Sequence record: MW876471 | DNA from: Escherichia phage P762 | Length of the DNA: 38,954 bases | Direction: 5' to 3' (one strand) | Shown here: one piece after another, positions 1 through 38,954 of the stretch | How positions within the stretch are numbered: the stretch's first letter is position 1 | How the letters are laid out: each line of letters opens with the position of its first letter | Made by a program: the position numbers and the translations under genes | The notes under the pieces: generated by a model | Told to the model about the DNA's origin: nothing | Seen by the model: the letters and a program-made list of their open reading frames with translations, nothing else | Databases searched by the model: none

Positions 1-1931
1 ATAATGTCTCGACCAACCTGCCACGACTCTGGGTTATCCCCGACCATAAGCTGGTGTTTGGACACCATGCCTATGGACTTACCGTCAGAACCTTCAGACT
101 GGAACGTTACGGTGTTCTCATTCAGCCAGCGTTGAGTCTGCTGAGTTGCAGCGTCAGCGTTACCTGTACGATAGTACCATGAGTCCCAGACCTTACGAGC
201 ACTTGCGTCCAGAGACGTAGGAAGGCGAGAAAGGTCCTTATTCCGAGAGTCGTTCTTCAACTCCTGCCACGCCTTGTCTGACTCCATGCGCATCTCACGG
301 CTTTGACTTGCAGCTTGCTTATCCGCTTCAATCATCGTCTGAGGGTCCAGACCCATCTTGTCCATCTGGTCGAACGTAGAGAACAACTGAGCTTGGTCAG
401 GATACAGAGCAGCAAAACTTGAAGGGTCCTGAGTGTAGGCACGACGAAGAGATTCGAAGCGTTGCATCTTGTCTGGGTCGTACTGCCCACGGATGACCGC
501 AGCTTGCCACTCACCAGCAGCGTCCTGAGTCAGCGTCTGGAAGGCATTACGGAACGGACCATTGTTAGTGTCAGCCCTTAACAATGCCACCTTCTGCGCG
601 TCTTTAGCAGCCTCAGGGATGTCCATCTGGTCAATCTGCTGTAGCTTGGCAGACGCATAGTTGTTCATGTCCGAACGTTTGAACTCGCCTGTAGCATCTG
701 AGACCGGAAGGTCCTCATAGTTGGTGGACACGTTGTCCCCAGCCAGACGTCGCTGATACACTTGGTCTATGACTAGTTGCTTGTTCTGGGTCTGGATTAA
801 CTTAGTGTTCTCCTTCGCCTGTTCAGCGGACTTACGCTTGACCGCTTCCAGTAAGCTGGCTTCGGCATTAATAAGCATCTGACGCTGAGGCGTTAGTTCT
901 TCACCCGGCTGAAGCAGGTTGTTCTGCTCCTTGAGTTTCTGAATCTGTGCAAGACCAATGGTTGGGTCATCCTGAAGAATCGCAGACTGAACGCCTAACG
1001 CTAAGTCTTCCTGATACTTAGCCACCAGCTTGTACTCAGTTCCTTGTGCCTCAACAATAGCAGCGTTGAAGATATCAGGTCCTACAATCTCTTCGACTGT
1101 AGCGTCCACACCGTTAAGGGTGATTCGCTCGCCTCGTACTTGCTGTAGGAAGTTTGAGCCGCCAGACTTCTGGATTGCGTCACGGACCGTCTGGGTAATG
1201 ACCTCTCGTGCTCGCTGGTCAGAAGGGATAGCAGCAGTCGTCAGTCCATCCCGAAGGTAGGCCATGAAGGTCTTTCCAGACTCAGGCGAACGCATCAGGT
1301 CCCCATCGTTAAGGAACGAGTTCATCTCAATACGAGTGTTCAACATTGCTGTCTCTTCAGACTGCTTGCTGAAATACTTATTGAAGGACCCGTAGATAGC
1401 GATGTTTCGGTCCGTGATGTTATCGTTGAATCCACGCTGGAAGAACTCGTCGGTAGGGTTAATACCCGCCTCTTCAGCATAGGACTTAGCGGCATCCTGA
1501 AGTCGCTGGTGGCGATATTCTTCCATTTCCTGACGTGTGCGGAACTCACCGTTCTGAATCTTAACGTTAATCTCGTCGTCTACAGCAAAGGCAGCATTAC
1601 GACCAGTCTTGACTCGAAGTGCTTCCATAGCGTAAGGGTCGTCCTGATACAGCAATGTGCCGTTCTGGATAGCCTCACGTCTTTGCTGAGGTGTCAGTTT
1701 ACGGATAATCTCGTTAGACCGCTCGTCAGCTCTGGTCTTCTCATCGTCCTTGAACTGCTTGTACAATCCTGTCCCAGACTCAACGAAGTTAGTCAATGCA
1801 CGAGCCAGCCCGGAGTCCCCAGTCGGAGCCTGAACGTTGGCTGCTTGATAGTTGACGGCGATAGTTTTACCCGGCGCTCTGCCGCGACCCATAGTCCGAT
1901 TAGCCAGAGCTGATTCAATATTACTAGCCAT
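1..1931 (-). CDS. gp15: internal virion (core) protein gp15, 5' part; CDS runs off the window start and continues at 38476..38827
   Basis: ATG near 1931 preceded by GGAGG; translation MASNIESALANRTMGRG... contains DERSNEIIRKLTPQQRREAIQNGTLLYQDDPYAMEALRVKTGRNAAF, matching T7 gp15 as recalled; no stop before coordinate 1; in frame with the window-end ORF through the duplicated 127 bp. Confidence 0.85.
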   Translation of the reverse strand, partial: MASNIESALANRTMGRGRAPGKTIAVNYQAANVQAPTGDSGLARALTNFVESGTGLYKQFKDDEKTRADERSNEIIRKLTPQQRREAIQNGTLLYQDDPYAMEALRVKTGRNAAFAVDDEINVKIQNGEFRTRQEMEEYRHQRLQDAAKSYAEEAGINPTDEFFQRGFNDNITDRNIAIYGSFNKYFSKQSEETAMLNTRIEMNSFLNDGDLMRSPESGKTFMAYLRDGLTTAAIPSDQRAREVITQTVRDAIQKSGGSNFLQQVRGERITLNGVDATVEEIVGPDIFNAAIVEAQGTEYKLVAKYQEDLALGVQSAILQDDPTIGLAQIQKLKEQNNLLQPGEELTPQRQMLINAEASLLEAVKRKSAEQAKENTKLIQTQNKQLVIDQVYQRRLAGDNVSTNYEDLPVSDATGEFKRSDMNNYASAKLQQIDQMDIPEAAKDAQKVALLRADTNNGPFRNAFQTLTQDAAGEWQAAVIRGQYDPDKMQRFESLRRAYTQDPSSFAALYPDQAQLFSTFDQMDKMGLDPQTMIEADKQAASQSREMRMESDKAWQELKNDSRNKDLSRLPTSLDASARKVWDSWYYRTGNADAATQQTQRWLNENTVTFQSEGSDGKSIGMVSKHQLMVGDNPESWQVGRDI

Positions 1932-1942
1932 TAGTCCTCCTC

Positions 1943-2533
1943 TTAGCTATGACCTGTAGGTGTGCCTTTAGCAGCACTAATCGGTGCAGAACCACCGGAG
2001 CTAGATGCCCCAGCAATAGACTTACCAGCAGCATACCCTTGCATCCCGGCGCTAGCAACATTAAGTAGTGCATGGGCCAGTGGGCTGGTCTTTATGATTT
2101 TACCTTGACCACGGATAGCAGACTTGGTGTTCTCAATGTTGGCGATACGGTTCCCGAAGATAGCCGCATAGTCGCGGTTGTAACTTTCGGTAATCCCTGC
2201 TCGCTCCTTGACTGTATCTCCTTCGACCTGACGTTCAATCCTGTCCATAGAGTTCCCTTCCAGACCGGACTCAGCAACCGCAGCTCGGACCATACCCTGA
2301 TTGCGGATGCCGTTAAGCGTTGTCTCTGTAAGTTCAGCCATCTGCTGCTCCTTCAGGTCTCGCTCCTGCATCCTCAGGTTGGCGTCAGAGTAGTTCATCT
2401 GCTTAATCATCTCTTGAGCCTGTCGGTTCTGAGCGTCAATTGCTGCACCTTCGGCCTTGGCCTGCTGGGATGCGGACATAGTGGCCCCGGCTACAGCCAT
2501 GATACCCATGCCGATACTTACGGGTTCACACAT
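1943..2533 (-). CDS. gp14: internal virion protein gp14
   Basis: 196-aa ORF, same size and position as T7 gp14, between gp13 and gp15. Confidence 0.8.
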   Translation of the reverse strand: MCEPVSIGMGIMAVAGATMSASQQAKAEGAAIDAQNRQAQEMIKQMNYSDANLRMQERDLKEQQMAELTETTLNGIRNQGMVRAAVAESGLEGNSMDRIERQVEGDTVKERAGITESYNRDYAAIFGNRIANIENTKSAIRGQGKIIKTSPLAHALLNVASAGMQGYAAGKSIAGASSSGGSAPISAAKGTPTGHS

Positions 2534-2979
2534 ACGTCCTCCTTAGAGATAGTGAATAATTGAAAATGCTCACCAGTTACCGGGCTGATAGTCCAATCAT
2601 CATGGAACTTAGCCCCAAGCAACTTCAAGAATTTAATGTGAGACTTATTGCCTGACCACACGTAGTTCCAGATGGTCCCGTATTGGTCTAACATTAAGTC
2701 CCTGTATCGTGCAATGTGTAGTCCGAACTCTCGCTTCTCAGCCTTGGACAGACGGGAGACAAGACGGGAGGTAACGAACCAGACGTTATCACCTTGGTTT
2801 CCACCATAGGCGTATACTGTCCCCAGAGCATCGACCAAAACCACAGATGACGGAGTGAGGTGAGACATCAGGACAGGCTTCAAGTCTCTCCGTGGGTCAT
2901 TCGCCATCAGCTCATTAACGTCATCTATAGCAATTTCGAAGGACAATACATCCTGTTCAGTAGCTTTACGAATATACAT
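2518..2979 (-). CDS. gp13: internal virion protein gp13
   Basis: 153-aa ORF directly downstream of a phage promoter, in the gene 13 position between gp12 and gp14. Confidence 0.75.
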   Translation of the reverse strand: MYIRKATEQDVLSFEIAIDDVNELMANDPRRDLKPVLMSHLTPSSVVLVDALGTVYAYGGNQGDNVWFVTSRLVSRLSKAEKREFGLHIARYRDLMLDQYGTIWNYVWSGNKSHIKFLKLLGAKFHDDWTISPVTGEHFQLFTISKEDVCVNP

Positions 2980-3018
2980 AAAGTCTCCTCTTAAAGTATT
3001 ATAACTTAAAGGGCCTAT

Positions 3019-3041
3019 AGTCCCTATAGTGATAGTTAAGG
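3019..3041 (-). promoter_or_regulatory. phage RNAP promoter (phi13 position)
   Basis: minus-strand CTTAACTATCACTATAGGGA (plus strand tccctatagtgatagttaag), one of 11 copies of the same motif. Confidence 0.75.
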
Positions 3042-3065
3042 TAAATCTATAGGCCCTTCAATAAG

Positions 3066-5423
3066 TTAGACGGAACGAGCTTTCTTAGCGTATGACGCCT
3101 CCCAGCCACACCCAACGATGGACACTGGGGTAGGATAATCTGACTCTAAGGTTAGGCTCGTGGTTAATGCGTTACCATTCATAGCAAAGCGATACTGTCC
3201 ATCCCCAATGTTGGTAGTCCCGATGGTTTGCTGACCAAGTGTGTACCCGTTAAAGGTGTTCACGAACTCCCGCTCACCGTTTCTGACAATGAGCCTCAGA
3301 GCGCCAGTGTCTTTGTAGTTTACCCAAGCCCGACGAAGCTGTAGACGACCAGTGTCTTCAGACTTAGTTCCACTATCATCTTCAATCTTAATCAGGAACC
3401 GTGAGAACTTGTAGGACATCAGATAGGAACGTCCGATGAACACTGTGCGTCCTGACCAATCGCCGTTTAGGGTAACCACGGTAGAGATACTGGTCAAGTC
3501 CCCAAGGTCCACATAAGCACCCTGACTGTCAATCAGATAGTACCGACCGGGAGACGGAGCGTTGCCACCATAAGCAGCAGCAATGTCAACCGTAGTCTTA
3601 TAGGTGTCAGCATTATATGAGCCAATTGGAATTACCATAGACACCTTGGAGTCAATGTGTAGTCTATACGGCTCTGACGGGAAGTCAGTTGCCTCCTTGA
3701 TGAACTTAAGGTGCTCAATGTCTACCCCTCCTTGGTGCTGACGAATGATGAACATGGTAGAGCCAATAGAAGCAGACGCCAGAATCTTATCGTCTTTAGG
3801 GAACTCCCAGTGTGACCAAGAGGCTTGAAGCTGTACGCCGTCCTTAAACAAGAATTTGTAGATGTAGATTCGGTTGTATGCACCTGTAGAGTTGACGCAG
3901 ATGTAGTTCTCAGTCCCTGTACCTTGAATATCAAACACCCCGTTAGGGATGTAGGACAATACGTGACCAGTTGTATCATCGGCATCCTTCACATCAGACA
4001 CATCAGCTACAGCGAAGTATCGCTTAATGCTGGTGAATGACCCACGGGGGGCTGAGAAGAAGACTGAGCGTCCTACAGCGAACGGTCTGGCATTGTCACC
4101 TAAGGCAAACTCTGAGCCTACATCAAGCTGGATAGACTTCGAGGTAAGGACCCCAGAGCTTGTCATCACGAACTGAACCTCATCCGACCAAAGTAGTAGC
4201 TGCTCGCTAAACGGAACGGCATACTTAAGGATTGAGATACGAGGGTTACTTACAGCTACATCAATAGGGTCATCATCGCTCAGTGTCGCCACACTCTTAG
4301 GGAAGAACGCAAAGTAGCTGGCTGAACGGCTCATTATTACGTTCTCACCCGACAAGAACCCAAGTCTGTTCCTGTAGAAGAACACATCATTAATCGCAGC
4401 ATCCACGAAGCTAGGCATAGGGTTTGTGTCATCGTTACCAGCACCACGCTTGGACCAATCCAGAGTCTTAAACTCAAAGGAGCCATCAGGCTGTCTGACC
4501 AGAGCATGTGGCATTGTGGTGACATCAAAACCAGTGACAACTCCCGGCTCCACTGTCTCCTTCCACGTCTTAGTGTTGGAGTCATACATCACGTAGTATT
4601 CATCGGCGCTACTGTTTGTCTCACCTTGAATCTTAATGATATACCCATTAGGAGCGGCAAGAGGCAGTTTAGAGATTGTCTGCACAGTGTCTAGGACTGG
4701 GCTTATTAGCTGGTTAGCGTAGCCATCCTCCGTCTCCACTGAGTTAATATCGGTCCCTGAAGGAGCTGTGATTAGCAGGAAGCCAGACCCAAGGTCGAAC
4801 GTGAAGTCAGGATAGGCCTGAACAAGAAGGTCTCTCAGAGCTGCACCAATGGCTTGAGCGTCCACCTTAGGTGGGTCATTCTCGGCATCATTACCTGCTG
4901 GTAGCTTATGCGAGACCTTAACTCCACCGTTGATTCCCACCTTAAGGGTTCGACCATACTGTCCACCACGCAGGTTAATTAAAGCTCGTGCTTTGCGGTT
5001 ATAACCAGAGTGTGACTTCTCGCTTCCACCTTTGACGACAACCTTACGGTTAACGACGAACGTATAGTCTGCTACGGTAACGACACGGATGTCATCTCGT
5101 GGGTTGGAGGACTTAACGTAATCTACCGCACCTGACACTGAGTATTGATTGCCACTCAAGTCAACTACCTGAATGTTGGACCCATTGAACACGATGTAAT
5201 ACTGCTCATGCTCGTCACGGTTAATCAGGTGGAACTTAGGGTTGCTCCCAACGTCGATGTTAAGACGTCGCTTGAAGACTGTAGGTGGGCGCTTCTGGAG
5301 GCCATCACTCTCGGATGACCAGCAGTTAACCTGTGCCTCGCCTTGGTCTGAGAACCTCAGTATATCAGGCTGCTGGCTAATGCCACCTTTAAGGTTCTTG
5401 ATTGATTGAGTAATTAGTGGCAT
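3066..5423 (-). CDS. gp12: tail tubular protein B (gp12)
   Basis: 785-aa ORF, size and position as T7 gp12 (794 aa), downstream of gp11. Confidence 0.9.
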   Translation of the reverse strand: MPLITQSIKNLKGGISQQPDILRFSDQGEAQVNCWSSESDGLQKRPPTVFKRRLNIDVGSNPKFHLINRDEHEQYYIVFNGSNIQVVDLSGNQYSVSGAVDYVKSSNPRDDIRVVTVADYTFVVNRKVVVKGGSEKSHSGYNRKARALINLRGGQYGRTLKVGINGGVKVSHKLPAGNDAENDPPKVDAQAIGAALRDLLVQAYPDFTFDLGSGFLLITAPSGTDINSVETEDGYANQLISPVLDTVQTISKLPLAAPNGYIIKIQGETNSSADEYYVMYDSNTKTWKETVEPGVVTGFDVTTMPHALVRQPDGSFEFKTLDWSKRGAGNDDTNPMPSFVDAAINDVFFYRNRLGFLSGENVIMSRSASYFAFFPKSVATLSDDDPIDVAVSNPRISILKYAVPFSEQLLLWSDEVQFVMTSSGVLTSKSIQLDVGSEFALGDNARPFAVGRSVFFSAPRGSFTSIKRYFAVADVSDVKDADDTTGHVLSYIPNGVFDIQGTGTENYICVNSTGAYNRIYIYKFLFKDGVQLQASWSHWEFPKDDKILASASIGSTMFIIRQHQGGVDIEHLKFIKEATDFPSEPYRLHIDSKVSMVIPIGSYNADTYKTTVDIAAAYGGNAPSPGRYYLIDSQGAYVDLGDLTSISTVVTLNGDWSGRTVFIGRSYLMSYKFSRFLIKIEDDSGTKSEDTGRLQLRRAWVNYKDTGALRLIVRNGEREFVNTFNGYTLGQQTIGTTNIGDGQYRFAMNGNALTTSLTLESDYPTPVSIVGCGWEASYAKKARSV

Positions 5424-5432
5424 AGGCCCTCC

Positions 5433-5660
5433 TTAAATCATACTCATTAGGACGTATCCTTCAGCGATGTCATCAACGTCAGCAATGTGGACAACCTTAC
5501 GTGCTACCTGTTGTCCAGTATACCCGTTGTCCCACTCATTCAGGATAAGCCAATCGCCAACCTTAAAGTCCCGGTCGTTGAGTCTTAGCTCTGCTGTCTT
5601 TAGACCTAGTTGTACCGGACCAAAGTGCTGGCGGTGAATCTTCAGGTTGTGACTAGCCAT
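5433..5660 (-). CDS. DUF3850/ASCH (PUA-like) small protein, inserted between genes 11 and 12
   Basis: 75-aa ORF with GGAGG SD; start overlaps gp11 stop (TAATG); pattern H.LKI...F..V..G.KT.E.R.NDRDF.VGD.L.L.E.D...YTG...EGYV.MS matches the DUF3850 signature as recalled. Confidence 0.75.
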   Translation of the reverse strand: MASHNLKIHRQHFGPVQLGLKTAELRLNDRDFKVGDWLILNEWDNGYTGQQVARKVVHIADVDDIAEGYVLMSMI

Positions 5661-6226
5661 TAGTCCCTCCCGATGTCGGACATCATGTTGTAGCGACCCG
5701 TGTCCATCTCGTACTCCATAACCTGCTGATAGAGTTCTGCTTCCTGCTCACGAAGGTATAGCTCTGACTCTGGGCTACCGAAGAACTTAGCATTGAACTC
5801 ACGGCTAGCTTTAGTGACGATGTAGTCCCTGAAGACAACAGGCATCTCAGCGAATGGTTTCATCTCCACAAGCTCTACCGTGATAGGGTCGGTGAAAGTG
5901 GTTGACTGAGTGGATAGGTCGTACAGGTATCCACCCATGTTGCTGTAGTAGCTGGTGGCCCCCGCGGTCATTACACGAAGGTATGACGGCAGGAATCGAA
6001 TCCTATTGTCTTGGACATCAGGTGTCAGGACGGCAGCTTCGTTGATATTAAAGTTCCAGCCTTTAGCTTGGACCTGACGATTGACACGATGCAGTATACG
6101 TTGAGCGTTAGAGACGTCAGCGTTCCCCTCGTCAAGCTGTAGGACTGCTGGTTCACCGATAGCAGCTAACATATCGTTGATGGCATCTAAGTCATCGTTA
6201 GCATTCAGTGGAATGTATTGAGCCAT
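5660..6226 (-). CDS. gp11: tail tubular protein A (gp11)
   Basis: 188-aa ORF; AINDMLAAIGEP, IVTKASREFN and MEYEMDTGRYNM blocks match T7 gp11. Confidence 0.9.
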   Translation of the reverse strand: MAQYIPLNANDDLDAINDMLAAIGEPAVLQLDEGNADVSNAQRILHRVNRQVQAKGWNFNINEAAVLTPDVQDNRIRFLPSYLRVMTAGATSYYSNMGGYLYDLSTQSTTFTDPITVELVEMKPFAEMPVVFRDYIVTKASREFNAKFFGSPESELYLREQEAELYQQVMEYEMDTGRYNMMSDIGRD

Positions 6227-6246
6227 AAGTCTCCTCTCACTTTAAG

Positions 6247-6290
6247 CAAAAAAAACCCCTCAAGCACCCGAAGGCACCCAAGGGGTTTCA
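6247..6290 (-). terminator. T-phi-like rho-independent terminator after the capsid gene
   Basis: minus-strand AACCCCTTGGGTGCCTTCGGGTGCTTGAGGGGTTTTTTTT: GC hairpin with TTCG loop and U-run, same place and near-same sequence as T7 T-phi. Confidence 0.85.
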
Positions 6291-6291
6291 A

Positions 6292-7466
6292 TTAGTTGTT
6301 GGACTCAGCCAGTTTAGCGGCCCTGTTCGCAGCACGAGTACGCGCAGCTTTCTGTTGAGGAGTTAGAGTCTCCTCTTCAGGTGCAGCCGCTACTGTAGCG
6401 ACGTTAGGTTGGCTAAAGGTGCTTACGCCGCTGGGCTGAAAACCAGTGCGCCAGCCGCTTCAGGACGCAGACCACCGTGACCCATAGCGTATTTACCAAC
6501 AATCAGGTCGCCCTGAGCATCGACGTCACGGTCACGTTCCAGCGCCAAGTCACGCAGCTTCACAGTACCTACAGCAGAACGGTGAGAGAACAGACCCACA
6601 ACGTTATCCATAGCAACTTTAACGTCTCCAGTAGCAGTTGCCGGGAATGCGTGTTTCTGACCGGAAGCGATAGAGATACCATCGTCACCACGAGTCTCAC
6701 CAGCGCCACCCTGTACCAGATGCGGAACTTCAACAACAACGAAGCCCATCACGTTACGGATGTTACCAGTCTCTGGGTCAATCAGCGCAGCATAGTTAGC
6801 AGCGTTCGGCATCAGAGCAGCGAGGATTGCAGAGTAGTTGTCAGGCGTGGTGTAGAAGTAACGGTCGCCAGCAGGAACGTAGTTGGAGGTTAGCTTCGCA
6901 CGAGCAATGGTCAGTTGACCAATGATTGCTTCACCCAGTTTAGCCGGGGTGTCGAGGTCAGCTTTCTTGCCTACTTCAAGTACGGACGCGGTGCCCAGAC
7001 CAGCAATATTCTCGTTGGATGCAGCCGGGAGGTTACACAGGAGAGCCATTTCAGCCAGAACAGCACCATCGGCAGCGATAGCCAGAGCTTCCCCCAACTG
7101 GTTGGAATACTCGCCAGCCACGTCATAGTGGTTCATAGCGTCTTCAATGTCGAAAATCATCACATCGGCAGTCAGCAGACCATCAATGGTAATCACTTTC
7201 TCGGTATGTTTGATACCTTTACGCTTATCAGACAGTCGCTCACCCGGAGCCAGATACACACCAGAGGTGCGACCCATGACCGGGAACTGAGCAGACTTAC
7301 CGTTCTGAATGGTACGGACAATATGCTTGTCAGCAGTTACAGAGCGGCGAGTGAATGCGGTCAGGACTTCACCAGCAAAGACCTTCAGGAACAACGCAAG
7401 AGCGTCGGAACTGGACTTGCCTTTACCTTGGTCTGTACCAATTTTCTGACCCGGAACGTTTGCCAT
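6292..7466 (-). CDS. gp10B: minor capsid protein 10B, predicted by -1 ribosomal frameshift near the end of 10A
   Basis: heptamer GGTTTTC (~6438..6444) 5 codons before the 10A stop; the -1 frame is open for 47 further codons (QPSGVSTFSQPNVATVAAAPEEETLTPQQKAARTRAANRAAKLAESNN) and stops at ~6292, right against the terminator hairpin. Confidence 0.55.
6423..7466 (-). CDS. gp10A: major capsid protein 10A
   Basis: 347-aa ORF; long identical blocks to T7 10A (KHTEKVITIDGLLTAD, MPNAANYAALIDPE, HRSAVGTVKLRDLALER, AKYAMGHGGLRPEAAGA). Confidence 0.97.
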   Translation of the reverse strand: MANVPGQKIGTDQGKGKSSSDALALFLKVFAGEVLTAFTRRSVTADKHIVRTIQNGKSAQFPVMGRTSGVYLAPGERLSDKRKGIKHTEKVITIDGLLTADVMIFDIEDAMNHYDVAGEYSNQLGEALAIAADGAVLAEMALLCNLPAASNENIAGLGTASVLEVGKKADLDTPAKLGEAIIGQLTIARAKLTSNYVPAGDRYFYTTPDNYSAILAALMPNAANYAALIDPETGNIRNVMGFVVVEVPHLVQGGAGETRGDDGISIASGQKHAFPATATGDVKVAMDNVVGLFSHRSAVGTVKLRDLALERDRDVDAQGDLIVGKYAMGHGGLRPEAAGALVFSPAA

Positions 7467-7568
7467 ATGATAATTCTCCTATTCAATTGAAAGATAAAGT
7501 TTATTACTTACTGTATGCCCAATCCGTATGGACTGAAGTAATAGGGAAACCTTGAGTCTATCTCTCGG

Positions 7569-7591
7569 TCTCCCTATAGTGATAGTTTAGT
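7569..7591 (-). promoter_or_regulatory. phage RNAP promoter (phi10 position)
   Basis: plus-strand ctccctatagtgatagtttag; upstream of capsid gene with ~100-nt leader ending in AGGAGA SD. Confidence 0.8.
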
Positions 7592-7592
7592 C

Positions 7593-8477
7593 CTACAGGC
7601 TTGAGGCAGCTACCTTAGCGCGAACTTCCATCGTGTATTTAGCGTCACGCAGGTATCGCGGGTCACTCATAGCCTTAATCATGTCAGCCTTTGAGCTGAA
7701 TGCTTCGGTCTGAGGAGCCTTAGGTGCAACCACAGGTTTAGCCTGATTGGTGAGGGTACGCTGAGGTTTAACGCCTACAGCTTTACCCAGAGTCTTGCCA
7801 GCCAGATTCAGCAGAGCTTTGGTCGTAGCAATGTCCTTACGAACGATAGCAGCTTCCAGTGCCTCACGAGTTGACGGGTCGTTGGACTCAAGGTGTGACA
7901 GGATGCGATTAAACTGTTCAGCACCACCAGCGTAGCGAACCACACCAGCAGCATACTGTTCAGCCAGAGCTTCCTGACCACGGACAAACGAATCTACGAA
8001 ACGCTTGGTGTAACCTGCTTCCTGCAACTTAGCGTAGGATGCGTCAGACAGCTTACCGTCCTTGGCGTATTCAGCCTTGATAGCGGTAATTTCATCAGCA
8101 GTGACCTTGCCAGCTTCTACAGCAGAAGACACCATGTCGTCAAATGCAGCTTCGTTTTCATCCAGAGCGGTGACACTTTCGGTCAGCTCTTTCGGTGCAT
8201 CACCAAGTTCTACGAACTCAGGTTGCTCACCATCGGTCTCAGACTCTTCGTCATCGGACTCGTGGTCTTCCTCACCTTCAGCCTCTTCGACGTTCTCGTC
8301 TTCTTCGGTCACCTCTTCGTTTTCGGCTTCCAGTTGCTTGAAGGTAATAGCGTCATCGCCATCACGAACAGCTACGTCCTGTTCAAGCATAGACTTCTGG
8401 TGTTCGTTCAGGTCCTCAACGGAACCAGTGATTGCATTAGAGCTAACGCCGAACTCGGCATAAACTGATTGAGACAT
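7593..8477 (-). CDS. gp9: capsid assembly (scaffolding) protein gp9
   Basis: acidic protein; C-terminal MIKAMSDPRY and N-terminal VYAEFGV blocks match T7 gp9; start placed at internal ATG (MSQSVYAEF, AAGGAG SD) rather than the track start at 8543. Confidence 0.85.
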   Translation of the reverse strand: MSQSVYAEFGVSSNAITGSVEDLNEHQKSMLEQDVAVRDGDDAITFKQLEAENEEVTEEDENVEEAEGEEDHESDDEESETDGEQPEFVELGDAPKELTESVTALDENEAAFDDMVSSAVEAGKVTADEITAIKAEYAKDGKLSDASYAKLQEAGYTKRFVDSFVRGQEALAEQYAAGVVRYAGGAEQFNRILSHLESNDPSTREALEAAIVRKDIATTKALLNLAGKTLGKAVGVKPQRTLTNQAKPVVAPKAPQTEAFSSKADMIKAMSDPRYLRDAKYTMEVRAKVAASSL

Positions 8478-8565
8478 TGAGTCATTCTCCTTTAAGTCGT
8501 TAATAGGTAACGGGACAGAGTATGGTGGCTCCAAGTGGCACACTCTCGGTGAATGTGTGTCCCGT

Positions 8566-8588
8566 TGTTCCTATAGTGATAGTTTAGG
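8566..8588 (-). promoter_or_regulatory. phage RNAP promoter (phi9 position)
   Basis: plus-strand ttcctatagtgatagtttag between portal stop and scaffold gene. Confidence 0.75.
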
Positions 8589-10152
8589 CTTGAGCCATGT
8601 CCTCACCAGCTCCCTGACCTACAGCAGCACCCATGTTAGCACCAGCAGCAGACGCACCGTTGACTACAGCTCCTTGAGCGGATTGTTCAGCAATACGTTG
8701 CATCTTCTCGTCCTGAGTCAGCAGAAGACCAGCAGTGTCAATGCCTAAGGCATTCAGCAGTCGCAGCTTCAGGGTCGGCAAGTTAATGTCTGGGTCCTGA
8801 GAGAGCTGCTGGAGACCGGTCATCATGTTGACTGCCTGAGTTAGCTTCTCTAAGTCCTGACCACGGCCTAACGCTTCCAGACCAGTGGAGACAGTAGGCT
8901 CTACCGCTTCTTTTGGAAGGTCAGGAATCATGCCAGCAGACTGAAGTTGGTTCATCAGCACACGGACGATAGGTAACTGAAGCTCTTGGGATTGTACTGA
9001 GTACACACCACCTAGGGTCGCCTCCAGTTCGCCAGCAACATAACGAATCTCTTCAGCAGTGACTCGCTCGGCATTACGCTGAACAGCACTATTAAGAAGG
9101 AAGGCCCAGCCTAAACGTTGCTCGATAGCGTCAGCCACCGACTTGGCAATCGTAAAGTCCTGACCCTTCGTCAGTTGCAGGAAGTTGATGTCCTCAACGC
9201 GACCTGCAACGAACTCACCTGTAGCCGCCTTGTTTAGACGACGAGGTTGCGTGATACCGTTCGGGTTAACGAGGCCCACCACTTTGGAGGCTACCTTAGC
9301 CATTTTGGTGATAGCTTCTGTAATCGTCTCCAGCGAGTTCAGGTCTCCCAGATACTCCTCGCAGTAAGAACGACCATAGTCTTCACCATCCAGTCGAACC
9401 ATTCGTACCGGGATGTACGGACATGCAGTCAGTGGGTAGGAACCCTCGGTCCCTGCTACCTCAATGCCTTCCACTTCCTCATAACGTAGATACTCGTCGT
9501 CCTGACGGTAGATGTGCGTATACACTTCCAGCTCGGTGTCAGGCTCATAGTCGTCTGCGTTGAGTTGAGACTTCACGTCTTCCGGTAGAGCACTAAACGC
9601 TACCTTGTCGAGAGTCACAATCTGCAAGATATTACCGAAAGCATCACGTTGAACAACGTAGGACACTAAGCGGTACATTCGCATAGGACTGTAAGTACCC
9701 TGTTCAGGCTCTGGAATGTAGAGCAGACAGTTACCGGAGACGATAAGCTGCTTCAGAGCTTCGAACAATGGCACACGGAAACTGTTAGTCTCCATGTAGG
9801 CCATCAACACACGCTCGACCATAGCAAGCCCTTCGTCAACACGAGCAGCAGCCTCTGAGTCCTGACTCAAGGTCTTGGCCTCATATTCGGAGACTGTCAG
9901 TCGCATCCACGGTGACTGGGGGAATAACGCCAACATCAGCTTTGCAGCCAAGTTGTTCAAGCAGCGAGCGCCTACAGCTTGCCACGGAGTTGTGTACTCA
10001 GTAGACGAGTTGTCGGACTCCTTAGGAAACAGTGACGGGATAGTGACAGCAGCACAGTTCTGAGCGCGTGTCTCATATGGCTGTCTACCATTCTTCAGTC
10101 GGTCATAGACCGCTTTGGCTCCTTCAGCAGCGAACCCTTCACGTTCAGCCAT
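8584..10152 (-). CDS. gp8: portal (head-tail connector) protein gp8
   Basis: 522-aa ORF in the gene 8 position, size as T7 gp8 (536 aa). Confidence 0.9.
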   Translation of the reverse strand: MAEREGFAAEGAKAVYDRLKNGRQPYETRAQNCAAVTIPSLFPKESDNSSTEYTTPWQAVGARCLNNLAAKLMLALFPQSPWMRLTVSEYEAKTLSQDSEAAARVDEGLAMVERVLMAYMETNSFRVPLFEALKQLIVSGNCLLYIPEPEQGTYSPMRMYRLVSYVVQRDAFGNILQIVTLDKVAFSALPEDVKSQLNADDYEPDTELEVYTHIYRQDDEYLRYEEVEGIEVAGTEGSYPLTACPYIPVRMVRLDGEDYGRSYCEEYLGDLNSLETITEAITKMAKVASKVVGLVNPNGITQPRRLNKAATGEFVAGRVEDINFLQLTKGQDFTIAKSVADAIEQRLGWAFLLNSAVQRNAERVTAEEIRYVAGELEATLGGVYSVQSQELQLPIVRVLMNQLQSAGMIPDLPKEAVEPTVSTGLEALGRGQDLEKLTQAVNMMTGLQQLSQDPDINLPTLKLRLLNALGIDTAGLLLTQDEKMQRIAEQSAQGAVVNGASAAGANMGAAVGQGAGEDMAQA

Positions 10153-10163
10153 TCGTCACCTCC

Positions 10164-10412
10164 TTAAATAGAAATACCACCACCAGAGGTGCGAGAGACC
10201 TGAAGGCTACGCTTACCGGAACGCTTCACTTTCTTCTCGTCAGATGCGGTTGTTTCAGTATCCACATCTTCCACTTTGTCGTTCGGCACTTCTACTGGTG
10301 CAGCTGGGGTTTGAGCCTCAACAACTTTAGGTGCATCATTGGCTCCAAGACCAACTGTACCTAACGCACCTTTTACTACTTTCTTGAAAGCCTTACTGAT
10401 TGATTTACCCAC
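10164..10412 (-). CDS. gp7.3: tail assembly protein gp7.3
   Basis: 82-aa ORF starting MGK, Ala/Val/Lys-rich, ending RTSGGGISI as in T7 gp7.3 (..SSGGGINI). Confidence 0.8.
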   Translation of the reverse strand: MGKSISKAFKKVVKGALGTVGLGANDAPKVVEAQTPAAPVEVPNDKVEDVDTETTASDEKKVKRSGKRSLQVSRTSGGGISI

Positions 10413-10809
10413 GGTTAATCTCCTTAGTTGTTACGATGTCTACCGACCCAGAAACATGCTTGACACGAGAATACCAGCCAAGACCCCAACGCTTGCACTC
10501 TTCGTTTACGATGTGCCTGACAGTCTCAAGAACCTTGCGGGAGGACTGCGAGTCACGACGAATAGCGACGATTGAAAGGTCAAGACCGGGAGTCGGTCGG
10601 TGCCAAGATGCGGTAGCCAGCATGTATAGATACGCTACTGGTTGACCTGAGACATCGTAGATTGTGTATTCTTCACCGTCGAACTCGTCAGCCATACGGT
10701 AAGTATGAGCCTTGAAGTCCTCGAATGACTTGAAGTTAGACTGCCCGTCTTCCCAGAGGCGACAAGCGCACATGTGGCGACCTTCGCGTGAGTTGAGATA
10801 TGGTAGCAT
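10405..10809 (-). CDS. gp7-position protein (virion/host-range protein)
   Basis: 134-aa ORF in the gene 7 position; size matches T7 gp7 (133 aa); positional call. Confidence 0.65.
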   Translation of the reverse strand: MLPYLNSREGRHMCACRLWEDGQSNFKSFEDFKAHTYRMADEFDGEEYTIYDVSGQPVAYLYMLATASWHRPTPGLDLSIVAIRRDSQSSRKVLETVRHIVNEECKRWGLGWYSRVKHVSGSVDIVTTKEINRG

Positions 10810-10813
10810 TGTC

Positions 10814-11038
10814 TTACCCCATGTTGACGCCAGAGGCTCGCATAGCGCGACTCACTGACGATTTATCTTTAGGTGTAGACTCCTTCTTGACCTTCAGGTC
10901 TTTGATACCTTTGGTCTCGTTGGTGTCCACATCCGATTCAGCCCCGATGTCAACTGACGCAACTTCCTCACTCAGAGGTGCTGGTTCAGGTGCTTGGACC
11001 GAAGGCTTCGGAGTGCTAATCTTTGGACTGAAACACAT
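10814..11038 (-). CDS. gp6.7: gp6.7 small virion protein
   Basis: 74-aa ORF beginning MCFSPKI..PEPAPL as T7 gp6.7. Confidence 0.8.
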   Translation of the reverse strand: MCFSPKISTPKPSVQAPEPAPLSEEVASVDIGAESDVDTNETKGIKDLKVKKESTPKDKSSVSRAMRASGVNMG

Positions 11039-11052
11039 AGTCCCTCCTACAG

Positions 11053-11325
11053 TTAATCGAACTGAACGGTATCTTTCAGCTCACGACGCATAGCAACCGC
11101 AGAGTCGAGAGTGTCAGAACAATACTGGAGACCCTTGATGAACCCGGCAATGAACGCATCGCTGTAGCCCTGCTGCTTGAGGAGACTGATAGCTCCCATC
11201 TTCTCAGCGTAGCTTGCGTTGAACAATACGTGCAGGAACTGGATGGCAGACTGGGAGATGTTCGGGACATCAAGTCTTTCTTCCTGTAACTGCTTAACAA
11301 CGTTTTCAATAGCATTAATAGCCAT
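11053..11325 (-). CDS. gp6.5: gp6.5
   Basis: 90-aa ORF downstream of the phi6.5-position promoter; MAI.AIE..VK and NASYAE blocks resemble T7 gp6.5. Confidence 0.7.
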   Translation of the reverse strand: MAINAIENVVKQLQEERLDVPNISQSAIQFLHVLFNASYAEKMGAISLLKQQGYSDAFIAGFIKGLQYCSDTLDSAVAMRRELKDTVQFD

Positions 11326-11386
11326 CTTGAATCTCCTCTTTAAGTTAAGACTAAAGTCTATCTTATAGTCATATCTTAGGTCCTAA

Positions 11387-11409
11387 AGTCCCTATAGTGA
11401 TAGTTTAGT
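11387..11409 (-). promoter_or_regulatory. phage RNAP promoter (phi6.5 position)
   Basis: plus-strand gtccctatagtgatagtttag. Confidence 0.8.
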
Positions 11410-11535
11410 GTTTCACCTATGGATGACTGTTGGATTGATAGGATATGACTATCGGTTAGACTCAGTGTTTAGGGCGGTTGTTCGACCCGAACCACTTGTA
11501 CATGCAGTAAAGGGCCAGAAGTCCGGCCCAGTAAA

Positions 11536-12402
11536 TTACATGGATGGTGTCCACAGGATGACCTCCTTGGACTTAGGGTCGTAGTCGGAGGCTCGACAAA
11601 TACGAGCGACCTGAGCTTGGACCAGAAGTTCCTCCTCGGTCATCCCAGCTTTAGCAGCCAGAGTCACCATGCAGTCCCACAGCGTCATGTCTTCACGCTT
11701 CGGATACTTCTTCCACTCAGTCTTAATCTGGCCTTTGTTCTTGCCAGTCTTAAGCTCACGGCTCTCCTGCACGAAGTAGTACGGCTCGTCAAGGAACGCA
11801 CGAGTGGTGTCCTCACCCATCCCCGGAATACCACCGTAGCCATCTGTAGTGTCACCCTTGATGGTCTGCTCCATGTGCCAGTAGTCTGCCTCAGCAGTCG
11901 TATGACTCAGGATTTCACCAGTGGTTAACCAGAAGAACTCACAGTTCGGGATTGTCTTGAAGTCCTTATCACAGGACACAAGAACCGCATGGTCGCATCC
12001 GACAATCTGAGGTCGGGTCCCGATGATACCCATACAGTCATCACCCTCAAGCGTAGGACGCAGGAAGCTGTTGAACCGTGGGTCAGCCATCACTTCGGCT
12101 ACGAACTTCTTGTAACCTACGGGCTTGCGAGAACCTTTACGGTTGGCCTTATAAGTAGGAAGAACGTCCTTACGCCAGTTATTATCGTCAGTAAAGCACA
12201 TCACAATCTTAGCGTCTTTCCACGCCTTACGCTTCTTAATGATTTCAGCGATGGTGTTCTCAAGGATACGACGAGCCTTGGCATGGTCGCATATAAGGGT
12301 CCAGATGTCATCACCCCAGTCTGTCTCGTCCTCGGCAGCAGCCATAGACGAAAACACTAAGTAGTCACCATCCAGAACCAGAGCTATTTTCTTCTCTGAC
12401 AT
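11536..12402 (-). CDS. gp6: 5'-3' exonuclease gp6
   Basis: 288-aa ORF; CDHAKAR, NWRK, YKANRK, DKDFKTIPNC, TIKGD.TDGY, GKNKGQ, LWDC blocks match T7 gene 6 exonuclease. Confidence 0.92.
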   Translation of the reverse strand: MSEKKIALVLDGDYLVFSSMAAAEDETDWGDDIWTLICDHAKARRILENTIAEIIKKRKAWKDAKIVMCFTDDNNWRKDVLPTYKANRKGSRKPVGYKKFVAEVMADPRFNSFLRPTLEGDDCMGIIGTRPQIVGCDHAVLVSCDKDFKTIPNCEFFWLTTGEILSHTTAEADYWHMEQTIKGDTTDGYGGIPGMGEDTTRAFLDEPYYFVQESRELKTGKNKGQIKTEWKKYPKREDMTLWDCMVTLAAKAGMTEEELLVQAQVARICRASDYDPKSKEVILWTPSM

Positions 12403-12620
12403 TATGCCTCCTCAACGATGCAAACTGAAGCGAAGGCACGTACCGTTTCGACTTCCTCGGTCATTCCCTTCCAGCGGATATACGTCTCGTGTTTGATGGC
12501 TACCGTCTTTGGCATTACCCGGACTACTTTGCCTATACACATAGCGTATGACTTACCAGCTAGGCAGAAAGCAACCTTTTGCCCTACCTTAAGTTCTCGG
12601 CCTGATACGTCTTGACTCAT
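12402..12620 (-). CDS. hypothetical small protein in the gene 5.9 position
   Basis: 72-aa reading from internal ATG (MSQDVSGRELKVGQKV...) overlapping gp5.7 stop; does not resemble the acidic T7 gp5.9 as recalled. Confidence 0.55.
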   Translation of the reverse strand: MSQDVSGRELKVGQKVAFCLAGKSYAMCIGKVVRVMPKTVAIKHETYIRWKGMTEEVETVRAFASVCIVEEA

Positions 12621-12835
12621 AGACAGCCTCCGTGTTGGTTCAGGAACTTGGTGCCAGCAACGGTAATCTCCCACGCACCGTTGTTACGCCCGTCCATAGA
12701 CAGGCAGCTTAGATGTCCACGACTCGCAGCCTCAGCCACAAGTGCAGCGTTGTTGCGCACATAGTTGGACTGAAAGGTCTTCGGGCAGGACTTAAGGGCC
12801 GCTAGGACCCGTAAGTATTCACTCATCGTTCGCAC
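12617..12835 (-). CDS. gp5.7: gp5.7-like protein
   Basis: SCPKTFQSNYVRNNAALVAEAASRGHLSCL...GAWEIT block matches T7 gp5.7. Confidence 0.8.
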   Translation of the reverse strand: MRTMSEYLRVLAALKSCPKTFQSNYVRNNAALVAEAASRGHLSCLSMDGRNNGAWEITVAGTKFLNQHGGCL

Positions 12836-13113
12836 TCCACCCGGAAGTTGCCAAATCTCGGCTGGTTAGAGTAGGTGCTCAGGTCTTCTTTCAGACCGTC
12901 GACGATGGCTTTCTTGAGGACAAGTTCGACTACAGCTTCCAGACCTTCAGTCACGCCAACCTCTACCATCTTACGCTCAAAACCAGTGGTCTTCTCTCCG
13001 TTGAGGACCTTACGGCTCAGCTCGCAAAGGTCCTTCTTGCAGTAATCCACTTCTTCAGTGGACAGCACAACACCTAGCGAGAACGAAACTCGCATACGTT
13101 TGGTCATAGCCAT
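12823..13113 (-). CDS. gp5.5: gp5.5-like protein (H-NS-binding family)
   Basis: starts MAMTKRMRVSF as T7 gp5.5 (MAMTKKFKVSF); ATG overlaps DNA polymerase stop (TAATG). Confidence 0.8.
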   Translation of the reverse strand: MAMTKRMRVSFSLGVVLSTEEVDYCKKDLCELSRKVLNGEKTTGFERKMVEVGVTEGLEAVVELVLKKAIVDGLKEDLSTYSNQPRFGNFRVECER

Positions 13114-15284
13114 TAGTGACACTCCTTCCACGTTGGTCCAATCTTACCTTCGGTATCAAGGACACATTTAAAGTTATAGAACTCACCCACCTTACGCATA
13201 GCAAGTTGAGCAATCTTGACGACTTCTTCGGCAATCTCCTGAGTACGACACGCAATCTGCAATTCGTCATGCACCCAAGCCATGTACGCAAAGTCACCTT
13301 CCCAGCCGTGAACATACCCGGCCTCTTCAAGCATACGTTCAGTCTCGACAATCCAGTGCTTACAGACTACCGCACCATCGCCTTGAAGTAAGGCGTTCAG
13401 TGCTGAGTGCGGCGACCGGATGTGGATACGGCGACCATCAAGTCCACGTAACCAACGGCGTTTCCACTTGACGATGTTCTCTCCATCCACCCACTTAGAG
13501 TCTGAGATTAACGTATTACTCACAGCTTCCCTTAGGTCTTTGATGGCTGGTGTACCCTCAATGAATTTCTTCATGAGAGCTGACCCTTCCTTCTTACCAC
13601 CGCCTACTATCAGTCCAATCTTAGCTGCCCCTGCACCATACAGGAACGCATAGATGAACGTCTTAGCGTTGTTACGGAAAGCATCATGGTCGTGGTTCGA
13701 CTTATCGCGGGGGACGTTAGGTGCTAACCCAGCGTTTACTGCGTTGGCCCAGTGGATGTCACCTTCGACCACAGTCTTCGCATAGGCACCACCATCAAAC
13801 GGAGCCGCTCGGTTCCCCAGACAACGAAGCTCAAGACCTGAGGCATCCACACCCACTTGAATCCAAGGGTCTGGCTTACCATCCGTCTTGTTCCAAGCTG
13901 CACCGAAAGCACCACGGCAAATCTCGCCATATGGAGCACCGTTAGCCGGGACTTGAGCCATGTTTGGTGAACTATGGGTCGCACGTCCGGTTACTGCACC
14001 GCATGGGTTGATTGAACCGTGCATACGTCCGTCTGGACCTACAAGTTTCAACCATGCGTTCTTACCTTCAGCCGCCTGACCGATTCGCTTCTGGACTACC
14101 AGATACTCACGAACCAGCTCTACGCAAGCCTGAGCCTCTGCGTCTGGCAACTTAACGTGTTCTAACGTCTCGTCATCGACTACAGGTTTCCCGGTGTCAG
14201 TGAAGTCCACAGGCTCCCAGCCACGCTCCATCAATACTTTCGCTAAGTGGTCTCCGCTTCCCGGATTAAACTCAACGTAAGTGATAGGTGTGAACGGTGC
14301 TCCCTCCATCGTGTCTCGTGAGTCGAACTCGCAAGGCTCCAGACCTAAGCGTTGAGCTTTGTTCTTCGGCTTCTTAAAGATGCCACCGACCTTAGGATAC
14401 ACGACTCGCGGATACTTCGGAAGGTCCTTGCCTGTCCGTGGGTGCTTGAAGAACTCCTTGCCTCCATTTGGTGCGTACCAGCTACCGAAAGTCGAACGCA
14501 GCTTGTCCAGCAGCTCTGCACGTTTGACGGTGAGTTCACGATATAAGCCTTCGACCATCTCGGTGTTCATCGGATAGCCGTTACGTTCCATCTTCGCACA
14601 GGTCCACGCAGCATCATGTTCCAGACGCAACGCATAAATCTGGTCGAAAGCGAACTGTTCAGACTGGAAGTAATACTTGTCATTCAGGAACTTCTTGAAC
14701 AACGCCAGTGTGACCACAACGTCTTGAACGTTATAGTCCAGCATCTCCTGAGACGGGAACAACCATTCGTCCCCAGCCTTATATTCGATACCTTCAGCCT
14801 TGCACTTGGCAACGTAATCGTGTTTGTACTCACCTTTCATCTCACCGAGACGATAACCCCAAGCCTCAAGAGACTGACGTCCCATCATAATAGGTGGCAG
14901 ACGACCAGCTTTCACTGCGCCCATGTCTGAGAACTTAATGTTTGGATACATCAAGCGGCCCAGCACCAAGGTATCAATCATCTTGTGTTTCGGGAAGTTA
15001 AAGCGTTTCCCAAAGTACAGACGCTTCAGCTTGTCAATAGCCGGGACGTCATAGTTGATACCGTTGTGGAATACCAGAATACCATCAGGTGATGCGGCAA
15101 TCTCTTCCACCTTCTGCACATACTCTTTGAAGCCGCCGACGATACCGACCATCGGAGCTACCCCATACTTAAGGGTCTCATTCGACTCGGCGTTAATCAG
15201 GACCCCACAGTGAAACTGGGAGACTGTATCAAGGAGACCGTTGGTCTCGATGTCAGAACCCCAGATACTCTTAAGGTCAAACAT
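13113..15284 (-). CDS. gp5: DNA polymerase gp5
   Basis: long blocks identical to T7 gp5 (HNGxxYDVPA, LEAWGYRLGEMKGEYK, YNVQDVVVT, KYPRxxxPKVGGIFKKPKNKAQR, GAVTGRATH, AKTFIYxFLYGAG, YMAWVHDE); start set at internal ATG MFDLKSIWGSDIETN with GGAGGA SD, not the track start at 15320. Confidence 0.97.
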   Translation of the reverse strand: MFDLKSIWGSDIETNGLLDTVSQFHCGVLINAESNETLKYGVAPMVGIVGGFKEYVQKVEEIAASPDGILVFHNGINYDVPAIDKLKRLYFGKRFNFPKHKMIDTLVLGRLMYPNIKFSDMGAVKAGRLPPIMMGRQSLEAWGYRLGEMKGEYKHDYVAKCKAEGIEYKAGDEWLFPSQEMLDYNVQDVVVTLALFKKFLNDKYYFQSEQFAFDQIYALRLEHDAAWTCAKMERNGYPMNTEMVEGLYRELTVKRAELLDKLRSTFGSWYAPNGGKEFFKHPRTGKDLPKYPRVVYPKVGGIFKKPKNKAQRLGLEPCEFDSRDTMEGAPFTPITYVEFNPGSGDHLAKVLMERGWEPVDFTDTGKPVVDDETLEHVKLPDAEAQACVELVREYLVVQKRIGQAAEGKNAWLKLVGPDGRMHGSINPCGAVTGRATHSSPNMAQVPANGAPYGEICRGAFGAAWNKTDGKPDPWIQVGVDASGLELRCLGNRAAPFDGGAYAKTVVEGDIHWANAVNAGLAPNVPRDKSNHDHDAFRNNAKTFIYAFLYGAGAAKIGLIVGGGKKEGSALMKKFIEGTPAIKDLREAVSNTLISDSKWVDGENIVKWKRRWLRGLDGRRIHIRSPHSALNALLQGDGAVVCKHWIVETERMLEEAGYVHGWEGDFAYMAWVHDELQIACRTQEIAEEVVKIAQLAMRKVGEFYNFKCVLDTEGKIGPTWKECH

Positions 15285-15304
15285 GGTTAATCCTCCGTTT
15301 AGTC

Positions 15305-15345
15305 TAATCATAAAGGCCACTCGATGTGAATGACCTTGAGTCTAG
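15305..15345 (-). promoter_or_regulatory. conserved hairpin, candidate RNase III site (R4.7 position)
   Basis: RNA CUAGACUCAAGGUCAU-loop-GUGGCCUUUAUGAUUAG; 8-bp stem AAGGUCAU/GUGGCCUU; same motif at 22301..22345 and 31831..31872. Confidence 0.5.
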
Positions 15346-15347
15346 AC

Positions 15348-15509
15348 CTAGAAGTCTGTACGCAAGAAGTGATACATAAACTTCCGGTTAGCTTTCTTCC
15401 ATGCCTTAGAGTCGAACCTTTGGTCTCCCAGAATGTTGGACAGGCAGGTTGCTTCATCGCTCCACCATTTGTACATGAACCGATGGTAGCGAGCTTTAAG
15501 TTTTCTTAG
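15348..15509 (-). CDS. small basic protein between genes 4 and 5
   Basis: TTG start with GGAGG SD right after the gp4 stop (about 54 aa, [16 protein letters not shown]...); start and reality uncertain. Confidence 0.35.
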
Positions 15510-15523
15510 CAATGTACTCCTCC

Positions 15524-17227
<1,704 letters not shown>

Positions 17228-17404
17228 TCACTCCTTAGTAAACTTTAGGTGATACAGAATGGCGTATTCCTCCATAATAGCAAGTACAGCAGCGCGTTGA
17301 TTAGCATCAGGTACTTCCCGCTTTAGTCTCTCTTTGAGTTTAGACCTTCGGTTCTTCCCAGTATTACCAACGTAATACCTCATGTGTCTTGGCACACCAT
17401 CCAT
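17228..17404 (-). CDS. hypothetical small protein upstream of gene 4
   Basis: 58-aa ORF (MDGVPRHMRYYVGNTGKNRRSK...) between a variant promoter and gp4; below the track cut-off. Confidence 0.45.
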   Translation of the reverse strand: MDGVPRHMRYYVGNTGKNRRSKLKERLKREVPDANQRAAVLAIMEEYAILYHLKFTKE

Positions 17405-17454
17405 TGGTCACTCCTTAATTACGAATGCGAACAAAGGGACAGGACTCATGGTCC

Positions 17455-17477
17455 CATCCCTAAGGTGATAGTTTAGG
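17455..17477 (-). promoter_or_regulatory. variant phage-promoter-like sequence
   Basis: plus-strand atccctaaggtgatagtttag: consensus with two changes in the TATA element (ctaaggtg vs ctatagtg); flanked by a GGGAC...GTCCC inverted repeat. Confidence 0.4.
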
Positions 17478-17688
17478 CTTTGAAGAACTGAGCCAACTGG
17501 TCAGCTTTGGTGTCAGCTTGACGTGCCTTCATGCCAGCTTCCAGTGACGCGATGGTCAGTTTGTCAGCCAGAGCAGCAGCATCAGCCGCACCGTCAGCAG
17601 TCTTCGCTGCTACCTTTCGTTCCATAACCGCAGCACGACGATAACCACGCACCACCAGACGACCAAGAAATTCGATAAGTTTAATCAT
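17473..17688 (-). CDS. hypothetical small Ala-rich helical protein
   Basis: 71-aa ORF between lysozyme and primase genes. Confidence 0.55.
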   Translation of the reverse strand: MIKLIEFLGRLVVRGYRRAAVMERKVAAKTADGAADAAALADKLTIASLEAGMKARQADTKADQLAQFFKA

Positions 17689-17711
17689 TTAGTGTTCTCC
17701 TTTAGAGTTTA

Positions 17712-18170
17712 TTAACCACGGTCGGAAGTGACCAGTTCATTGGTAGATAGCCAGCGTTGCAAGTCGAAACTTGGACACGCCTTAGGTGCTACGTCATGGT
17801 GTGCTTTGATTTCTGCCTGAGGATACAGGACCTTCAGGTCAGCCAGCTTGTTGCGCAGGGAGTTCATCTGGGCTGGAGTGAAGTTAGCTTCAAACTGACC
17901 CTTAGCGTTGATTCCACCTACAAGGCAGACGCCTACGGACTTGGAGTTCCAGTCCTTAACGTGTGACCCTACGACATTGACCGGGCGACCCTCTTCCACA
18001 GTGCCATCGCGCTTGATGATAAAGTGGTAGCCTACGTCCAGCCAGCCTTGCTGCTTGTGCCACATACGGATGGTCTCTACCCCAATGTCCATCTCTGGCT
18101 TGGTAGCCGAACAGTGAACGAAGATAGCGTCAGTACGTGACCGTGGGTTGAACTGAACCTTACTTACCAT
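17712..18170 (-). CDS. gp3.5: lysozyme / N-acetylmuramoyl-L-alanine amidase gp3.5 (also RNAP inhibitor in T7)
   Basis: 152 aa; DAIFVHCSAT, WLDVGYHFIIKRDGTVE, VGVCLVGGI, ANFTPAQM, AHHDVAPKACPSFDL, NELVTSDRG blocks identical to T7 lysozyme. Confidence 0.97.
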   Translation of the reverse strand: MVSKVQFNPRSRTDAIFVHCSATKPEMDIGVETIRMWHKQQGWLDVGYHFIIKRDGTVEEGRPVNVVGSHVKDWNSKSVGVCLVGGINAKGQFEANFTPAQMNSLRNKLADLKVLYPQAEIKAHHDVAPKACPSFDLQRWLSTNELVTSDRG

Positions 18171-18630
18171 TGTACACCACCAGCTCTACTACGACCAGAT
18201 TCAGATGTGACTGGAAGCGCTGTGCGTCAGTCGTGTGCATCTGGAGCAACTTGTGGTTGAAGACGTGAGAGTTGCTAATCTTCACGTACACTTCGTCAGG
18301 CTTACCGTGGACGATGAACGTCTGGCCTACACCAATCTTGTTGATGGTCAGGACTTCACGTTTAACGGTGACAGGAGGGACGCTTGAGGCTGGCAGGACT
18401 TGAGGTTTATCCTCTACGATTTCCTCAAGATGTCCTTTTAAAACCCACGCCCCCCACATACCGTCAGGCTGAGTGTCATAACCTGCTGCTCCGTGTTTGT
18501 AGGCTCCACGCTCAGTGGATTCCACCAGAACAAGTCCAGGTGATGGTGCAGGGTCTTTCGCACATTTCGTAACGATAGTACCTTTAGGCCACCCGTAGCC
18601 ACTAACCTTAAGTCTATATTTCTTGCTCAT
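18160..18630 (-). CDS. hypothetical protein (156 aa) inserted between endonuclease I and lysozyme
   Basis: AAGGAG SD; ATG overlaps gp3 stop (TAATG), end overlaps gp3.5 start; no T7 counterpart at this position. Confidence 0.75.
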   Translation of the reverse strand: MSKKYRLKVSGYGWPKGTIVTKCAKDPAPSPGLVLVESTERGAYKHGAAGYDTQPDGMWGAWVLKGHLEEIVEDKPQVLPASSVPPVTVKREVLTINKIGVGQTFIVHGKPDEVYVKISNSHVFNHKLLQMHTTDAQRFQSHLNLVVVELVVYNGK

Positions 18631-19082
18631 TACTTAACTCCTTTCTTCTTGGGAATGAGTATGCCTGAAGGCAGACGTACAGTCGCCTCTCGCAGCCACT
18701 CAACCGGGATGAACTTGTCGGCAAACTTAAAGCCGTTCTTTTCGCACCATGCGCCATACGTGGTCGGAGACCCTTTGTATAACTTTGAGCGGGAACTTGA
18801 GAACACGAACCGGATGTCTAACTCTGGGTGCTGTTCTCGTACCAGAAGGTGCTTCTTACGGTCATCACTATCGAAGATACCTTTGGTCTCTACGATGATA
18901 CCGTTAGGAAGGATAAAATCTGGTGTGTACTTGTGGTCGGAAGCCGGAATCACATAGTTGATATAATGGCTTTCGTACTCCGCTTTGACGCCGTTCTGTT
19001 CCAGCCACTGCTGGTTCTTGGCTTCAAGTCCAGAGCGGTAGGCACCCACAGAGTGCCCCCGTTTTGCAGACCATTGGGCCAT
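18630..19082 (-). CDS. gp3: endonuclease I (Holliday junction resolvase) gp3
   Basis: 150 aa; YVIPAS, YTPDF.LPNGI.VETKG, SDDRKKHLL.REQHPELDIR.VFSSSR.KLYKGSPT.YG, KFADK.IP blocks match T7 gp3. Confidence 0.95.
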   Translation of the reverse strand: MAQWSAKRGHSVGAYRSGLEAKNQQWLEQNGVKAEYESHYINYVIPASDHKYTPDFILPNGIIVETKGIFDSDDRKKHLLVREQHPELDIRFVFSSSRSKLYKGSPTTYGAWCEKNGFKFADKFIPVEWLREATVRLPSGILIPKKKGVK

Positions 19083-19780
19083 TAGAAGTCGTAATCGCCA
19101 CCAGAGTTGGAGTCGTCACCACCTTCGGAATCATCGTCACCGAAGTCATCGTCACCGAAGTCACCATCGGTTGACGCTTTGTAGCCCGTACCGAGGTCTT
19201 CATCATCACCCCAGCCACCATCTCCACCAGCACCATCACCTTTCCATTCCTTCAGTTCTACCAGAAGGCAGGACTCAAGCTGGAGCTTAACGCTTGCACC
19301 AGTCGCAGCGTTCCACTTGAACGGCAGGACTTTAAACTTGACCTTCAGTTTGGAGCCAGCGCCAATATTCGGGACGTCACGGATTAACTTAGCATCGGTG
19401 TCGTAGAACCGTAATACGATAGGCTCAGATTTACCATCCTTCAGGTAAGACGCGAAGCATTTAAACTTCAGGGTAACAGTACCGTCACCATTCTCAATCC
19501 ACGGCATGTCGCCTTCTCGTGGTTCAATAGGCTTCTTGCCACGCTGAACCTGAGGTGGGTTCTTCTCGTGGTCTGCGAGTGCTTTCGCATACGCATCGTC
19601 GTGAATCTTCTGTAAGACATCAATCATCTTACGGACCTTCGGGTTGCTCAGGTCGAATGTCAGGTTGACTTTGTGTTCACCACGCTCGTTGAACTTGGTG
19701 TCTGCTTTGTTCAGCCATGCGTAAGGCTCAACGATACCAGCTACCGGAGTGGTGAAAGTCTTCAGTTGCTCTTTAGCCAT
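19082..19780 (-). CDS. gp2.5: single-stranded DNA-binding protein gp2.5
   Basis: 232 aa as T7 gp2.5; RGKKP..P.EGDMP, NGDGT.T.KFKC.AS, GASVKLQLES..LVEL, acidic C-terminal tail ending DF. Confidence 0.95.
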   Translation of the reverse strand: MAKEQLKTFTTPVAGIVEPYAWLNKADTKFNERGEHKVNLTFDLSNPKVRKMIDVLQKIHDDAYAKALADHEKNPPQVQRGKKPIEPREGDMPWIENGDGTVTLKFKCFASYLKDGKSEPIVLRFYDTDAKLIRDVPNIGAGSKLKVKFKVLPFKWNAATGASVKLQLESCLLVELKEWKGDGAGGDGGWGDDEDLGTGYKASTDGDFGDDDFGDDDSEGGDDSNSGGDYDF

Positions 19781-19819
19781 CGGTGTAAATCTCCTATTTT
19801 AAAGTTACGAACTGGACGT

Positions 19820-19842
19820 CTGTCCTACAGTGATAGTTTAGG
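19820..19842 (-). promoter_or_regulatory. phage RNAP promoter (phi2.5 position)
   Basis: plus-strand tgtcctacagtgatagtttag (one change, ctacag for ctatag). Confidence 0.65.
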
Positions 19843-19995
19843 TCTCAGGACGAATCCGACCGACCACAAAACCAGCGTCCTCATACTCTTGGGACTTCAG
19901 GGTAGCCTCTTCAAGAGACTTTGCGTACACCGGAACCTCGAAGGACTGAACGCGACCCTCAAGCTCCACGATGTATTTCTTTTCTTCAAGGCTCA
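19838..19995 (-). CDS. gp2: gp2-like host RNA polymerase inhibitor
   Basis: 52 aa from internal ATG with GGAAGGAG SD; [14 protein letters not shown]...GFVVGRIRP resembles T7 gp2 (SFEVPIYAETLDEA...GFEVTRVRP). Confidence 0.8.
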
Positions 19996-20074
19996 TAGAC
20001 CTTTCTCCTTCCACATATGGTACATGGACAGGTAGTCCACATTCCCGGTTGAGACCCACTGTCTAAAGCACCAG

Positions 20075-20410
20075 CTACTTGGAGTCATAGCACTTGCCTT
20101 TATGCAGGTCGAACAGCTCCTGATAGAAAGCTGCTTTGTTCAGGTCCTTCTCCATAGTCGCCAGCTCTGACTTCTTACCAGCTCGGAGTCGATACTTCAG
20201 GACGTTACCCATGCAGAAACCACGGAACTCACTGACAGTCATGGACCGGGCGATAATCTCAATGGATTCCACACCGTCAAAGACCTGATAGTGGGACGGC
20301 TTGCGTACACCATCGTCTTCGCTGCCCTTCCGCAGTACACTAGGCACTGCACCACAGTCACAAGACCCGAAGCTCAGGACCGAGCGGCACCACTCCTTGT
20401 GTTTAGTCAT
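20075..20410 (-). CDS. gene 1.7-position protein, possibly DUF3310-like
   Basis: 111 aa with KPSHY...NVLKYRLRAGKK motif; shorter than T7 gp1.7 (196 aa). Confidence 0.6.
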   Translation of the reverse strand: MTKHKEWCRSVLSFGSCDCGAVPSVLRKGSEDDGVRKPSHYQVFDGVESIEIIARSMTVSEFRGFCMGNVLKYRLRAGKKSELATMEKDLNKAAFYQELFDLHKGKCYDSK

Positions 20411-20663
20411 TGAATACCTCCTTCACGAACTCAACGAACAGACGAACGCGAGGCCACTTGGTGTAGACCACAGGTACGTTGGTCTCGTGCTTCTGTCGAG
20501 CCTCTTCAGCTTTGCCAGGAGTAATGAGGGCGAAGACAGTAGGTGACAGCTTAACGGCCTTCCCGAAGTAGCCCAGCTTCTCGTTGCGCTTAATGCAAGC
20601 GAACGGGTTGTGAGACAGGTGGAATGTACTGGTATAACGGTTGAACATTAAGTTCTTAAACAT
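20403..20663 (-). CDS. gene 1.6-position protein
   Basis: 86-aa ORF downstream of a phage promoter, size as T7 gp1.6 (88 aa). Confidence 0.6.
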   Translation of the reverse strand: MFKNLMFNRYTSTFHLSHNPFACIKRNEKLGYFGKAVKLSPTVFALITPGKAEEARQKHETNVPVVYTKWPRVRLFVEFVKEVFND

Positions 20664-20691
20664 GGTCGGCCTCCTTAGGTCGAAGTTATGG

Positions 20692-20714
20692 TTGTCCTAT
20701 AGTGATAGCTTAGG
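20692..20714 (-). promoter_or_regulatory. phage RNAP promoter (phi1.5/1.6 position)
   Basis: plus-strand ttgtcctatagtgatagcttag. Confidence 0.75.
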
Positions 20715-20749
20715 GTCATGCTGGTGGCACAGACGATAGCTTTCAGCAC

Positions 20750-20786
20750 AAGCAAAGAAACCCAGCAGTCCGAAGACCACTGGGTT
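20750..20786 (-). terminator. rho-independent terminator after the ligase gene (TE-like early terminator)
   Basis: minus-strand CCCAGTGGTC-TTCG-GACTGCTGGG hairpin followed by TTTCTTTGCTTG; same position as T7 TE after gene 1.3. Confidence 0.65.
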
Positions 20787-20795
20787 GACATTTAG

Positions 20796-21836
20796 TTAAC
20801 TCTTAACGGTTGGATTGTCTTCCGTCCCGCGCCAGCACTTGAAGCTAGGGTGACGAAGGGAACCATCAGGGAAGCGCTCCATGAATAGGACCTCACACTG
20901 CCATCCTTCATAGGCGTGGTTGTCACCGTTTAGCTCCTGAGTCTTAACAGCTAGTGTGAACTCGTCCTTCTGTTCTTCAGTCAGACCGCAGGCGTTAACC
21001 ACCATGCCATCCTCAAGCAGAACCTCGAAGCCGATGACCTTACCTTCGTTAGCCTTACCCGGAGCCCCCCACACGAGGCCACACACTGTCCCGTCGATGG
21101 TCTCCTCAGGCTTCATCTTCCACATGCCTGACTTCTTGCCACGCTTGTATTTACCAAGTGGGTCCTTGACTACCAGACCCTCATGTCCTTCCAGACGCTT
21201 CTGTTCGTACAGGGAGTTGAGCGACTCAAGGTCATAGACCGTGTGTGACTCAGACAGAACCCAGTCGATTTCCGGGAAGTATTTCTGGAGGAGGGGGACG
21301 ATAGCTTCTGCCTTCAGGCGTGTGACGCTATGGATAGGACCTTCGGCTTTCGGGTCTGCTATGGTTGTCATGTCGATGACACCGTAAACCACAACCTGAA
21401 GTCGTGACCGGGCGACCCAGAACTGGACCTTCTTGCCACGGCCCGGATAGCATTCAGCGAACTCCTCGTTGTTAGGCTTCAGCCACTTCGTTCGGATGAG
21501 ACCTGAGGAGGTGTTGAAGTCTACACCTTTGACCATGACCTCGCCATCAATCATTAGGCCGATACCTTCATAGCCAGCTTGACGAAGGAACCACCGCCAG
21601 TCAGCCTGAGTCCACGCATTGCCCAACTCAGAGTTCATCCACTCAAGTGCTGGCAGTGGTTTAGACTCACGGCTTAACCAATAAGTCTCACCCTCTCGCA
21701 GCACCGGAAGGTTCAACCGCACACCGTCATACTTCACTTCAGCTTCCAGCGACCCGGCTGCTGCCAGTGCTTTCGTAACGCCAGACTCAGAGTAATCTAC
21801 AGCGCGGTGCGGGTTGGTCTTGAGAGTAGTAGTCAT
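20796..21836 (-). CDS. gp1.3: ATP-dependent DNA ligase gp1.3
   Basis: 346 aa; catalytic-lysine motif KYDGVR, MVKGVDFNTSSGLIRTKW, QKRLEGHEGLVVKDP, YKRGKKSGMWKMKPE, NEGKVIGFEVLLE, PDGSLRHPSF, RGTEDNP blocks match T7 ligase. Confidence 0.97.
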   Translation of the reverse strand: MTTTLKTNPHRAVDYSESGVTKALAAAGSLEAEVKYDGVRLNLPVLREGETYWLSRESKPLPALEWMNSELGNAWTQADWRWFLRQAGYEGIGLMIDGEVMVKGVDFNTSSGLIRTKWLKPNNEEFAECYPGRGKKVQFWVARSRLQVVVYGVIDMTTIADPKAEGPIHSVTRLKAEAIVPLLQKYFPEIDWVLSESHTVYDLESLNSLYEQKRLEGHEGLVVKDPLGKYKRGKKSGMWKMKPEETIDGTVCGLVWGAPGKANEGKVIGFEVLLEDGMVVNACGLTEEQKDEFTLAVKTQELNGDNHAYEGWQCEVLFMERFPDGSLRHPSFKCWRGTEDNPTVKS

Positions 21837-22087
21837 TATTTCCAGCTCCTATAGTCATGTAGTTGCCGCAAGCACCATTGCTCACAGCTAAAGATTTCAT
21901 CTTCGGTAAATTCGCGGGAGACCAGAATCCTCCAACCGTCTGCTTCAATGATGTGGACCAGCGTTGTGCGTGAGCGCGGCAGTTCATCCATTCGGACCTC
22001 AAGTCCCGCCTCACTCATCTCGCGGTGAGTCCGTCCTAACGCTGACCACTGGCTCGGGGATGCATCAAATAACCAACGTTTACTCAT
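21836..22087 (-). CDS. gp1.2-position protein (dGTPase-inhibitor family in T7)
   Basis: 83 aa vs 85 aa in T7, same position; only weak similarity (ends ..YRSWK vs ..LKDWK). Confidence 0.6.
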   Translation of the reverse strand: MSKRWLFDASPSQWSALGRTHREMSEAGLEVRMDELPRSRTTLVHIIEADGWRILVSREFTEDEIFSCEQWCLRQLHDYRSWK

Positions 22088-22090
22088 GGC

Positions 22091-22270
22091 TTACACTCCT
22101 ACGAAGTATTTCTCTTGGTTGACCAGAGAGTCTTTACCCTCAGCGTTTCGGAAAGCGCCCTTGACACCACCGCCACGCTTGGTCTTGTTCAGCTTGCGTC
22201 CCTTCGGAATGTAATCTTCAGTCTGCTGACGTTCACGAATGCGCTCGAAGTTGATAGTGTTCTGATACAT
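22091..22270 (-). CDS. gp1.1: gp1.1-like small basic protein
   Basis: 59-aa ORF (below track cut-off) with KGRKLNKTKR block identical to T7 gp1.1. Confidence 0.65.
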   Translation of the reverse strand: MYQNTINFERIRERQQTEDYIPKGRKLNKTKRGGGVKGAFRNAEGKDSLVNQEKYFVGV

Positions 22271-22300
22271 GTGGTAGCTCCAGTTGTTTAGGTTATAGGG

Positions 22301-22345
22301 TTAATCATGAAGGCCACGACTTTGAGTCATGACCTTGAGTCTAAT
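22301..22345 (-). promoter_or_regulatory. conserved hairpin, candidate RNase III site (R1.1 position)
   Basis: RNA UUAGACUCAAGGUCAUGA-loop-GUGGCCUUCAUGAUUAA; same stem as the 15305 and 31831 sites. Confidence 0.5.
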
Positions 22346-22364
22346 CCTATAGTGATAGTTTAGG
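22342..22364 (-). promoter_or_regulatory. phage RNAP promoter (phi1.1 position)
   Basis: plus-strand aatcctatagtgatagtttag. Confidence 0.75.
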
Positions 22365-22826
22365 GTATAACCGTTGTCTGTTGCGGAAGACTTGGTTTAT
22401 ACGTTCCTGTTCAGCCTCCTCACCATAGACCTTAACCAGCTCGTAGTCATACTGGATGCGACCGTCGATGTCGCTAAGTCGATACTCAAAGTCTTTCTGA
22501 GACCCGTCTACGTGGTGCTGGTGGATGGTCAGTGTGCGTTCAGTCTTCGAGATGGTGAAGTGCTTAACGTTCTTCCCGCAGCTACCCGGCCCGGTCTTGA
22601 ACTCAGTCGGTTGGTATAGACCGTTGAACAGTGCCCAGAACTTGATGCCAACCATACGCTTGACAGTTACAGCCGGTGGTGGCGTTAGGCGCTTACGCTC
22701 TGATTCAGCAAGTTTAACCTTCAGTCTCTCGTTGTCTTTATCCCGTACCGTTACGACTCGCTCCAAGTATGCCACCTTCATGTTCAACTCTTTGATTTGC
22801 GCTTTAAGTTTTGACTTACCGAACAT
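22347..22826 (-). CDS. hypothetical protein (159 aa), N-terminal coiled coil plus beta-rich C-terminal domain
   Basis: ORF with GAGG SD between RNAP and gene 1.1; no T7 counterpart. Confidence 0.7.
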   Translation of the reverse strand: MFGKSKLKAQIKELNMKVAYLERVVTVRDKDNERLKVKLAESERKRLTPPPAVTVKRMVGIKFWALFNGLYQPTEFKTGPGSCGKNVKHFTISKTERTLTIHQHHVDGSQKDFEYRLSDIDGRIQYDYELVKVYGEEAEQERINQVFRNRQRLYPKLSL

Positions 22827-22904
22827 AGGGTTAACCTCTTCTGCGTTGGATTAAAGTGAATACTGCGAGTGCTCCCAGCCACAGGGCCAGTAACTGTAGG
22901 TATG

Positions 22905-23120
22905 TCATTTGGTCTGCTCCAGCTTGGACACTACGTCTTTCAGGTATTTCTCGTGGCTGGATTCCACAAGATAGACGAGGGTCTTGAATGGGACGTTAAG
23001 CTGTTTTGACATCTCGGTAGGAATGACCGTGGTCTTCACCAGACCCTTGCCGTTATGTTCTGTTACAGTCACGATTTGAGTCCCGCCATTAACGCCAGCC
23101 TGCTTGTGTGCAAATTTCAT
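22905..23120 (-). CDS. hypothetical protein (71 aa) immediately after the RNAP gene
   Basis: AGGAG SD 8 nt upstream of the ATG, just after the RNAP stop. Confidence 0.6.
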   Translation of the reverse strand: MKFAHKQAGVNGGTQIVTVTEHNGKGLVKTTVIPTEMSKQLNVPFKTLVYLVESSHEKYLKDVVSKLEQTK

Positions 23121-23132
23121 AACTCTCTCCTG

Positions 23133-25814
23133 TTAAGCGAATGCAAAGTCTGAAGACAAGATGTCTTCGATATTCAGTTTACCTTTCTTCGGAAGCTCAG
23201 GCAACTTGTCGCGCTGGCTTTCATGAAGCTGGTATTCAAACTGCTCGTAGAAGTCAAGCAGCACATCGTTGTCGCGGTAGGTCTCGACCATTGTCTCACG
23301 GACGCCACGGAACAGATACTCAGCGTCAGCCGGGATGGTCCCGAAGCTATCGTGAATCACTGCGAATGACATCACACCATACTTGTGGTGCGTGTGGACT
23401 ACAGTCTTGCGGAGGTGGCTACCATCTTGTGAGTGGACGAAGTTCGGGCTAATGCCTGACTCCTGCTTGTGCTTGTCCAGCTCTTTCTTCGTGCCTTTGT
23501 TGACTGTAGGCTGAAGGTTGAATGACCCTAAGAACATCAGGTTCAGACGAGTGGTATCCTTCTTGCGGTACTCCTGCCAGACAGGGAAACCATCAGGTGT
23601 GACCCAGTGTACCGGAAGGCAAGGCTTCAGGATTTCTCCAGTCTTCTTGTCTTTCACTTCAGCAGCCAGCAGCTTGGCAGCACCTTGAAGCCACTTCATC
23701 GCGTCAACCGCAGCAACTACGGTCACACTCACAGCTTCCCAAATCATCTTAGCCATGAAGCGGGACGCTTGGCTTGGTTCAGTGAACATAGCGCCAGACC
23801 CTGAGTCAATCGCTGGCATAACGATATCCTCGTAAACTTGGTCTGCGAATCCATACTCTTTCGACCCGTAGGCTAGAGTCATGACCGAACGCTTAGTGAC
23901 CTTGCGTGACATACCGTATGTCAGCCACTGACGGGCCAGCTCTCGTGTTCCCAGCTTGAGACGCTCGGTAATCTCACCAGTCTTCTTGTCCTCGTGAGTC
24001 ACCATCTCGTTGTCCGTACCGTTAACCAGCAGGACTTTAAGCTCCTCCTCAATGCGGTCAGACACAATGCGGTAGATGTCTTGGACCTTACCGGATGGCG
24101 TCAGGTTTACTGCATGTCCACCGATGTGGTCACGAAGCATCGCGCTGAAGTGCTGAATACCAGAGCAGGACCCATCGAACGCTATCGGTAGCGAGCAGGA
24201 GTAAGACAGGCCGTGGTGCATTACGCCAGCATACTCGAAGCAGAACGCGAGGAAACAGAACGGAGAGTCTAACTTGCCCCACCACTCAATACTATCCATC
24301 GGTGCCTTAGCAGTAGCCATAATGTTGTCGTGGTTGTCTTCCACCCACTTGATGCGCTCCTCGAAGGTGACTTTATCGACACCCGCACAGTTTGCACCAT
24401 GGACCTTCAGCCATTTGAAACCATCAGCGCCAATAGGCTTGCCGACTGCCAGAGTCAGGAGACCCTTCTGCATGTCGTTACCTTGAGGGTTAAACATCGG
24501 GACAGCGTAGACACGACCTCGCCAATCCATGTTGTATGGGAACCAGATAGCCTTGAACTGAGAGAACTTGTTCGCTTGGTTAACGATAAAGCTCAGTGAC
24601 AATCTTCGTGACTGTCTGGCCTTCTCGCGGCGATAGATACCAGCAGCAGCTTTCTTCCATGCCTTGAGTTCTTCTTCAGTCTCACCCGCATAATCCTCAG
24701 GCTTCAGTGGTTCCATCTGAGGGATGTCATCAATAGGCGTGTTGTTCAGCTTCTCGACCATGTTCACCACGTCCAGCACCTTCTTGTTCACTTTCCAAGG
24801 CGTATTCTGGATGATGTTAACAGCGTCATAGACTTCAGGCATGTACACGTCTTCGTAACGTGCTACCGCAGACTTAGACCCTAAGCGAATCAGTGGTAAT
24901 GGTCTGCGACCTTTGGCCCAGTACCCACCGCCTACGACACCCGTCCACGGCTTAGGTGGAACGACGCAAGGCTGATAGACCGGTGCAATACCCGCAAGAC
25001 TGAATCCACGTTGTGCCATCTTCTTGACCCAGAAGTCTGACAGGTGGACCATCTCAACGTCAGCCGCTGCATTACCAGCACCGTAACGCTTAAGCTCGAC
25101 CAGTTGTGTAGACTGGATGACAATCTCAAGCATCTTGATGCCAACGTGTACCGCTTCTGTCGGACTCCAAGTTCCCCACGCATCTTCCAGTTGTCCTTGC
25201 TCAAGCATGGATGTCTCAACAGCTTGCATGTAGGCTTTCTTGTAGGATACCCCTGCTCGCTTGTTCAGGTTCTCAGCTATCGCCTTCTTGAAGTGCTCCT
25301 GCTCCTTGTCACGGATGCGACCGAAGCGTATTTCATCCTCAAGTGTGCGACCTATCGCTGAGGCCATAGGTGTAATCGGTATCCCTTCAGGCTTGACCAG
25401 CTTGGATAGGATGACCTTTAGTATGATGACCGCAGCAGACTCGCAAGAGATACGCAGAGAGCGGTCCTTGACGGCCTTCTCTTCAGTGCTCAACATGGTG
25501 AACGCTACGCTTGGACGAGAGGTTGACATCTTCCCGTCTGGACCTTCGTGCCACTCCTTGACGGCTTGCGCAATCTTAGGGACCAGAGTCTGCATCAAAG
25601 GCTTGGCTACCTGATTGTCTGCCAGTTCCCCGCGCTCGGTCTGTCGCTCAAGGTTCTTGATGAAACGTCGCTCGCCTTCAGTGTATGCCTCGTGCTCAAG
25701 CTGAAGCTGTTTGACTGCAAGGTCTTGCCCGTAGTGGTCAGCCAGCAGGTTAAACGGCTCAATGGCGTTCGACACATCAGAGAAGTCGTGTTTGTCAATA
25801 GAGATGACGCTCAT
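23133..25814 (-). CDS. gp1: single-subunit DNA-directed RNA polymerase gp1
   Basis: 893 aa; collinear with T7 RNAP over the whole length (VPPKPWTG, WFPYNMDWRGRVYA, AFCFEYAGV, DGSCSGIQHFSAMLRD, TLAYGSKE, HDSFGT, C-terminal FAFA). Confidence 0.98.
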   Translation of the reverse strand: MSVISIDKHDFSDVSNAIEPFNLLADHYGQDLAVKQLQLEHEAYTEGERRFIKNLERQTERGELADNQVAKPLMQTLVPKIAQAVKEWHEGPDGKMSTSRPSVAFTMLSTEEKAVKDRSLRISCESAAVIILKVILSKLVKPEGIPITPMASAIGRTLEDEIRFGRIRDKEQEHFKKAIAENLNKRAGVSYKKAYMQAVETSMLEQGQLEDAWGTWSPTEAVHVGIKMLEIVIQSTQLVELKRYGAGNAAADVEMVHLSDFWVKKMAQRGFSLAGIAPVYQPCVVPPKPWTGVVGGGYWAKGRRPLPLIRLGSKSAVARYEDVYMPEVYDAVNIIQNTPWKVNKKVLDVVNMVEKLNNTPIDDIPQMEPLKPEDYAGETEEELKAWKKAAAGIYRREKARQSRRLSLSFIVNQANKFSQFKAIWFPYNMDWRGRVYAVPMFNPQGNDMQKGLLTLAVGKPIGADGFKWLKVHGANCAGVDKVTFEERIKWVEDNHDNIMATAKAPMDSIEWWGKLDSPFCFLAFCFEYAGVMHHGLSYSCSLPIAFDGSCSGIQHFSAMLRDHIGGHAVNLTPSGKVQDIYRIVSDRIEEELKVLLVNGTDNEMVTHEDKKTGEITERLKLGTRELARQWLTYGMSRKVTKRSVMTLAYGSKEYGFADQVYEDIVMPAIDSGSGAMFTEPSQASRFMAKMIWEAVSVTVVAAVDAMKWLQGAAKLLAAEVKDKKTGEILKPCLPVHWVTPDGFPVWQEYRKKDTTRLNLMFLGSFNLQPTVNKGTKKELDKHKQESGISPNFVHSQDGSHLRKTVVHTHHKYGVMSFAVIHDSFGTIPADAEYLFRGVRETMVETYRDNDVLLDFYEQFEYQLHESQRDKLPELPKKGKLNIEDILSSDFAFA

Positions 25815-25883
25815 ACTTAAAGTCCTTGTTATTAGTCTTTCACTTAAAGTCTCTTTGGTCTTTCACTTGGAGTCTTAGACCTT

Positions 25884-25906
25884 TAGTCCTATAGTGATAG
25901 TTAAGT
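25884..25906 (-). promoter_or_regulatory. phage RNAP promoter directly upstream of the RNAP gene
   Basis: plus-strand agtcctatagtgatagttaag about 75 nt upstream of the gene 1 ATG. Confidence 0.6.
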
Positions 25907-25911
25907 CAGAA

Positions 25912-26304
25912 TTACTTGCATATCAGTGGGTTAGCGTGCAGATGACTGAAGTCACCGTGAGTCGTGTGCTTGATGGTTGACCGTTGGTCTATCGCCTTCC
26001 AGCCTGAGACCAGAAGTTTACCATCGTCGGTGATTGGTCGTCCACCATACGCCAGCCACATCAGCTCGGACTTATGGCCCTCTGCCATGAGTCGTGCCCG
26101 CAGTACACGGTCGCGCTCCTGCTGTTGACGTGCGGTGTATGACGAGTGGCGATGCACATAATCGGTCTTGTTCCCGGTCTTCTCCCAGTAGTTGCGACCG
26201 CGAGAGTCCGTGCCGACGTACTTCCACTCTACGCCGTTCTTATCAGTGAATGTGCGAAGCGATATGATTGAGTCCATTGCGTGTCCCAGATTTGACATAT
26301 TCAT
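25912..26304 (-). CDS. hypothetical early protein (130 aa) where T7 has the gp0.7 kinase
   Basis: ORF with GGGAG SD; ATG overlaps upstream gene stop (TAATG); no kinase motifs. Confidence 0.7.
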   Translation of the reverse strand: MNMSNLGHAMDSIISLRTFTDKNGVEWKYVGTDSRGRNYWEKTGNKTDYVHRHSSYTARQQQERDRVLRARLMAEGHKSELMWLAYGGRPITDDGKLLVSGWKAIDQRSTIKHTTHGDFSHLHANPLICK

Positions 26305-26501
26305 TACAGTTTGCTCCCAAGTGTTGCTATATCCCAGACGTTCGCTAAGTTACGCGTGAATCGTCCGTTAGGTTGGCGTACAGTCCAGCGACCCAGACTT
26401 ACATGGTTGAATTTGTAGACGTTACGTGCCTTGTTGATGTCTCTCACCAGCACGTAGGCGATAAGTCCATAGCCTAAGATAACCAGAAGTCCCCAGCTCA
26501 T
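26304..26501 (-). CDS. small membrane protein (65 aa, one TM helix)
   Basis: internal ATG (MSWGLLVILGYGLIAYVLV...) used rather than the TTG start of the track ORF at 26606. Confidence 0.55.
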   Translation of the reverse strand: MSWGLLVILGYGLIAYVLVRDINKARNVYKFNHVSLGRWTVRQPNGRFTRNLANVWDIATLGSKL

Positions 26502-26590
26502 TAGAATGACCCTCGCTTGATTGCGTCCAGAAGGCCCCAAGCTATCAGAAAGATGATCGGAGATAAGCACACCCAGTAACCGATATTCAT
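26501..26590 (-). CDS. putative 29-aa hydrophobic peptide
   Basis: MNIGYWVCLSPIIFLIAWGLLDAIKRGSF with AGGAG SD; stop overlaps next ATG. Confidence 0.35.
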   Translation of the reverse strand: MNIGYWVCLSPIIFLIAWGLLDAIKRGSF

Positions 26591-26667
26591 AGTTAACTCC
26601 TATCAATGTAAGTGGTAATCTTTGAGGCCACCTATCAGTTAGATGACCTCTCGTCTATCACTCGCAG

Positions 26668-26793
26668 TTAGTAACCACCTGTCAGCGTTATGGTCAAGCT
26701 CTGGTGATTAGCCACGTAGCAAGCCCCGCGCTTCATCATCTCGTAGCACCCCTCGTAGAACGCCTGTTCACTGCTATAAGTTATCTGGTACAT
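26668..26793 (-). CDS. putative 41-aa early protein
   Basis: MYQITYSSEQAFYEGCYEMMKRGACYVANHQ... with GAGGA SD. Confidence 0.4.
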   Translation of the reverse strand: MYQITYSSEQAFYEGCYEMMKRGACYVANHQSLTITLTGGY

Positions 26794-26794
26794 G

Positions 26795-26941
26795 TTACTT
26801 GTCCTCACTGTCGTGTATGCGCTTGCGGCCCTCGTAGACCGCTTTCAGATGACGCATAGTCGCATCGTGGTTTAACTGCCCGGTCTTGACCATAATCCTG
26901 GCGTTGGTGACGTGGTGCTGGCAGAGACCATAAGTTACCAT
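26795..26941 (-). CDS. putative 48-aa early protein (gene 0.4 position)
   Basis: ATG overlaps ocr stop (ATGA); size and position like T7 gp0.4 but no sequence similarity recognised. Confidence 0.45.
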   Translation of the reverse strand: MVTYGLCQHHVTNARIMVKTGQLNHDATMRHLKAVYEGRKRIHDSEDK

Positions 26942-27273
26942 CACTCGCAGTCCTCTTCAGGCTCGAACCATACCACATCACGGCTATCAGACACATCGTT
27001 ATACAGTGCCTCGTAAATGCGAGCTTGCAGTATGCGCGTTACGTCCTTGGTATCAGGCATCAGCCCAGAGTCTTCGAACTCAATGTCTATACCATCAGCA
27101 GCCATCACCGTGAAAATCTCGTGGTAATAGTGCGGAACCTGACCGTCTACGACCTCATGCAGCGCATCGTGATAATCATCGCCTTCAGTTATTTCGTCGT
27201 ACTGAATGCGATCGTTAAATGCTTCAACAGTTGCAGCCAGCAGCTCATAGTATGCGTTAGCGTTACGTTCCAT
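26941..27273 (-). CDS. ocr: Ocr-like DNA-mimic anti-restriction protein (gene 0.3)
   Basis: acidic 110-aa protein; [41 protein letters not shown] almost identical to T7 Ocr. Confidence 0.93.
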
Positions 27274-27485
27274 AGTTATATCCTCTCAGTTGTTAGTGAC
27301 TATCAGTCAGGGCCTTCAGTCGCTCAAGTCAAGCCCGTCTCGCGGTAGACTCAAAGACCCTGTAGTTAGTCGCTATCGGCGCACATTAAGAGTTTATCCA
27401 GATTGTTAAAGAGCATTCGCGTTGGCTGTCGTCGCCGTGCTATCCCGTTTCAGTGTTGGGACTCACCGTTGTTTCAATGTGGTAC

Positions 27486-27515
27486 AGCTTACATCTTATC
27501 TTTACCGCTTGTCAA
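27486..27515 (-). promoter_or_regulatory. host sigma70-type early promoter (T7 A3-like)
   Basis: minus-strand TTGACA-18 nt-TAAGCT followed by GTACCACAT, as in T7 A2/A3. Confidence 0.6.
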
Positions 27516-27627
27516 CTACTTTCCGTCATCTGCCTGTTTTTCGTATGACTTATCAGGCTGTCTACTTGACCGGGATGACCCGGCGTCTTCACTATCCGGT
27601 GGGTGCCGTGTCGTGTTGACGGAAGCT

Positions 27628-27656
27628 ATTAAGCCATAGTCGAGACTTATAGTCAA
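27628..27656 (-). promoter_or_regulatory. host sigma70-type early promoter (T7 A1-like)
   Basis: minus-strand TTGACTATAAGTCTCGACTATGG-CTTAAT, close to T7 A1. Confidence 0.6.
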
Positions 27657-27808
27657 TAGGTGATTTGAAATTAATATTGATTAAACTATCGTCGGCCCCA
27701 TAGTGACTAAGAGGATATAGTCTTTGACTAACATGTCTTAGACCTTAAGTCTATAGCGTTGTGTCTATTAGCTGTATGTCTCTGACTGTAGGTGTTGGTG
27801 TCTTATGG

Positions 27809-27840
27809 CTGAGACTGTAGGTTGCTGAGACTGTAGGTTG
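27809..27840. repeat. 16-bp tandem direct repeat (ctgagactgtaggttg x2) within an array of short iterated motifs
   Basis: exact tandem duplication; nearby recurrent gactgtaggt, cctatgg and cctatcgt motifs, analogous to the short repeats next to the T7 terminal repeat. Confidence 0.7.
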
Positions 27841-27869
27841 TAGGACCTATGGCTGTTGAGACCTATGGT

Positions 27870-28058
27870 TATACAGATAGAGACTCAGAGACAGACCAAT
27901 AGTCCCAACCTATCGTCCCGACCTCCAGCCATAGCCTCAACCTATCGTTGACCTGAAGTCTTGACCATTGGTCCAACCTTATGATAAACTGGGGTAGGGC
28001 CTTTGGTCTGGACTGAAAGAGGGCCTATGGGGAGACTTGAGGTTCTTGAACTGTGAGA
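27870..28058 (-). repeat. predicted direct terminal repeat of the linear genome, single collapsed copy; left genome end near 28058
   Basis: minus strand from ~28058 reads TCTCACAGTTCAAGAACCTCAAGTCTCCCCATAGGCCC, homologous to the first bases of the T7 terminal repeat; boundaries inferred only. Confidence 0.45.
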
Positions 28059-28304
28059 TGTGGTCTCAAACTTTTGGTCCAAAACTCATCGTCCCTCCTT
28101 AGGAGCCAGCTACTGTAGGTCAAGGACCGTAGGTCTAAGACCATCGGATGACGACCAGTGAACCAATCAGTAGGTAGACCAGAAGTGAGAGCCTGAATGG
28201 TGTTACCTAAAGTCCTTGACTACAGTAGCTAAGGTCAGTAGAGTGAGTCTTTATCCACGTACTGACCTTAGGTCTTCCGCTCATGAATCGTTACCATGAT
28301 TGCG

Positions 28305-28463
28305 TTAATTACACTGAGACACCAGAGAACATACGAGAGTCTCGACCCACCCGACCCACTGACTTCCAGCAGTAACGCCAGCAGCAAGTAGAACAGCAGC
28401 AAGAAACCTGTATGTAGATCGATTGGTCGCCAGAGCTTTAAGTACAGCTTTGGTCTTTGCCAT
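28305..28463 (-). CDS. gp19.5-position small membrane protein (52 aa)
   Basis: AGGAGG SD; MAKTKAVLKALATNRSTYRFLAAVLLAAGVTAGSQWVGWV..., last gene before the genome end. Confidence 0.5.
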   Translation of the reverse strand: MAKTKAVLKALATNRSTYRFLAAVLLAAGVTAGSQWVGWVETLVCSLVSQCN

Positions 28464-28643
28464 ATGCTACATACCTCCTGTATCTATGGTCGGTGACTAT
28501 CTGTATTGGAGGGATTATGATTAATATCACCATCCTTCCATCGGTGCAAGCCTTAGGTAAGAACTCGGAGTCTGCCTCCTAAGGTCTTGCATAAAGTCTG
28601 CATATGTATATTCACTACAGTAATACTATAAGTAACCGGGGGT

Positions 28644-28666
28644 CTTCCCTATAGTGATAGTTAAGT
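28644..28666 (-). promoter_or_regulatory. phage RNAP promoter (phiOR position, after the terminase gene)
   Basis: plus-strand ttccctatagtgatagttaag. Confidence 0.75.
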
Positions 28667-28760
28667 CCAAACTCCTTGTAAAACAGTAGGTTAGACTGGT
28701 AGTAACTATAGGTTACTAACCGCGTATTAATGCAGTTTTCACCCATAGTTATTCATACAG

Positions 28761-30524
28761 CTAGTGGAACGTAACGTATGACCCTAGTCCTAGCTCGTCG
28801 TCAGTATCGTGAGTTACCCGGACCCCATTGTCCCAGAACTCAGTGTGGATGGACTCGAAGCCTTTCCGTGGGTTCTCCATCTGTTCCTCCAGCCACTCCT
28901 CAGTGACTTCACGTTCGCCTTTGTTGGCATCCTTAGCCATAGACTCAACGAAGAACTGCACACCGATAGCCAGCGCATCAAGTCGGTCATCGTGTGCCAA
29001 TGCTCCACGTTCACGAGAGATACGGGTCATCTGGTAGAAGAGAGAGTAGATAGGGTTACGAACACCATCCTTGTCAGAGGCTGTCTGGTAGTCTTGGACG
29101 ATAGCAGCAGCGTTGACGATAAGTCTGTGAGACCCCATGATAGGCTCCAGAACGTCACAGATGCGGAGTTCTTTCTGACCCTTACTCTTCACTTCAGTTA
29201 CAGCCGCAGGATGTATACGTGCCGCTACAGGCTTGAATAGCTCAAGGTACATACCATCACCGAAGTTACCCTCAATGACGTATTCGTTGACCTTCCACTT
29301 ACGACCAATCTTAGCCAAGGCTTCCAGCGTAGAGTCTTCATAACCACCACGCATACCACCAACTTCCATAGCGAAGATGTAACCGTTTAGCTGATACAGT
29401 ACCGCATAACCAGTTTCATCCTTACCACGACCACTAGGGTCAATGACCAGAATCTTCTGGGTGTACGAACTGAAGGCAGAACCTACAGTCTGATACGTGT
29501 GGTATGAGTCACCCATGAGTCCAACGTTAGGGACGTCCTCGCGCTTGTTCTGAGGGTTTGGCAGCCATTGGTAGACCATTGGGCTGGACGCTGGGTCCAA
29601 GTCGGCTACGATAAGGTCACGGAGCTTCAGAGGGTACTTCTCAGCATCACTCAGGTTCGGGTTAAGCATGAATTGTAGAGCGAAGCCAGCTTTACCATAG
29701 GACAGCTCACGTTCCTTCAGGTCCGTATCATCAAATCGTACTTCGTCTGTCGGACGCCAGTAGAAGGACTCAGGGTCCTCTTCCAGTTCTGCCTGAAGCA
29801 TAGGAGCCAGACGGTCGCCGTAAGACTGCCAGTCCTTCCTGTCGCGTGGATAACGAGCTGGCCAGATAGTAGTGGTATACCCACGACCCTCCAACTCACG
29901 ATACAGGGTCATCTCGTTCTGAGGAGTGCCCAGATAGATGATTGTACCTCCCGGCTTCAGGATAGCGTCGAACTCTTTCACAAGCTCTGACAGTCGGTCT
30001 CGCGCAGCCTGAGTAGCAGAGTTGTTTGGAACCTCCACGTCATCAGCAATAAGGATGTCAGCACGACTACCAGTCAACTGACCAGTGATGCCAACGGACT
30101 TAACCGAAGGTGAGTGGTCCGGCTTTGCTGGTCCAACGTCGAAGCTGATAACCGCATCCCTCTGTCCCTGCTTAGGTTTGAGTTCCTGAAGCTGAGGCAT
30201 GAGGTCGATGATTCGCTTGATGAAGATGGAGTTAGCATCTGCTCGTTCCTTTGAGGCCGACACAATCATGAACTTCAAGTCTGGGTTATTCCATAGCTTC
30301 CAGACCACGAAGGCACACGTAATGAAGGACTTCCCGATACCACGGAACGCCTGTAGGATGAAACGCCTGTTGTCCCCAGCCGATAGTTTCTTCGCCATGT
30401 CAATCTGGCAGCGAGTTGGTACTGGGAGTGACAGAGCTTTCCACAGGACGAACAGGAAGAACACGAAGTCTGCCTTCATACGGGCAGTCATTAGCGCCTG
30501 ACGCGCCACTAAGTCTTTACTCAA
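28761..30524 (-). CDS. gp19: terminase large subunit gp19
   Basis: 587 aa; [125 protein letters not shown] blocks match T7 gp19. Confidence 0.97.
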
Positions 30525-30536
30525 TGCGTCACCTCC

Positions 30537-31328
30537 TTATACGTTAAAGATTCGGTCTACACGTACTGTAAGCGATGATAACGTTAGGTCTTCTGACCCA
30601 GTAACGATGATACCAAGCATGATGCCAGTTTCTACAAACGGGTCGTCCGAATCAGCGATGTAGCTGTGGATAGCTGATTCACGGATGGTGAAGAGCTTCT
30701 GGTCAGATGTATCCGTAACAGACGATAAGGTCGTATTATCTGGGCGACGAAGCTGCACTCTCCATTTATGAGACGTTTCTGTAGGGAATTCACCAGCGAA
30801 TCGAACTACGAAGTTTACACCACTTAGCCCCTCTTTAGCTGGGAATATCATCTTTCCGTCTGAGATAGTCACAACACCGCTGTTAACTCCCCTAACTAAA
30901 GGTAGAGTCATTAGGTTAGTGAACTGTCCAGCCGTACACACTTGAGTCCCTGACCAATTGAATGTGTCTAGAGAATACTCAGCGTGAGAGACAGGACGCG
31001 ATTCTCGATAGGTATACTCCACCTTAACCAGCCCGATTCCACTATCATCCAGCTTGGCGACCTTAAGAATTAGGAAACCATCTTCAGTAGCCCCATCAAC
31101 TTCCAGACGCACACTTTCTGTCTGTAAGGGCCAGCCTCCACCATCGGAGAAATTACCAGTAGTAGACGTACCGTCGCTTAGTGTAATTTTAGTAGACTCA
31201 GCGTTAGCTGGGACCTTCACGTATATTGTTCCAGCCAATAAGTGACCGGATGGGTTCTTCAATCCAGTTGGTGCTCCAGTCACAAAGTGCCACACCACGT
31301 CAGTTTTCAAAGTAATGATGTTACCCAT
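30537..31328 (-). CDS. hypothetical protein (263 aa) inserted between Rz/Rz1 and large terminase
   Basis: AAGGAG SD; start overlaps Rz stop; beta-rich, Gly/Thr/Ser/Val-rich; T7 has no gene here. Confidence 0.8.
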   Translation of the reverse strand: MGNIITLKTDVVWHFVTGAPTGLKNPSGHLLAGTIYVKVPANAESTKITLSDGTSTTGNFSDGGGWPLQTESVRLEVDGATEDGFLILKVAKLDDSGIGLVKVEYTYRESRPVSHAEYSLDTFNWSGTQVCTAGQFTNLMTLPLVRGVNSGVVTISDGKMIFPAKEGLSGVNFVVRFAGEFPTETSHKWRVQLRRPDNTTLSSVTDTSDQKLFTIRESAIHSYIADSDDPFVETGIMLGIIVTGSEDLTLSSLTVRVDRIFNV

Positions 31329-31773
31329 TGTCGTTCTCCTTGCCTTGTTGAAGTTTGCGAATAGTATCCTGTAGTGCTTTAATCCAAGCGTCCCCTTTTA
31401 GTCCGATGGCGATAAGACGTTTAGCATCTCGTTCGTCAAGTTCGGCGTAACCATCAATGATGCATCGACCGTCACTTTGCGTGGCTCCACTCGTAGGTTT
31501 GACTCGGATGCGCAGCCGCTTATTGTCAGACTGAAGGTCAGCAATAATCCTATCAGTGCTGCCTTCCAGCGAGGACATTTCGTCCTGAAACCGTTTGGAC
31601 ACTTTGTTGACTTCAGCTTGGACAGCAAGCCTTGTATCTTCCGATGCCTTAAGATTCGAGGTGTATTCTGCATTGACCTTAGCCTCCCACTTATTGTTAG
31701 CGGTGTGGTAGCCCCCAGCAAACATCACTGCTGCGAGTAACCACGGAGCCGCTCTCTTTAGAAATTCGAGCAT
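31321..31773 (-). CDS. gp18.5: Rz-like i-spanin (gp18.5)
   Basis: 150 aa, N-terminal TM segment then coiled-coil periplasmic domain; position after small terminase. Confidence 0.8.
   Translation of the reverse strand: MLEFLKRAAPWLLAAVMFAGGYHTANNKWEAKVNAEYTSNLKASEDTRLAVQAEVNKVSKRFQDEMSSLEGSTDRIIADLQSDNKRLRIRVKPTSGATQSDGRCIIDGYAELDERDAKRLIAIGLKGDAWIKALQDTIRKLQQGKENDNG
31398..31560 (-). CDS. Rz1-like o-spanin embedded in Rz in another frame (gp18.7), start uncertain
   Basis: embedded frame encodes ..ALIGLLLTFSLTISGCASES..: lipoprotein signal with lipobox-like I-S-G-C; no in-frame ATG nearby. Confidence 0.45.
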
Positions 31774-31830
31774 AGGCGCCCTCCCGGTTTATCAGATTTC
31801 ACGTAGAGTCTCCTCCACTAGTTAGTGTTA

Positions 31831-31872
31831 ACCATAAAGGCCACTACATACAGTAATGACCTTGAGTCTAAC
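31831..31872 (-). promoter_or_regulatory. conserved hairpin, candidate RNase III site (R18.5 position)
   Basis: RNA GUUAGACUCAAGGUCAU-loop-GUGGCCUUUAUGGUU, same stem as the other two sites. Confidence 0.5.
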
Positions 31873-31874
31873 AC

Positions 31875-32138
31875 TTATTGAACACCATACCCGGTGTCAT
31901 TATCTTCCGTAGCTGAGAGCACCTTATCGTACTCTGCGTTCAGGGCCTCCATATCAGCCAGCGTCTTCTCGTCCACAGACACCTTACTTAACACAAAGTT
32001 GTGACGAGCAAGCAGCTTCTCAATGGCGTTGTAAAGCTGAGGTGAACGCTTAGAGTCATCCCGCAGGTCTTGCAGCATGAGTCGAGCACGTTCAGTATCT
32101 AGCATTAAGAGGAACTTCTCTAAGTCCATCTGCGTCAT
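31875..32138 (-). CDS. gp18: terminase small subunit / DNA maturation protein gp18
   Basis: 87-aa ORF, size as T7 gp18 (89 aa), after the holin. Confidence 0.75.
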   Translation of the reverse strand: MTQMDLEKFLLMLDTERARLMLQDLRDDSKRSPQLYNAIEKLLARHNFVLSKVSVDEKTLADMEALNAEYDKVLSATEDNDTGYGVQ

Positions 32139-32329
32139 GTTTTACCACCTCCTTTAATCGTTTTGTAGACTAGCACACCAATCTGGACAACGGTGTACGC
32201 GATAGCTGCAACGTAGAACCATTCGTTCAGTGTAAGTCCGAAGAAGAACCGACTGGCACCATCAGCCGCAGCGGTCCCGACGATAGGAGAGGCTTTAAGG
32301 ACCTCATTCTTGAAGTCTAACTCAATCAT
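32135..32329 (-). CDS. gp17.5: class II holin gp17.5
   Basis: 64 aa; KA.PIVGT..AD...R.FFGL.LNEWFYVAAIAYTVVQIG block nearly identical to T7 gp17.5. Confidence 0.92.
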   Translation of the reverse strand: MIELDFKNEVLKASPIVGTAAADGASRFFFGLTLNEWFYVAAIAYTVVQIGVLVYKTIKGGGKT

Positions 32330-32381
32330 AAAACCTCCAGTTTAAAGCGGGTCGTCCGTGACCCAAAGTTGTTACCATACG

Positions 32382-34520
32382 TTAATCATTCTCAGTATTA
32401 TACATCAATACAACCGGACCTGTATACGTTGCCGTAGATGCCAGGTTAGTCATGTTGTAAGGCCGCATTCTAACCTGATTGGTACTAATGAGGCGGGCCT
32501 TAAGTAGCCATGTATCATCATTTGTGTTTGCTGATGTCTCTTGAATAATTACAGAGGTTGCAGGTTGAAAATGGTCTGGTATGTTTCTGGTTACCACTCT
32601 AGCTGTGTCTGTACTTGTTAGAGTAAAGAACTCCCGCCCTGATGTAGATATTGCTGTACAGTTCTCTGTATAGTTATTCCTAATATCTGGCCTACTTGTG
32701 CGACCCTCCGCTAAAGTCTTCATCTTAATAACACTAGTATTCATAGCAGTTCCTGTCGTGTTACGGAACCTGCACTCAGTAACCTTCACCTGATATGGGT
32801 TAGATATCAGATTAATAGCCACCCCATGCGGAGGCACTAACCAGTTACAAGCATTAATCGTAAAGCGTGCACCATCACCATTTGATTCAATAAGACATCC
32901 ATCAAAATAACAATTAGAAAACTGGTCAGCATTAGACATGATAACAACACGACCCTTAGTACTATCCGTATCCTGATCTGGATAGAAGTGACAGTTACTA
33001 AATGCGTTAGCACCTTTACGCAAAATCATAACGTCTTTGTACTGGGAACCGATGATAATATCGGAGAAGTTATTATCATAGCAGTCAATGTCTAAACCTA
33101 CACCCTCTGTAACATGGGAAGGGAACGGGTAACGCCAGTCTGGTTGCTGGAATATATGAGTTTTACCCATATTCAACTCATGAGGTGTAGACCCATTTGG
33201 TTGCATTTTTACCCCATGCTGCAAATACCTAGTTAACAATCCACCCCATACGGTTACTTTTAAGAAATCACCGGTAATACGAATAGAACTTGCTGCCTTC
33301 CAGTTAGCATCAATATTTGGGTTAAAAACAACAATATTTTCAATTGGTCGTATACCATTAACCTTACGAAAATCCAGTACAGCGTCCGTATTAGGGAAAG
33401 AACCAATAGCGATGAGTGAAGGGTTCATCACAGCAAAGTTAAGGCAGTCATCAATAGTAAATGAGCGAGATACATAGTAGGCACCTTGGCTCATATCAAA
33501 AACAGCACCCCCAAGGTTAAACATGTTTGGGTCTTCTCGGCCTGTAGGATATGCGGTCTTACGGTTTCTTGCAATTACACTATCTCTCCAAAGAGCTAAT
33601 GCATCCGAACTGTCGAAGGTAGCTACATTGGGTTTGGCTCCATAGTTCCTTGGATCGTCAACAGAATATGCTGATAGATAGCCAACGCACACCCAATCAT
33701 CATCTGGCGATGAGTTCGGTGGTACAGTTATCGTTCCAGATATTGGAGAGTAATACATGTTATCCAGTGGGTTCAAAAGTGCAGATTCATTAGCTGTCGC
33801 TGAACCTCCAGTTAAAAACGTAACACCAGATATTTTTTTATATTCAAGTGCCATAAAATATGACTCAGCCCACTGCCTTGCAGAGGCATCACCAACGCTA
33901 ACCCACGCACCTAATCCAATCCCGCCGGAAGTTTCAGGAGTTGAACCAGCAGGAACGTTCTTTGGAAGCGTACCATCCCAGCGGTAATAAGCACCATCCT
34001 CTTCCCATAGCAGCACCTCGTTCCATGTTATAACGTTGAAGCCTTTCTCGAAGGAGCGGCGGGTAATATAGCTAATTCGACCAGATGCCTTGATACTCTC
34101 AGCGATTCGTCGTGCTTCATCCTCGCTATCCTTAGCGTTGCCAGCAGAGTTACCAGCAGCATCGGCATATTCCTTCGCTAAGTCAACAGTTTGGTCTCGA
34201 CCTTCTTCTGAAATATGGATAGCCTGAAGCTCTGCATTGGTCAGGTCACTAGCTGTCAACACTGATCCATTCCTGAAGTCTACCACTAAGTCAGTTCCAG
34301 TCTGACGGTGAATACGAACGATGTCAAAACCTGATTGGTCAACCAACATCTCAATCATCGTTGGATTAAGGAATCTGTAATCTCTACCAACTTCCAGTAC
34401 ACGGTTCAGGGTAGGGTTAGAGCTATTCACCAGCGTAACAACAACAAACGTTCTTGCTAGGTAGTCGAACTCAATCCTGTACTGAGTGTTTCCTGAAGGG
34501 AATTGTGTAATCGTGGACAT
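32382..34520 (-). CDS. gp17: tail fibre/tailspike gp17: T7-type N-terminal adaptor plus unrelated beta-helix-like, probably enzymatic, C-terminal domain
   Basis: N-terminal ~150 aa ([31 protein letters not shown]) match T7 gp17; the remaining ~560 aa are unrelated to T7 fibre, AT-richer, with [16 protein letters not shown]-type repeats. Confidence 0.9.
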
Positions 34521-34565
34521 TATGCCTCCTTTGTGATTTAAATGGAGACCTATGGTAGCGCCTCC

Positions 34566-34588
34566 GTTTCCTATAGTGATAGTTTAGT
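34566..34588 (-). promoter_or_regulatory. phage RNAP promoter (phi17 position)
   Basis: plus-strand tttcctatagtgatagtttag. Confidence 0.8.
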
Positions 34589-37500
34589 CCTTGATGTGGA
34601 TACCTTGCTCCTCAAACGTTCCCAGTAGCAACTTCTGGGTAATTGGGTCGTTCGGAACCAGTTCACGGAACGTATTATACATCCCGGTCATGTAGTCACG
34701 CTCGTTAACACGAGTATCAGCCTTGAGGTAGCCAGCCAAGTTGTAAGCCGAAGCGCCAACGTTAGCAGCATATCCGAAAGCTGGGACCTGCTCCAAGAAG
34801 TTACCAACAACATTCATCACAGGGTCACTTGTAGCCGCACCATATGTGATAGCACGTTCAGGCTTCTCTGTAGGTGAACGAGGTAGGATAGACGAGCGGA
34901 GCATCTTAGTGTCCTCATACCCAGCGATACCGCCAAGAATATTAGCGACCCCAAGTGGTCCACCTAGATGTGAACTACGGGACAGAGCCGCATAGCCGAT
35001 CATCGTCGGGTTCAGAGCTTGCTTGAGATACTCACGGTCTCGACCATCCTGCATAGCGTAAGCCTTGATGTGAGCCTGAGCCATGTAGTAGATACCAGCA
35101 AGACCCATAGACATCACAGTGGACAGGGCGGCGTCCATCGCTCGGTTATTCTTCGTGGCGTTATAGAAGGTTCGCATGGTTCGCCCATTGATGGACTTGA
35201 TGACGAAGTTCTTAAACTGAAGGACAGTCTTAGCGAGAGGACTATAAGCCTTGGCGTCCATGTTTGACAGCTTGTGGGGCCGGAGTAACGTTTCGTCAGC
35301 GATGGTGTCACCCATACGCCACAGGTCCATAGCCCTTGGGTCCTGACTAAACGCCTTCTTATCCTTGATCGTGTACTTCCCGTCTGGACCACGAGTCACT
35401 GACTCACGGATTAATGACTTAATGCCCTTCCACTGCTCGTCAGAGATACCAGCGGTCTTCAGCCAGCGGTCATCGAACCGACGCTTACTACCAGTCAGAC
35501 TATGCTCCACTATGTCAGACAGGAAGCCTTGACGTCCAGCATCTAACAGGTAGTTTGTCGTACCGTTGAGGACTTTAGTTAACGGAGAGCGTACTGCAAG
35601 TTCACCAGTGTAATACTTGGCAGTCCCCAGAGCTGTAGCCGTACCACGACCGAGGTCACTGTAAGACCGCAGACGGTCAATGACATCCTGTTTAGACGGA
35701 CGGATTGAGTCATCCAGTTCCTTACCGAATATAACATTGTGCAGGTCCTTAATCTCTGAGGCCCCTACCTTCTTGTTACGGAAGGCTAGGTCACGGAACA
35801 TCGGGACTCCATGTAGTAGCGCACGAACGTTACCACGAGCCAGCATACCACCAATCTCCGTTAAGTTCTGAATACCCATGTAGGCATTCTTAGCGAAGAA
35901 CGATAGGTCTGTCATTGTGCGCAGAACGGTATTGAAGGCTGCATCGTCGGCACCATCACGTCGAGCACGACCGGTGAGAATCTTCAAGGTGTCACGTAAG
36001 GTAGATACCTCACCTTTCAACTTACCGTCATCCCCAGCCTTGTTCATCATGGTCTCAACCAAGTCCTTCATGTCCTTCGTGGTCTTTCCTGTACCAGCCA
36101 TGATAGCTATGTCCCCATTAACTCGACGGTTGTACGCCGGAACAATCTTGTCCATGTCCCACTCACGCAGGTTGTTGACACTGAAGGTCTGACCATTAGG
36201 TAGGACGATTGACATATCGCTATCGAACAGGTTACGAGCCTCAAGGAAGCTGTTGTTCTCCAGACCAACCAGACCGTTGATGTTCTCTTCCATTACGGAT
36301 GAGCGTTCGAACTGCTCGGTGTGAGAGATACCGTAAGCCTTATCGTTGGCGTACTTATCGACCGCAGCCGCAAGTCCTTCTGGAGTCAACGTAGGGTCAG
36401 CCTCTAAGAGTGCCTCGTCCACGCGTTTCTTTACTTCAGGTCGAGACGCATAGCTGGTCAACCATGACTTCTTGATGGCCTCCTGCAACGCCTCTGGACT
36501 CCCAAGCTCCTTGATGTACAGCTCCTTCATCTGTTTGCTATACACATGAGGGACGTAGGTTCCCTTGAAGCGGCTACCCGGAAAGATAGACTGAGCGTCT
36601 GGCCGACCAAACATAGCTGGGTTCTCCATCATCTCACGCTTGGCGTCAAACTGGTTCTTCAGCAGGTCATAGACTTTCAGTTCTCCCGGAGTCAGTTCAG
36701 CCTTCAGGTTTCCGCTACCATCTTCGATAGCCATAGACACACGCTGGTAGATGTCCTGACGGAATGCGCCAGAGTCTCGCCAGAATGCTGTCTGGAAGTA
36801 CGGGTCCTTTAGTGCCTCAGTAACCGCATCGTCGATGTCATTGTAGAACCGATGGTCCACAGCACGAAGTCTCTCGAATACGTCTGACGCAGTGGTCCCG
36901 ATTTTACCTGAAGCACCAGACTGCATACCAGTTGGTGAACGCACTAAGTCAGCAGCGACTCCACGAATCTCAGGGTTCTCAGACCGAAGCAGCTTCAGGC
37001 CAATCTCAGTCAGACCACCAAGGTTCACACCAGCAGCGGCACGTTCAGGCTCAATCACTTCGTCAAAGACCTGACGTGTCTTAGGGTTCAGAGGGTTCTC
37101 ACCAATCAGGATTGAACCATCTTCAAGTCGTACACTACCCGGCTCGTTAGGAACGTCAGCGAACTTAACGCCTTGATGACTAAAGGTCTGCTCACCTTCC
37201 TGAATAGGGAGACGAGACAGGTCCTGACCATCAACGTTACGAGCGGTCTCACGAGCTTCCAGACGTGTAGCTGGACCAGCAAACTCATTAGTGTTGCGGC
37301 CCAAGGCTCTTCCTAGTCCATCAGCGATAGCAGTCATACCCCCACCGAAGAGAGCACCACCAAGGATAGCCTCAGCCACATGAGCATCACCACCAGCCAC
37401 TGATGTACGGGCCATCTCTGACACACCAGCAAGTGCTCCAGATTGAGCAGCCACGGTGAACATCTTGTTGACCAGCTTACCACCTTTGCCAACCTGTCCA

Positions 37501-38471
37501 GCGATAGGAACGTAGGTCAGCGGGTCTACACCAGCACCAATCACACCAGCGGCTAACTGAGCGCCAGTCCCAGCCTTGGCCTTCTCTTGGTCCAACTTCT
37601 GGTTCTCCAGCGCCAAGTTGATCAGCTCTGTCAGATTCTGAGGAGAACCGCCAGTAATTACTCCGTAATACTGAGGCAGAACCCCAGAGTTACGAATCTG
37701 GTCAAGCTCTTCACGAGTCCACTTATGGTTGTTCCATCTGGTTGGGTTGAACACGTCGCCAATGACATCGAGTGAGTCCTCTGTTTGCCCAGCGCGGATA
37801 GCCACGCCGACCATAGAGTTCTTCACTTCAGCTTCTGTAGCAGCACCAAAACCGAACCACGTAGAGCGGTCCTCTCGTTCCTGCATGGTCTCTCCAGTAG
37901 CCTTATAGAACATCTCACCGAACGATTCGTTGGGAGCTTCAGGTGCTTGACCCTCAATGTTCAGACCAGCAGCGGTCGGAAGGTTCTCACCCAGAGCTAC
38001 TTTAGGTTTAGACTTGAGTCCTTCCGTGAGTGCGTCAAATACGTTAGCGCTTACTGGTGGCGTCTTTGGGCTGATACCGTTGAGTGCTCTTGCGACTCCC
38101 TGCTGATAGACTTCAGGGTTGTACCGGGAGCCTGTCTCGTGGAAGCTGATAGCTTGTGCCAGAGAAGACAGGGTGTCCGGGTCCGAGAGGTCTAGACTCT
38201 GGGTAGCTGGGATACCAGTCGCAGCCACCACTGAGTCAATATAAGCCTGAGTGTCATTCTCATTAGGAGGCGCCCATCGGTTGATGATCTTCTCGATGGA
38301 GTCATAACCTTGGCGACCGTAGGACAGCAGGTTTTTACCTAAAGCTCGGACGCCAGACTCTGGACTATCGAAAATGACAAATGCGCCATCATCTCCAGTC
38401 ATTCCTTCCCATTGGTCCTTACTTACCCGGATGTTCCCCGGATTGTTATTGCGAATACCACGAGTCGCCAT
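34584..38471 (-). CDS. gp16: internal virion (core/ejection) protein gp16
   Basis: ~1295 aa from ATG at ~38471 (AAGGAG SD) rather than the TTG track start; collinear with T7 gp16 from about residue 200 (TRWN..W, VVTGGSP.NL, GAGVDPL.YVP, RLEARETARN, RSPTGMQSGASGK, ENPAMFG, GTYVPHVY...); N-terminal ~200 aa differ from T7. Confidence 0.9.
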   Translation of the reverse strand: MATRGIRNNNPGNIRVSKDQWEGMTGDDGAFVIFDSPESGVRALGKNLLSYGRQGYDSIEKIINRWAPPNENDTQAYIDSVVAATGIPATQSLDLSDPDTLSSLAQAISFHETGSRYNPEVYQQGVARALNGISPKTPPVSANVFDALTEGLKSKPKVALGENLPTAAGLNIEGQAPEAPNESFGEMFYKATGETMQEREDRSTWFGFGAATEAEVKNSMVGVAIRAGQTEDSLDVIGDVFNPTRWNNHKWTREELDQIRNSGVLPQYYGVITGGSPQNLTELINLALENQKLDQEKAKAGTGAQLAAGVIGAGVDPLTYVPIAGQVGKGGKLVNKMFTVAAQSGALAGVSEMARTSVAGGDAHVAEAILGGALFGGGMTAIADGLGRALGRNTNEFAGPATRLEARETARNVDGQDLSRLPIQEGEQTFSHQGVKFADVPNEPGSVRLEDGSILIGENPLNPKTRQVFDEVIEPERAAAGVNLGGLTEIGLKLLRSENPEIRGVAADLVRSPTGMQSGASGKIGTTASDVFERLRAVDHRFYNDIDDAVTEALKDPYFQTAFWRDSGAFRQDIYQRVSMAIEDGSGNLKAELTPGELKVYDLLKNQFDAKREMMENPAMFGRPDAQSIFPGSRFKGTYVPHVYSKQMKELYIKELGSPEALQEAIKKSWLTSYASRPEVKKRVDEALLEADPTLTPEGLAAAVDKYANDKAYGISHTEQFERSSVMEENINGLVGLENNSFLEARNLFDSDMSIVLPNGQTFSVNNLREWDMDKIVPAYNRRVNGDIAIMAGTGKTTKDMKDLVETMMNKAGDDGKLKGEVSTLRDTLKILTGRARRDGADDAAFNTVLRTMTDLSFFAKNAYMGIQNLTEIGGMLARGNVRALLHGVPMFRDLAFRNKKVGASEIKDLHNVIFGKELDDSIRPSKQDVIDRLRSYSDLGRGTATALGTAKYYTGELAVRSPLTKVLNGTTNYLLDAGRQGFLSDIVEHSLTGSKRRFDDRWLKTAGISDEQWKGIKSLIRESVTRGPDGKYTIKDKKAFSQDPRAMDLWRMGDTIADETLLRPHKLSNMDAKAYSPLAKTVLQFKNFVIKSINGRTMRTFYNATKNNRAMDAALSTVMSMGLAGIYYMAQAHIKAYAMQDGRDREYLKQALNPTMIGYAALSRSSHLGGPLGVANILGGIAGYEDTKMLRSSILPRSPTEKPERAITYGAATSDPVMNVVGNFLEQVPAFGYAANVGASAYNLAGYLKADTRVNERDYMTGMYNTFRELVPNDPITQKLLLGTFEEQGIHIKD

Positions 38472-38475
38472 TATG

Positions 38476-38954
38476 TTACTCCTTACCAATTAGTGCGTTT
38501 GCGATACCCTCCAGTGAGACGTCATTGTACATCCCACCGCGCTTCTCGATATTGGCCTCTCGGTCAGCTCGACGTTTATCACCAGCAGCTTTAGTCCCGA
38601 CGATACGCGCTCGCTTGTTAGCGTCACGTTCTGCCTGAGCGTATGCGGCATCTTGTGCCTTCTGCTGTTGTTCGCGGTAGAGTTTACCTACAATTTCTTT
38701 ATCGTATCGAATACGAATAGTCCCTGTAGCGTCTTGGAGGAAGATAGAGCCGTTCTGTTCAACAACGGACAACTGAGAGTTCACTACCCAAGGGTTAGCC
38801 TTAATGAGTTGCTGACGAGCTGTGTCGATAATGTCTCGACCAACCTGCCACGACTCTGGGTTATCCCCGACCATAAGCTGGTGTTTGGACACCATGCCTA
38901 TGGACTTACCGTCAGAACCTTCAGACTGGAACGTTACGGTGTTCTCATTCAGCC
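38476..38954 (-). CDS. gp15: internal virion protein gp15, 3' part (same CDS as 1..1931)
   Basis: C-terminal translation ..SWQVGRDII..ANPWVVN.QL...GSIFL.DATG.IRIRYDKE matches the T7 gp15 C-terminus; upstream part lies beyond the window end. Confidence 0.85.
   Translation of the reverse strand, partial: LNENTVTFQSEGSDGKSIGMVSKHQLMVGDNPESWQVGRDIIDTARQQLIKANPWVVNSQLSVVEQNGSIFLQDATGTIRIRYDKEIVGKLYREQQQKAQDAAYAQAERDANKRARIVGTKAAGDKRRADREANIEKRGGMYNDVSLEGIANALIGKE
38828..38954. repeat. 127-bp exact duplicate of window positions 1..127 (circular-assembly overlap)
   Basis: end sequence ataatgtctcgaccaacctgccacgactctggg...ttctcattcagcc is identical to the first 127 bases; lies inside the gp15 coding sequence. 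Confidence 0.9.

Follow-up and report, generated by a model that had tools for sequence, protein, structure and literature searches.

Escherichia phage P762: a Kayfunavirus sequence record opened within gene 15, with a probable assembly overlap at its ends

Entry of T7-type phage DNA into the cell is polar and proceeds from the left end of the genome. Among the annotated relatives of the phage described here, EcoDS1 (NC_011042) is represented by a linear record that includes both copies of its direct terminal repeat. The automatic series of k values used by the SPAdes assembler has 127 as its largest member. Overlaps of 127 bp at the ends of contigs are a documented SPAdes artefact that is to be trimmed (PMC5923482). 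Another sequenced member of the genus Kayfunavirus, Ro45lw, has a terminal repeat of 190 bp (PMC9866566). The sequence of Escherichia phage P762 (record MW876471) was analysed here over its whole length of 38,954 nucleotides, referred to as the window, and all coordinates are given on it. The window very probably represents one complete lytic genome of the T7 family, written in reverse and opened at an arbitrary point within gene 15, with an assembler overlap at its two ends.

Gene content and the predicted packaged ends

The preliminary description of this sequence had all genes on the minus strand in the canonical T7 order, and both parts of that statement were borne out: each of the 49 assigned genes, which together cover 92% of the circle, is encoded on the minus strand, and their order is monotonic with respect to 34 T7 proteins. 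The same orientation was seen in the phage promoters (11 of 11 on the minus strand) and in the nucleotide comparison with T7, where every high-scoring segment pair is co-oriented. Ten plus-strand open reading frames (ORFs) gave no PHROG hits, and nearly all of the plus-strand ORFs overlap genes that are supported by homologues. The principal genes and signals are listed below.

27879..28058, minus strand: predicted direct terminal repeat, single collapsed copy, 180 bp; homologue of the annotated EcoDS1 repeat 1-178
27296..27656, minus strand: early leader; three host-RNAP promoter-like sites of the form TTGAC(A/T), at 27625-27656, 27486-27515, and 27296-27332, predicted by homology to EcoDS1 host promoters
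26941..27273, minus strand: gene 0.3, coding for the anti-restriction DNA mimic Ocr; first gene past the left end; 93.6% identity to EcoDS1 gp0.3; Pfam ocr, E = 1e-30
23133..25814, minus strand: gene 1, single-subunit phage RNA polymerase, 893 aa; 99.0% identity to EcoDS1 gp1 and 62.7% to T7 gp1; Pfam RNA_pol (E = 1.6e-106) and RPOL_N
20759..20786, minus strand: early terminator TE past the ligase gene, a 12-bp stem followed by a T run; positioned as the annotated EcoDS1 TE
13113..17224, minus strand: replication block with gene 4 primase/helicase (15524-17224), gene 4.3, and gene 5 DNA polymerase (13113-15320)
1943..10152, minus strand: virion block with genes 8 (portal, 8584-10152), 9 (scaffold), 10A (capsid, 6423-7466), 11, 12 (nozzle, 3066-5423), 13, and 14
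6252..6289, minus strand: late terminator Tphi past gene 10, a 17-bp stem followed by T8; positioned as EcoDS1 phiTE
34584..38471, minus strand: gene 16, internal virion protein D; start taken from the EcoDS1 alignment, 98.4% identity over 1295 aa
28761..30524, minus strand: gene 19, large terminase, 587 aa; 99.3% identity to EcoDS1 gp19; Pfam Terminase-T7_RNaseH-like
28648..28664, minus strand: phiOR-type phage promoter, match to TAAACTATCACTATAGG
3023, 7573, 8570, 11391, 17459, 19824, 20696, 22346, 25888, and 34570, minus strand: the other ten phage promoters, match to TAAACTATCACTATAGG

Both gp4 and gp5 are 97% identical to their EcoDS1 counterparts, and Toprim, DnaB_C, and DNA_pol_A domains (Pfam) are found in this block; judging from the alignment, translation of gene 5 probably starts at 15284. 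The proteins of the virion block have Pfam hits and are 94-99% identical to those of EcoDS1, with the exception of gp13 (59%). Gene 10A contains a GGTTTTC slip site (6434-6446) and a 10B-like extension, and the longest ORF of gene 16 starts at 38489. The 11 matches to the phage-RNAP promoter consensus compare with 0.04 expected by chance, and each of them has an annotated counterpart in EcoDS1. A generic sigma-70 promoter scan of the window gave counts no higher than in shuffled sequence, and the early host promoters are predicted by homology only. Counts in the intrinsic-terminator scan were likewise not above those in shuffled sequence, and just two candidates were retained, the long hairpins that correspond to TE and Tphi of EcoDS1. 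As stated in the preliminary description, integrase and repressor genes are missing: a Pfam scan of 56 candidate proteins (E <= 0.001) detected T7-type domains only and no integrase, recombinase, repressor, or excisionase, and ARAGORN found no tRNAs in the window. The absence of lysogeny domains and tRNAs supports the view, also taken there, that the phage is obligately lytic.

The two copies of the EcoDS1 terminal repeat (1-178 and 39075-39252) map to one and the same site in the window, 28058-27879, which the window crosses in concatemer-junction order relative to EcoDS1. On the minus strand, the repeat starts at 28058 with TCTCACAGTT, and the left end at this position reads TCTCACAGTTCAAGAACC... 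Its first 71 nt are identical to those of EcoDS1; T7 opens with the identical 9 nt, TCTCACAGT, and K1F has a longer common start, matching to approximately base 43. The preliminary description had put the left end near 28058, and this position turned out to be exact, as base 1 of EcoDS1 aligns to it on the minus strand. The right boundary at 27879 was set by alignment to a single annotated relative and lies in a diverged region (the first 256 nt are 85% identical). Judging from these alignments, the virion ends would be located exactly at 28058 and 27879, and the packaged linear genome, given a second copy of the 180-bp repeat, is predicted to be ~39,007 bp long. Because the large terminase is nearly the same protein as that of EcoDS1, the same mode of cutting would be expected. 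A single internal left-end motif is also found in an independent 39.8-kb Logan contig and in the RefSeq record of ST31, which is flagged as circular. The genome had been described as complete, which is correct for its sequence content, since its colinearity with EcoDS1 extends over the full length of that genome and continues without a break across the right end, the terminal repeat, and the left end; the packaged molecule, however, is expected to contain a second repeat copy, collapsed here.

It is highly improbable that this genome is truly circular, or that headful packaging produces circularly permuted, terminally redundant molecules that lack fixed ends. The contig does close on itself, and many records of the genus, including the circular one of ST31, start at differing points and on either strand, but assembly accounts for such differing start points, whereas those records for which the ends have been determined, i.e., EcoDS1, EPr2 (annotated short DTR), and Ro45lw (PMC9866566), have fixed ends with repeats of 178-190 bp. 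Furthermore, the terminase is of the T7 type by its Pfam family, and a left end conserved to the base, over 71 nt in EcoDS1 and over a shorter stretch in K1F, would not be expected if the ends were random.

The tailspike and a 263-aa late gene

The only unusual content of this genome is a swapped tailspike module and an extra late gene, as listed here.

32382..34520, minus strand: gene 17 tailspike; N-terminal 215 aa with the conserved T7-type adaptor and Tail_spike_N, C-terminal 497 aa beta-helix
30537..31328, minus strand: extra 263-aa late gene, flanked by the spanin genes and the large terminase gene; counterpart of CLB_P1 gene 18.8

The C-terminal 497 aa of gp17 are a swapped beta-helix receptor-binding module, the structural model of which (pLDDT 78) matches beta-helix tailspikes at the level of fold class only (TM ~0.3); no substrate could be named. 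This module is common to unrelated podoviruses and is useful for the prediction of host range. An exact 47-mer of the tailspike gene had no match in IMG/VR, and exact look-ups in a protein index yielded neither gp17 nor the 263-aa protein.

The 263-aa protein consists of two beta domains, the C-terminal one of which has a TNF/C1q-like knob fold. Its family is rare, with 47 clusters among 1.84 billion proteins; a word-based protein search returned only 4 close relatives, and the sole matching PHROG is one of unknown function. Searches for Pfam families gave no match, and neither did a sequence search against PDB at E <= 1. The label "putative protease" attached to the CLB_P1 equivalent was rejected, since neither domain searches nor fold searches supported it. 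A distant homologue in pSb-1 is a moron-like gene on the opposite strand, and one in Uetakevirus PAT1 has the portal gene on one side and the protease/capsid genes on the other; because these neighborhoods are inconsistent, a function could not be assigned from context. One tentative and rather unlikely possibility is that the product forms a trimer with a TNF/C1q-like knob and becomes part of the virion, either as a second host-surface binder, perhaps docked on the Tail_spike_N branching domain of gp17, or as a capsid decoration. The fold resemblance, the position in the late operon, and the rarity of the family make up the whole basis of this idea. If it is correct, the protein would provide a small subset of Kayfunavirus members with an additional adsorption or stability function, and we know of no function of that kind in T7-family phages.

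Every junction in the contig falls at a gene or domain boundary and leaves the reading frames intact. The same N-terminal adaptor and C-terminal module are combined, independently, in a 712-aa protein of P0053 that is 90% identical to gp17, while CLB_P1 and EPr2 carry the 263-aa gene in the same slot; such mosaicism is normal in Kayfunavirus, and no essential T7-type gene is missing from the window. These observations make it very improbable that the contig is incomplete or a chimera of two co-occurring relatives, with the gp17 C terminus and the 263-aa gene as mis-joins, a reading that would otherwise draw on the patchy identity to any single relative, the replacement of several segments compared to EcoDS1, and a database in which no record spans both halves at >=95%.

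The duplicated contig ends and gene 15

The first 127 bases of the window are identical to the last 127; this is the longest exact match of a prefix to a suffix (127/127), with flanking bases that are not alike. In a self-repeat scan, this end pair was the sole long repeat in the window, the remaining families being phage promoters of 27-47 nt and three hairpin elements of 49 nt. The features at the join are as follows.

1..127, no strand: first copy of the end duplication, identical to 38828-38954; gp15 codons 602-644, minus-strand coding
38828..38954, no strand: second, redundant copy, the trimming of which leaves a 38,827-bp circle
1..1931, minus strand: 5' part of gene 15 (internal virion protein C), from the ATG at 1931 through codon 644
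38476..38827, minus strand: 3' part of gene 15, from the remainder of codon 644 to the stop

The preliminary description had reported the identical ends and their position within gene 15, and had proposed that the two frames should join in phase. Indeed, base 1 of the window falls in codon 644, and across the 38827->1 join gene 15 forms a single open minus-strand frame of 760 aa, from the ATG at 1931, which is preceded by AAGAGGAGG, to a stop ending at 38476. The rejoined gp15 is 98.3% identical to that of EcoDS1, with residues 1-760 aligned on 1-760. Gene 15 had also been said to be absent from the ORF list; it is split there, but not wholly missing, since its C-terminal piece is listed as a spurious 139-aa ORF (38476..38895) that starts from an internal ATG. 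In EcoDS1, the counterpart of the 127 bases (28674-28800) matches both window ends and is present in a single copy inside an uninterrupted gene.

The exact identity of the ends, their length, which equals an assembler k, and their biologically arbitrary position show no observed difference from the terminal k-mer overlap that SPAdes-type assembly leaves on circular contigs. As had been suggested in the preliminary description, the best explanation of the 127 bases is that assembly software produced them and that they are not a biological feature (PMC5923482), a status that we infer from homology, including the location of the real repeat homologue, and from the tell-tale length. According to this model, the source would be a short-read de Bruijn assembly, probably made by a SPAdes-like program with k = 127, of a lytic phage. 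Because the packaged DNA would be linear with a direct terminal repeat of ~180 bp and would replicate into head-to-tail concatemers, the assembler would have merged both copies of the repeat and closed the genome into a cycle. This cycle would have been printed from an arbitrary break in gene 15 (codon 644), in the orientation opposite to that of transcription, with the last k-mer repeated at both ends. Trimming of 127 bases and addition of the second repeat copy would bring the circle to the predicted packaged length, and the reverse complement, rotated to 28058, would read from the left end through the early promoters, genes 0.3 and 1, and the replication, virion, and lysis and packaging genes to the right end.

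It is very improbable that the 127 bases are a genuine direct terminal repeat, with virion DNA beginning and ending within gene 15, as could be suggested by their exact identity and by completeness tools that apply the label "DTR" to any contig whose ends are identical over 20 bp or more: the infecting molecule would carry gene 15 in two pieces, the early promoters (27296-27656) and gene 0.3 would be ~11-12 kb away from either end of the 38,954 bases although T7-type entry is polar from the left end, the homologue of the true repeat, with its conserved TCTCACAGT end, is located at 27879-28058, the terminase is 99.3% identical to that of a phage with annotated ends, the segment is ordinary single-copy coding sequence in EcoDS1, and its length is a standard assembler k (PMC5923482).

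The value of the assembly-overlap explanation is mostly practical, as it indicates how the record should be handled: trim 127 bases, reverse-complement, rotate to 28058, and, once reads have confirmed it, append another copy of the 180-bp repeat. If left untrimmed, the record loses gene 15 from its annotation, gives a wrong genome length, and offers completeness tools an artefact that they take for a terminal repeat.

Relationship to known phages

Under the ICTV criterion, members of a genus share a whole-genome nucleotide similarity of at least 70%. In a VIRIDIC-like calculation, intergenomic similarity of the window was 84.9% to EcoDS1, 84.4% to ST31, and 27.6% to T7; the top database hits are Kayfunavirus records, and the value for T7 falls well short of the >=70% required for Teseptimavirus (T7 proper). 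By sequence similarity, the phage is a member of the genus Kayfunavirus (Autographiviridae, Studiervirinae), with the traits of that subfamily, namely, a single-subunit RNAP, a conserved gene order on one strand, and phage promoters on the coding strand. Its earlier designation as T7-like is thus valid at the level of the subfamily but not of the genus, given 28% similarity to T7. The best product of coverage and identity was 98% x 94.3% in the first part of the window (bases 1-25000) and 82% x 93.4% in the second (25000-38954), and from these values the collection (to August 2025) can contain no record above ~87% overall. This is below the whole-genome similarity of at least 95% that would place it in an existing Kayfunavirus species, and the phage probably represents a new one, in a genus of strictly lytic coliphages that already has many members.

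The closest overall resemblance is to EcoDS1, in which 48 of the 53 genes are orthologous to and strictly colinear with those in the window. The identity is 98.8% for the capsid protein and similarly high for RNAP (99.0%), terminase (99.3%), and gp15 (98.3%), and the two phages share the same 11 phage promoters, TE, Tphi, and the left-end sequence. The EcoDS1 genes 13.5 (endonuclease VII), orf3, orf7, orf16, and orf52 are absent from the window, which in turn carries the 263-aa gene as an addition between genes 18.5 and 19, together with another C-terminal module in gp17; divergent products are gp5.5 (40%), gp13 (59%), gp1.7 (62%), and the ligase (75%). In contrast to the linear EcoDS1 record, the window is permuted, reversed, and limited to one repeat copy. 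In this respect it resembles the record of ST31 (NC_047829), which is circular and permuted, with a single internal left-end motif, and which is also the best nucleotide match for the first 25 kb, of which it covers 98% at 94.3% identity. Unlike the window, ST31 has a different tailspike and an HNH endonuclease gene ahead of gene 8 and does not have the 263-aa gene.

Similarity to T7 (NC_001604) is more distant: 34 proteins are homologous (26-75% identity) and strictly colinear, and a single strand is transcribed in both genomes. Both also have a single-subunit RNAP, the TCTCACAGT left end, and the slip site in gene 10, and the short direct terminal repeats of T7 correspond to the one collapsed copy predicted in the window. 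Thirteen T7 genes, including 0.7, 2.8, 3.8, 4.5, 4.7, 5.3, 5.9, and 7.7, have no protein match in the window, the promoter consensus of T7 differs from TAAACTATCACTATAGG, and where T7 has a tail fibre, the phage described here has a tailspike.

Genome ends and the gene 15 join

The window is a complete Kayfunavirus genome in the form of a circular contig that is permuted and runs in reverse; its terminal repeat is collapsed, and its ends carry a 127-base assembler overlap. The preliminary description was correct overall in both its observation and its interpretation. An end-to-end comparison of the first and last 127 bases revealed no difference between them, and the match ended beyond that length. 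Both copies correspond to positions 28674 to 28800 of Escherichia phage EcoDS1 (NC_011042), the Kayfunavirus genome that was chosen for gene-by-gene comparison for its expert-style annotation of terminal repeats, the concatemer junction, host and phage promoters, and terminators. A scan of the window against itself found no second long repeat; the other repeat families were promoter elements (27 to 47 nt) and three 49-nt hairpin elements. Trimming one 127-base copy leaves a circle of 38,827 bp, in which gene 15 joins in phase, as had been predicted, into one unbroken minus-strand frame of 760 codons that runs from the ATG at 1931, preceded by AAGAGGAGG, to a stop codon ending at 38476. The joined product is 98.3% identical to EcoDS1 gp15 (760 aa; residues 1 to 760 aligned). 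The window boundary falls within codon 644, and the duplicated bases represent codons 602 to 644. The statement that gp15 was missing from the ORF track holds for the 5′ part but not for the 3′ part, for which the list gives a spurious ORF of 139 aa that begins with an internal ATG.

The reading of the 127 bases as an assembly overlap rather than a biological repeat also stands. These bases are part of a coding sequence present once in relatives, the biological repeat sits elsewhere in the window, and the same cutting mode as in EcoDS1 is expected because the large terminases of the two phages are 99.3% identical. Overlaps of 127 bp between contig ends have also been documented as an artefact of SPAdes (PMC5923482). 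On these grounds we infer an assembler artefact, the sole inferential step of this account. The largest k in the automatic k series of SPAdes is 127.

EcoDS1 base 1 aligns at window position 28058 (minus strand) and its last base at 27879, so that the left end predicted "near 28058" was placed exactly. Gene 19.5, the 27879-28058 segment, the early promoters, and gene 0.3 form a colinear run in the order of a concatemer junction. In a global alignment, the repeat segment is 180 bp long versus the 178 bp annotated in EcoDS1, with the first 71 bases identical. The left end of phage T7 (NC_001604) starts with the same TCTCACAGT, and K1F has a longer left-end sequence in common with the window. The window carries one copy of the repeat; packaged DNA should hold two, for a predicted length of 39,007 bp. 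Terminal repeats of related phages with determined ends span 178 to 190 bp; these phages are EcoDS1, Ro45lw (PMC9866566), and Providencia phage EPr2, in which a short direct terminal repeat (DTR) is annotated. The left-end motif is single and internal in two other permuted sequences, the independent 39.8-kb Logan contig SRR10902856 and the RefSeq entry of Escherichia phage ST31 (NC_047829), which is flagged as circular. Deposited Kayfunavirus genomes seem commonly to have collapsed terminal repeats. Tandem or dispersed repeats of 13 to 16 nt (e.g., CCTACAGTCTCAGC) flank and enter the terminal repeat (27808-27840, 27894-27924, and 28115-28142), recalling the short repeat arrays beside T7 terminal repeats.

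Gene order, transcription signals, and lifestyle

The T7 gene order on the minus strand noted in the preliminary description was confirmed against both references: 48 of the 53 EcoDS1 genes have colinear minus-strand counterparts, 34 T7 proteins were matched at 26 to 75% identity with their order fully preserved, and the 25 nucleotide high-scoring pairs with T7 are all co-oriented. Together, the assigned genes span 92% of the circle. Of the 68 plus-strand ORFs of at least 60 aa, nearly all shadow these genes in antisense; the 10 that were tested gave no PHROG match. In the early promoter leader, at 27403-27639, two plus-strand ORFs of 78 and 65 aa overlap each other; they have neither a shadowing minus-strand gene nor a PHROG match and are most likely non-coding. 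Eleven sites, all on the minus strand (0.04 expected by chance), match the EcoDS1-type phage promoter core TAAACTATCACTATAGG, and each has an annotated EcoDS1 counterpart. The two strongest hairpins occupy the terminator positions:

20759-20786, minus strand: terminator hairpin at the position of TE, the early terminator after the ligase gene
6252-6289, minus strand: terminator hairpin at the position of Tphi, the late terminator after gene 10

The 3′ end of gene 10A carries the T7-type slip sequence GGTTTTC (6434-6446, minus strand), after which the -1 frame stays open for ∼50 codons, down to about 6290; the predicted 10B-like minor capsid extension is like the one noted for EcoDS1. A 49-nt element that is transcribed from the minus strand is present three times: upstream of gene 1.1 (22296-22344), upstream of gene 0.6 (26610-26658), and between genes 18 and 18.5 (31823-31871). 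Each copy folds as a stable hairpin containing an internal loop (z of -3.2 to -5.5), and by position the three resemble the T7 RNase III processing sites R1.1, R0.5, and R18.5.

A Pfam scan of 49 genes and 7 gap ORFs returned T7-type families only, namely Ocr, RNAP, ligase, gp2 inhibitor, SSB, endonuclease I, amidase, primase-helicase, DNA polymerase, and exonuclease, together with portal, scaffold, capsid, tail tube, nozzle, gp13, gp14, holin, small and large terminases, and spanins. It gave no match to an integrase, recombinase, repressor, or excisionase, and ARAGORN found no tRNA in the window. These negative results bear out the description of the phage as obligately lytic, as expected from a family whose members are strictly lytic.

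Gene content relative to EcoDS1

Missing from the window relative to EcoDS1 are four small ORFs and gene 13.5, which encodes endonuclease VII. The absence of gene 13.5 and of orf7 is clean, and orf16 is replaced; the sites of loss or replacement are 2533-2539, 23127-23131, 19997-20091, and 12826-13097. The gp5.5, gp13, gp1.7, and ligase proteins are divergent, with gp5.5 (H-NS inhibitor family) only 40% identical to its EcoDS1 counterpart. Two late regions stand apart:

32382-33875, minus strand: C-terminal module of gp17, residues 216-712 (497 aa)
30537-31328, minus strand: extra 263-aa gene, flanked by spanin genes 18.5/18.7 on one side and terminase gene 19 on the other

The N-terminal 215 aa of gp17 are conserved and comprise the T7 tail-fibre adaptor and Tail_spike_N domain. 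The C-terminal 497 aa had no match above 56% identity in the phage database; in larger protein collections, a 71.7-kb contig carries the module at 93% identity, and versions at 60 to 70% are joined to P22-type head-binding domains. For this module, structure prediction gave a beta-helix fold of the Sf6/HK620/Det7 tailspike class (pLDDT 78). This looks like an ordinary module exchange between unrelated podoviruses.

The 263-aa gene begins before gene 18.5 ends and takes the place of a 53-aa ORF in EcoDS1. Within the phage collection, it was found only in the Kayfunavirus members CLB_P1 (two records; gene 18.8, 87% identity) and Bas105 (partial) and in EPr2 (same slot, 47% identity). This small family accounts for 47 clusters among 1.84 billion representatives, with a conserved C-terminal 145 aa and variable N-termini, and genomic contexts of distant homologues disagree. 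No Pfam family matched the protein, and the "putative protease" label of CLB_P1 gene 18.8 is unsupported by domain or fold searches. In the confident AF2 model (pLDDT 91.9), the protein folds into two beta domains; the C-terminal one is a TNF/C1q-like knob, with similarity to the knob of the Sf6 tail needle, to the lectin domain of BC2L-C, and to TNF/C1q-like jelly rolls. Our best guess, a decidedly doubtful one, is a trimeric surface-binding virion accessory.

Affiliation

The closest genomes by Megablast are those of Kayfunavirus: ST31, TM1, yong1, and EcoDS1 share ∼93 to 95% identity over 94 to 98% of the first 25 kb, with patchier coverage of the last 14 kb. The top product of coverage and identity in the collection is 92% over the first 25 kb and 77% over the rest, so no record there can reach the 95% species line, and the phage is therefore probably a new species within the genus. 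The end duplication and permutation are a routine bookkeeping matter, and the phage belongs to a well-known kind. Its description as "T7-like" is apt at the subfamily level but not at the genus level: judged by genome similarity, it is a member of Kayfunavirus, with VIRIDIC-like values of 84.9% to EcoDS1 and 84.4% to ST31 versus 27.6% to T7.

Follow-up and report, generated by a model that had tools for sequence, protein, structure and literature searches.

A Conserved Hairpin over the phi13 Promoter of Kayfunavirus, Probable Counterpart of the R13 Element of T7-Group Phages

The gap between genes 12 and 13 of Escherichia phage P762 (MW876471) contains an inverted repeat that encloses the phi13 promoter, and RNA spanning this gap folds into a hairpin of exceptional stability. 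The arrangement is conserved throughout the genus Kayfunavirus, and other genera of Studiervirinae have a hairpin in the same position. The explanation that best accounts for these observations, in which we place moderate confidence, is that the repeat constitutes the Kayfunavirus form of the R13 hairpin of T7-group phages, probably functioning as a processing site for RNase III and as a stability element in the read-through mRNA of genes 11 and 12. The hairpin is an expected feature of the T7 group presented in a slightly different layout: The layout is new, the kind is known.

Genomic Context of the Gene 12-13 Gap

The window, by which we mean the whole stretch of 38,954 bases that was analysed, is a circularly permuted genome of Kayfunavirus (K1F-like Studiervirinae) in reverse-complemented orientation, with its genes on the minus strand. 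The 127 nt at its start (1-127) are identical to the 127 nt at its end (38828-38954), in the manner of the circular overlaps left by assemblers; therefore, the window corresponds to the complete genome, permuted and reverse-complemented, with a size of ~38.8 kb (about 38,827 unique bases). Every phage promoter and all the long ORFs near the hairpin lie on the minus strand. A megablast search with the region 2500-3600 matched 221 phage records, mostly of Kayfunavirus, in which the flanking genes are annotated as tail tubular protein B and internal virion protein A. The gap itself measures 86 nt, and the features in and around it are as follows.

6289-6252, minus strand: Tphi-like terminator after the capsid gene, with a 17-bp stem closed by a 4-nt loop and then eight consecutive U
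3066-5423, minus strand: gene 12 (tail tubular protein B, 785 aa)
3068-3066, minus strand: stop codon of gene 12, UAA, inside the lower stem of the hairpin
3064-3068, minus strand: 5' strand of the lower stem, UAACU, containing the gene 12 stop codon (from MFE structures)
3063-3061, minus strand: 3-nt bulge between the lower stem and the main helix
3047-3061, minus strand: 5' (upstream) arm, UUGAAGGGCCUAUAG, of which the exact 12-mer (3058-3047) corresponds to promoter positions -34 to -23
3021-3046, minus strand: 26-nt apical loop, promoter positions -22 to +4
3019-3041, minus strand: phi13 promoter from -17 to +6, CCTTAACTATCACTATA followed by GGGACT, with +1 at 3024; one of 11 consensus matches
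3013-3030, minus strand: tandem 9-nt copies of the promoter core, ACTATAGGG (3030-3022) and ACTATAGGC (3021-3013), read from the sequence
3006-3020, minus strand: 3' (downstream) arm, CUAUAGGCCCUUUAA, of which the exact 12-mer (3020-3009) corresponds to promoter positions +5 to +16
3002-3006, minus strand: 3' strand of the lower stem, AGUUA (from MFE structures and pair probabilities)
2990-2985, minus strand: Shine-Dalgarno sequence of gene 13, GAGGAG, outside the hairpin
2518-2979, minus strand: gene 13, with its ATG at 2979

Promoters of the CTAAACTATCACTATAGGGA type number 11 in the window and include the one with +1 at 3024. They were retrieved by searching for ACTATCACTATAGGGA with up to 3 mismatches, which returned 11 matches, all on the minus strand, against 0.35 expected; their consensus reads (A/C)CT(A/T)AACTATCACTATA followed by GG(G/A). 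Phage promoters are absent between phi10 (7574) and phi13 (3024), and for this reason genes 11 and 12 can be made only from RNA that reads through Tphi. Such read-through RNA must exist, since neither gene has a promoter of its own downstream of the terminator, and it necessarily includes both arms of the phi13 hairpin. Transcripts initiated at phi13 carry the 3' arm without the 5' arm, and their whole leader is unstructured (z = +0.4). A stem-loop at the very 5' terminus of these transcripts (GGGACUAUAGGCCC), considered as a possible element for their stabilisation, was rejected with a folding energy of -3.6 kcal/mol and a z-score of -0.3.

Anatomy and Stability of the Hairpin

Reading the plus strand, AAGGGCCTATAG occurs at 3009-3020 and its exact reverse complement, CTATAGGCCCTT, at 3047-3058. 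The first-pass annotation had rightly described these 12-bp arms as exact reverse complements, although its coordinates for the first arm, 3008-3019, were one base off. Its further proposals, that the arms bracket phi13 in the gene 12-13 gap and that read-through RNA would form a hairpin with the promoter in its loop, are borne out by the position of the two arms on either side of the +1 at 3024 and by the predicted fold, which has an MFE of -25.8 kcal/mol and a z-score of -4.3, with none of 200 shuffles equally stable. Within a context of 421 nt, the 12 arm pairs have a probability of 0.98-1.0 and those of the lower stem of 0.67-0.86.

Repeats of this kind are rare in the genome. The 12-mer of the arm, allowing no more than one mismatch, is found at two places only in the window, compared with 0.11 expected by chance, and perfect inverted repeats of at least 12 bp with arms no more than 70 nt apart are two in the 38,954 bases, compared with a mean of 0.1 in dinucleotide shuffles. 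In RNA of the transcribed strand the helix grows to 15 bp (3061-3047 with 3020-3006) via a G.U pair, an extension available on the minus strand only. It is the second-longest uninterrupted helix on that strand, the longest being the stem of Tphi. The full hairpin extends from 3068 to 3002 and contains a helix of ~19-20 bp, made of 14-15 bp, the 3-nt bulge and the 5-bp lower stem; the top of its 3' arm coincides with the second copy of the duplicated 9-nt promoter core. An Rfam scan of the whole window gave no family match.

How exceptional is this structure with respect to the rest of the genome? Ranking 80-nt windows by raw MFE turned out to be uninformative because G+C-rich coding windows dominate the list, and it was replaced by a scan for contiguous helices together with z-scores computed for each promoter, folded from -50 to +25. 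By this measure phi13 is the sole significantly structured promoter among the 11 of the window (z = -4.56, the next best being -1.95). The same folds in T7 rank phi13 first among 17 promoters (z = -5.62).

Hairpins over phi13 in Other Genera and the R13 Site

The gene 12-13 gaps of 17 further phages of Studiervirinae were folded, and a hairpin over phi13 was present in every enterobacterial genus sampled: in T7, 3A_8767, phiYeO3-12, the K11-like phages WTZ1 and TH50, K10PH82C1 and CR8, as well as in Berlinvirus (P483, BSP161, CarlSpitteler) and in Helsettvirus fPS-53. Across these genera the z-scores of the gap range from -1.0 (CR8) to -7.3, all but that of CR8 being -2.4 or lower. Their 3' arm consists of the core and start region of the promoter itself, while the 5' arm tracks the promoter and initially transcribed sequence of each phage. 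The arms are UUCUCCCUGUGGUGG and UCACUAUAGGGAGAA in T7, with three G.U pairs, and GGUGUGCUC and GGGCACACU in the K11-like phages. Since the 5' arm follows the promoter of its own phage in each case, the structure has been kept while the sequence has changed. When the 198-nt gap of Ghunavirus BIM BV-99 was folded, a stretch lying upstream paired with the annotated phi13 promoter in a hairpin. Upstream of a promoter-like sequence, the Dickeya phage Dagda (Aarhusvirus) has a short hairpin rich in G+C; in the Vibrio phage JSF35, a promoter-like sequence opens the gap and a hairpin follows downstream; two Pseudomonas phages, with a gap of 25-26 nt devoid of a promoter, have no hairpin there. Among the sampled genera, only Kayfunavirus has the whole promoter in the loop.

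The position of these hairpins is that of a known element. Papers on T7 locate a cleavage site of RNase III next to the promoter, between genes 12 and 13, and refer to this site, R13, as weak. The record of phiYeO3-12 (NC_001271) has a stem_loop at 26209-26246, annotated as 'putative RNase III site R13', which overlaps the promoter phi13 (26223-26245). On the strength of these sources, the original suggestion that T7 has R13 at the equivalent position holds; the layout is different, for the 3' arm of the T7 hairpin is the promoter core.

The window's hairpin resembles T7 R13 in several respects. It lies in the gene 12-13 gap on the transcribed strand (3068-3002) and overlaps phi13, so that in both phages only read-through RNA carries the two arms, the 5' arm being absent from phi13-initiated RNA. 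Its main helix has about 15 bp, as in T7, and in either case no other promoter region of the genome is as significantly structured as that of phi13, the other promoters of the window having z-scores of -1.95 or weaker. The difference is in the pairing register. In T7 R13, the promoter itself (-8 to +7) forms the 3' arm and pairs with an upstream anti-promoter partner, with three G.U pairs and a 17-nt loop. In the window, on the other hand, the whole promoter (-17 to +4) falls within the 26-nt loop, the 3' arm is not the core and +1 region but the segment from +5 to +16, which includes the duplicated core copy, and the arms are perfect Watson-Crick complements. Hence, the layout differs and the position does not. 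The putative R13 of phiYeO3-12, itself a prediction, shares with the window its location and its overlap with phi13; its hairpin of 14-15 bp pairs in the T7-type register, the promoter core forming the 3' arm. Of the hairpins compared here, only T7 R13 (Dunn & Studier 1983) is known to be cut by RNase III, with a cleavage coordinate of 27281; cleavage is predicted for Kayfunavirus.

In evolutionary terms, a hairpin over phi13 has been maintained across Studiervirinae by means of different pairing registers, which argues for selection on its function. T7 grows without RNase III. The argument for function is made despite this and despite the weakness of T7 R13.

Relationship with Canonical RNase III Sites

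Four canonical RNase III hairpins of the T7 type (UAGACUCAAGGUCAU...GUGGCCUUUAUGAUUA) are present in the window.

31880-31821, minus strand: canonical RNase III hairpin
26667-26608, minus strand: canonical RNase III hairpin
22353-22294, minus strand: canonical RNase III hairpin
15354-15297, minus strand: canonical RNase III hairpin

A covariance model built from these four sites gives them 70-78 bits and recovers seven sites of T7 at 22-55 bits (849-903, 1424-1481, 3097-3151, 5844-5900, 13850-13905, 18498-18576 and 36813-36869), plus five positions in K1F. The seven matches in T7 are presumably R0.3, R0.5, R1, R1.1, R4.7, R6.5 and R18.5 (Dunn & Studier 1983). The phi13 hairpin is missed by the model, the best scores within 2900-3200 being 8.3 bits on the plus strand, which is the wrong one, and 5.3 bits on the minus strand; T7 R13 is likewise unmatched, with 1.2 bits or less. 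Membership of the canonical family is therefore rejected for the phi13 hairpin, which groups with R13, itself atypical.

Some traits are nevertheless common to the phi13 hairpin and the canonical sites: an intergenic position on the transcribed strand, about two helical turns of stem with unpaired interruptions, and a similar helix base, AAGG(G/U)C... paired with ...G(G/C)CCUU. The MFE structure of the phi13 hairpin, with 14 bp, a 3-nt bulge and then 5 bp, amounts to the interrupted helix of ~20 bp that characterises the canonical sites. These sites have an 11-bp upper stem closed by a loop of 3-5 nt and a two-sided internal loop, unlike the phi13 hairpin, which has the 26-nt loop and a bulge on one side only.

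Could the RNA hairpin then act without any involvement of RNase III? It might form a structural boundary in the read-through mRNA, either as a barrier to 3'-exonucleases that stabilises the gene 11-12 message after endonucleolytic cuts of another origin, or as an insulator that keeps the folding of the gene 13 leader independent. A stable and conserved fold would suit this role, and so would the lack of a match with the canonical model, the weak cutting of the T7 equivalent and a loop that, with its 26 nt, is atypical for the RNase III substrates of this genome. We consider the possibility rather unlikely, because the positional equivalents in T7 and phiYeO3-12 are treated as RNase III sites and the role itself largely overlaps what the R13 explanation places downstream of the cleavage step. 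Moreover, a helix of ~20 bp with a bulge fits the size of RNase III substrates.

The R13 explanation, which we prefer, would work in the following way. The hairpin exists only in transcripts entering from gene 12, namely those that start at phi9 and phi10 and read through Tphi, and is most likely a substrate of the host RNase III. Cleavage, which we regard as likely, would separate the message of genes 11 and 12 from that for gene 13 onward, and would leave on the upstream RNA a 3'-terminal stem that may hinder exonucleases and thereby affect the stability of the mRNA. By analogy with T7 R13, the cut would be expected close to the helix base, on its 3' side, at ~3008-3001. In the literature searched, we found no paper linking Kayfunavirus with RNase III.

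Conservation within Kayfunavirus

K1F has arms identical to those of the window, and the region is present, with a coverage of 80% or more, in about 220 Kayfunavirus records. The first-pass annotation had named lack of conservation in related phages as an outcome that would speak against its reading of the hairpin; the arms are conserved, the element being present in K1F and all these records. Conversely, the perfect 12 bp emphasised there are real in the window and do not represent the conserved unit. In an alignment of 22 gap sequences, 16 of which are distinct, the 74-nt element shows zero indels and 94% of the cells are paired on the proposed structure (98.8% in the lower stem), yet the perfect 12-bp arms occur in only 7 of the 16 distinct sequences. 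In the other nine, position 3056 is U instead of G without compensation, producing a mismatch at the third pair; position 3057 is U, also uncompensated, in two of the 16. The result is a 1x1 or 2x2 internal mismatch at 3056/3057 in nine of 16 relatives, frequent enough that the perfect 12 bp must be seen as one form of a helix in which a small internal mismatch is common.

No compensatory change was found at any pair within Kayfunavirus (22 sequences, 16 distinct). The lack of compensatory pairs in the covariation within the genus is due to the invariance of the core: Neither the 9-bp core (GGCCUAUAG/CUAUAGGCC) nor any position of the 3' arm changes in the alignment of 16 sequences. Both of the one-sided changes that preserve pairing yield a G.U on the transcribed strand. 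One further sequence, L055 (Enterobacter phage 04_vB_Eclo_IJM, OP272493.1), was left out of the alignment because its many indels in the gap suggest assembly errors. These small indels set it apart from all its relatives and are accompanied by fragmented ORF calls, so the record is probably a low-quality assembly.

The sample was then widened with two scans for related loci and with exact-pattern scans for CACTATAGGGACTATAG in viral and metagenome contigs. These provided few additional Kayfunavirus sequences, none of which differs in the 3' arm, plus new variants of the 5' arm, GAUGGGCC and one with an altered closing G; most of the metagenome matches were unrelated. The two arms are asymmetric in their variation (L003-L025, L040, L066 and L116 in our numbering of relatives): The 3' arm, CTATAGGCCCTT, is constant, and the 5' arm varies at 3056, at 3057 and in one case at 3047. 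That the 3' arm is conserved beyond the needs of pairing hints at a second constraint, possibly acting on the segment from +5 to +16 of the phi13 transcript. The loop has an invariant length of 26 nt in the relatives, its sequence being the most variable part of the element, particularly in the specificity region of the promoter (-12 to -8), of which at least four versions are found within the same arms. Variants of this region that differ from that of the window (3019-3041) are present in L003, L018 and L052 (ACACCCTCACTATAGGGA), in L040 (TTACCCTCACTATAGGGA) and in L066 (TAACACTCACTATAGGGA). The presence of at least four phi13 specificity regions within Kayfunavirus implies that the RNA polymerase and its promoters have diverged together.

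The behaviour of the 3' arm bears upon an explanation of a different nature, in which the RNA hairpin would be incidental. The segment from +5 to +16 might be constrained in its own right, either as initially transcribed sequence or as part of the 5' end of the phi13 mRNA; or else the inverted repeat might act in duplex DNA, as a cruciform or a protein-binding site that tunes phi13. An invariant 3' arm in all Kayfunavirus seen, facing a 5' arm that varies without compensation, and a loop of fixed length would be understandable on such grounds, and the perfect Watson-Crick complementarity of the window's arms makes a DNA cruciform possible. We hold this explanation to be improbable. The 5'-terminal fold of phi13-initiated RNA is no better than that of shuffled sequences, as mentioned above, and the segment +5 to +16 differs at the remaining 10 promoters of the same genome. 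Furthermore, the core of the 5' arm, GGCCTATAG, is nearly invariant even though it lies outside the promoter, the only changes being a substitution giving a G.U pair in L013 and a terminal G to T in L116. In other genera the hairpins rely on several G.U pairs, which rules out their formation in DNA. Within Kayfunavirus, too, the observed changes give G.U pairs on the transcribed strand only. The extension of the helix by G.U on the minus strand alone, the G.U variants in relatives and the three G.U pairs of T7, all read from sequences, indicate that the effect is at the level of RNA.

That the hairpin serves the phage or host RNA polymerase as a terminator, attenuator or pause signal where gene 12 ends appears very unlikely, in spite of the stable hairpin directly following the stop codon and of the U-containing stretch UUUAAGUUAU that comes thereafter. 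A scan of 2800-3300 gave no terminator-like site, and the anatomy also leads to rejection: The loop has 26 nt, and the only run of U, a UUU, is part of the helix, in contrast with the compact stem and eight U residues of the real terminator of this genome, Tphi. A chance palindrome can practically be discarded, being effectively refuted by conservation of the element in about 220 genomes; short inverted repeats are indeed likelier here, since the promoter core contains CTATAG, which is its own reverse complement and recurs three times within 40 nt, but shuffles lead one to expect only 0.1 perfect 12-bp inverted repeats per genome, the fold has z-scores of -4.3 to -4.6, and analogous hairpins exist in other genera.

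Origin of the Kayfunavirus Layout

If the Kayfunavirus hairpin is a form of R13, how did its layout arise? The tandem copies of the promoter core suggest that a duplication of 9 nt shifted the pairing register in this genus. An upstream arm of the T7 type must co-vary with the promoter with which it pairs, and the duplication would remove this coupling. One may thus envisage, as a speculative scenario that we consider doubtful, that the core duplication (ACTATAGGG immediately followed by ACTATAGGC) moved the 3' arm of R13 off the promoter, leaving promoter specificity free to change, and that ribosomes terminating at the stop codon in the lower stem could gate the folding or the cleavage of the hairpin. 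Identical arms that enclose at least four promoter specificities, around a loop fixed at 26 nt, are consistent with decoupling by duplication.

Implications for K1F-Type Phages

None of five Kayfunavirus records inspected has the phi13 promoter or the hairpin marked in its annotation. The phi13 hairpin is a regulatory feature missing from these annotations, and K1F-type phages serve in phage therapy directed at the K1 capsule and in phage engineering. When genomes are refactored or promoters swapped, the region 3068-3002 should be treated as a single folded unit. For specialists, the hairpin represents expected biology and opens no new question.

Other Repeats in the Genome

Two stem-loops of 11 bp, at 7577-7541 and 17461-17435 on the minus strand, start at or beside the +1 of two other promoters. 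One of them is formed by ATAGGGAGACC and GGTTTCCCTAT and resembles the stem-loop in the phi10 leader of T7; the other is formed by AGGGATGGGAC and GTCCTGTCCCT. The only other perfect 12-bp inverted repeat in the window is located at 28229-28240 and 28260-28271 (CTAAGGTCAGTA and TACTGACCTTAG, with a spacing of 19 nt), and lies near what comparison with K1F coordinates suggests to be the physical end of the genome.

Follow-up and report, generated by a model that had tools for sequence, protein, structure and literature searches.

The open reading frame at 5433-5660 of Escherichia phage P762 is almost certainly a real DUF3850/ASCH accessory gene and not a part of the tail. It forms a precise cassette between the tail tubular protein genes 11 and 12, and this cassette is old in its lineage, dispensable and repeatedly lost, and not a recent insertion. 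The layout of the expression signals around it indicates that it shares a transcript with genes 11 and 12 and is coupled to them in translation. The 75-aa product may be a small hydrolase acting on a modified nucleobase, a tentative reading that is weighed below against its alternatives.

RESULTS

A DUF3850 gene in a complete T7-type genome

The window, that is, the whole stretch of 38,954 nt analysed here (sequence record MW876471), ends in identical direct terminal repeats of 127 bp (1-127 = 38828-38954), and it therefore represents a complete, linear T7-type genome given in reverse-complement orientation. All of its genes lie on the minus strand, which is the coding strand of the whole phage. 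Over 25 kb the window is ~94% identical to Escherichia phage ST31 and other Kayfunavirus (K1F-like Studiervirinae) genomes. An Rfam scan of the whole window found nothing.

The first-pass annotation of this DNA had described a 75-aa protein with the DUF3850 signature between the two tail tubular genes. This was confirmed: the ORF, on the minus strand, starts with an ATG at 5660-5658 and ends with a TAA at 5435-5433, encodes the product MASHNLKIHRQHFGPVQLGLKTAELRLNDRDFKVGDWLILNEWDNGYTGQQVARKVVHIADVDDIAEGYVLMSMI, and has a Tube-domain gene on one side and a Phage_nozzle gene on the other (Table 1). The check that had been suggested, an HMM scan against PF12961, gave a match to DUF3850 with E = 1e-19 and 70.9 bits (gathering cut-off, 22.9 bits) over profile positions 2-76 of 77. 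PF04266 (ASCH) also scored above its cut-off of 21.2 bits (27.3 bits, E = 6e-6), covering only profile positions 2-62 of 103, with the C-terminal part missing. Furthermore, the protein is matched by PHROG 986 'RNA-binding protein' (4e-35) and by PDB entry 3IUW from Enterococcus faecalis (2e-10, or 1e-24 with the family profile). No NCBIfam profile matched the 75-aa protein, and the PADLOC defence-system models returned a single weak match that is meaningless (14.6 bits, E = 0.0065), so that nothing connects the DUF3850 gene with known defence systems. The gene, its position and its family assignment are present in public annotation, and as an object it is already known.

Two plus-strand antisense ORFs, at 5467-5637 and 5487-5588, were rejected: all transcription of this genome comes from the opposite strand, and both lie inside a coding sequence under purifying selection.

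Table 1. Features of the gene 11/12 region and promoter-like repeat copies in the P762 window
Feature	Position	Strand	Basis or remark
Gene 12, tail tubular protein B (nozzle), 785 aa	3066..5423	-	PF25675 Phage_nozzle, E=0; dN/dS 0.062
9-nt spacer GGAGGGCCT, DUF3850 stop to gene 12 ATG	5424..5432	-	Inside the 237-bp block absent from K1F
DUF3850/ASCH-fold CDS, 75 aa	5433..5660	-	ORF list and Pfam
Most of the 237-bp block (present here, absent in K1F-type)	5424..5657	-	Pairwise alignment with K1F
TAATG stop/start overlap	5658..5662	-	Gene 11 stop 5662-5660 and DUF3850 ATG 5660-5658 share one base
Shine-Dalgarno GGGAGG of DUF3850 gene	5666..5671	-	Within last gene 11 codons GGG AGG GAC TAA; 5 nt upstream of start
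Gene 11, tail tubular protein A (adaptor/gatekeeper), 188 aa	5660..6226	-	PF17212 Tube, 8.6e-46; dN/dS 0.028
Tphi-like intrinsic terminator between genes 10 and 11, 17-bp stem and T-run	6252..6289	-	Terminator scan; position as T7 Tphi
Phage RNA-polymerase promoter (phi10-like), nearest upstream of the 10-11-DUF3850-12 block	7572..7591	-	12-copy repeat family
Phage promoter (phi13-like), just downstream of gene 12	3022..3041	-	Repeat family D1
Promoter-like copies	3022-3041, 7572-7591, 8569-8588, 11361-11409, 17458-17477, 19823-19842
Promoter-like copies, continued	20695-20714, 22345-22364, 25887-25906, 28647-28666, 34569-34588

Expression of the gene together with genes 11 and 12

Two earlier proposals, that the gene sits in the most highly expressed operon of the phage and that it is a moron, did not survive inspection of the expression signals. 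The strong Tphi-like terminator (6289-6252) precedes gene 11, and no phage promoter lies between it and the DUF3850 gene. The most abundantly expressed unit ends at Tphi and the DUF3850 gene lies outside it. When the 12-copy repeat family was mapped over the window, no phage promoter copy was found between 3041 and 7572. The 300 nt upstream of the DUF3850 gene hold no sigma-70-like site (the overall count of such sites is not above that in shuffled sequence), and the terminator scan detected no terminator after the gene. With a terminator upstream and no promoter in between, the gene would thus depend on transcripts that read through the terminator and also carry genes 11 and 12. Moreover, the overlap of the gene 11 stop with the DUF3850 start in the TAATG motif implies translational coupling.

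In being an extra, dispensable gene between two genes that abut in relatives, the DUF3850 gene resembles a classical phage moron. Classical morons, however, are autonomous promoter-gene-terminator units, whereas the DUF3850 gene has neither a promoter nor a terminator of its own and is coupled to its neighbours through the overlap with the gene 11 stop, and for these reasons it is not a classical moron. In addition, P762 is strictly lytic, without the lysogenic-conversion logic of classical morons.

The repeat family from which the promoters were mapped consists of twelve copies of a 20-nt sequence, the reverse complement of which (CCTAAACTATCACTATAGGA) resembles the core of a T7-type phage RNA-polymerase promoter; two of the copies lie 29 nt apart at 11361-11409. 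The scaffolding ORF at 7593-8543 (minus strand) is listed with a GTG start 22 codons upstream of an ATG (MSQSVYAEF...). The ATG start gives 294 aa, the length annotated for K1F gene 9, and the GTG extension, which reaches to within a few bases of the phi9-like promoter at 8569-8588, is probably untranslated.

A 237-bp cassette and two kinds of probable deletion scar

On the coding strand the left junction of the cassette reads GGGAGGGAC-TAATG and the right junction ATT-TAA-GGAGGGCCT-ATG. At the right junction the DUF3850 stop runs into a second Shine-Dalgarno, made up of spacer and stop together (TAAGGAGGGCCTATG), which stands 9 nt ahead of gene 12 and serves it. The block that distinguishes P762 from K1F extends from DUF3850 codon 2 through the gene 12 ATG, and its edges are ambiguous by 3 nt because an ATG stands at both ends. 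The match spans over the gene 11/12 flanks are 1036 nt in carriers and 799 nt in non-carriers, a difference of exactly 237 bp. The Shine-Dalgarno of the DUF3850 gene is kept in all 12 IMG/VR orthologous loci, two of which have GGGAGA.

The gene is widespread among related phages. A tblastn search with the 75-aa protein gave matches of at least 80% identity in 155 phage records. In every case the setting was 'tail tubular protein A' with a small ORF, and the labels of this ORF vary between hypothetical, DUF3850, RNA-binding protein and activating signal cointegrator. At the same position, the gene is annotated with 95-99% identity in more than 130 phage records of GenBank. Kayfunavirus-like gene 11/12 flanks occur in ~219 records, and a 48-nt probe across the K1F junction retrieved 27 records (~22 phages) without the insert; that is, in K1F and 26 further records gene 11 directly abuts gene 12. 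The gene is absent from T7, K1F, ZG49, YZ1, pO2, HAO2-2, SR04, SH4 and others.

The first-pass annotation had taken the gene to be inserted between genes 11 and 12. It is indeed extra relative to T7, where the two genes are only 23 nt apart (24818/24842), and relative to K1F, the type phage of the genus, where they overlap by one base. Within the genus, presence is the majority state, and the K1F-type genomes look, from their junctions, like secondary deletions. The K1F junction reads GGGAGGGACTAATG-CCGCTT..., and gene 12 starts there at the ATG that in P762 belongs to the DUF3850 gene, in flanking DNA that is ~95% identical between K1F and the carriers. K1F-type genomes retain the left Shine-Dalgarno of the DUF3850 start, which now serves gene 12; since the only evident reason for this embedded motif is the DUF3850 start, the K1F state is read as a secondary precise deletion. 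Citrobacter phage SH4 also lacks the gene, and its junction is GAC-TAA-T-AGGAGGTGAT-ATG, with an 11-nt gap between genes 11 and 12. Here it is the right-hand Shine-Dalgarno that is retained, and none is found in the last gene 11 codons. We read SH4 either as a second, independent loss, with a scar unlike that of K1F, or as a never-inserted state. In sequence, the motif kept in SH4 (locus L091, ~1590-1613, compared with L017, 3200-3260) is GGAGGTGAT, and the last gene 11 codons of SH4, GGT CGA GAC, are synonymous with the carriers' GGG AGG GAC.

Carriers are also found among the deep branches (Pectobacterium phage LET1 and the IMG/VR locus L017), and phage B1, a close relative of SH4, has the gene. 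Neighbour-joining trees were built, without bootstrap, from gene 11 and from the 5' portion of gene 12. In both, the K1F-type sequences group together and are nested among the carriers, and recombination is evident. Carrying the gene is the majority state within Kayfunavirus, and probably the older one.

In Hafnia phage yong1 (L093, 1478-1918) and Enterobacter phage B1 (ORF41), a further ORF of 146-158 aa is located between the DUF3850 gene and gene 12, annotated as an endonuclease in yong1 and as hypothetical in B1 (PMC12785254). The presence of such ORFs in some Kayfunavirus genomes makes the 11/12 junction look like a recurrent insertion site.

Selection and composition

The ORF is intact in 13 of 13 orthologues, and the gene is under purifying selection where it is kept. 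Its dN/dS, from pooled pairwise Nei-Gojobori estimates over 13 Kayfunavirus sequences, is 0.157 (pS 0.16); genes 11 and 12 have values of 0.028 and 0.062. Intact orthologues, Shine-Dalgarno and dN/dS together go far beyond what chance would give. Its GC content is 0.47 against 0.50 for the genome and its CAI 0.64 against 0.69-0.77 in late genes; in both GC content and codon usage the gene has converged on its genome. In the same 13 sequences gene 11 (pS 0.28) and gene 12 (0.23) show more synonymous diversity than the DUF3850 gene (0.16), which could reflect recent recombinational spread or constraint at the nucleotide level. As natural loss is frequent, any benefit of the gene must be conditional.

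Some copies depart from the conserved motif. The LET1 copy (L092, 1599-1817) is 72 aa long, has P-Y-D-E-G-Y in place of the near-invariant L-N-D-R-D-F and carries a 3-residue deletion, and is possibly inactivated or re-purposed. Single metagenomic variants are R30L in L015 (IMG/VR, 3001-3228) and D31G in L013 (589-816).

The DUF3850 family outside Kayfunavirus

DUF3850 is a large family (5,242 clusters at 50% identity, E ≤ 1e-3). The closest homologues outside Kayfunavirus are 58-65% identical and belong to a lambdoid Erwinia phage, Drexlerviridae and Guernseyvirinae/Kagunavirus. In the lambdoid Erwinia phage the gene lies in the nin region, just after the replicative helicase; in Hafnia phage TS33 it lies between DNA polymerase I and a helicase; and in P2 it is orf91, immediately downstream of replication gene A. 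Together, the DUF3850 genes of other phages (P2 orf91, Guernseyvirinae/Kagunavirus, Drexlerviridae and the lambdoid nin region; PHROG 986) have 41-65% identity and all the invariant residues in common with that of P762. They differ from it in belonging to early or replication modules and in often having C-terminal extensions or N-terminal fusions, whereas P762 has the bare domain in a block of tail genes.

A neighbour census (Pfam/PHROG, two genes on each side) was taken over 41 non-redundant IMG/VR viral loci and 47 bacterial loci (of 49 tabulated). The neighbours at the viral loci were helicases, primases, gene A, NinB, NinG, Mu Gam, DNA methyltransferases and sigma-like late regulators, and the bacterial loci showed a prophage or ICE setting with Cro/CI-type HTH proteins, gene A, Rep, Toprim and PcfJ. 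At none of the 41 viral and 47 bacterial loci was a tail gene found beside the DUF3850 homologue, nor was there a specific recurrent partner such as a tRNA or RNA enzyme. The lack of tail neighbours in other phages makes the Kayfunavirus position an oddity; the domain as such has no connection with tails. The sole exception to the prophage/ICE picture was met in Caulobacter (L106, L110 and L124, 3001-3480), where a 159-aa DUF3850-containing protein adjoins yidC, in a non-phage and apparently conserved chromosomal context.

No significant second Pfam domain was found in ten multidomain DUF3850 representatives of 185-409 aa, among which the ParB-CTPase fusions reported previously (PMC12704722) did not figure. 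In the literature naming DUF3850 we found no functional test, and nothing joins Kayfunavirus with an RNA-binding protein, or activating signal cointegrator with bacteriophage tail tubular proteins.

Fold and conserved residues

The AlphaFold model of the 75-aa protein has a pLDDT of 79 and the PUA-like beta-barrel of the ASCH superfamily. Foldseek aligned it to 3IUW with a TM of 0.82, so the model has the fold of the only solved DUF3850 member. The structure comparison gave values of 9.1 for PH0355 (ASCH), 8.1 for YqfB 9KYF (ASCH), 7.6 for PF0469 (ASCH), 7.0 for ZmASCH, about 7 for EVE and YTH domains, and 5-6 for beta-barrel domains of tail hub proteins. The protein 3IUW itself, an 'activating signal cointegrator' from E. 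faecalis V583 (NP_814290.1), is a structural-genomics DUF3850 protein of bacterial, probably prophage, origin, and it supplies a fold but not a mechanism.

Among 151 DUF3850 representatives with at most 50% mutual identity, fifteen positions are 88-99% conserved, and all of them are present in P762: H4, L6, K7, K21, E24, R26, N28, D29, R30, G35, D36, L40, E42, T48 and G49. Eleven of these are polar, with conservation of 88% or more (93% or more in ten of the eleven), namely H4, K7, K21, E24, R26, N28, D29, R30, D36, E42 and T48. P762 thus carries the complete DUF3850 signature (H-x-L-K; K-x-x-E-x-R-x-N-D-R; G-D; L-x-E; T-G). It also has the ASCH octapeptide G-x-K-x-x-[ET]-x-R, as G19-L-K21-T-A-E24-L-R26, the K21 and E24 of which are conserved in 99% and 97% of the 151 representatives. 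Residues 21-30, the most conserved segment, are the least confident part of the model (mean pLDDT 56). Conserved aromatic residues occur at 12/13, 47 and 69, and would be no more than candidates for the role of Tyr14 and Tyr81, the residues of TthASCH that position the nucleoside. The pI is 6.0 in P762, with a family median of 6.0 and 80% of members below 7, and such an acidic domain is a poor fit to a generic polyanion binder. The first-pass annotation had suggested a regulatory or host-interaction role; the set of conserved polar residues, together with the acidic pI, speaks for a putative nucleobase pocket or an enzyme rather than for a generic RNA binder.

By hmmsearch and hhalign the octapeptide aligns with G19?-R-K21-T-I-T24-I-R26 of E. 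coli YqfB (1TE7/9KYF), an N4-acetylcytidine (ac4C) amidohydrolase of the GKTR type. The similarity in sequence is marginal (hhalign probability 86%, profile E of about 1); K21 and R26 coincide with Lys21 and Arg26, and Glu24 stands opposite Thr24. The C-terminal helical segment of YqfB that carries Glu74 is absent here, as the P762 protein ends at residue 75 and nothing aligns with YqfB 60-103. Lacking the equivalents of both Thr24 and Glu74, the P762 protein is not a YqfB-type amidohydrolase. With the GKER-type ASCH proteins (TthASCH 2DP9, EOLA1 and the TRIP4 ASCH domain), which are reported to deacetylate ac4C in tRNA, it has in common the PUA-like beta-barrel and the motif G-x-K-x-x-E-x-R with its Lys-Glu dyad. 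These proteins, however, are 110-160 aa long with extra helices, and DUF3850 has additional invariants of its own (N-D-R, H4, K7, D36 and E42).

Apparently without earlier description, though incremental, are the exact layout of the cassette, its two kinds of deletion scar, the loss inferred for K1F and the agreement with the GKER dyad.

DISCUSSION

Origin and candidate mechanism

An ancestor of the Kayfunavirus lineage most likely captured the gene from a replication or early module of an enterobacterial siphophage. There it would have become established between genes 11 and 12 as a cassette without a promoter, coupled in translation and carried on class III mRNA that reads through Tphi, and several lineages, including K1F, would later have lost it by precise deletion. 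This account of origin and expression is largely shown.

As for function, PUA-superfamily domains examine one nucleotide in a pocket (PMC11037411), and YqfB hydrolyses ac4C (PMC6972931, PMC9599836), with Thr24 activating the nucleophilic water and Glu74 serving as general acid in enzymes of its type. A 2026 preprint reports that 19 ASCH proteins, some of the GKTR and some of the GKER type and none of them a DUF3850 or phage protein, deacetylate ac4C in tRNA, the dyad of Lys and Glu/Thr being essential (bioRxiv 10.64898/2026.02.27.708502). The literature disagrees on this point, as an earlier structural study, in the words of a paper citing it, had found GKER proteins inactive on ac4C. In the mechanism that we favour, the minimal 75-aa beta-barrel would, like other PUA/ASCH domains, take a single nucleobase into a pocket walled by G19-K21-E24-R26, N28-D29-R30, H4, K7, D36 and E42, the base being either flipped out of RNA or taken from a free nucleoside or nucleotide. 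The protein would act as a small hydrolase on an N-modified cytosine-type base, e.g. ac4C in host tRNA or nucleosides, and the invariant acidic/basic cluster (N-D-R, D36 and E42) could replace the missing Glu74. The Lys-Glu dyad, catalytically essential in GKER-type ASCH enzymes, is retained, which favours a hydrolase over a passive RNA binder. Counted against a hydrolase are the lack of the C-terminal helical part with Glu74, the replacement of Thr24 by Glu, the low-confidence model at residues 21-30, and the neighbour census, in which no tRNA or RNA-enzyme partner appeared among the 41 viral and 47 bacterial loci. We also know of no benefit to a T7-like phage from erasing ac4C. We regard this mechanism as possible but, on balance, doubtful. 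The whole explanation, in which the hydrolase is joined to a late-expressed, non-structural, dispensable accessory gene, stands at somewhat less than an even chance, as a compromise between near-certainty about the gene and doubt about its activity.

Alternative readings

That the product is a structural or assembly factor of the tail, acting with gp11 and gp12, is hardly credible. The first-pass annotation had considered a structural role unlikely, and the comparative evidence bears it out: K1F-type phages with ~95% identical gene 11/12 flanks do without the gene, and homologues elsewhere belong to replication and early modules, none beside tail genes. A component of a T7-type tail is expected wherever the homologous tail is built, and this is not what was found. 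The natural deletions in K1F-type genomes show that the gene is dispensable and not structural, needed neither to build the tail nor to propagate, and they effectively refute a tail factor. Repeated loss, together with the shortened LET1 copy in which N-D-R is destroyed and the R30L change in one metagenomic copy, might instead indicate a decaying passenger, that is, a hitch-hiking remnant without current function, or a spurious ORF. This is very improbable given a dN/dS of 0.157 over 13 sequences at a synonymous divergence of 0.16, the presence of all family-invariant residues in P762, a strong Shine-Dalgarno, and retention of the gene in roughly four-fifths of ~220 Kayfunavirus-like records.

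The main rival of a hydrolase is a non-catalytic reader, the barrel of which would bind a modified base (m6A, m4C or other) in RNA or in single-stranded or duplex DNA and serve as a late regulator or shield. We consider it rather unlikely: the domain is acidic across the family, the idea of ASCH domains as m6A readers is without experimental support, the near-invariant Lys-Glu-Arg and Asn-Asp-Arg resemble an active site more than an aromatic cage, and methyltransferase neighbours occur at only 2 of the 41 viral loci. Either a hydrolase or a reader could also be a packaged effector, made late, loaded into the particle and ejected with the DNA to act at the start of the next infection, e.g. in counter-defence. 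The homologues in early modules suit a function that is required early, and from this late-region gene a T7-type phage could provide it only through packaging. Counter-defence genes typically combine presence/absence polymorphism with purifying selection, as this gene does. Nevertheless, packaging is quite improbable, as PADLOC gave no meaningful similarity (single match, E = 0.0065) and the proteins known to be ejected by T7 come from other genes (6.7, 7.3 and 13-16). In the one virion proteome found for a Kayfunavirus, that of phage B1, where the gene is ORF40, mass spectrometry of gel bands detected six major proteins only; it missed even gp11 and gp12 and is therefore uninformative about an 8.5-kDa protein.

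Implications

DUF3850 is large and almost entirely phage- or mobile-element-borne, with one solved structure, and the recent ASCH work supplies a concrete and cheap biochemical test for it, namely ac4C deacetylation. Near-isogenic pairs, one member carrying the gene and the other lacking it, occur naturally in Kayfunavirus; they include the well-studied K1F (without) and have an easily engineered T7-like background. Carried to its full extent, the hydrolase reading would give a lytic T7-family phage the smallest known ASCH-type enzyme, made late and possibly packaged, which would strip N4-acetyl or related N-acyl/alkyl groups from host tRNA (ac4C34 of elongator tRNA-Met in enterobacteria) or from nucleotides; in this full form it is improbable. 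A positive result for ac4C deacetylation would show what a domain so common in phages, and so far of unknown function, does and, if the full reading were true, DUF3850 proteins would be widespread phage-encoded erasers of RNA modification or counter-defence hydrolases.

Follow-up and report, generated by a model that had tools for sequence, protein, structure and literature searches.

The best described counterpart of the arrangement analysed here is gene 10 of bacteriophage T7, whose 10A/10B pair of capsid proteins is produced by a -1 ribosomal frameshift (Condron, Atkins and Gesteland 1991, as cited in PMC5009743 and PMC1635266), and in the T7 record (NC_001604) 10B is entered as a joined CDS of two pieces. 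One of these papers assigns ~10% of translations to 10B (PMC1635266). The other, a 2016 recoding review, takes G_GU to stand for X_XX in the heptamer of T7 gene 10, and describes an unexplained long-range need for the CCCC of the terminator, >200 nt 3' of the site (PMC5009743). In the T7 particle, 10B makes up ~5-10% of the virion and its extension is described as unstructured and located on the surface (PMC8923235). For growth of T7 and T3 the protein was reported to be dispensable (PMC3276506).

Several further systems are available for comparison. In phage K1F a -1 frameshift was described as 'resulting in the addition of 44 triplets', and fusion of GFP to the C-terminus of K1F g10b gave stable fluorescent virions (PMC6277420). 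The same g10b locus also displayed EGF (PMC10367136) and Ig-like adhesins (PMC13370021). In the Kluyvera phage Kvp1 the 10B shift was placed at TTTTCA, and mass spectrometry of a band from the virions confirmed the product (PMC2579914).

The stretch of DNA analysed here (38,954 bp, referred to as the window) is a K1F-like phage of the T7 family, belonging to Kayfunavirus and given in reverse complement. Its capsid region shows 96-97% identity to Kayfunavirus phages (Hafnia phage yong1, ST31, the Salmonella PRF-SP series and K1F), the best match over 25 kb is phage ST31 (94.3% identity, 98% coverage), and the order of genes 9, 10, 11 and 12 is syntenic in relatives. The ORF of 10A matches the Pfam family PF21703 (Gp10A-like, T7-type major capsid) with E=1.8e-105, and residues 1-346 of its 36.3 kDa product match the T7-like capsid chains 9vvq, 7y23 and 2xvr in the PDB. 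Gene 11 starts at 6226. Between the tail tubular genes 11 and 12 we also observed a 75-aa ORF (5433-5660, minus strand) with a DUF3850/ASCH match (E=1e-19). PRF-SP2, SP7 and Penshu1 also have it, under the name 'hypothetical protein', whereas in the K1F records it is missing and gene 12 directly follows gene 11. The features of the 10A/10B region are as follows:

7466..6423, minus strand: gene 10A, major capsid protein, 347 aa (ORF list, Pfam and PDB matches)
6444..6438, minus strand: slippery heptamer G_GTT_TTC on Val-Phe codons, predicted -1 shift site (sequence, phase checked)
6438..6292, minus strand: 10B-specific extension in the -1 frame, from CAG 6438..6436 to AAC 6297..6295 with the stop TAA at 6294..6292 (translation)
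6425..6423, minus strand: 10A stop TAA
6432..6425 (AGCGGCGU) with 6404..6397 (ACGUCGCU), minus strand: candidate weak 3' stem of 8 bp (folds)
6289..6248, minus strand: Tphi-like intrinsic terminator, a 17-pair hairpin at 6289..6252 and then a T-run (terminator scan, folds)
6285..6282, minus strand: terminator CCCC, counterpart of the CCCC implicated in T7 frameshifting (position and presence only)

In the zero frame, the 3' end of 10A reads GCA CTG GTT TTC AGC CCA GCG GCG TAA. The first-pass annotation had located the heptamer GGTTTTC five codons ahead of the 10A stop, and TTC is indeed the fifth codon before this TAA. It had also claimed that after the shift the -1 frame stays open for 47 codons; the frame is open as claimed, however, we counted 48 sense codons before the TAA at 6294..6292, with the sequence QPSGVSTFSQPNVATVAAAPEEETLTPQQKAARTRAANRAAKLAESNN (QPSGV...AESNN). 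The position it gave for this stop, just before the terminator hairpin, was correct, as the gap to 6289..6252 is 2 nt. The 48 residues of the tail replace the final four residues of 10A, and the predicted 10B has 391 aa and 40.9 kDa, i.e., 44 residues and 4.6 kDa above 10A. Stretches specific to the tail are QPSGVSTFSQPNVATVAAAPEEETLTPQQK and the C-terminal LAESNN, and the tryptic junction peptide of the predicted 10B is YAMGHGGLRPEAAGALVFQPSGVSTFSQPNVATVAAAPEEETLTPQQK, 48 residues long. Upstream of 6459 the -1 frame is closed, so that the shift must fall within ~12 codons (6459..6423).

The same annotation had proposed that the locus mirrors the 10A/10B arrangement of T7, and the comparison bears this out. 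Both phages have the identical heptamer G_GUU_UUC in the same phase and on homologous Val-Phe codons, the T7 tail EETLTPAQEAARTRAANKA is homologous to the window tail EETLTPQQKAARTRAANRA with the core EETLTPxQxAARTRAAN, and in both the 10B stop is placed just before a Tphi-type terminator with CCCC. The differences are of size and surroundings: the tail has 48 codons in the window and 56 in T7, the Phe codon is followed by four zero-frame codons in the window and by three in T7, and the distance from the shift site to the terminator is ~150 nt in the window and >200 nt in T7. Moreover, T7 has a downstream G-run and a stable local fold (z=-2.4), whereas the window is without either.

The likeness to K1F is still closer. 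Both phages belong to the same genus and have the same heptamer and terminator, their 48-aa extensions are identical in amino acids, the 44-residue difference from 10A agrees with the published addition of 44 triplets, and the DNA of the 10A/10B region is ~96.5% identical. They differ in the end of 10A, which is PAE in K1F and PAA in the window, and in the candidate 8-bp stem, one pair of which is broken in K1F; in addition, the DUF3850 ORF mentioned above is found in the window and not in K1F. The Kayfunavirus phage Penshu1, which is 98.4% identical over the region, is annotated with 10B as a joined CDS by -1 frameshift.

Kvp1 resembles the window in that both shift on a poly-U/Phe codon, although it belongs to a different genus and is likened here by its description only. 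In T3 and phiYeO3-12, on the other hand, 10B arises by a shift on a Lys codon situated two codons nearer the 3' end, at C_CCA_AAG (PMC5009743, PMC2579914), and their tail is an Ig-like Big_2 domain of ~86-90 aa, whereas the window tail matches no Pfam family. There is no A_AAG in the last codons of 10A in the window; T3-type sites occur only in other loci. E. coli dnaX and the IS elements likewise yield two products with a common N-terminus by tandem or A-site -1 slippage. However, these employ the canonical X_XXY_YYZ heptamer (A_AAA_AAG) together with an SD-like element upstream of it and a strong hairpin or pseudoknot downstream. The window shows no sign of these: its heptamer is not canonical (G_GU instead of X_XX), and no SD-like motif (GGAGG-like) is visible in the 20 nt 5' of it.

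A programmed -1 frameshift yielding capsid protein 10B, as predicted by the first-pass annotation, is supported by the anatomy of the site, the homology to T7, the conservation described below and the known case of K1F. What we observed directly are anatomy, homology, conservation and the absence of other routes of expression, and we consider it very probable that the window, a K1F-like Kayfunavirus, employs the programmed -1 ribosomal frameshift of gene 10A/10B. In this reading, the majority of ribosomes would continue to the TAA and release the 347-aa 10A. A minority would undergo tandem -1 slippage, moving back by one base while tRNA-Val occupies GUU in the P site and tRNA-Phe occupies UUC in the A site; tRNA-Phe would then re-pair fully on UUU and tRNA-Val only partly, on GGU. 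Because of this partial re-pairing in the P site (GUU to GGU), the 2016 review treats the site as lying between a hexamer and a full heptamer (PMC5009743). The slipped ribosomes would read 48 more codons and halt 2 nt ahead of the terminator hairpin, giving the 391-aa minor capsid protein 10B, which is expected to account for a small share of the subunits co-assembled in the shell, with its mildly basic tail of 48 residues exposed on the surface. That the shift occurs, that its efficiency is ~5-10% and that the product enters the virion we infer from the experiments on T7, Kvp1 and K1F. The 70 nt downstream of the heptamer have z ~0 and are without the covarying stem-loop of sister genera (see below), so that the efficiency could be low.

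We next consider which 3' elements may assist the shift. The terminator and its CCCC are conserved across relatives, ~150 nt from the slip site. A spacer of 5 nt separates the heptamer from the candidate 8-bp stem, the 5' arm of which reaches to the first base of the 10A stop; in alignment A2 this stem shows 7 one-sided changes that preserve pairing, 0 two-sided changes and the one broken pair of K1F. The 70 nt downstream of the heptamer in the window fold no more stably than shuffled sequences (z ~0). When 6150..6600 was scanned against Rfam at E<=10, no family was assigned, and the only matches were sub-threshold and located on the terminator hairpin. A fold of 226 nt brings the 3' end of the heptamer and the spacer into pairing with the last part of the extension; this structure was not taken as a stimulator, since the slip site itself would be buried in it.

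A different picture is seen in sister genera. Berlinvirus, Helsettvirus, Minipunavirus and JJY1 possess a two-part stem-loop which starts 6 nt after GGTTTTC, with two-sided compensatory changes in 10 of its 19 pairs and with the 10A stop codon held in the outer stem, whereas T7 has the inner stem only. In the loci compared it occupies the following positions:

L086:1390-1443, L087:1390-1443, L089:1390-1443, L091:1380-1433 and L012:2236-2289: sister-genera stem-loop (alignment A1, columns 14-67)

In the phages with the stem-loop the 70 nt after the heptamer are unusually stable (z from -2.4 to -5.2), and in the lineage of the window this covarying stem-loop is absent. A metagenome scan for stem variants with the pattern CTGGTTTTC N{38,50} TAGCGGC matched 120 stretches, 0 of which passed the filter for capsid-gene context, as the pattern was too unspecific. 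Since the K1F-like lineage is devoid of the covarying stem-loop, its frameshifting may possibly rely on slippage at the heptamer only, on the weak 8-bp stem or on a long-range effect of the terminator CCCC, a proposal which we put forward tentatively and regard as rather doubtful. If true, the contrast between sister genera could help to dissect the long-range CCCC effect of T7.

Conservation was assessed in 78 related loci from viral contigs together with seven annotated phages of other lineages. The tail core LTPxQKAAxTRAxNKAxK is found behind GGTTTTC in T7, Kayfunavirus, Berlinvirus (P694, Yep-phi), Helsettvirus (fPS-9) and Minipunavirus (MmP1), as well as in Klebsiella phage KP2-1 and Pectobacterium phage JJY1, whose records give no genus. 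The core of the extension is common to at least five classified genera and two unclassified isolates. Pairwise against the window, dN in the -1 frame is 0.37-0.69 and dS is 1.5-4.0 (saturated against T7). As dN is well below dS, the extension is under constraint as a protein in that frame.

This bears on the alternative that the shift does occur, but only as background slippage at the heptamer, with the tail being a tolerated by-product devoid of a selected role. Such a reading would agree with the dispensability of 10B for growth of T7 and T3 (PMC3276506), with the description of the T7 tail as unstructured and on the surface (PMC8923235), with the lack of any Pfam domain at E<=1 in the 48-aa tail of the window and with our failure to find a convincing local stimulator. 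We consider it unlikely, as the low dN relative to dS holds for the conserved core across genera, the heptamer and the extension are strictly co-retained, and sister phages reuse the same site to attach Ig-like modules, which argues that low-copy display is selected. The programmed shift remains our preferred reading. The truncated extensions in L011 and Yep-phi (described below), together with the dispensability in T7 and T3, show that its product is not essential.

The tails found behind the shift site are of several kinds. K1F-like phages with capsids 94-99% identical share one heptamer and differ in their 10B tails (L010, L014-L024, L071, L075 and L076; ~2223 onward), which are either 48-aa T7-like tails, as in the window, or a module of ~94 aa that belongs to no Pfam family (one weak Big_3 match). 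L029 (capsid identity ~78%) carries, like T3, a Big_2 module of the Ig-like type. Hence the shift site is fixed and the tail behind it is an exchangeable cassette. A T3-type xxA_AAG one codon before the capsid stop is present in L032, L036, L049, L050, L052-L055, L058 and L066. These loci carry -1 extensions of ~87-95 aa (178 aa in L050) which by eye are like the T3 Big_2 module; among the Ig-like-type extensions of this comparison Pfam was run on the tails of T3 and L029 only, which match Big_2 at 4e-10 and 1e-8, respectively. L051 (1248-2453) and L062 have a variant heptamer, G_GTT_TTT, and behind it a -1 ORF that begins with a Big_2 domain (E=5e-11), extends over at least 400 codons and runs off the end of the locus; frameshifting may here produce a capsid decoration of very large size. 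Most loci without a slippery site have short -1 frames.

The heptamer itself was examined by counting distinct sequences with Val-Phe at the site. A -1 ORF of at least 40 codons follows in 33 of the 35 distinct GTT-TTC sequences. One exception, L011 (2223-2420), has a 1-nt deletion (GTAAGC to GTAGC) that brings the -1 ORF down to 15 codons, and the other, Yep-phi (L088, NC_023715, about 1374-1470), has a TAG within the extension; separately, in L014 a deletion joins a long tail to the terminator region. These three 10B defects are either natural or sequencing-derived. In 23 other sequences the Val codon is GTC, GTA or GTG, and 14 of these have short -1 frames. Among the rest, the GTG sequences have a T3-type A_AAG one codon ahead of the stop and then an Ig-like module, and the GTC sequences, which contain no slippery site, have -1 frames of 55-228 codons that probably run on by chance. 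GTT is invariant in the heptamer-bearing relatives, with CTG directly ahead of it in 32 of the 33 distinct ones, whereas neighbouring synonymous sites in the same set vary freely (CCA/CCT 17:16, GGC/GGT 18:15). In L027 and L028 (about 2211-2217), CGTTTTC (CTC GTT TTC) stands in place of GGTTTTC and a -1 tail of 96 codons is kept, which suggests that the heptamer can do without its first G and that the essential core is U_UUC.

It could be argued that the heptamer and the open -1 frame are a coincidence or a relic and that no meaningful 10B is made in the phage of the window. Taken by itself, the single sequence does little to oppose this. The first-pass annotation considered the -1 frame unlikely to be open by chance, which our statistics on the single sequence do not bear out: in mononucleotide shuffles of the 147-nt stretch 48 codons stay open with P=0.16, and 5 of 22 other ends of long ORFs in the window have longer -1 runs. 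GGTTTTC itself occurs once in both strands of the 38,954-bp window, against ~4.8 copies expected for a random 7-mer (own arithmetic), and this single copy is in the correct phase, inside the stretch where the -1 ORF can be entered. The open frame is thus weak evidence by itself, and its significance derives from the comparison with relatives. The explanation by chance or decay could also draw on the local RNA structure, which is not unusually stable, on the disrupted extensions of L011 and Yep-phi, and on the GenBank records of K1F, which annotate 10A only. It is nevertheless highly improbable, given the purifying selection on the extension in the -1 frame over at least five genera, the invariance of the heptamer in comparison to varying synonymous sites next to it, and the fact that the K1F extension, protein-identical to that of the window, carries cargo onto virions.

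Least probable of all is another route of expression, namely independent initiation at a small ORF, readthrough of the stop codon or slippage of RNA polymerase along the T run, and these three we rejected because of the lack of a start codon, the wrong frame and the short T run, respectively, even though the homologous stretch is annotated as a free-standing ORF in two records (fPS-9 g033 and JJY1_31). There is no ATG, GTG or TTG in the open -1 stretch of the window (6459..6295), hence the tail is not translatable as an independent ORF, and the extension appears in no ORF list at a minimum of 30 aa. Readthrough would not reach it, as the extension lies outside the zero frame, where a further stop follows 10 codons past the TAA. 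Four consecutive T fall far short of the tract lengths known for transcriptional slippage, which speaks against slippage of RNA polymerase. Furthermore, mass-spectrometry peptides of Kvp1 were assigned to gp10B residues 327-372, i.e., to a frameshift-extended capsid protein (PMC2579914).

The 10A/10B frameshift signal of the window is real but already well known, being classic in T7 and published for K1F, and for the biology of recoding it brings nothing new, save for a lineage without the stem-loop kept in sister genera. The main value of the analysis lies in annotation: the genome of the window should carry a joined 10B CDS of 391 aa, and many public Kayfunavirus records omit or mislabel 10B. 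The records of K1F list 10A only, PRF-SP2 calls the 347-aa ORF 'minor capsid protein 10B', and in the PDB entry 9vvq a 347-aa chain is named 'Minor capsid protein'. The separate-ORF annotations of the tail in fPS-9 and JJY1 lie outside the genus. Records with inconsistent 10A/10B annotation are AM084414, DQ111067, OM867676, LT960606 and PV433195. Finally, since the C-terminus of 10B is a proven low-copy display site in K1F, the phage of the window could be used for display in the same manner.

Follow-up and report, generated by a model that had tools for sequence, protein, structure and literature searches.

In phage T7, gene 5.9 lies between genes 5.7 and 6, and its product, an acidic protein folded as a parallel coiled coil, mimics DNA and fills the DNA-binding site of RecBCD (PMC9836394). 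In the Escherichia phage P762 sequence considered here (record MW876471, a stretch of 38,954 nucleotides analysed over its whole length and called the window below), this position is held by another small gene, referred to as ORF X. The two genes are alike in several respects, as both lie in the slot between genes 5.7 and 6 and overlap with both of them, and both are small, dispensable and of class II. In contrast, T7 gp5.9 has a pI of 4.1 and a charge of -8.5, against a pI of 8.9 and a net charge of +2.6 for the ORF X protein (11 Val and 7 Lys in 72 aa), and the coiled coil of gp5.9 (PMC9836394) has to be set against a predicted all-beta barrel. Since ORF X is basic and all-beta, DNA mimicry in the manner of gp5.9 is excluded. 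A first-pass annotation of this DNA had already described, at 12402-12620 and in the position of T7 gene 5.9, a small, basic, Lys/Val-rich protein unrelated to gp5.9, and its coordinates and sequence proved exact, as did its account of the composition. The lack of relationship was borne out by two comparisons: BLASTP of the ORF X protein against T7 gp5.9 returned no alignment at E<=100, and the Pfam model Phage_T7_Gp5_9 (PF25708), which matches T7 gp5.9 itself at E 2.4e-6, gave no match to the ORF X protein at E<=1. Membership of the gp5.9 family is ruled out on these grounds, and ORF X is almost certainly a barrel of the DUF7205 family, unrelated to gp5.9. No copy of gp5.9 was found anywhere in the window (best tblastn E 0.33).

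The window corresponds to the genome, reverse-oriented and circularly permuted, of a K1F-like phage of the T7 family (genus Kayfunavirus). Its closest database records are Kayfunavirus genomes (e.g. BUCT788, EcoDS1 and LS3), and its long ORFs are all on the minus strand. The gene order around ORF X is 5 / 5.5 / 5.7 / X / 6, with neighbours backed by Pfam and PHROG matches, and the features of the locus are the following:

11389-11411, minus strand: phi6.5-type phage promoter, downstream of gene 6, which opens the next transcription unit (exact 23-nt match to EcoDS1 phi6.5)
11536-12402, minus strand: gene 6, 5'-3' exonuclease of 288 aa (Pfam 5_3_exonuc_N; phrog_107, E 2.5e-80)
12402-12620, minus strand, stop codon included: ORF X, 72-aa DUF7205 / phrog_2251 protein, predicted five-stranded KOW/Tudor/SH3-like barrel
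12617-12826, minus strand: gene 5.7 homologue of 69 aa (phrog_1334, E 2.9e-38; 75% identity with T7 gp5.7)
12627-12631, minus strand: Shine-Dalgarno sequence GGAGG, within the end of gene 5.7 (read from the sequence)
12823-13113, minus strand: gene 5.5 homologue (H-NS-binding family), in the same operon and upstream of ORF X (Pfam Phage_T7_55; phrog_1452)
17457-17471, minus strand: closest promoter-like site upstream of ORF X (2 mismatches to the phage-promoter core)

ORF X starts with an ATG at 12620-12618, separated from its Shine-Dalgarno sequence by six bases. The TGA of gene 5.7 and the ATG of ORF X overlap as ATGA, and the TAA of ORF X and the ATG of gene 6 overlap as TAATG. A longer version, with a GTG start at 12674, was considered and dropped, the ATG at 12620 being preferred because of the Shine-Dalgarno sequence, the N-termini of homologues and the annotation of EcoDS1. 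A scan of the window with the core of the EcoDS1 phi6.5 promoter as query recovered 11 promoter-like sites, all of them on the minus strand, versus 0.8 expected. Neither a phage promoter nor a terminator-like site was detected by the window scan between ORF X and its neighbours, and as there is no promoter site from 17457-17471 to ORF X, the latter would be co-transcribed with genes 4 to 6. ORF X is thus part of the class II polycistron (DNA-metabolism period) that extends from gene 4 to gene 6. The gene 6 product at the end of this unit shares 52% identity with T7 gp6 and 98% with K1F gp6.

A short reading frame in such a position may simply be spurious, or may be decaying and functionless. 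In favour of this view are the small size of ORF X, a product recorded as hypothetical or unknown in every record carrying annotation, the lack of ORF X in K1F, and the presence of its remnants in LS2. However, orthologues with 81-97% identity are present in about 27 sequenced phages of enterobacteria, as well as in many metagenomic contigs, and homologues at 40-49% identity are found in unrelated phages. Pairwise comparison of ten orthologues from Kayfunavirus gives a median dN/dS of 0.16 (dS of about 0.48), the values for genes 5.7, 6 and 5.5 being 0.05, 0.06 and 0.39, respectively: ORF X is under purifying selection. This selection, the Shine-Dalgarno sequence and translational coupling, the confident prediction of a fold (see below), the same conserved residues retained in homologues across about 92 clusters, and a divergence, within a conserved slot, in step with that of the flanking genes all count against a spurious frame, which is extremely improbable. 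ORF X is a genuine gene, translationally coupled to both of its neighbours.

The ORF X protein matches phrog_2251 at E 2.9e-21 (residues 2-71, over 74 profile positions), and a precomputed label, PF23835.2, which corresponds to DUF7205, is attached to all of its homologues at 81-96% identity, while the older version of the Pfam model (PF23835.1) does not match the ORF X protein. An exhaustive profile search among 1.8 billion representatives delineated a family of 92 clusters at 50% identity, nearly all of which are stand-alone proteins of 60-90 aa. Large multi-repeat proteins that were also hit by the profile (P0028, P0063) contain eukaryotic Tudor or bacterial Ig repeats and were treated as non-homologous; real fusions of DUF7205 exist with a C-terminal zinc ribbon (P0019, L010) or with an unknown N-terminal barrel (P0022, P0037), and are not informative as a clue to function. 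In GenBank phages, the family is found in a subset of Kayfunavirus, in about 170 Pseudomonas records, mostly PaP1-like Pakpunavirus and KPP10-like Nankokuvirus myoviruses, in the Klebsiella Drulisvirus phiKpS2 (gp28), in the Pseudomonas syringae phage 3MF5 (gp14) and in Ralstonia phages; it also occurs in Warsawvirus and in metagenomic T7-like lineages. The genera Pakpunavirus and Nankokuvirus include the P. aeruginosa phages PAK_P3 and PAK_P4, which have been studied for therapy.

Within this family, EcoDS1 AS9_0028 (YP_002003763.1) lies in the same slot and is 92% identical to ORF X, other members being PaP1 gp034, KPP10 ORF69, phiKpS2 gp28 and 3MF5 gp14. The PaP1/EM group shares 41-49% identity with ORF X, and has its length, conserved residues and predicted fold in common with it; no feature sets ORF X apart from the rest of DUF7205. 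Every annotated member is a "hypothetical protein". DUF7205, PF23835 and phrog_2251 were mentioned nowhere in the literature found by our search, which also returned no paper on gene 5.9 in relation to Kayfunavirus, and neither a Citrobacter phage paper nor the PAK_P3/PAK_P4 transcriptome paper mentions a gene of the ORF X type. Searches with the ORF X protein gave 0 matches at E<=10 in the PDB (phmmer), just a sub-threshold CusF_Ec match in Pfam, and nothing useful in NCBIfam. DUF7205 is a family catalogued but uncharacterised, of which ORF X is an ordinary member.

AlphaFold2, with an input alignment of ten sequences, produced for the ORF X protein a five-stranded all-beta model (mean pLDDT 87, pTM 0.71), to which the independent BFVD model of a 40%-identical homologue from the Pseudomonas phage Henu5 corresponds with a TM of 0.92. 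ORF X is thus confidently predicted to be a single-domain, five-stranded KOW/Tudor/SH3-like barrel of about 70 residues. The small KOW/SH3-like beta barrel that had been suggested in the first-pass annotation was right in this respect, although the KOW profile fails: the predicted model has the five-stranded SH3-like barrel fold of KOW domains, but the Pfam KOW model (PF00467) did not match the ORF X protein at E<=1 and gave a weak match in one distant relative only, and the DUF7205 profile reached the KOW domains of Spt5 and uL24 at marginal E values (0.14-0.6). Unlike the KOW domains of NusG/Spt5 and uL24, ORF X stands alone, without an NGN domain or a ribosomal context. Its identity with the barrels of the Tudor "royal family" (Sgf29, PHF19, SMN and TDRD3) and with the Tudor-like C-terminal domain of ProQ is 8-17%, and the aromatic cage of Tudor-type methyl-lysine or methyl-arginine readers, with its 3-4 conserved aromatic residues, is not evident in it, as conserved aromatics occur at two positions only (F/Y18 and W/Y50) in the alignment of 63 family members, judged from sequence alone. 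The top matches of the model in the PDB (Foldseek) are ribosomal chains, at a TM of about 0.75 and E 4e-3, which we take to be the rRNA-binding protein eL21, and its structural neighbours in BFVD are "uncharacterized" without exception. The barrel fold by itself does not reveal the ligand of ORF X.

Several of these resemblances could nevertheless suggest an RNA-directed regulator, that is, a stand-alone barrel of the KOW or ProQ C-terminal type that would bind RNA or a NusG-KOW partner (Rho, S10), and would modulate transcription-translation coupling, termination or mRNA stability in the middle period of infection. The nearest folds (KOW and Tudor barrels, ribosomal chains) and the marginal uL24 KOW matches are consistent with such a role, as are the weak matches of Phage_ProQ_C_like (PF24203) in 18 of the 63 DUF7205 members (best E 1.6e-4). 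The strand pattern of ORF X (G13-x-x-V-A-F ... G30-x-V ... K-T-V-x-I) presumably parallels the layout of the NusG KOW domain, and the 5.5 and 5.7 products of T7 act on host transcription factors. However, besides the failure of the KOW model, all the Phage_ProQ_C_like matches are sub-threshold, below the gathering score of 27 bits, with none for the ORF X protein, and the recurring neighbours of the family are DNA enzymes rather than RNA or transcription factors. A regulator acting on RNA is accordingly an unlikely identity for ORF X.

The residues conserved in the family, and its charge, were established from the same 63-member alignment. D4 is present in 63/63 sequences and V16 is also invariant, G7, G13 and K38 are each retained in at least 95% of members (61/63 for K38), R61 in 56 of them (89%), and position 8 is Arg or Lys in 44 (70%); position 50 is Trp or Tyr in all 47 members that have this position. 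The resulting family signature, D-x-x-G-[RK] ... G-[DQ]-x-V-A-[FY] ... G-x-V ... P-K-T-V ... [WY] ... R, is complete in ORF X (D4, G7, R8, G13, V16, A17, F18, G30, V32, P37, K38, T39, V40, W50 and R61). The basic character is likewise shared, with a median pI of 8.9 and a pI >7.5 in 49 of the 63 members. Lys, Arg and aromatic residues arranged in this way on a small, basic barrel would be expected of a surface that binds nucleic acids.

The genomic contexts of the family differ between lineages. Of 223 Kayfunavirus-like records, about 27 have ORF X in the 5.7/6 slot. Nothing lies in this slot in K1F, in which genes 5.7 and 6 overlap directly although its gp6 is 98% identical to that of the window, and it is also empty in SH3 and AN17P1 (span of about 360 bp). 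In Pipis, IME177, YZ1, SR04 and several Salmonella phages, it contains an unrelated acidic ORF of 149 aa (phrog_4382, of unknown function; span of 801 bp), in LS2 and EV136_1 decayed remnants, and in T7/T3-like phages gp5.9. The 5.7/6 slot thus behaves as an accessory-gene hotspot, and the lack of ORF X in K1F, despite the near-identical gp6, together with its presence in so few of the records, indicates that ORF X is dispensable. In the metagenomic T7-like lineages L029, L031 and L024, whose distance from this phage is comparable to that of T7, the order is again 5.5 / 5.7 / X / 6, with identities to the window of 53-56% for the DNA polymerase, 52-60% for gp6 and 43-50% for X. As X occupies the same slot and diverges in step with its flanks, it has long been established at this position in Studiervirinae, and is not a recent replacement of gp5.9. 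The idea of an unusual replacement of gp5.9, implied by the framing of the first-pass annotation, was misleading in this sense, given several deeply diverged T7-like lineages with the same arrangement and a slot that is empty in K1F.

Outside this slot, the last part of the DNA ligase gene overlaps with X in a T7-like prophage from Pseudomonas sp. NUPR-001, and in L026 X lies directly upstream of DNA ligase. In PaP1 and PAK_P4, it is followed by one ORF, dCMP deaminase and ligase; in phiKpS2, exonuclease is followed by a small ORF, X and endonuclease VII, and in 3MF5, ligase is followed by two ORFs, X and dNMP kinase. In one phage, the family is present twice, among arrayed small early genes and away from any gene of DNA metabolism. 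No partner gene conserved across the lineages carrying X was found.

From these data, the reading that we favour, tentatively, is that ORF X encodes a nucleic-acid-binding protein, dispensable to the phage, which serves as an accessory factor in the replication/repair/recombination module. The ORF X product would bind DNA or RNA/DNA intermediates, for example nicks, flaps or ends, through a conserved basic and aromatic surface formed by R/K8, K38, W/Y50 and R61, the invariant D4 being probably structural, and would act beside enzymes encoded nearby, namely the gp6 5'-3' exonuclease in T7-like phages and, in other phages, an ATP-dependent DNA ligase. Nucleic-acid binding, its substrate and the cooperation with exonuclease or ligase are what we infer, and this reading is preferred because of the basic charge found family-wide, the conservation of Lys, Arg and aromatic positions, the nearest fold relatives, and a gene repeatedly found next to those of enzymes acting on nicks and ends (5'-3' exonuclease, DNA ligase). 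Several points nevertheless count against an accessory factor. Its dispensability is one of them, and the absence of a conserved partner gene and the phage with two copies away from any DNA-metabolism gene are others; the KOW, ProQ_C-like and ribosomal matches are all below family thresholds, and proteins are as frequent as nucleic acids among the ligands of such small beta barrels. In addition, genomic context cannot discriminate here: the class II region of T7 also carries the host-takeover and anti-defence genes 1.2, 2, 4.5, 5.5, 5.7 and 5.9.

A counter-defence or host-takeover inhibitor is a possible alternative, to which we give less credit. The barrel would in this case bind and neutralise a conserved host protein, such as RecBCD, a housekeeping factor, or a nuclease or sensor involved in defence, and ORF X would be one interchangeable cargo of the accessory slot that holds gp5.9 in T7. 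This would fit the variable content of the slot among close relatives, and the fact that the window has no gp5.9 homologue, yet keeps Ocr (26941-27273) and gp2, an inhibitor of RNA polymerase; a patchy distribution, dispensability and occurrence in many unrelated lytic phages are also typical of accessory anti-host genes. In contrast, ORF X has no similarity to any anti-defence protein of PADLOC, Pfam or the PDB (0 families at E<=10 for the search of PADLOC-DB with the ORF X protein), and its dN/dS of 0.16 gives no signal of an arms race. Moreover, 40-49% identity is retained between E. coli podoviruses and Pseudomonas myoviruses, so that any target would need to be very conserved across such different hosts, and the basic character of the family excludes the DNA-mimic route of gp5.9, Gam and Ocr (PMC9836394). 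An inhibitor of RecBCD specifically is very doubtful. The different anti-nuclease mechanism that had been envisaged at the outset found no support either, as searches of PADLOC, Pfam, NCBIfam, PHROGs, the PDB and BFVD yield uncharacterised relatives only, and no link to a nuclease. Two readings are thus left, accessory factor and counter-defence inhibitor, which are not separable computationally, the accessory factor being the favoured one.

A further proposal is more novel: DUF7205 may represent a new class of small basic barrels guarding phage DNA ends, nicks or flaps, the barrel either binding DNA itself or blocking a conserved host nuclease or sensor. We consider it improbable, but if it were true, the many T7-like and PaP1-like phages devoid of gp5.9 would have its job carried out without DNA mimicry, and retron guards that sense RecBCD inhibitors would stay untriggered.

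Taken together, these data show that in T7-like phages the accessory slot at the "gene 5.9 position" is polymorphic, its content being of at least four alternative kinds, and hence a useful spot in which to seek host-interaction genes. One of its residents, ORF X, is small, well folded according to prediction, dispensable and endowed with clear conserved residues, which makes it an easy experimental target. The family to which it belongs is widespread, from Kayfunavirus and metagenomic T7-like phages to Drulisvirus, Warsawvirus and about 170 Pakpunavirus/Nankokuvirus records, and the function of DUF7205, once assigned, would provide an annotation in hundreds of phage genomes in one step.

The stretch analysed is the whole P762 genome, reversed and permuted, and its terminal repeat region is therefore internal. 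The Kayfunavirus promoter core CTATCACTATAGGGA has 11 matches in the window (between 3021 and 34590), against 0.8 expected by chance, all 11 of them on the minus strand. Two further features of the window are:

Window 12823-13113, minus strand: gene 5.5, homologue of the H-NS-binding family
Window 26941-27273, minus strand: ocr, 110-aa ORF matching the Pfam ocr family of DNA mimics (E 1.6e-32)

Among Kayfunavirus genomes, divergence is far quicker in gene 5.5 than in the genes beside it, with a median dN of 0.67 and a dN/dS of 0.39 (dS being near saturation); the adjoining gene 5.7 hardly varies (dN 0.006). The Ocr ORF has a pI of 4.05, and P762 has kept the gene 0.3 anti-restriction protein, yet is without gp5.9, the RecBCD inhibitor of T7.

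Outside P762, the DUF7205 barrel (the family of the basic protein at 12402-12620) occurs in extended and duplicated forms:

L010:4001-4336 (IMG/VR UViG_3300045988_000029): C-terminally extended barrel variant
L024:336-746 (metagenomic T7-like locus): P0019, C-terminally extended barrel variant
L036:5469-5723 and 6001-6264 (44-kb metagenomic phage contig): two DUF7205 paralogues

In both T7-like variants, a Cys-rich segment (WCQAC...HEC in one, CPIC...CPRC in the other) is added C-terminal to the barrel, resembling in its motifs a zinc ribbon or knuckle; Pfam gave no match. The L036 paralogues, separated by one gene, are embedded in a long run of small early-type genes that lack annotation, and genes of DNA metabolism are absent from their vicinity. 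A 6-Mb bacterial record, the Pseudomonas sp. NUPR-001 chromosome (CP197353.1), contains a T7-like gene set that looks complete, running from SSB to tail tube, and that includes, between primase-helicase and DNA polymerase, the following:

L034:3048-3608: protein carrying the anti-Gabija domain Gad2 (PF26128)

The position between genes 5.7 and 6 is itself variable:

L007:1481-1930 (Escherichia phage Pipis): 149-aa ORF, phrog_4382
L008:1478-1661 (Escherichia virus LS2): non-coding mosaic remnant

In many Kayfunavirus genomes, this strongly acidic 149-aa ORF, unrelated to DUF7205 and with no Pfam match, replaces the DUF7205 gene, and the slot length of Pipis is also found in IME177, YZ1, SR04, PRF-SP2 and STP-SP8. 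The LS2 slot holds about 80 nt with 94% identity to the Pipis-type ORF, after which come 12 codons (FIRWKGAAEEVE) that are the same as in DUF7205 variants; this suggests that an ancestor carried the two genes in tandem before a deletion. Being acidic, the phrog_4382 product is a stronger candidate for a DNA mimic or anti-nuclease than the DUF7205 protein of P762.

Follow-up and report, generated by a model that had tools for sequence, protein, structure and literature searches.

Three hairpins in the window, by which we mean the whole 38,954-nucleotide stretch of Escherichia phage P762 analysed here (MW876471), are very probably T7-type RNase III processing signals on the sense (minus-strand) RNA, judging from their homology and fold. 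One stands between the phi1.1 promoter and gene 1.1, one immediately ahead of gene 5, and one separates gene 18 from gene 18.5, which is Rz-like. The initial annotation had named them as counterparts of T7 R1.1, R4.7 and R18.5, and this identification is supported by sequence homology, by a two-helix architecture with covariation, and by position. The finding is genuine but ordinary, because the hairpins are this phage's counterparts of RNase III sites well known from T7; the feature is of a long-known kind, neither novel nor surprising, and adds no new biology beyond T7.

Over a 6-kb stretch the window shows 96% identity to Enterobacteria phage IME177 and 93.6% to phage K1F, and by its sequence it is assigned to a K1F-like T7 relative (genus Kayfunavirus, family Autographiviridae). 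The gene order is that of a T7-like genome, reverse-complemented and circularly permuted, with all large ORFs on the minus strand; statements about RNA refer to that strand throughout. The two ends of the window share an identical 127 bases (1–127 and 38828–38954), leaving a unique genome length of ~38,827 bases. Since the window is permuted and reverse-complemented, this end repeat is probably an assembly overlap rather than a true terminal repeat. Several features of the minus strand lie apart from the three hairpins. A 12-bp G+C-rich hairpin with a T-rich tail stands just 3' of the ligase gene (20759–20786), where the early terminator TE would be expected. The phi9 transcript of the scaffold gene has a leader (~8500–8572) that forms a long, branched hairpin at about −24 kcal/mol (ACGGGACA...UGUCCCGU); no named T7 site is located at this point. 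A 263-aa ORF (30537–31328) sits in the interval from gene 18.5 (Rz-like) to gene 19 (large terminase), an interval that carries no gene in T7; it has no Pfam match and a sole PHROG match, phrog_17779, of unknown function.

Sequence, fold and conservation of the three hairpins

The near-identical elements of ~42 nt described in the initial annotation are present at 15305–15345, 22301–22345 and 31831–31872. On the sense strand they read UAGACUCAAGGUCAU, a variable loop, and GUGGCCUU(U/C)AUG(A/G)UUA, and our repeat search grouped them at 84–90% identity over 21–49 nt (families D7 and D10). The word GTGGCCTTNATG occurs exactly three times in the window against an expectation of 0.5, and AGACTCAAGG exactly four times, the fourth being in the capsid leader. 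Chance is excluded for the three elements by a covariance-model E value of ~2e-11 per copy.

The 8-bp stem originally assigned to each element is correct but incomplete, as RNAfold adds a longer upper stem, an internal loop and a lower stem. The folding check proposed for the three sites gave the same architecture in all of them: a lower stem of 7–10 bp, a 4-nt/5-nt internal loop with ACUC opposite UAUGA, and an upper stem of 10–12 bp, with full structures spanning 15301–15348, 22294–22351 and 31824–31875. The sequence of this loop, present in 3/3 named sites, is identical to, or one base off, that of T7 R1.1 and R0.5. Fold z-scores of the sites range from −2.8 to −4.7. Between 19 and 24 pairs are predicted in each of the four canonical copies (the fourth is described below) and 29 in an expanded site before gene 0.3, with 3–4 G-U pairs per site. 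The structure is strand-specific: antisense folding is weaker than sense folding by 2.6–10.4 kcal/mol, and the model score falls from ~60 bits on the sense strand to ~9 bits on the antisense strand.

The hairpin before gene 5 (15301–15348, minus strand; 61.3 bits, E 1.7e-11), counterpart of R4.7 in T7 and phiSG-JL2, consists of the lower stem GGUCUAG/UUAGACU, the internal loop ACUC/UAUGA and the upper stem AAGGUCAUUC/GAGUGGCCUU, with the gene 5 ATG downstream at 15284. As regards the proximal-box and distal-box pairs that suit E. coli RNase III, this copy should be compatible, since it has the exact R1.1 upper stem; the other copies differ from R1.1 at the pair next to the upper-stem top, which is G-C before gene 1.1. 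The R1.1 counterpart (22294–22351, minus strand; 60.4 bits) lies ahead of the gene 1.1 ATG at 22270. A phage RNA polymerase promoter core, AAACTATCACTATAGG (22346–22361, minus strand), abuts it directly on the 5' side, and the TATAGG of this promoter forms part of the lower stem. The R18.5 counterpart (31824–31875, minus strand; 61.0 bits) separates gene 18, for the small terminase subunit, from gene 18.5, for the Rz-like spanin.

Two observations concern the surroundings of the pre-gene-5 hairpin. A 49-aa ORF crosses it in the window (15308–15457, minus strand), in K1F (L004:12743–12892, named gp4.4) and in CR44b (L003:7351–7500, named 4.22); it has no Pfam match and may be a spurious call across a conserved RNA structure. 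In four relatives (L085, L016, L080 and L007), 12 extra bases complete a promoter, CTAAGCTATCACTGTAGGA, directly 5' of the site, giving the arrangement seen at gene 1.1; these bases are absent in the window and in K1F.

Covariation supports the two-helix structure. An alignment of 11 sequences, comprising four window copies and seven T7 sites, has 94.6% of its cells paired under this structure, compared with 29–49% when the partners are slid. The covariance model built from this alignment scores the three named window sites at 60–61 bits, the fourth copy at 53 bits and the T7 sites at 45–67 bits, and it recovered T7 R6.5, which was outside the training set. A motif scan of viral contigs gave at least 120 stretches, almost all from contigs of 38–41 kb, and the model found 169 sites in 82 loci, namely 80 stretches among the matches listed together with CR44b and K1F. 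In the 117 distinct sites from T7-like contigs among the matches listed, 96.3% of cells are paired (23–50% in slid controls), and changes on both sides occur in 8/8 lower-stem pairs and in 13/17 pairs overall. The core was likewise the same in 51 sequences outside the motif-scan pattern.

When 71 nt around the site between genes 18 and 18.5 served as a query, 770 phage records matched. In relatives whose flanks are 78–99% identical, the stems and the internal loop are essentially unchanged, whereas substitutions and indels are seen in the terminal loops and the intergenic DNA next to the sites has diverged; where the top of the upper stem is altered, it is altered on both sides. An Rfam scan of the window at the gathering threshold gave 0 matches, and Rfam seems to lack a family for the RNase III sites of T7. 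Our literature search on RNase III sites of K1F-like phages returned nothing relevant.

Proposed processing and alternative readings

We propose that each element would form an interrupted helix of roughly two turns, which host RNase III would bind and cut at one bond on the internal loop's 3' side, between CCUUUAU and GAUU. The predicted scissile bonds, placed by alignment, lie between 15310 and 15309 (UAU/GA), between 22307 and 22306, and between 31834 and 31833, with a corresponding predicted bond between 26621 and 26620 in the fourth copy. Such cuts would split polycistronic phage transcripts at the gene 1/1.1, 4/5 and 18/18.5 boundaries, separating the gene 1, gene 4 and gene 17–18 messages from those of genes 1.1–1.3, gene 5 and genes 18.5–19. 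The upstream RNA would retain a protective 3' hairpin, and the downstream RNA would begin 20–60 nt ahead of the next ribosome-binding site. Cleavage, the exact bond and the effects on RNA stability and translation are what we infer from T7. The proposed geometry can be set beside known RNase III substrates, which typically span two turns of helix; no fewer than 11 bp are required from the cut to the loop, the tetraloop sequence is irrelevant, and internal loops confine the cut to one strand, leaving a protective 3' hairpin (PMC1540722). T7 itself has ten RNase III sites and can grow without the enzyme (PMC6938266), so the sites in the window probably tune expression and are not essential.

The early region of the window (25912–27273, minus strand) holds only ORFs of ≤130 aa, none of them homologous to the protein kinase of T7 gene 0.7, and no such kinase is annotated in K1F. 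In T7 this kinase stimulates RNase III. Its absence, like the apparent lack of an Rfam family and of annotated sites in K1F and CR44b, counts against the RNase III reading. The putative processing sites are thus maintained without the kinase.

The hairpins might instead be conserved for a role that involves no cleavage: they could stabilise mRNA or serve as translational operators of the downstream genes, with a protein of phage or host as ligand, or with RNase III acting purely as an RNA-binding protein. Consistent with this, the internal loop and adjoining pairs are near-invariant in hundreds of phages, beyond the known needs of RNase III, and the sites lie 20–60 nt upstream of start codons; moreover, T7 is viable in hosts without RNase III (PMC6938266) and some substrate variants are bound by the enzyme but left uncut (PMC1540722). 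Such a role is nevertheless very unlikely, given that the upper stem and internal loop of the pre-gene-5 copy are identical to those of T7 R1.1, which is efficiently cleaved. That we know of no candidate binding protein for the hairpins also counts against it. A function at the DNA level, as a recombination or replication signal or as a mobile palindromic cassette sometimes carrying a phage promoter, would account for several near-identical intergenic copies, one of which abuts a promoter, and for the relatives with a promoter directly 5' of the pre-gene-5 copy; T7 R1.1 also lies within the primary replication origin region. However, the sites keep fixed, syntenic positions across T7, T3-like and K1F-like phages, the pairing depends on G-U pairs and on one strand, and compensatory changes maintain pairing in the RNA. 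The strand asymmetry and the G-U pairs lead us to reject this explanation as largely refuted, and we consider it extremely improbable.

Stable intergenic hairpins at gene-cluster boundaries could also suggest places at which the RNA polymerase of host or phage terminates or pauses, a suggestion to which we attach almost no credence. No U-run follows the stems on their 3' side, the stems contain 35–45% G+C, and a terminator-like scan called 0/3 named sites, though it did detect the TE-like hairpin at 20759–20786; the missing U-run and the missing calls are the grounds on which we reject it. RNase III processing remains our preferred reading, with conservation so much above the known recognition needs of the enzyme that another constraint may act too. 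The near-invariant loop and pairs in >700 phage genomes, together with GACUCAA(G)G in the capsid leader, could hint at a second sequence-specific ligand or function, which we regard as unlikely; examples could be a factor acting on the 3' hairpin after processing, or a part in controlling translation. In a related idea, promoter-plus-processing-site units could move as cassettes.

Further copies and the capsid-leader motif

A fourth strong copy, absent from the initial annotation, lies in the early region (26604–26667, minus strand; 53.2 bits, E 1e-9; repeat family D7). It is R0.5/R0.45-like, has the internal loop ACGAG/CAAAGA, and has a K1F orthologue at L004:1763–1825. Also absent from that annotation is a hairpin directly upstream of the ocr-like gene 0.3 (27293–27374, minus strand; 15.6 bits, E 0.35), which is a probable R0.3-type site. 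Its lower stem and internal loop match a K1F site (L004:1027–1089, 45 bits), and its upper stem is expanded and branched.

Three atypical candidates were also found on the minus strand. At 17424–17461, a 5'-terminal hairpin is followed by CCCUUUGUUCGCAUU, a 15-mer identical to the T7 R3.8 sequence, making this a candidate R3.8-type site. A candidate R13-type site at 3002–3068 (repeat families D3 and D6) has a stem of ~19 bp, formed by AAGGGCCUAUAG/CUAUAGGCCCUU plus UAACUU/AAGUUA, with the phi13 promoter in its loop. The weakest candidate is an R6.5-type site at 11355–11462, where a perfect 11-bp stem (AUAGUCAUAUC/GAUAUGACUAU) with outer pairs encloses the phi6.5 promoter. A promoter-enclosing stem is common to the phi6.5 and phi13 candidates of the window, T7 R6.5, and R6.5 and R13 of phiSG-JL2.

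No counterpart of R1 or R1.3 was found in the window. Directly upstream of the RNA polymerase gene 1 stands a consensus phage promoter (25888–25903, minus strand), at a position that in T7 is occupied by RNase III site R1 and lacks a phage promoter. The gene 1 leader that follows (25815–25887, minus strand) contains short direct repeats, with AAGTGAAAGAC and GACTTTAAGT each present twice.

The initial annotation had further described an AGACUC(C)AAGG element shared by the hairpins, the capsid-gene leader and the gene 1 leader. In the capsid leader the match is exact, TAGACTCAAGG at 7550–7560. The gene 1 leader reads AGACTCCAAGTG at 25864–25875, without AAGG, and we rejected this weak match as the same element. 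A common function of the leader element is not supported, with 9/10 positions of the capsid 10-mer conserved and the gene 1 match weak. In the capsid leader, the 11-mer TAGACTCAAGG occupies the loop and 3' arm of a 5'-terminal hairpin of the phi10 transcript (7543–7575, minus strand; GGGAGACC...GGUUUCCC). Considered as a further RNase III site, it was rejected at 9.2 bits and E 10, with the 3' half absent; because this hairpin has neither a 3' half-site nor an internal loop, it falls outside the R1.1 class. The 9/10 conservation of the 10-mer was seen in K1F (AGACTCAATG) and in the relative L080 (TGACTCAAGG), and these variants leave GACUCAA alone constant. The hairpin is the counterpart of the leader hairpin of T7 phi10 and has the same arms as the 5'-leader hairpins of T7 phi10 and phi3.8, but it differs in having a larger loop, of 14 nt, in which the motif GACUCAA lies.

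Words within one mismatch of AGACTCAAGG number 23 in the window (12 sense, 11 antisense), compared with 3.6 in shuffles and 2.7 for permuted motifs. An order-5 Markov model gives expectations of ~6 sense and ~3.5 antisense. The excess amounts to a minor word bias, its antisense part being unexplained.

The practical value of these sites lies in annotation. The nearest GenBank records, K1F and CR44b, have no RNase III sites annotated, and small ORFs that they do annotate run through the pre-gene-5 hairpin. If the five canonical sites and as many as three atypical ones were marked, K1F-like phages, a group with members in use for phage therapy and engineering, would have a correct transcript map.

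Comparison with T7 and phiSG-JL2

Dunn and Studier reportedly described the T7 RNase III signals R0.5, R1.1, R4.7 and R18.5 in 1983. The feature tables of the T7 records V01146 and NC_001604, as returned, list no RNase III sites, and the cleavage coordinates used here are those we take to be given in the Dunn and Studier annotation. Seven of the 10 presumed cleavage positions fall on the same motif as the window elements. At the presumed cut, marked by a slash, R0.5 reads GAUAGACUCAAGGUCGCUCCUAGCGAGUGGCCUUUAU/GAUUAUCAC and R1.1 reads ACUCAAGGUCAUUCGCAAGAGUGGCCUUUAU/GAUUG; R0.3, R1, R1.3, R4.7 and R18.5 have sequences similar to this R0.5/R1.1 motif, and folding gives the T7 sites this two-stem shape too. 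The window sites can be aligned with T7 R0.3, R0.5, R1, R1.1, R1.3, R4.7 and R18.5 over a common core, ACUCAAGGUCAU...GUGGCCUUUAUGAUU, and the 11-mer UAGACUCAAGG of the window elements is identical in T7 R0.5. R1.1 RNA is the model substrate of the Nicholson laboratory. [quoted passage not shown]

The closest likeness is between T7 R1.1 and the pre-gene-5 copy, which are the same base for base in the 10-bp upper stem and the internal loop and differ in the terminal loop and lower stem alone; more generally, T7 and the window have different lower-stem and terminal-loop sequences. As there is no gene 4.7, the R4.7 counterpart immediately precedes gene 5. The R1.1 site has one promoter in the window compared with two flanking promoters in T7, and unlike T7 the window yielded no R1 or R1.3 counterpart and no gene 0.7 kinase.

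An independent annotation is available for one of the 770 phages matched by the gene 18/18.5 query, the Salmonella phage phiSG-JL2 (EU547803, a T3-like Teetrevirus), in which ten stem-loops are labelled as putative RNase III sites. Our model gave eight matches in this genome, all of them among the ten annotated sites (8/10), with no other match at E ≤ 1. The two sites it missed, R3.8 and R13, were both missed in T7 too. The RNase III annotations of phiSG-JL2 are themselves predictions, and this phage belongs to another genus with another promoter consensus; unlike the window, it also possesses a gene 0.7 kinase as well as sites R1 and R1.3. The two genomes nevertheless agree in the placement of their sites. 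The 159-aa ORF of the window is a homologue of T3 gene 1.05, and the order of gene 1.05, promoter 1.1, R1.1 and gene 1.1 is common to the window and phiSG-JL2, as are an R4.7 immediately ahead of gene 5 and an R18.5 that separates gene 18 from gene 18.5.

What the first reader, a model, noticed from the sequence alone, without database searches (positions are those of the whole stretch)
18160..18630. 156-aa gene inserted between endonuclease I and lysozyme
Genes 3 and 3.5 are adjacent in T7. Here a 156-aa ORF with strong SD is wedged between them, translationally coupled on both sides (TAATG at its start, overlap with gp3.5 at its end). It shows no motif I recognise. Genes in this middle (DNA metabolism) block of T7-like phages are often host-takeover or anti-defence factors.
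Basis: partly seen in the sequence, partly recalled or inferred. Interest (0 to 1): 0.65.

Follow-up and report, generated by a model that had tools for sequence, protein, structure and literature searches.

The report
Modular gene 3.2 of K1F-like phages
The 156-aa ORF is real, but it is the already annotated, never characterised "gene 3.2" of K1F-like (Kayfunavirus) phages: a small basic protein with a near-invariant C-terminal barrel domain and an exchangeable, fast-evolving N-terminal barrel domain, which makes it a reasonable but unproven candidate host-interaction or anti-defence factor.

Summary
A 156-aa ORF (18160..18630, minus strand) lies between endonuclease I and the amidase/lysozyme, with a strong SD, TAATG coupling upstream and an 11-nt overlap downstream.

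It is not an insertion peculiar to this phage. The window is a Kayfunavirus, and the ORF is gene 3.2 of K1F and EcoDS1 (phrog_16385). About 219 deposited phages carry it at this locus, always as "hypothetical".

- **C-terminal barrel (aa 87-156):** almost invariant (omega about 0.1), with the motif Y..KISNSHVFN..QMHTT..RF.
- **N-terminal barrel (aa 1-72):** a divergence hotspot. DNA identity is 59-75% against 90-96% in the flanks, and omega is about 0.85 between close relatives. Other phages replace it with at least six unrelated domains, delete it, or add a third domain.

My best reading is a non-enzymatic binder: a conserved docking module plus a host-specific recognition module, used for host takeover or counter-defence. 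Confidence is about 0.4.

Positive selection was not formally shown (hypervariable sites omega about 1.1), and no partner is known. This is a known uncharacterised family, of moderate interest.

The parts
18160..18630 (-). Gene 3.2 CDS (156 aa plus TAA stop at 18160..18162)
   Evidence: ORF list and sequence. phrog_16385 matches full length at E 2.9e-93. It is 94% identical to metagenomic proteins and 75% to EcoDS1 gp3.2. The type-A N-domain matches K1F gp3.2 at 58%.
18638..18644 (-). Shine-Dalgarno AAAGGAG, inside the last codons of gene 3, 7 nt upstream of the ATG; TAATG stop/start junction at 18628..18632
   Evidence: Sequence. The same AAGAAAGGAG(T/C)TAAG(TG/AA)ATG context is seen in all 17 related loci, whatever the N-domain type.
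18415..18630 (-). N-terminal domain, type A (aa 1-72): SH3-like five-stranded small barrel; variable, exchangeable module
18595..18606 (-). Hypervariable loop, aa 9-12 (between strands 1 and 2)
   Evidence: Eight to ten or more residue types per site in 71 proteins. There are 11-24 nonsynonymous against 2.5-3.3 synonymous changes per site on a 28-sequence tree.
18529..18561 (-). Hypervariable stretch, aa 24-34 (loop between strands 2 and 3), interrupted by conserved D26 and P27
   Evidence: Sites 28, 30, 31 and 33 each show 16-27 nonsynonymous changes, while P27 shows 9 synonymous to 1 nonsynonymous.
18502..18516 (-). Variable positions aa 39-43 (after strand 3); G42 is invariant
   Evidence: site 43: 25 nonsynonymous to 4 synonymous.
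18430..18441 (-). Hypervariable hairpin turn, aa 64-67 (strands 4 and 5)
   Evidence: Site 64 shows 22.5 nonsynonymous to 2.5 synonymous, site 66 shows 19.5 to 0.5 (p = 0.06), and site 67 shows 19.5 to 1.5.
18373..18414 (-). Linker, aa 73-86 (..EDKPQVLPASSVPP), low-confidence or disordered; downstream boundary of the exchangeable cassette and site of in-frame indels
   Evidence: AF2 pLDDT below 50 over aa 75-87. The PQVLPASSVPPVT linker is shared by N-domain types A, B, C and D. Insertions of 3 and 18 nt occur in the EcoDS1-like subgroup.
18163..18372 (-). C-terminal core domain (aa 87-156): near-invariant basic small barrel (pI 9.5); it is the whole protein in the 74-aa short forms (phrog_15211)
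18214..18288 (-). Invariant polar motif Y115-x3-S-N-S-H122-x-F-N-x4-Q-M-H132-T-T-x3-R-F139, on the strand 2/3 turn, the strand 3/4 hairpin and the short helix; presumed functional surface
   Evidence: These residues are invariant even in the most distant members, including relatives from Providencia phages at 35-37% identity. Secondary structure.
18630..19082 (-). Context: gene 3, endonuclease I (150 aa); its stop overlaps the gene 3.2 start
   Evidence: Distant gp3.2 homologues in Providencia phages also sit directly after endonuclease I.
17712..18170 (-). Context: gene 3.5, amidase/lysozyme (152 aa); its start overlaps the gene 3.2 end by 11 nt

Best explanation
**Shown.** This is gene 3.2 of a K1F-like (Kayfunavirus) phage. 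It is a translated class II (middle) gene, co-transcribed and translationally coupled with endonuclease I and the amidase. The product is a small basic protein (17 kDa, pI 9.3) made of two SH3-like beta-barrels joined by a flexible linker, with no enzymatic motif.

The C-terminal barrel is the conserved core of the family. It is nearly invariant and carries an invariant polar His-containing patch. The N-terminal barrel is an accessory cassette. It sits between a conserved start context and a conserved linker, and it diverges several-fold faster than everything around it. In other phages it is replaced by unrelated domains, deleted, or joined by a third domain.

**Inferred.** The protein acts stoichiometrically as a binder or adaptor. 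The invariant C-domain would dock onto a conserved partner, either a phage protein or a conserved host machine. The variable N-domain would recognise a polymorphic, host-specific target. The most likely purpose is host takeover or counter-defence in the arms race with enterobacterial hosts. The identity of both partners is unknown.
For: - **Gene reality and coupling:**
- **Family membership and synteny:**
- **Fold:** two SH3-like barrels.
- **Narrow, phage-only distribution:** 16 representatives at 50% identity among 1.84 billion proteins.
- **Modular architecture:** at least 6-7 mutually unrelated N-domain types on one C-domain, 74-aa C-only forms, 226-227-aa three-domain forms and in-frame deletion derivatives. 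hhalign finds no homology between the domain types tested (types A and D and the C-domain).
- **Bounded divergence hotspot:** it starts exactly at the ATG and lasts about 210 nt.
- **Contrast in selection:** N-domain omega is 0.85 between close pairs against 0.17 for the C-domain in the same pairs (Fisher p = 0.0014). Tree-based omega is 0.53 against 0.09, with strongly constrained scaffold sites interleaved with sites that change on about 40% of branches. The domain is therefore functional, not decaying.
- **Backbone and cassette phylogenies disagree:** ST31 is the closest backbone but shares only 75% of the N-domain, whereas TH16 shares 88%.
- **Host association:** the type-A N-domain is concentrated in E. 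coli phages, 38 Escherichia plus 7 Kayfunavirus records of 55, against 1 of about 59 Salmonella phages that carry the C-domain.
Against: - No partner or phenotype is known.
- Omega is never significantly above 1. Pooled hypervariable sites give about 1.1 (summed by hand). The best single sites have p = 0.06. The close-pair binomial test gives p = 0.7. Unconstrained surface loops would therefore explain the variability equally well.
- The elevated dS in the N-domain points to old alleles or recombinational import rather than proving selection.
- Most phages of the genus manage with the 74-aa C-domain alone, so the N-domain is dispensable.
- Basic SH3-like barrels are also typical nucleic-acid binders.
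- The SH3-like fold of the other N-domain types is only inferred from sequence patterns.
Confidence: 0.4

Rival explanations
1. Nucleic-acid-binding accessory factor of phage DNA metabolism or recombination, for example a modulator or partner of endonuclease I. The basic C-terminal barrel would bind DNA, RNA or junctions, as Sso7d, KOW, Tudor and integrase-CTD barrels do.
Against: The N-domain types range from pI 4.7 to 8.7, so they share no nucleic-acid-binding character. T7 is understood to run endonuclease I without such a partner (my own knowledge). This model explains neither the hypervariability nor the cassette exchange. No nucleic-acid-binding family matched by sequence.
Confidence: 0.2
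2. Only the C-domain is functional, in an unknown housekeeping role. The N-domain would be a nearly neutral, dispensable appendage whose variability reflects relaxed constraint and recombination, not an arms race.
For: Omega is about 0.85 between close relatives and about 1.1 at the hypervariable sites, neither distinguishable from neutrality. Loss is frequent: the 74-aa forms dominate the genus. In-frame deletions (P0124, P0139, P0140), frameshifted or truncated forms (P0123, P0132, P0133, P0135) and a truncated TH20 copy all occur.
Against: The scaffold residues of the N-domain are invariant or strongly constrained across all type-A sequences (W14, T18-T21, C23, D26-P27, L35-V36, G42, Y44-G47, G50, G57-W62). 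AF2 folds it with pLDDT about 93. Intact N-domains of several unrelated types, and a three-domain form, are maintained at the same site, which suggests repeated gain and retention.
Confidence: 0.2
3. Lysis-related accessory of the amidase gp3.5. It would be a separately encoded SH3b-like cell-wall-binding module, a catalytically dead NlpC/P60-like remnant, or a regulator of the gp3.5-RNA polymerase interaction.
Against: No SH3b, NlpC/P60 or CHAP family matches by sequence even at E = 10. The 74-aa forms contain no cysteine, so no papain-like nucleophile is possible. In Providencia phages the homologue is separated from the amidase. Peptidoglycan is too conserved to explain a hypervariable, swappable domain. 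By inspection of the sequence, the protein has no obvious signal peptide or transmembrane segment.
Confidence: 0.08
4. Not a real gene, or not translated: a chance ORF, or a spacer holding an RNA or regulatory element.
For: None found. No direct expression data exist for this phage.
Against: Evidence of a coding gene comes from the strong SD and coupling, conservation in about 219 phages, in-frame indels and dN/dS of 0.09-0.11 in the C-domain. There is also a confident AF2 fold and no Rfam, promoter or terminator signal.
Confidence: 0.02

Closest known systems
gp3.2 of Kayfunavirus phages (K1F AM084414 gene 3.2, EcoDS1 gp3.2, Dev2 gp3.2; phrog_16385 for the full length, phrog_15211 for the C-domain)
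   Same: Same family and same locus between genes 3 and 3.5, with the same coupling. Full-length HMM match at E 2.9e-93. It is 75% identical to EcoDS1 gp3.2 overall, and the N-domain is 58% identical to K1F gp3.2.
   Different: This allele has its own N-domain sequence. The nearest deposited phage, TH16, is 88% identical in the N-domain and 93.6% overall. The family has no assigned function, so membership explains nothing mechanistically.
SH3-like small beta-barrel fold (eukaryotic SH3, KOW, Tudor, FeoA, ribosomal L2 and EF-P barrels)
   Different: There is no sequence relationship to any of these families, and no proline-peptide-binding signature. This is resemblance at fold level only, and the fold is too generic to imply a ligand.
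Small non-enzymatic host-takeover and anti-defence proteins of T7-like phages (Gp2, Gp5.7, Ocr/gp0.3, gp1.2, gp4.5, gp5.9)
   Same: It is a small accessory protein encoded among early or middle genes, variable between related phages, and presumed to act by binding rather than catalysis. This is an analogy from established knowledge of T7.
   Different: It is not homologous to any of them. It is basic (pI 9.3), not an acidic DNA mimic like Ocr. Its two-module 'constant plus exchangeable' architecture has, to my knowledge, not been described for those proteins. No target is known.
Imm11 immunity-protein family (Pfam PF07791)
   Same: Two family members (P0126 and the Providencia phage PSTCR2 homologue) give weak hits to the same stretch of the Imm11 profile (positions 153-179), over the conserved SNSH..QMHTT motif.
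   Different: E-values are 0.08-0.16 and scores about 12 bits, against a cut-off of 22. The window protein itself gives no hit. Only 25 residues of a 194-position profile are covered. I treat this as chance until shown otherwise.

Membership tests
Kayfunavirus gp3.2 (phrog_16385 / phrog_15211) | Full-length sequence match to the family profile | tested here: met
   phrog_16385 at E 2.9e-93 over residues 1-156 of 157 profile positions; phrog_15211 at E 3.2e-40 over residues 87-156.
Kayfunavirus gp3.2 (phrog_16385 / phrog_15211) | Position between gene 3 (endonuclease I) and gene 3.5 (amidase), overlapping both | tested here: met
   Window. The same arrangement is seen in EcoDS1, K1F and more than 25 other loci.
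Kayfunavirus gp3.2 (phrog_16385 / phrog_15211) | Invariant C-domain motif Y..(K/V)(I/M)SNSH.FN..QMHTT..RF | tested here: met
   Present at aa 115-139, and invariant in all aligned members including the most distant.
SH3-like small beta-barrel fold | Five-stranded barrel that superposes on SH3-type domains | tested here: met
SH3-like small beta-barrel fold | The same, for the C-domain | tested here: inconclusive
Canonical SH3 / bacterial SH3b families (Pfam SH3_1, SH3_3, SH3_5 and others) | Sequence-profile match | tested here: not met
   No Pfam family at E up to 10. No PDB sequence hit with the family profile at E up to 10.
NlpC/P60-CHAP papain-like peptidoglycan hydrolases | Catalytic Cys-His-(His/Asn/Gln) triad and a family profile match | tested here: not met
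HNH / beta-beta-alpha-Me nucleases | HNH profile match and the beta-hairpin-helix metal site | tested here: not met
Acidic DNA-mimic anti-restriction proteins (Ocr/ArdA-like) | Strongly acidic protein | tested here: not met
   pI 9.3, net charge about +5 at pH 7.
Known anti-defence protein families | Homology to a characterised anti-defence protein | not testable with these tools
   No anti-defence HMM library is available here; PADLOC covers defence proteins and gave nothing. Literature searches found no study of gp3.2. All BFVD structural neighbours are uncharacterised.
Known anti-defence protein families | Experimental protection of phage from a defence system | not testable with these tools
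   Requires wet-lab work.

The most novel reading that the evidence does not exclude
Gene 3.2 would be a previously unrecognised modular counter-defence or host-hijack locus of T7-like phages. A constant SH3-like docking domain would carry exchangeable SH3-like 'warhead' domains. These would be shuffled by recombination between the conserved gene 3 end and the linker, each aimed at a different host-specific immune or takeover target.
Probability: 0.25. Interest if true: 0.7.

Novelty: new member of a known kind. Interest (0 to 1): 0.4.

Why it matters
T7-like phages are among the best understood viruses, yet this gene is present in about 200 deposited K1F-like phages and has never been studied. 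Some of those phages are used for therapy and engineering (K1F, LM33_P1, CLB_P1 relatives, BASEL Bas105).

The analysis turns an anonymous ORF into a concrete, testable object with three features:
- a two-module binder whose N-terminal module is a recombination and divergence hotspot;
- defined cassette boundaries;
- a defined invariant surface on the C-module.

If the N-domain determines success on particular hosts, it would be a new host-range or anti-defence determinant, and a natural domain-swap scaffold for phage engineering. If not, the gene is one more conserved hypothetical protein, and the finding is ordinary.

Tried and rejected
**Sequence homology.**
- Pfam, NCBIfam and PADLOC at E up to 10, and PDB sequences searched with the family profile, gave nothing.
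- The alternative N-domains also gave nothing in Pfam, and only the two gp3.2 PHROGs.
- An exhaustive HMM search of 1.84 billion representatives found only 16 clusters, all gp3.2 variants or fragments. There are no distant relatives to borrow a function from.
- A profile search with the most divergent C-domains added 8 proteins.

**Structure.**
- The first AF2 run failed on the C-domain because the alignment was nearly invariant. A second run with diversified sequences gave pLDDT 80.
- The afdb50 library was unavailable.

**Common origin of the domains.** hhalign between N-domain type A, type D and the C-domain found no significant homology.

**Positive selection.** Pooled Nei-Gojobori estimates are saturated (dS about 0.9-1), which gives omega 0.28. 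Close pairs give omega about 0.85, not above 1. A parsimony-based site count on 28 sequences gives only marginal sites (p = 0.06 at sites 11 and 66).

**Ideas rejected.**
- HNH or NlpC/P60 enzyme: no motif and no cysteine.
- DNA mimic: the protein is basic.
- Truncated endonuclease I upstream in phages with the short form: it is a GTG start, not a truncation.
- RNA element, promoter or terminator inside the ORF.

**Related loci.** IMG/VR scans with the three most divergent homologues found nothing.

**Literature.** No paper in the library discusses gp3.2 function.

Full report
**1. The observation**

The ORF list and the raw sequence show a 156-codon ATG ORF at 18160..18630 on the minus strand.
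- It follows the 150-aa endonuclease I gene (18630..19082). The minus-strand junction reads AAAGGAGTTAAGTAATG. This gives a strong SD 7 nt upstream, and the TAA of gene 3 shares its last base with the ATG.
- It ends 11 nt inside the 152-aa amidase/lysozyme gene (17712..18170).

No Rfam family, sigma-70-like promoter or terminator lies inside the ORF.

**2. What the window is, and what the gene is called**

Megablast of 8 kb around the ORF finds about 93% identity to Escherichia phage ST31, and similar values to EcoDS1, Bas105 and other Kayfunavirus (K1F-like Studiervirinae) phages.
- The protein matches phrog_16385 end to end (E 2.9e-93), and its C-terminal half matches phrog_15211. Both are 'unknown function'.
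- tblastn finds the C-terminal half at the same locus in 219 deposited phage records.
- In EcoDS1 and K1F the gene is annotated as gene 3.2 / gp3.2. In Dev2 and SH4 the 74-aa version is also called gp3.2.

So the ORF is 'inserted' only by comparison with T7, where genes 3 and 3.5 abut (my own knowledge). In its own genus it is a standard, long-annotated but unstudied gene. No paper in the searchable library discusses its function.

**3. No homology to anything characterised**

Pfam, NCBIfam and PADLOC at E up to 10 return nothing, and neither does a family profile against all PDB sequences. An exhaustive HMM search of 1.84 billion cluster representatives returns only 16 clusters, all of them gp3.2 variants or fragments. 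The family is thus confined to this small group of T7-like phages.

**4. Architecture**

The alignment of 54 relatives and the 16 representatives reveal a two-module protein.

*C-terminal domain.* Residues 87-156 are almost invariant. A core motif, Y-x3-S-N-S-H-x-F-N-x4-Q-M-H-T-T-x3-R-F, survives even in members only 35-37% identical.

*N-terminal domain.* Residues 1-72 keep an invariant scaffold (GWP.GT.VT.C..DP...LVE...G..KHG..G..QP.GMWGAW). Between the scaffold residues lie positions that carry ten or more different residues among 71 proteins.

*Variants in other phages.* The same start context and the same C-domain carry quite different arrangements:
- N-domains with no detectable similarity to this one. 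I count at least six further types (P0125, P0126, P0127/P0131, P0128, P0130, P0136).
- No N-domain at all: the 74-aa forms, which are the majority in the genus.
- Two N-terminal domains: the 226-227-aa forms.
- In-frame deletion remnants.

hhalign finds no homology between type A, type D and the C-domain. The alternative N-domains hit no other Pfam or PHROG family. In the phage collection, type A occurs in 55 records and type D in 27, always next to endonuclease I.

**5. Structure**

- BFVD neighbours are all uncharacterised small phage proteins.
- The protein is basic (pI 9.3; C-domain 9.5), whereas the various N-domain types range from pI 4.7 to 8.7.

**6. Evolutionary dynamics**

*Divergence hotspot.* Among 13 type-A loci, mean pairwise DNA identity is 90-96% through gene 3. 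It drops to 59-75% exactly at the gene 3.2 ATG, stays low for about 210 nt, and returns to about 90-95% through the C-domain and gene 3.5.

*Pooled Nei-Gojobori estimates.*

| Region | dN | dS |
|---|---|---|
| N-domain | 0.26 | 0.9 |
| C-domain | 0.04 | 0.37 |
| gp3 | 0.04 | 0.27 |
| gp3.5 | 0.03 | 0.25 |

*Close pairs.* Because dS in the N-domain is saturated, I looked at closely related pairs. In three independent pairs the N-domain has 27 nonsynonymous and 9 synonymous differences (omega 0.85). The C-domain has 11 and 20 (omega 0.17). Fisher's test gives p = 0.0014.

*Site counts.* A parsimony count on a 28-sequence tree gives omega 0.53 for the N-domain and 0.09 for the C-domain. Strongly constrained scaffold sites alternate with sites that change on about 40% of branches (11, 28, 30, 43, 64, 66, 67). 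Summing the 15 most variable sites by hand from that table gives omega about 1.1. The best single-site p-values are 0.06. So the N-domain is functional and fast-evolving, but positive selection is not demonstrated.

*Cassette and backbone histories.* They disagree: ST31 is the best backbone match but shares only 75% of the N-domain, whereas TH16 shares 88%.

*Host association.* Type A is concentrated in E. coli phages, whereas Salmonella, Citrobacter and Cronobacter phages mostly carry the short form.

*Distant homologues.* In two Providencia phages they still sit directly after endonuclease I, but one or two extra ORFs separate them from the amidase.

**7. Interpretation**

What is shown:
- The gene is real and coupled to both neighbours.
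- The product is a tandem of small barrels.
- It has one constant module and one exchangeable, rapidly diverging module.

What I infer is that this is a non-enzymatic binder. Its constant domain docks on something conserved, and its variable domain recognises something host-specific. In a T7-like phage that most plausibly means host takeover or counter-defence. I put this at about 0.4. The rivals are:
- a nucleic-acid-binding helper of DNA metabolism or of endonuclease I (0.2);
- a functional C-domain carrying a nearly neutral, dispensable N-terminal appendage (0.2);
- a lysis or amidase accessory (0.08);
- not a gene (0.02).

**8. Verdict**

The gene is a new allele of a known, uncharacterised family, not a novel insertion. 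Its modular, hotspot-like evolution is, to my knowledge, undescribed. It makes the gene a sensible target for deletion and domain-swap experiments in K1F or Bas105. Nothing here identifies a mechanism. Interest: 0.4.

Noticed in passing
L003, L008, L010-L015, L017 (about 450 nt upstream of gene 3.2); compare window 18630..19082: In many relatives endonuclease I (gene 3) starts with GTG (VAAWTPKRGHS.. / VAQWSAKRG..). ATG-only gene calling therefore yields a 72-aa 'endonuclease', as annotated in Citrobacter phage SH4. The gene is intact, not truncated.
   Followed up: yes
L022 (Escherichia phage vB_EcoP-22664BS1, MZ234009), inside gene 3.5, about 550 nt after the gene 3.2 ATG: A 55-nt insertion found only in this phage interrupts the amidase gene. 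The record annotates only a 117-aa 'endolysin' from an internal start. This could be a real disruption or an assembly error.
   Followed up: partly
L025 1659-2012; L026 2457-2810 and 2791-3030 (Providencia phages PSTRCR_120 and PSTCR2): One or two extra ORFs of 117 and 79 aa lie between the gp3.2 homologue and the amidase. They have no informative Pfam or PHROG match. The gene 3 to gene 3.5 junction therefore looks like a more general accessory-gene hotspot in Studiervirinae.
   Followed up: partly
P0095, P0119, P0120, P0121 (metagenomic proteins of 226-227 aa): These three-domain gp3.2 variants have a type-A N-domain, then a type-D-like middle domain (LTVLDLKVGEEYRIHPD...), then the constant C-domain. 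The modules can therefore be stacked as well as swapped.
   Followed up: partly
P0123, P0132, P0133, P0135 (frameshifted or truncated); P0124, P0139, P0140 (in-frame deletions); L035 (phage TH20, premature stop at codon 102): Several copies have a broken or deleted N-domain or a truncated gene. TH20 is flagged UNVERIFIED in GenBank, so some of these may be sequencing errors and others real losses.
   Followed up: no
P0126 residues 111-137; L026 1998-2456 product, residues 115-139: Two weak, sub-threshold hits (E 0.08 and 0.16) fall on the same stretch of the Pfam Imm11 immunity-protein profile, over the conserved SNSH..QMHTT motif. This is probably chance, but it is the only recurring weak hit.
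   Followed up: partly
L027 (MT350292, 'Enterococcus phage EFA-1'): This Kayfunavirus genome has a type-A gp3.2 whose N-domain is 85% identical to the window's. It is labelled as infecting Enterococcus faecalis and flagged UNVERIFIED_ORG. The host label is almost certainly wrong.
   Followed up: no
window 1..38954: All the long ORFs, including the T7-like genes checked around the finding, lie on the minus strand, so the window is the reverse complement of the conventional T7 map. The 893-aa ORF at 23133..25814, which by size and position is probably the phage RNA polymerase, lies in the middle of the window. ORFs longer than 500 aa lie on both sides of it. The record therefore appears circularly permuted relative to the standard genome start.
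   Followed up: no
window 17473..17688 (-) and 17228..17404 (-): Two small ORFs of 71 and 58 aa lie between the amidase and the primase/helicase, in the gp3.7-like position of EcoDS1. They were not examined further.
   Followed up: no

Follow-up and report, generated by a model that had tools for sequence, protein, structure and literature searches.

What are the two small genes that lie between the RNA polymerase gene and gene 1.1 of Escherichia phage P762, and do they belong there? The DNA analyzed, referred to here as the window, is the whole 38,954-nucleotide stretch of sequence record MW876471. It is a Kayfunavirus genome of the K1F/EcoDS1 group, and the order of features in the region is gene 1, ORF71, ORF159, the phage promoter phi1.1, a hairpin, and gene 1.1. 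The two genes and those that bound them are as follows.

23133..25814, minus strand: gene 1, T7-type single-subunit RNA polymerase, 893 aa (ORF list; every matching phage record labels it RNA polymerase)
22905..23120, minus strand: ORF71, small basic protein, 71 aa, pI 9.5 (phrog_8082)
22347..22826, minus strand: ORF159, gene 1.05-family protein, 159 aa, pI 9.8 (PF25755; phrog_8103)
22091..22270, minus strand: gene 1.1 homologue, 59 aa, which closes the interval downstream (Pfam PF08200 Phage_1_1, E 1e-10; phrog_4383)

Two genuine conserved protein genes

ORF71 and ORF159 are both genuine, conserved protein-coding genes in the interval from gene 1 to gene 1.1. Both reading frames reported in the initial annotation are present after the RNA polymerase gene, on the minus strand, and its description of their SD sequences as good holds for each (CAGGAGAGAGTT-ATG for ORF71 and AGAAGAGGTTAACCCT-ATG for ORF159). 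GC3 values of 0.61 for ORF71 and 0.59 for ORF159, set beside 0.61 for both the RNA polymerase and the ligase genes, indicate native codon composition. The ratio dN/dS, computed against EcoDS1, Bas105, and Dev2, is 0.05-0.15 for ORF71, a mark of strong purifying selection, and 0.17-0.25 overall for ORF159; neither is therefore a chance ORF. The two are not copies of a single gene, as hhalign detects no relatedness between them (probability 0.1%).

The same annotation called the genes "extra," which is true only by comparison with T7: ORF159 is of the gene 1.05 type, and ORF71 is near-core in Kayfunavirus. It is very nearly certain that ORF71 belongs to phrog_8082 and ORF159 to the gene 1.05 family. 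Both genes are already known, having been deposited in hundreds of phage genomes, one of them under a T3-derived family name. The result thus has limited weight as a discovery; it corrects the idea that ORF71 and ORF159 are unusual, along with the database labels "gp1.1," "microtubule-binding protein," and "fusion protein."

ORF71, a near-universal Kayfunavirus gene

ORF71 starts 12 nt after the stop codon of gene 1. The phrog_8082 profile matches it full length, with residues 1-66 on profile positions 1-66 of 66 (E 5.3e-41). This family is confined to Kayfunavirus and is found in 219 phage records, K1F among them. Essentially every Kayfunavirus record carries the gene, and it is kept in 9 of the 9 genomes compared, while neighboring cassettes come and go. 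The counterparts in K1F ("unknown," AAZ72969) and in EcoDS1 and Dev2 (both "gp1.1") are 82-94% identical to ORF71 and likewise follow gene 1, with no material difference. Is ORF71 then a member of the T7 gene 1.1 family, as the label in EcoDS1 and Dev2 would have it? This was rejected, as ORF71 has no Pfam match of any kind at E<=1. The "gp1.1" labels are misnomers, because the Phage_1_1 model matches the downstream 59-aa ORF instead. The predicted fold of ORF71, a three-stranded beta meander followed by a short helix and a long C-terminal helix, is generic, and the fold search was uninformative, with no significant match to a solved structure.

ORF159, a gene 1.05-type protein

The identity of ORF159 comes from several matches. 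Pfam PF25755 (Phage_T3_1_05) aligns to residues 58-128 over model positions 2-73 of 73, scoring 89 bits where the curated gathering cut-off is 27 (E 2e-25), phrog_8103 matches with E 5e-58, and the EcoDS1 protein annotated gp1.05 is 82% identical. The protein carries a net charge of +11, and its AlphaFold model (mean pLDDT 90) has a long helix (residues 3-47), six strands (53-133), and a second helix (135-151), corresponding to the following parts of the gene.

22686..22820, minus strand: N-terminal amphipathic helix, codons 3-47 of ORF159 (AF2 helix 3-47)
22428..22670, minus strand: conserved gene 1.05 beta domain of ~80 aa and six strands, codons 53-133 (AF2 strands, pLDDT 92-97)
22374..22424, minus strand: C-terminal Glu/Arg-rich helix, codons 135-151 (AF2 helix 135-151)

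The N-terminal helix has an unbroken heptad register (L7-I11-L14-V18-L21-V25-R28-N32-L35-L39, with Asn32 in the core), and this a/d pattern supports a coiled coil; codons 3-47 probably encode a dimerizing one. The coiled coil and beta-rich C-terminal part predicted earlier for the 159-aa protein are thus borne out by the model and the heptads together. The helix is the most variable part of the family, with dN/dS of 0.29-0.44 versus 0.10-0.16 in the domain. The tail after the C-terminal helix is also poorly conserved (dN about 0.5 between relatives) and runs into the promoter described below.

How widespread is this domain? At 50% identity, a set of 1.84 billion proteins yields 63 representatives of the PF25755-type family, which is confined to Autographiviridae genomes of ~40 kb, with 198 phage records across Studiervirinae, Melnykvirinae, and Scottvirus. 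A search of 185,579 bacterial species genomes, made with a degenerate DNA pattern of limited sensitivity, gave a single true match, on a Sphingobium contig carrying phage replication genes. The genes for the domain always lie in early or DNA-metabolism regions: after the RNA polymerase gene in Studiervirinae, before it in Pifdecavirus, near a SAM hydrolase gene in Kaonashi, abutting DNA polymerase A in Sphingomonas phage Scott, and, on the Sphingobium contig, close to a ligase-like gene and one for a 5'-3' exonuclease. In T3-like phages, Berlinvirus, Elunavirus, and others, this family fills the slot between gene 1 and gene 1.1. Across Autographiviridae, the domain occurs alone, behind a coiled coil (as in ORF159), or behind a membrane anchor plus coiled coil. 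The region N-terminal to it in relatives is accordingly an unrelated coiled coil, a transmembrane (TM) helix with a coiled coil, or nothing.

The T3-type gp1.05 proteins (T3, phiSG-JL2, EcoDS1, 285P, and vB_EamP-L1) share both the domain and the slot with ORF159. In T3 itself, the protein consists of nothing but the domain, at about 90 aa (the length listed for the T3-like phage AP5), whereas ORF159, like its equivalents in other Kayfunavirus phages, has an additional coiled coil of 50 residues. In phiSG-JL2, phi1.1 lies over the 3' end of gene 1.05 and is followed by the R1.1 hairpin, a layout identical to that of the window, but the window has neither the T3-type phi1.05 promoter nor the origin annotated upstream of the gene. 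The membrane-anchored relatives (those of Citrobacter phage SH1 and Klebsiella phage vB_Kpn_K12P1.1, both labeled "fusion protein," and of Pectobacterium phage PP74) have in common with ORF159 the C-terminal domain, the coiled-coil spacer, and the position after the RNA polymerase gene. They differ in their N-terminal TM helix, which ORF159 lacks (maximum 19-residue hydropathy of 0.32 versus 2.0-3.7), and mostly have Cys at position 105, where ORF159 has His. Their positively charged residues come after the TM helix and not before it, which by the positive-inside rule suggests that the domain is cytoplasmic. Position 105 is Cys in 21 and His in 9 of the TM forms and is almost always His in the coiled-coil forms. 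The swap from H105 to Cys could be tied to membrane anchoring, which would point to a periplasmic disulfide, though it is enriched rather than exclusive there and confounded by phylogeny.

For the initial annotation, identification as widely conserved gene 1.05-type proteins of known function would have counted against its reading. ORF159 is a widely conserved gene 1.05-type protein, but the known function falls away: a literature search on gp1.05, PF25755, and Kayfunavirus early genes turned up no functional study, only genome-announcement tables in which the protein is listed as hypothetical.

Conserved residues of the gene 1.05 domain

Residue conservation was counted by column in 55 representatives at <=50% identity, all of which match PF25755. 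The family-invariant residues G79, C83, Q103, F113, G122, and R123 are all present in ORF159, as are the near-invariant F76, G81, G84, V87, D107, G108, K111, and Y115. H105 and D119 also rank among the invariant or near-invariant residues of its domain, together with Q103, D107, K111, F113, Y115, G122, and R123. Position 105 is His in 36 of the representatives and Cys in 16. The residues G79-P-G-S-C83-G-K85 form a glycine-rich loop, and the residue following K85, a Thr in 27/55 relatives, is Asn in ORF159.

Such a loop raises the question of a P-loop NTPase. This candidate was rejected, as the Asn after K85 departs from the Walker A pattern G-x4-G-K-[ST] and the AlphaFold model sets the loop between two beta strands instead of in a strand-loop-helix. 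The best PDB sequence match of the family profile is a kinesin P-loop at a nonsignificant E of 0.5, and sequence and profile searches of the PDB returned nothing significant for either protein. A Foldseek search of the PDB with ORF159 gave nothing at E <= 0.001; its weak resemblances, to bL19 (probability 0.5-0.6), Sso7d (0.69), and PH-like domains, are all nonsignificant at E >= 0.15. Neither ORF71 nor ORF159 matched anything in NCBIfam or any entry in PADLOC, and the literature searched offered no link to anti-defense proteins.

A cassette inside a promoter

The genomes of K1F, Vec13, PSK1, Mt1B1_P3, and 22664BS1 lack gene 1.05 and have identical flanks, with an intact phi1.1 at the empty site. 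Gene 1.05 is an optional, dispensable cassette that sits exactly inside the upstream edge of phi1.1. The features involved are listed below.

22827..22904, minus strand: conserved, noncoding spacer between ORF71 and gene 1.05, whose 3' end supplies the gene 1.05 SD and the phi1.1 5' edge
22826..22836, minus strand: upstream cassette boundary, GGTTAACCCTA, the phi1.1 5' edge in genomes without gene 1.05, ending in the A of the gene 1.05 ATG
22342..22364, minus strand: phi1.1 phage RNA polymerase promoter, CCTAAACTATCACTATAGGATTA, -17 to +6, one of about 10 consensus copies in the window
22295..22350, minus strand: predicted stable hairpin at the 5' end of the phi1.1 transcript (MFE -25.2 kcal/mol, z -3.4)

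Empty sites read GAGGTTAACCCTAAACTATCACTATAGG, and filled sites read GAGGTTAACCCTA followed directly by TG.... In the window, gene 1.05 lies between the 5' edge of the promoter and a rebuilt copy, which covers the last codons and stop codon of ORF159 and has the G of the TAG stop as +1. A promoter overlapping the end of gene 1.05 is also annotated, at the corresponding position, in the EcoDS1 and phiSG-JL2 records. No stretch from gene 1 to ORF159 matches the promoter consensus; all that remains is GGTTAACCCTA, the first 11 nt of a promoter. Nor does the interval hold a second promoter or an AT-rich origin block like that of T7.

The spacer has a 67-nt core (22838-22904) that is unique within the window and 93-97% identical in 8 relatives, versus 74-95% for the adjacent ORF71 coding sequence. 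An RNase III hairpin was considered for the spacer and rejected, since it is less structured than shuffled sequence (z +1.19). Rfam gave no match on 21800-23400. For the hairpin at 22295-22350, 0 of 200 shuffles were as stable, the core is nearly invariant in 8 relatives, and phiSG-JL2 has the RNase III site R1.1 annotated at the same relative position; RNase III probably processes the transcript here, at a site of the R1.1 type. An apparent covariation of gene 1.05 with gene 1.2 type in 8 genomes is broken by Dev2 and was rejected.

Expression and possible roles

When would these genes be expressed? Phage promoters around the interval are found only at 25884-25906 and 22342-22364. One of these lies 74 nt upstream of gene 1, and a TE-like terminator lies at 20759-20786, after the ligase gene. 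ORF71 and ORF159 fall between gene 1 and this terminator, and no phage promoter separates gene 1 from ORF159. By this arrangement, both should be transcribed with gene 1, on early host RNA polymerase transcripts and from the phage promoter upstream of gene 1.

The characterized class I and early class II accessory proteins of T7 (Ocr, gp0.4, gp0.7, gp1.2, and gp2) are mostly host-directed inhibitors. Ocr (gp0.3), gp0.4, gp1.2, and gp2 resemble ORF71 and ORF159 in being small, dispensable, variably present products of the early region; this is an analogy only, and there is no similarity in sequence or fold. Our tentative preference, held at clearly below even confidence, is that ORF71 and gp1.05 are accessory early factors acting on the host and not on phage DNA replication. 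In such a scheme, gp1.05 would dimerize through its coiled coil and display two cytoplasmic beta domains, whose invariant polar pocket (C83, Q103, H105, D107, K111, D119, R123, and the G-x-G-x-C-G-K loop) would take up a small ligand or hold on to a conserved component of the host. The pocket is a putative one, drawn from conservation. In the anchored relatives, the gene 1.05 domain would be tethered to the inner membrane, while ORF71 may bind its partner through an exposed sheet. The explanation as a whole, which blends the identity claims with mechanistic inference, we regard as evenly balanced. Several observations sit uneasily with a host-directed role. No experiment or homology ties ORF71 or ORF159 to any target, and the PADLOC, NCBIfam, and PDB comparisons gave no match and the fold searches no information. 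So many invariant polar residues would be more usual in a catalytic or ligand-binding site than in a fast-evolving protein-protein inhibitor, and the place of the domain among replication genes in Scott and on the Sphingobium contig fits a role in DNA metabolism equally well.

What else might the two proteins be? The domain could be a small ligand- or metal-binding module (one that binds nucleotides, perhaps as a "sponge," holds Zn through C83 and H/C105, or acts as a mini-enzyme), for which the coiled coil or membrane anchor would set only valency and location. Invariant C83, Q103, G122, and R123, near-invariant D107, K111, D119, and K85, and the His/Cys exchange at position 105, typical of metal ligands, all speak for it, as do the likeness of the G79-to-K85 loop to glycine-rich phosphate-binding loops, the kinesin P-loop as top (if nonsignificant) PDB profile match, and the fact that many phages encode the domain by itself (75-100 aa) as a whole protein. 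It is nonetheless doubtful: there is no significant likeness to known nucleotide- or metal-binding folds, the motif sits in a beta hairpin, the [ST] after GK is unconserved, each chain offers only two Cys/His positions, and the enrichment of C105 in TM-anchored members may reflect a disulfide or shared ancestry. Rather unlikely, too, is a gp1.05 that binds nucleic acid and helps, at the origin/phi1.1 region, to replicate phage DNA or handle transcripts; DNA binding near the origin had been raised as a question in the initial annotation. The basic character of ORF159 would suit such a protein, and its weak, nonsignificant Foldseek matches, bL19 and Sso7d, are small nucleic acid-binding barrels; the gene directly follows the annotated origin in the T3-like phage phiSG-JL2 and has replication genes as neighbors in Scott and on the Sphingobium contig. 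However, T7 and K1F manage replication without gene 1.05, as do at least four further Kayfunavirus phages, the domain is membrane anchored in many relatives, every fold match has E >= 0.15, and neither an AT-rich origin block nor a second promoter lies beside the gene in the window.

For ORF71, a role as accessory factor of the phage RNA polymerase, whether modulator or assembly partner, in place of a host-directed one is improbable. Its start so close behind gene 1 with its own SD, its near-constant presence in Kayfunavirus among varying cassettes, and the strong purifying selection on it would fit, but the argument is one of position, and a 76-aa ORF separates gene 1 from the ORF71 homologue in EcoDS1, PSK1, Mt1B1_P3, and 22664BS1. 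The fold, moreover, is generic, and to our knowledge the T7, T3, and SP6 RNA polymerases require no subunit of this kind and manage without it. Finally, might both ORFs be selfish insertions of the homing-endonuclease type or nonfunctional chance ORFs? Homing-endonuclease genes in T7-like phages show sharp presence/absence at fixed sites, and so does gene 1.05; sporadic presence at a fixed site is seen for ORF159 only. The earlier statement that the two carry no HNH or GIY-YIG motifs is upheld, with neither these nor any other nuclease domain found by Pfam at E<=1. Its corollary, that they are not obvious selfish insertions, stands as regards endonuclease content but has to accommodate the precise presence/absence of gene 1.05 as a cassette. 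Given also purifying selection and native codon composition in both genes, a gene 1.05 family old enough to span several Autographiviridae subfamilies, and the near-universality of ORF71 in Kayfunavirus, the selfish or chance origin is effectively refuted, with almost no probability left to it.

Returning to factors that act on the host, one more specific speculation is that the gene 1.05 domain is a small fold not recognized before, in which a conserved site (C83, Q103, H/C105, D107, K111, D119, R123, and the glycine-rich hairpin) binds a ligand or metal. It would be used early, in free, dimerized, or membrane-tethered form, against a conserved host function or an immune signal, with ORF71 as a second, genus-specific early effector; in this full form we consider the idea unlikely. 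PF25755 is in any case a compact, deeply conserved, phage-restricted domain with enzyme-like invariant residues, and a reasonable target for structural and anti-defense screening. Gene 1.05 amounts to a clean knock-in/knock-out cassette made by nature within a promoter, so close relatives with and without it are already at hand for phenotype tests.

Two genes of known families

The T7-type RNA polymerase gene (gene 1) is followed by two open reading frames with good Shine-Dalgarno sequences, ORF71 (71 codons) and ORF159 (159 codons), both as the initial annotation described them. Their GC3 values, 0.61 and 0.59, respectively, equal those of the flanking core genes, and their dN/dS ratios (Nei-Gojobori, against EcoDS1, Bas105, and Dev2) are 0.05 to 0.15 for ORF71 and 0.17 to 0.25 for ORF159. 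Given these three properties, both are real genes under selection. Are they also, as first proposed, extra genes? They are so only relative to T7: both belong to known families, gene 1.05 (ORF159) being a named T3-type gene. The earlier failure to see homing-endonuclease motifs was borne out, as neither HNH, GIY-YIG, nor any other nuclease family was found in either protein (Pfam, E ≤ 1). Homing endonucleases and chance ORFs are excluded as readings of the pair.

The features of the region are as follows.

25884-25906, minus: phage-type promoter ACTTAACTATCACTATAGGACTA, about 74 nt upstream of the RNAP start codon
23133-25814, minus: gene 1, RNAP (ORF list)
22905-23120, minus: ORF71 (ORF list)
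22347-22826, minus: ORF159 (ORF list)
22342-22364, minus: phi1.1 promoter copy, overlapping the last ORF159 codons, +1 being the G of the TAG stop
22295-22350, minus: hairpin directly 3' of phi1.1, -25.2 kcal/mol, z -3.4, nearly invariant
22091-22270, minus: gene 1.1 homologue, 59 aa (Pfam Phage_1_1)
21836-22087, minus: gene in the 1.2 slot, 83 aa, phrog_6515
20796-21836, minus: ligase
20759-20786: TE-like terminator

The 1.3-kb region around both ORFs is matched by 241 phage records at 80 to 95% DNA identity, nearly all of them Kayfunavirus genomes (Studiervirinae) of ~39 to 40 kb; the best matches are Bas105, TM1, and EcoDS1 (about 90%). A complete genome is represented by the window, in reverse orientation, with its phage genes on the minus strand. 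Relative to the standard T7-like map, it seems to be circularly permuted: going by K1F (RNAP start 2566), the physical left end is expected near 28400, and a promoter copy (28648-28656) sits just past that point. The label "N4-like RNA polymerase" that T7-type RNAPs carry in several RefSeq records is questionable.

The gene 1.05 family

The main interest of the region lies in a deeply conserved, phage-restricted domain, PF25755, and in the promoter-embedded cassette that carries it. ORF159 is itself a gene 1.05-type protein: over residues 58 to 128 it scores 89 bits (cut-off 27) with PF25755, "Enterobacteria phage T3 gene 1.05 protein." It also matches phrog_8103, and its homologue in EcoDS1, to which it is 82% identical, has carried the name gp1.05 since genome deposition. 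By tblastn, the domain occurs in 198 phage records, spread over T3-like Teetrevirus, Berlinvirus (BA14, 285P), Elunavirus L1, Pectobacterium and Pseudomonas Studiervirinae, Melnykvirinae, and Scottvirus. Across 1.84 billion representatives, exhaustive scanning with HMMER turned up only 63 clusters with it at E ≤ 1e-3; a profile search gave 356 clusters at 90% identity, in which nearly all long contigs are ~40 kb. When 185,579 bacterial species genomes were scanned with a degenerate pattern, one true match emerged, an 86-aa PF25755 protein on Sphingobium sp. CCH11-B1 contig NZ_LSJY01000082.1 (2696-2956 of the extracted locus, L011). Since its neighbors are a 5'-3' exonuclease, an NT5C-like nucleotidase, and a ligase N-terminal-like gene, this contig is probably a prophage or phage DNA in the assembly. 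By this distribution, the family is old, compact, and essentially confined to the Autographiviridae; gene 1.05 is "extra" solely relative to T7.

An AlphaFold model of ORF159 built from 68 sequences (mean pLDDT 90) has a helix at 3-47, six strands at 53-133, and a helix at 135-151. The a/d heptad register of the first helix is unbroken over L7-L39 and places Asn32 in the core, so that the proposed N-terminal coiled coil and beta-rich C-terminal domain both stand. Gene 1.05 representatives come in three architectures: the domain alone (75 to 100 aa, T3 type); coiled coil plus domain (145 to 180 aa, the Kayfunavirus type, including the window); and an N-terminal hydrophobic helix, long coiled coil, and domain (160 to 200 aa; SH1 and K12P1.1, annotated "fusion protein"). 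Across 55 representatives at ≤50% identity, G79, C83, Q103, F113, G122, and R123 are invariant and F76, G81, G84, K85, V87, D107, G108, K111, Y115, and D119 nearly so, while position 105 is His in 36 and Cys in 16. In the many relatives with an N-terminal TM helix and long coiled coil (e.g., P0272, P0276, P0286, P0290, P0294, and P0298), this position is Cys in 21 and His in 9; in coiled-coil-only forms it is almost always His.

Within ORF159, dN/dS is 0.10 to 0.16 for the domain versus 0.29 to 0.44 for the coiled coil. In the C-terminal tail, alignment between relatives is essentially impossible, and some close relatives carry a near-identical domain behind unrelated coiled-coil sequence. The domain is the selected part of gp1.05, and the N terminus is an exchangeable oligomerization or tethering module.

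The loop G-x-G-x-C-G-K-(T) resembles a phosphate-binding loop, and the best PDB sequence match of the family profile is the kinesin P-loop, though at a nonsignificant E of 0.5. In the model, however, the loop connects two beta strands, and its Ser/Thr position varies, which rules out a P-loop NTPase. The label "microtubule-binding protein" on the ORF159 homologues in MT808983 and MK610268 is questionable; the coiled coil or the P-loop-like motif probably prompted it.

What might these proteins do? We infer that gp1.05 and the ORF71 product are early accessory proteins in the cytoplasm; in anchored gene 1.05 relatives, positive charges come after the TM helix, an arrangement that under the positive-inside rule would put the domain on the cytoplasmic side. 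By analogy with characterized T7 early proteins, we tentatively favor host-directed action (takeover or counter-defense) for both, with gp1.05 acting as a coiled-coil dimer that would display two conserved pockets, a possibility that still falls well short of an even chance. The invariant polar residues and the His/Cys swap at position 105 would also suit a ligand-binding, metal-binding, or catalytic gp1.05, which we consider unlikely. A nucleic acid or replication role, to which the basic charge of gp1.05 and the replication genes adjoining the domain gene in distant phages point, seems somewhat more doubtful again.

A mosaic of cassettes

Compared in nine genomes (the window, EcoDS1, Bas105, Dev2, K1F, Vec13, PSK1, Mt1B1_P3, and 22664BS1), the interval from gene 1 to ligase reads as a mosaic of cassettes. 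ORF71 and gene 1.1 are present in all nine, with a 1-nt frameshift splitting the latter in the record of K1F. A 76-aa ORF (phrog_28104) lies between gene 1 and ORF71 in EcoDS1 (1684-1914 of its locus, L001), PSK1, Mt1B1_P3, and 22664BS1 but not in the window, where the gap is 12 nt (23121-23132). Four genomes (the window, EcoDS1, Bas105, and Dev2) carry gene 1.05 and the other five lack it; at least three unrelated genes occur in the 1.2 slot.

The gene 1.05 indel is exact among the compared genomes. Empty sites contain an intact phi1.1 promoter, GCAGAAGAGGTTAACCCTAAACTATCACTATAGG; in filled sites, GCAGAAGAGGTTAACCCTA abuts the TG of gene 1.05, and the cassette is followed by CTAAACTATCACTATAGG. 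These sequences place the insertion between promoter positions -14 and -13. The retained 5' edge of the promoter and a pre-existing AGAGG form the translation start of gene 1.05, and the cassette's own 3' end restores the promoter. The window's cassette boundaries form an 11/12-nt imperfect direct repeat (GGTTAACCCTA and GGTTATACCCTA), a pattern that recombination at promoter sequences would give. Such an exact presence/absence indel shows that, in some hosts at least, phages can grow without gene 1.05. Full-length, coiled-coil-type gene 1.05 occurs in roughly 90 of ~217 ORF71-bearing records (approximate tblastn counts).

Several annotations in this interval deserve comment. The K1F gene 1.1 homologue (about 2560-2767 of locus L009) appears split by a 1-nt insertion when set against the window (AGACTTGAAGG versus AGAC-TGAAGA), which may reflect either a true frameshift or an error in sequencing; genes 1.1 and 1.2 are left unannotated in that record. 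The phrog_6515 gene in the 1.2 slot, labeled "dGTPase inhibitor," is not detectably similar to K1F's T7-type gp1.2 (phrog_2949, L009 2772-3035), and its label may be positional rather than homology based. PSK1 has a third gene type in this slot. The label "gp1.1" on ORF71 homologues in EU734172 and NC_023558 is questionable.

Transcription and a conserved spacer

The phage promoter consensus, CCTAAACTATCACTATAGGA, has about 10 copies in the window. In phiSG-JL2, the annotated order is gene 1, phi1.05 and origin, gene 1.05, phi1.1 overlapping the gene end, RNase III site R1.1 (where the window has its 22295-22350 hairpin), and gene 1.1. The window repeats exactly the second half of this layout but lacks the T3-type upstream promoter and origin: no consensus match lies between gene 1 and ORF159, and the interval has no AT-rich block. 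Given the promoter at 25884-25906, the phage polymerase may transcribe its own gene together with ORF71 and ORF159. T7 and T3 are not known to have a phage promoter at that place. ORF71 and ORF159 lie in a unit that runs from the early promoters and the 25884-25906 promoter via gene 1 to the TE-like terminator.

The non-coding spacer between ORF71 and gene 1.05 (22827-22904, minus) has a core, 22838-22904, that is 93 to 97% identical in eight relatives, outdoing the adjacent ORF71 coding sequence (74 to 95%). The spacer is kept in genomes with and without gene 1.05, is unstructured as RNA, has no Rfam match, and is single copy in the genome. It may act at the DNA level, for example as an origin, as a primase site, or as a site for a host factor.
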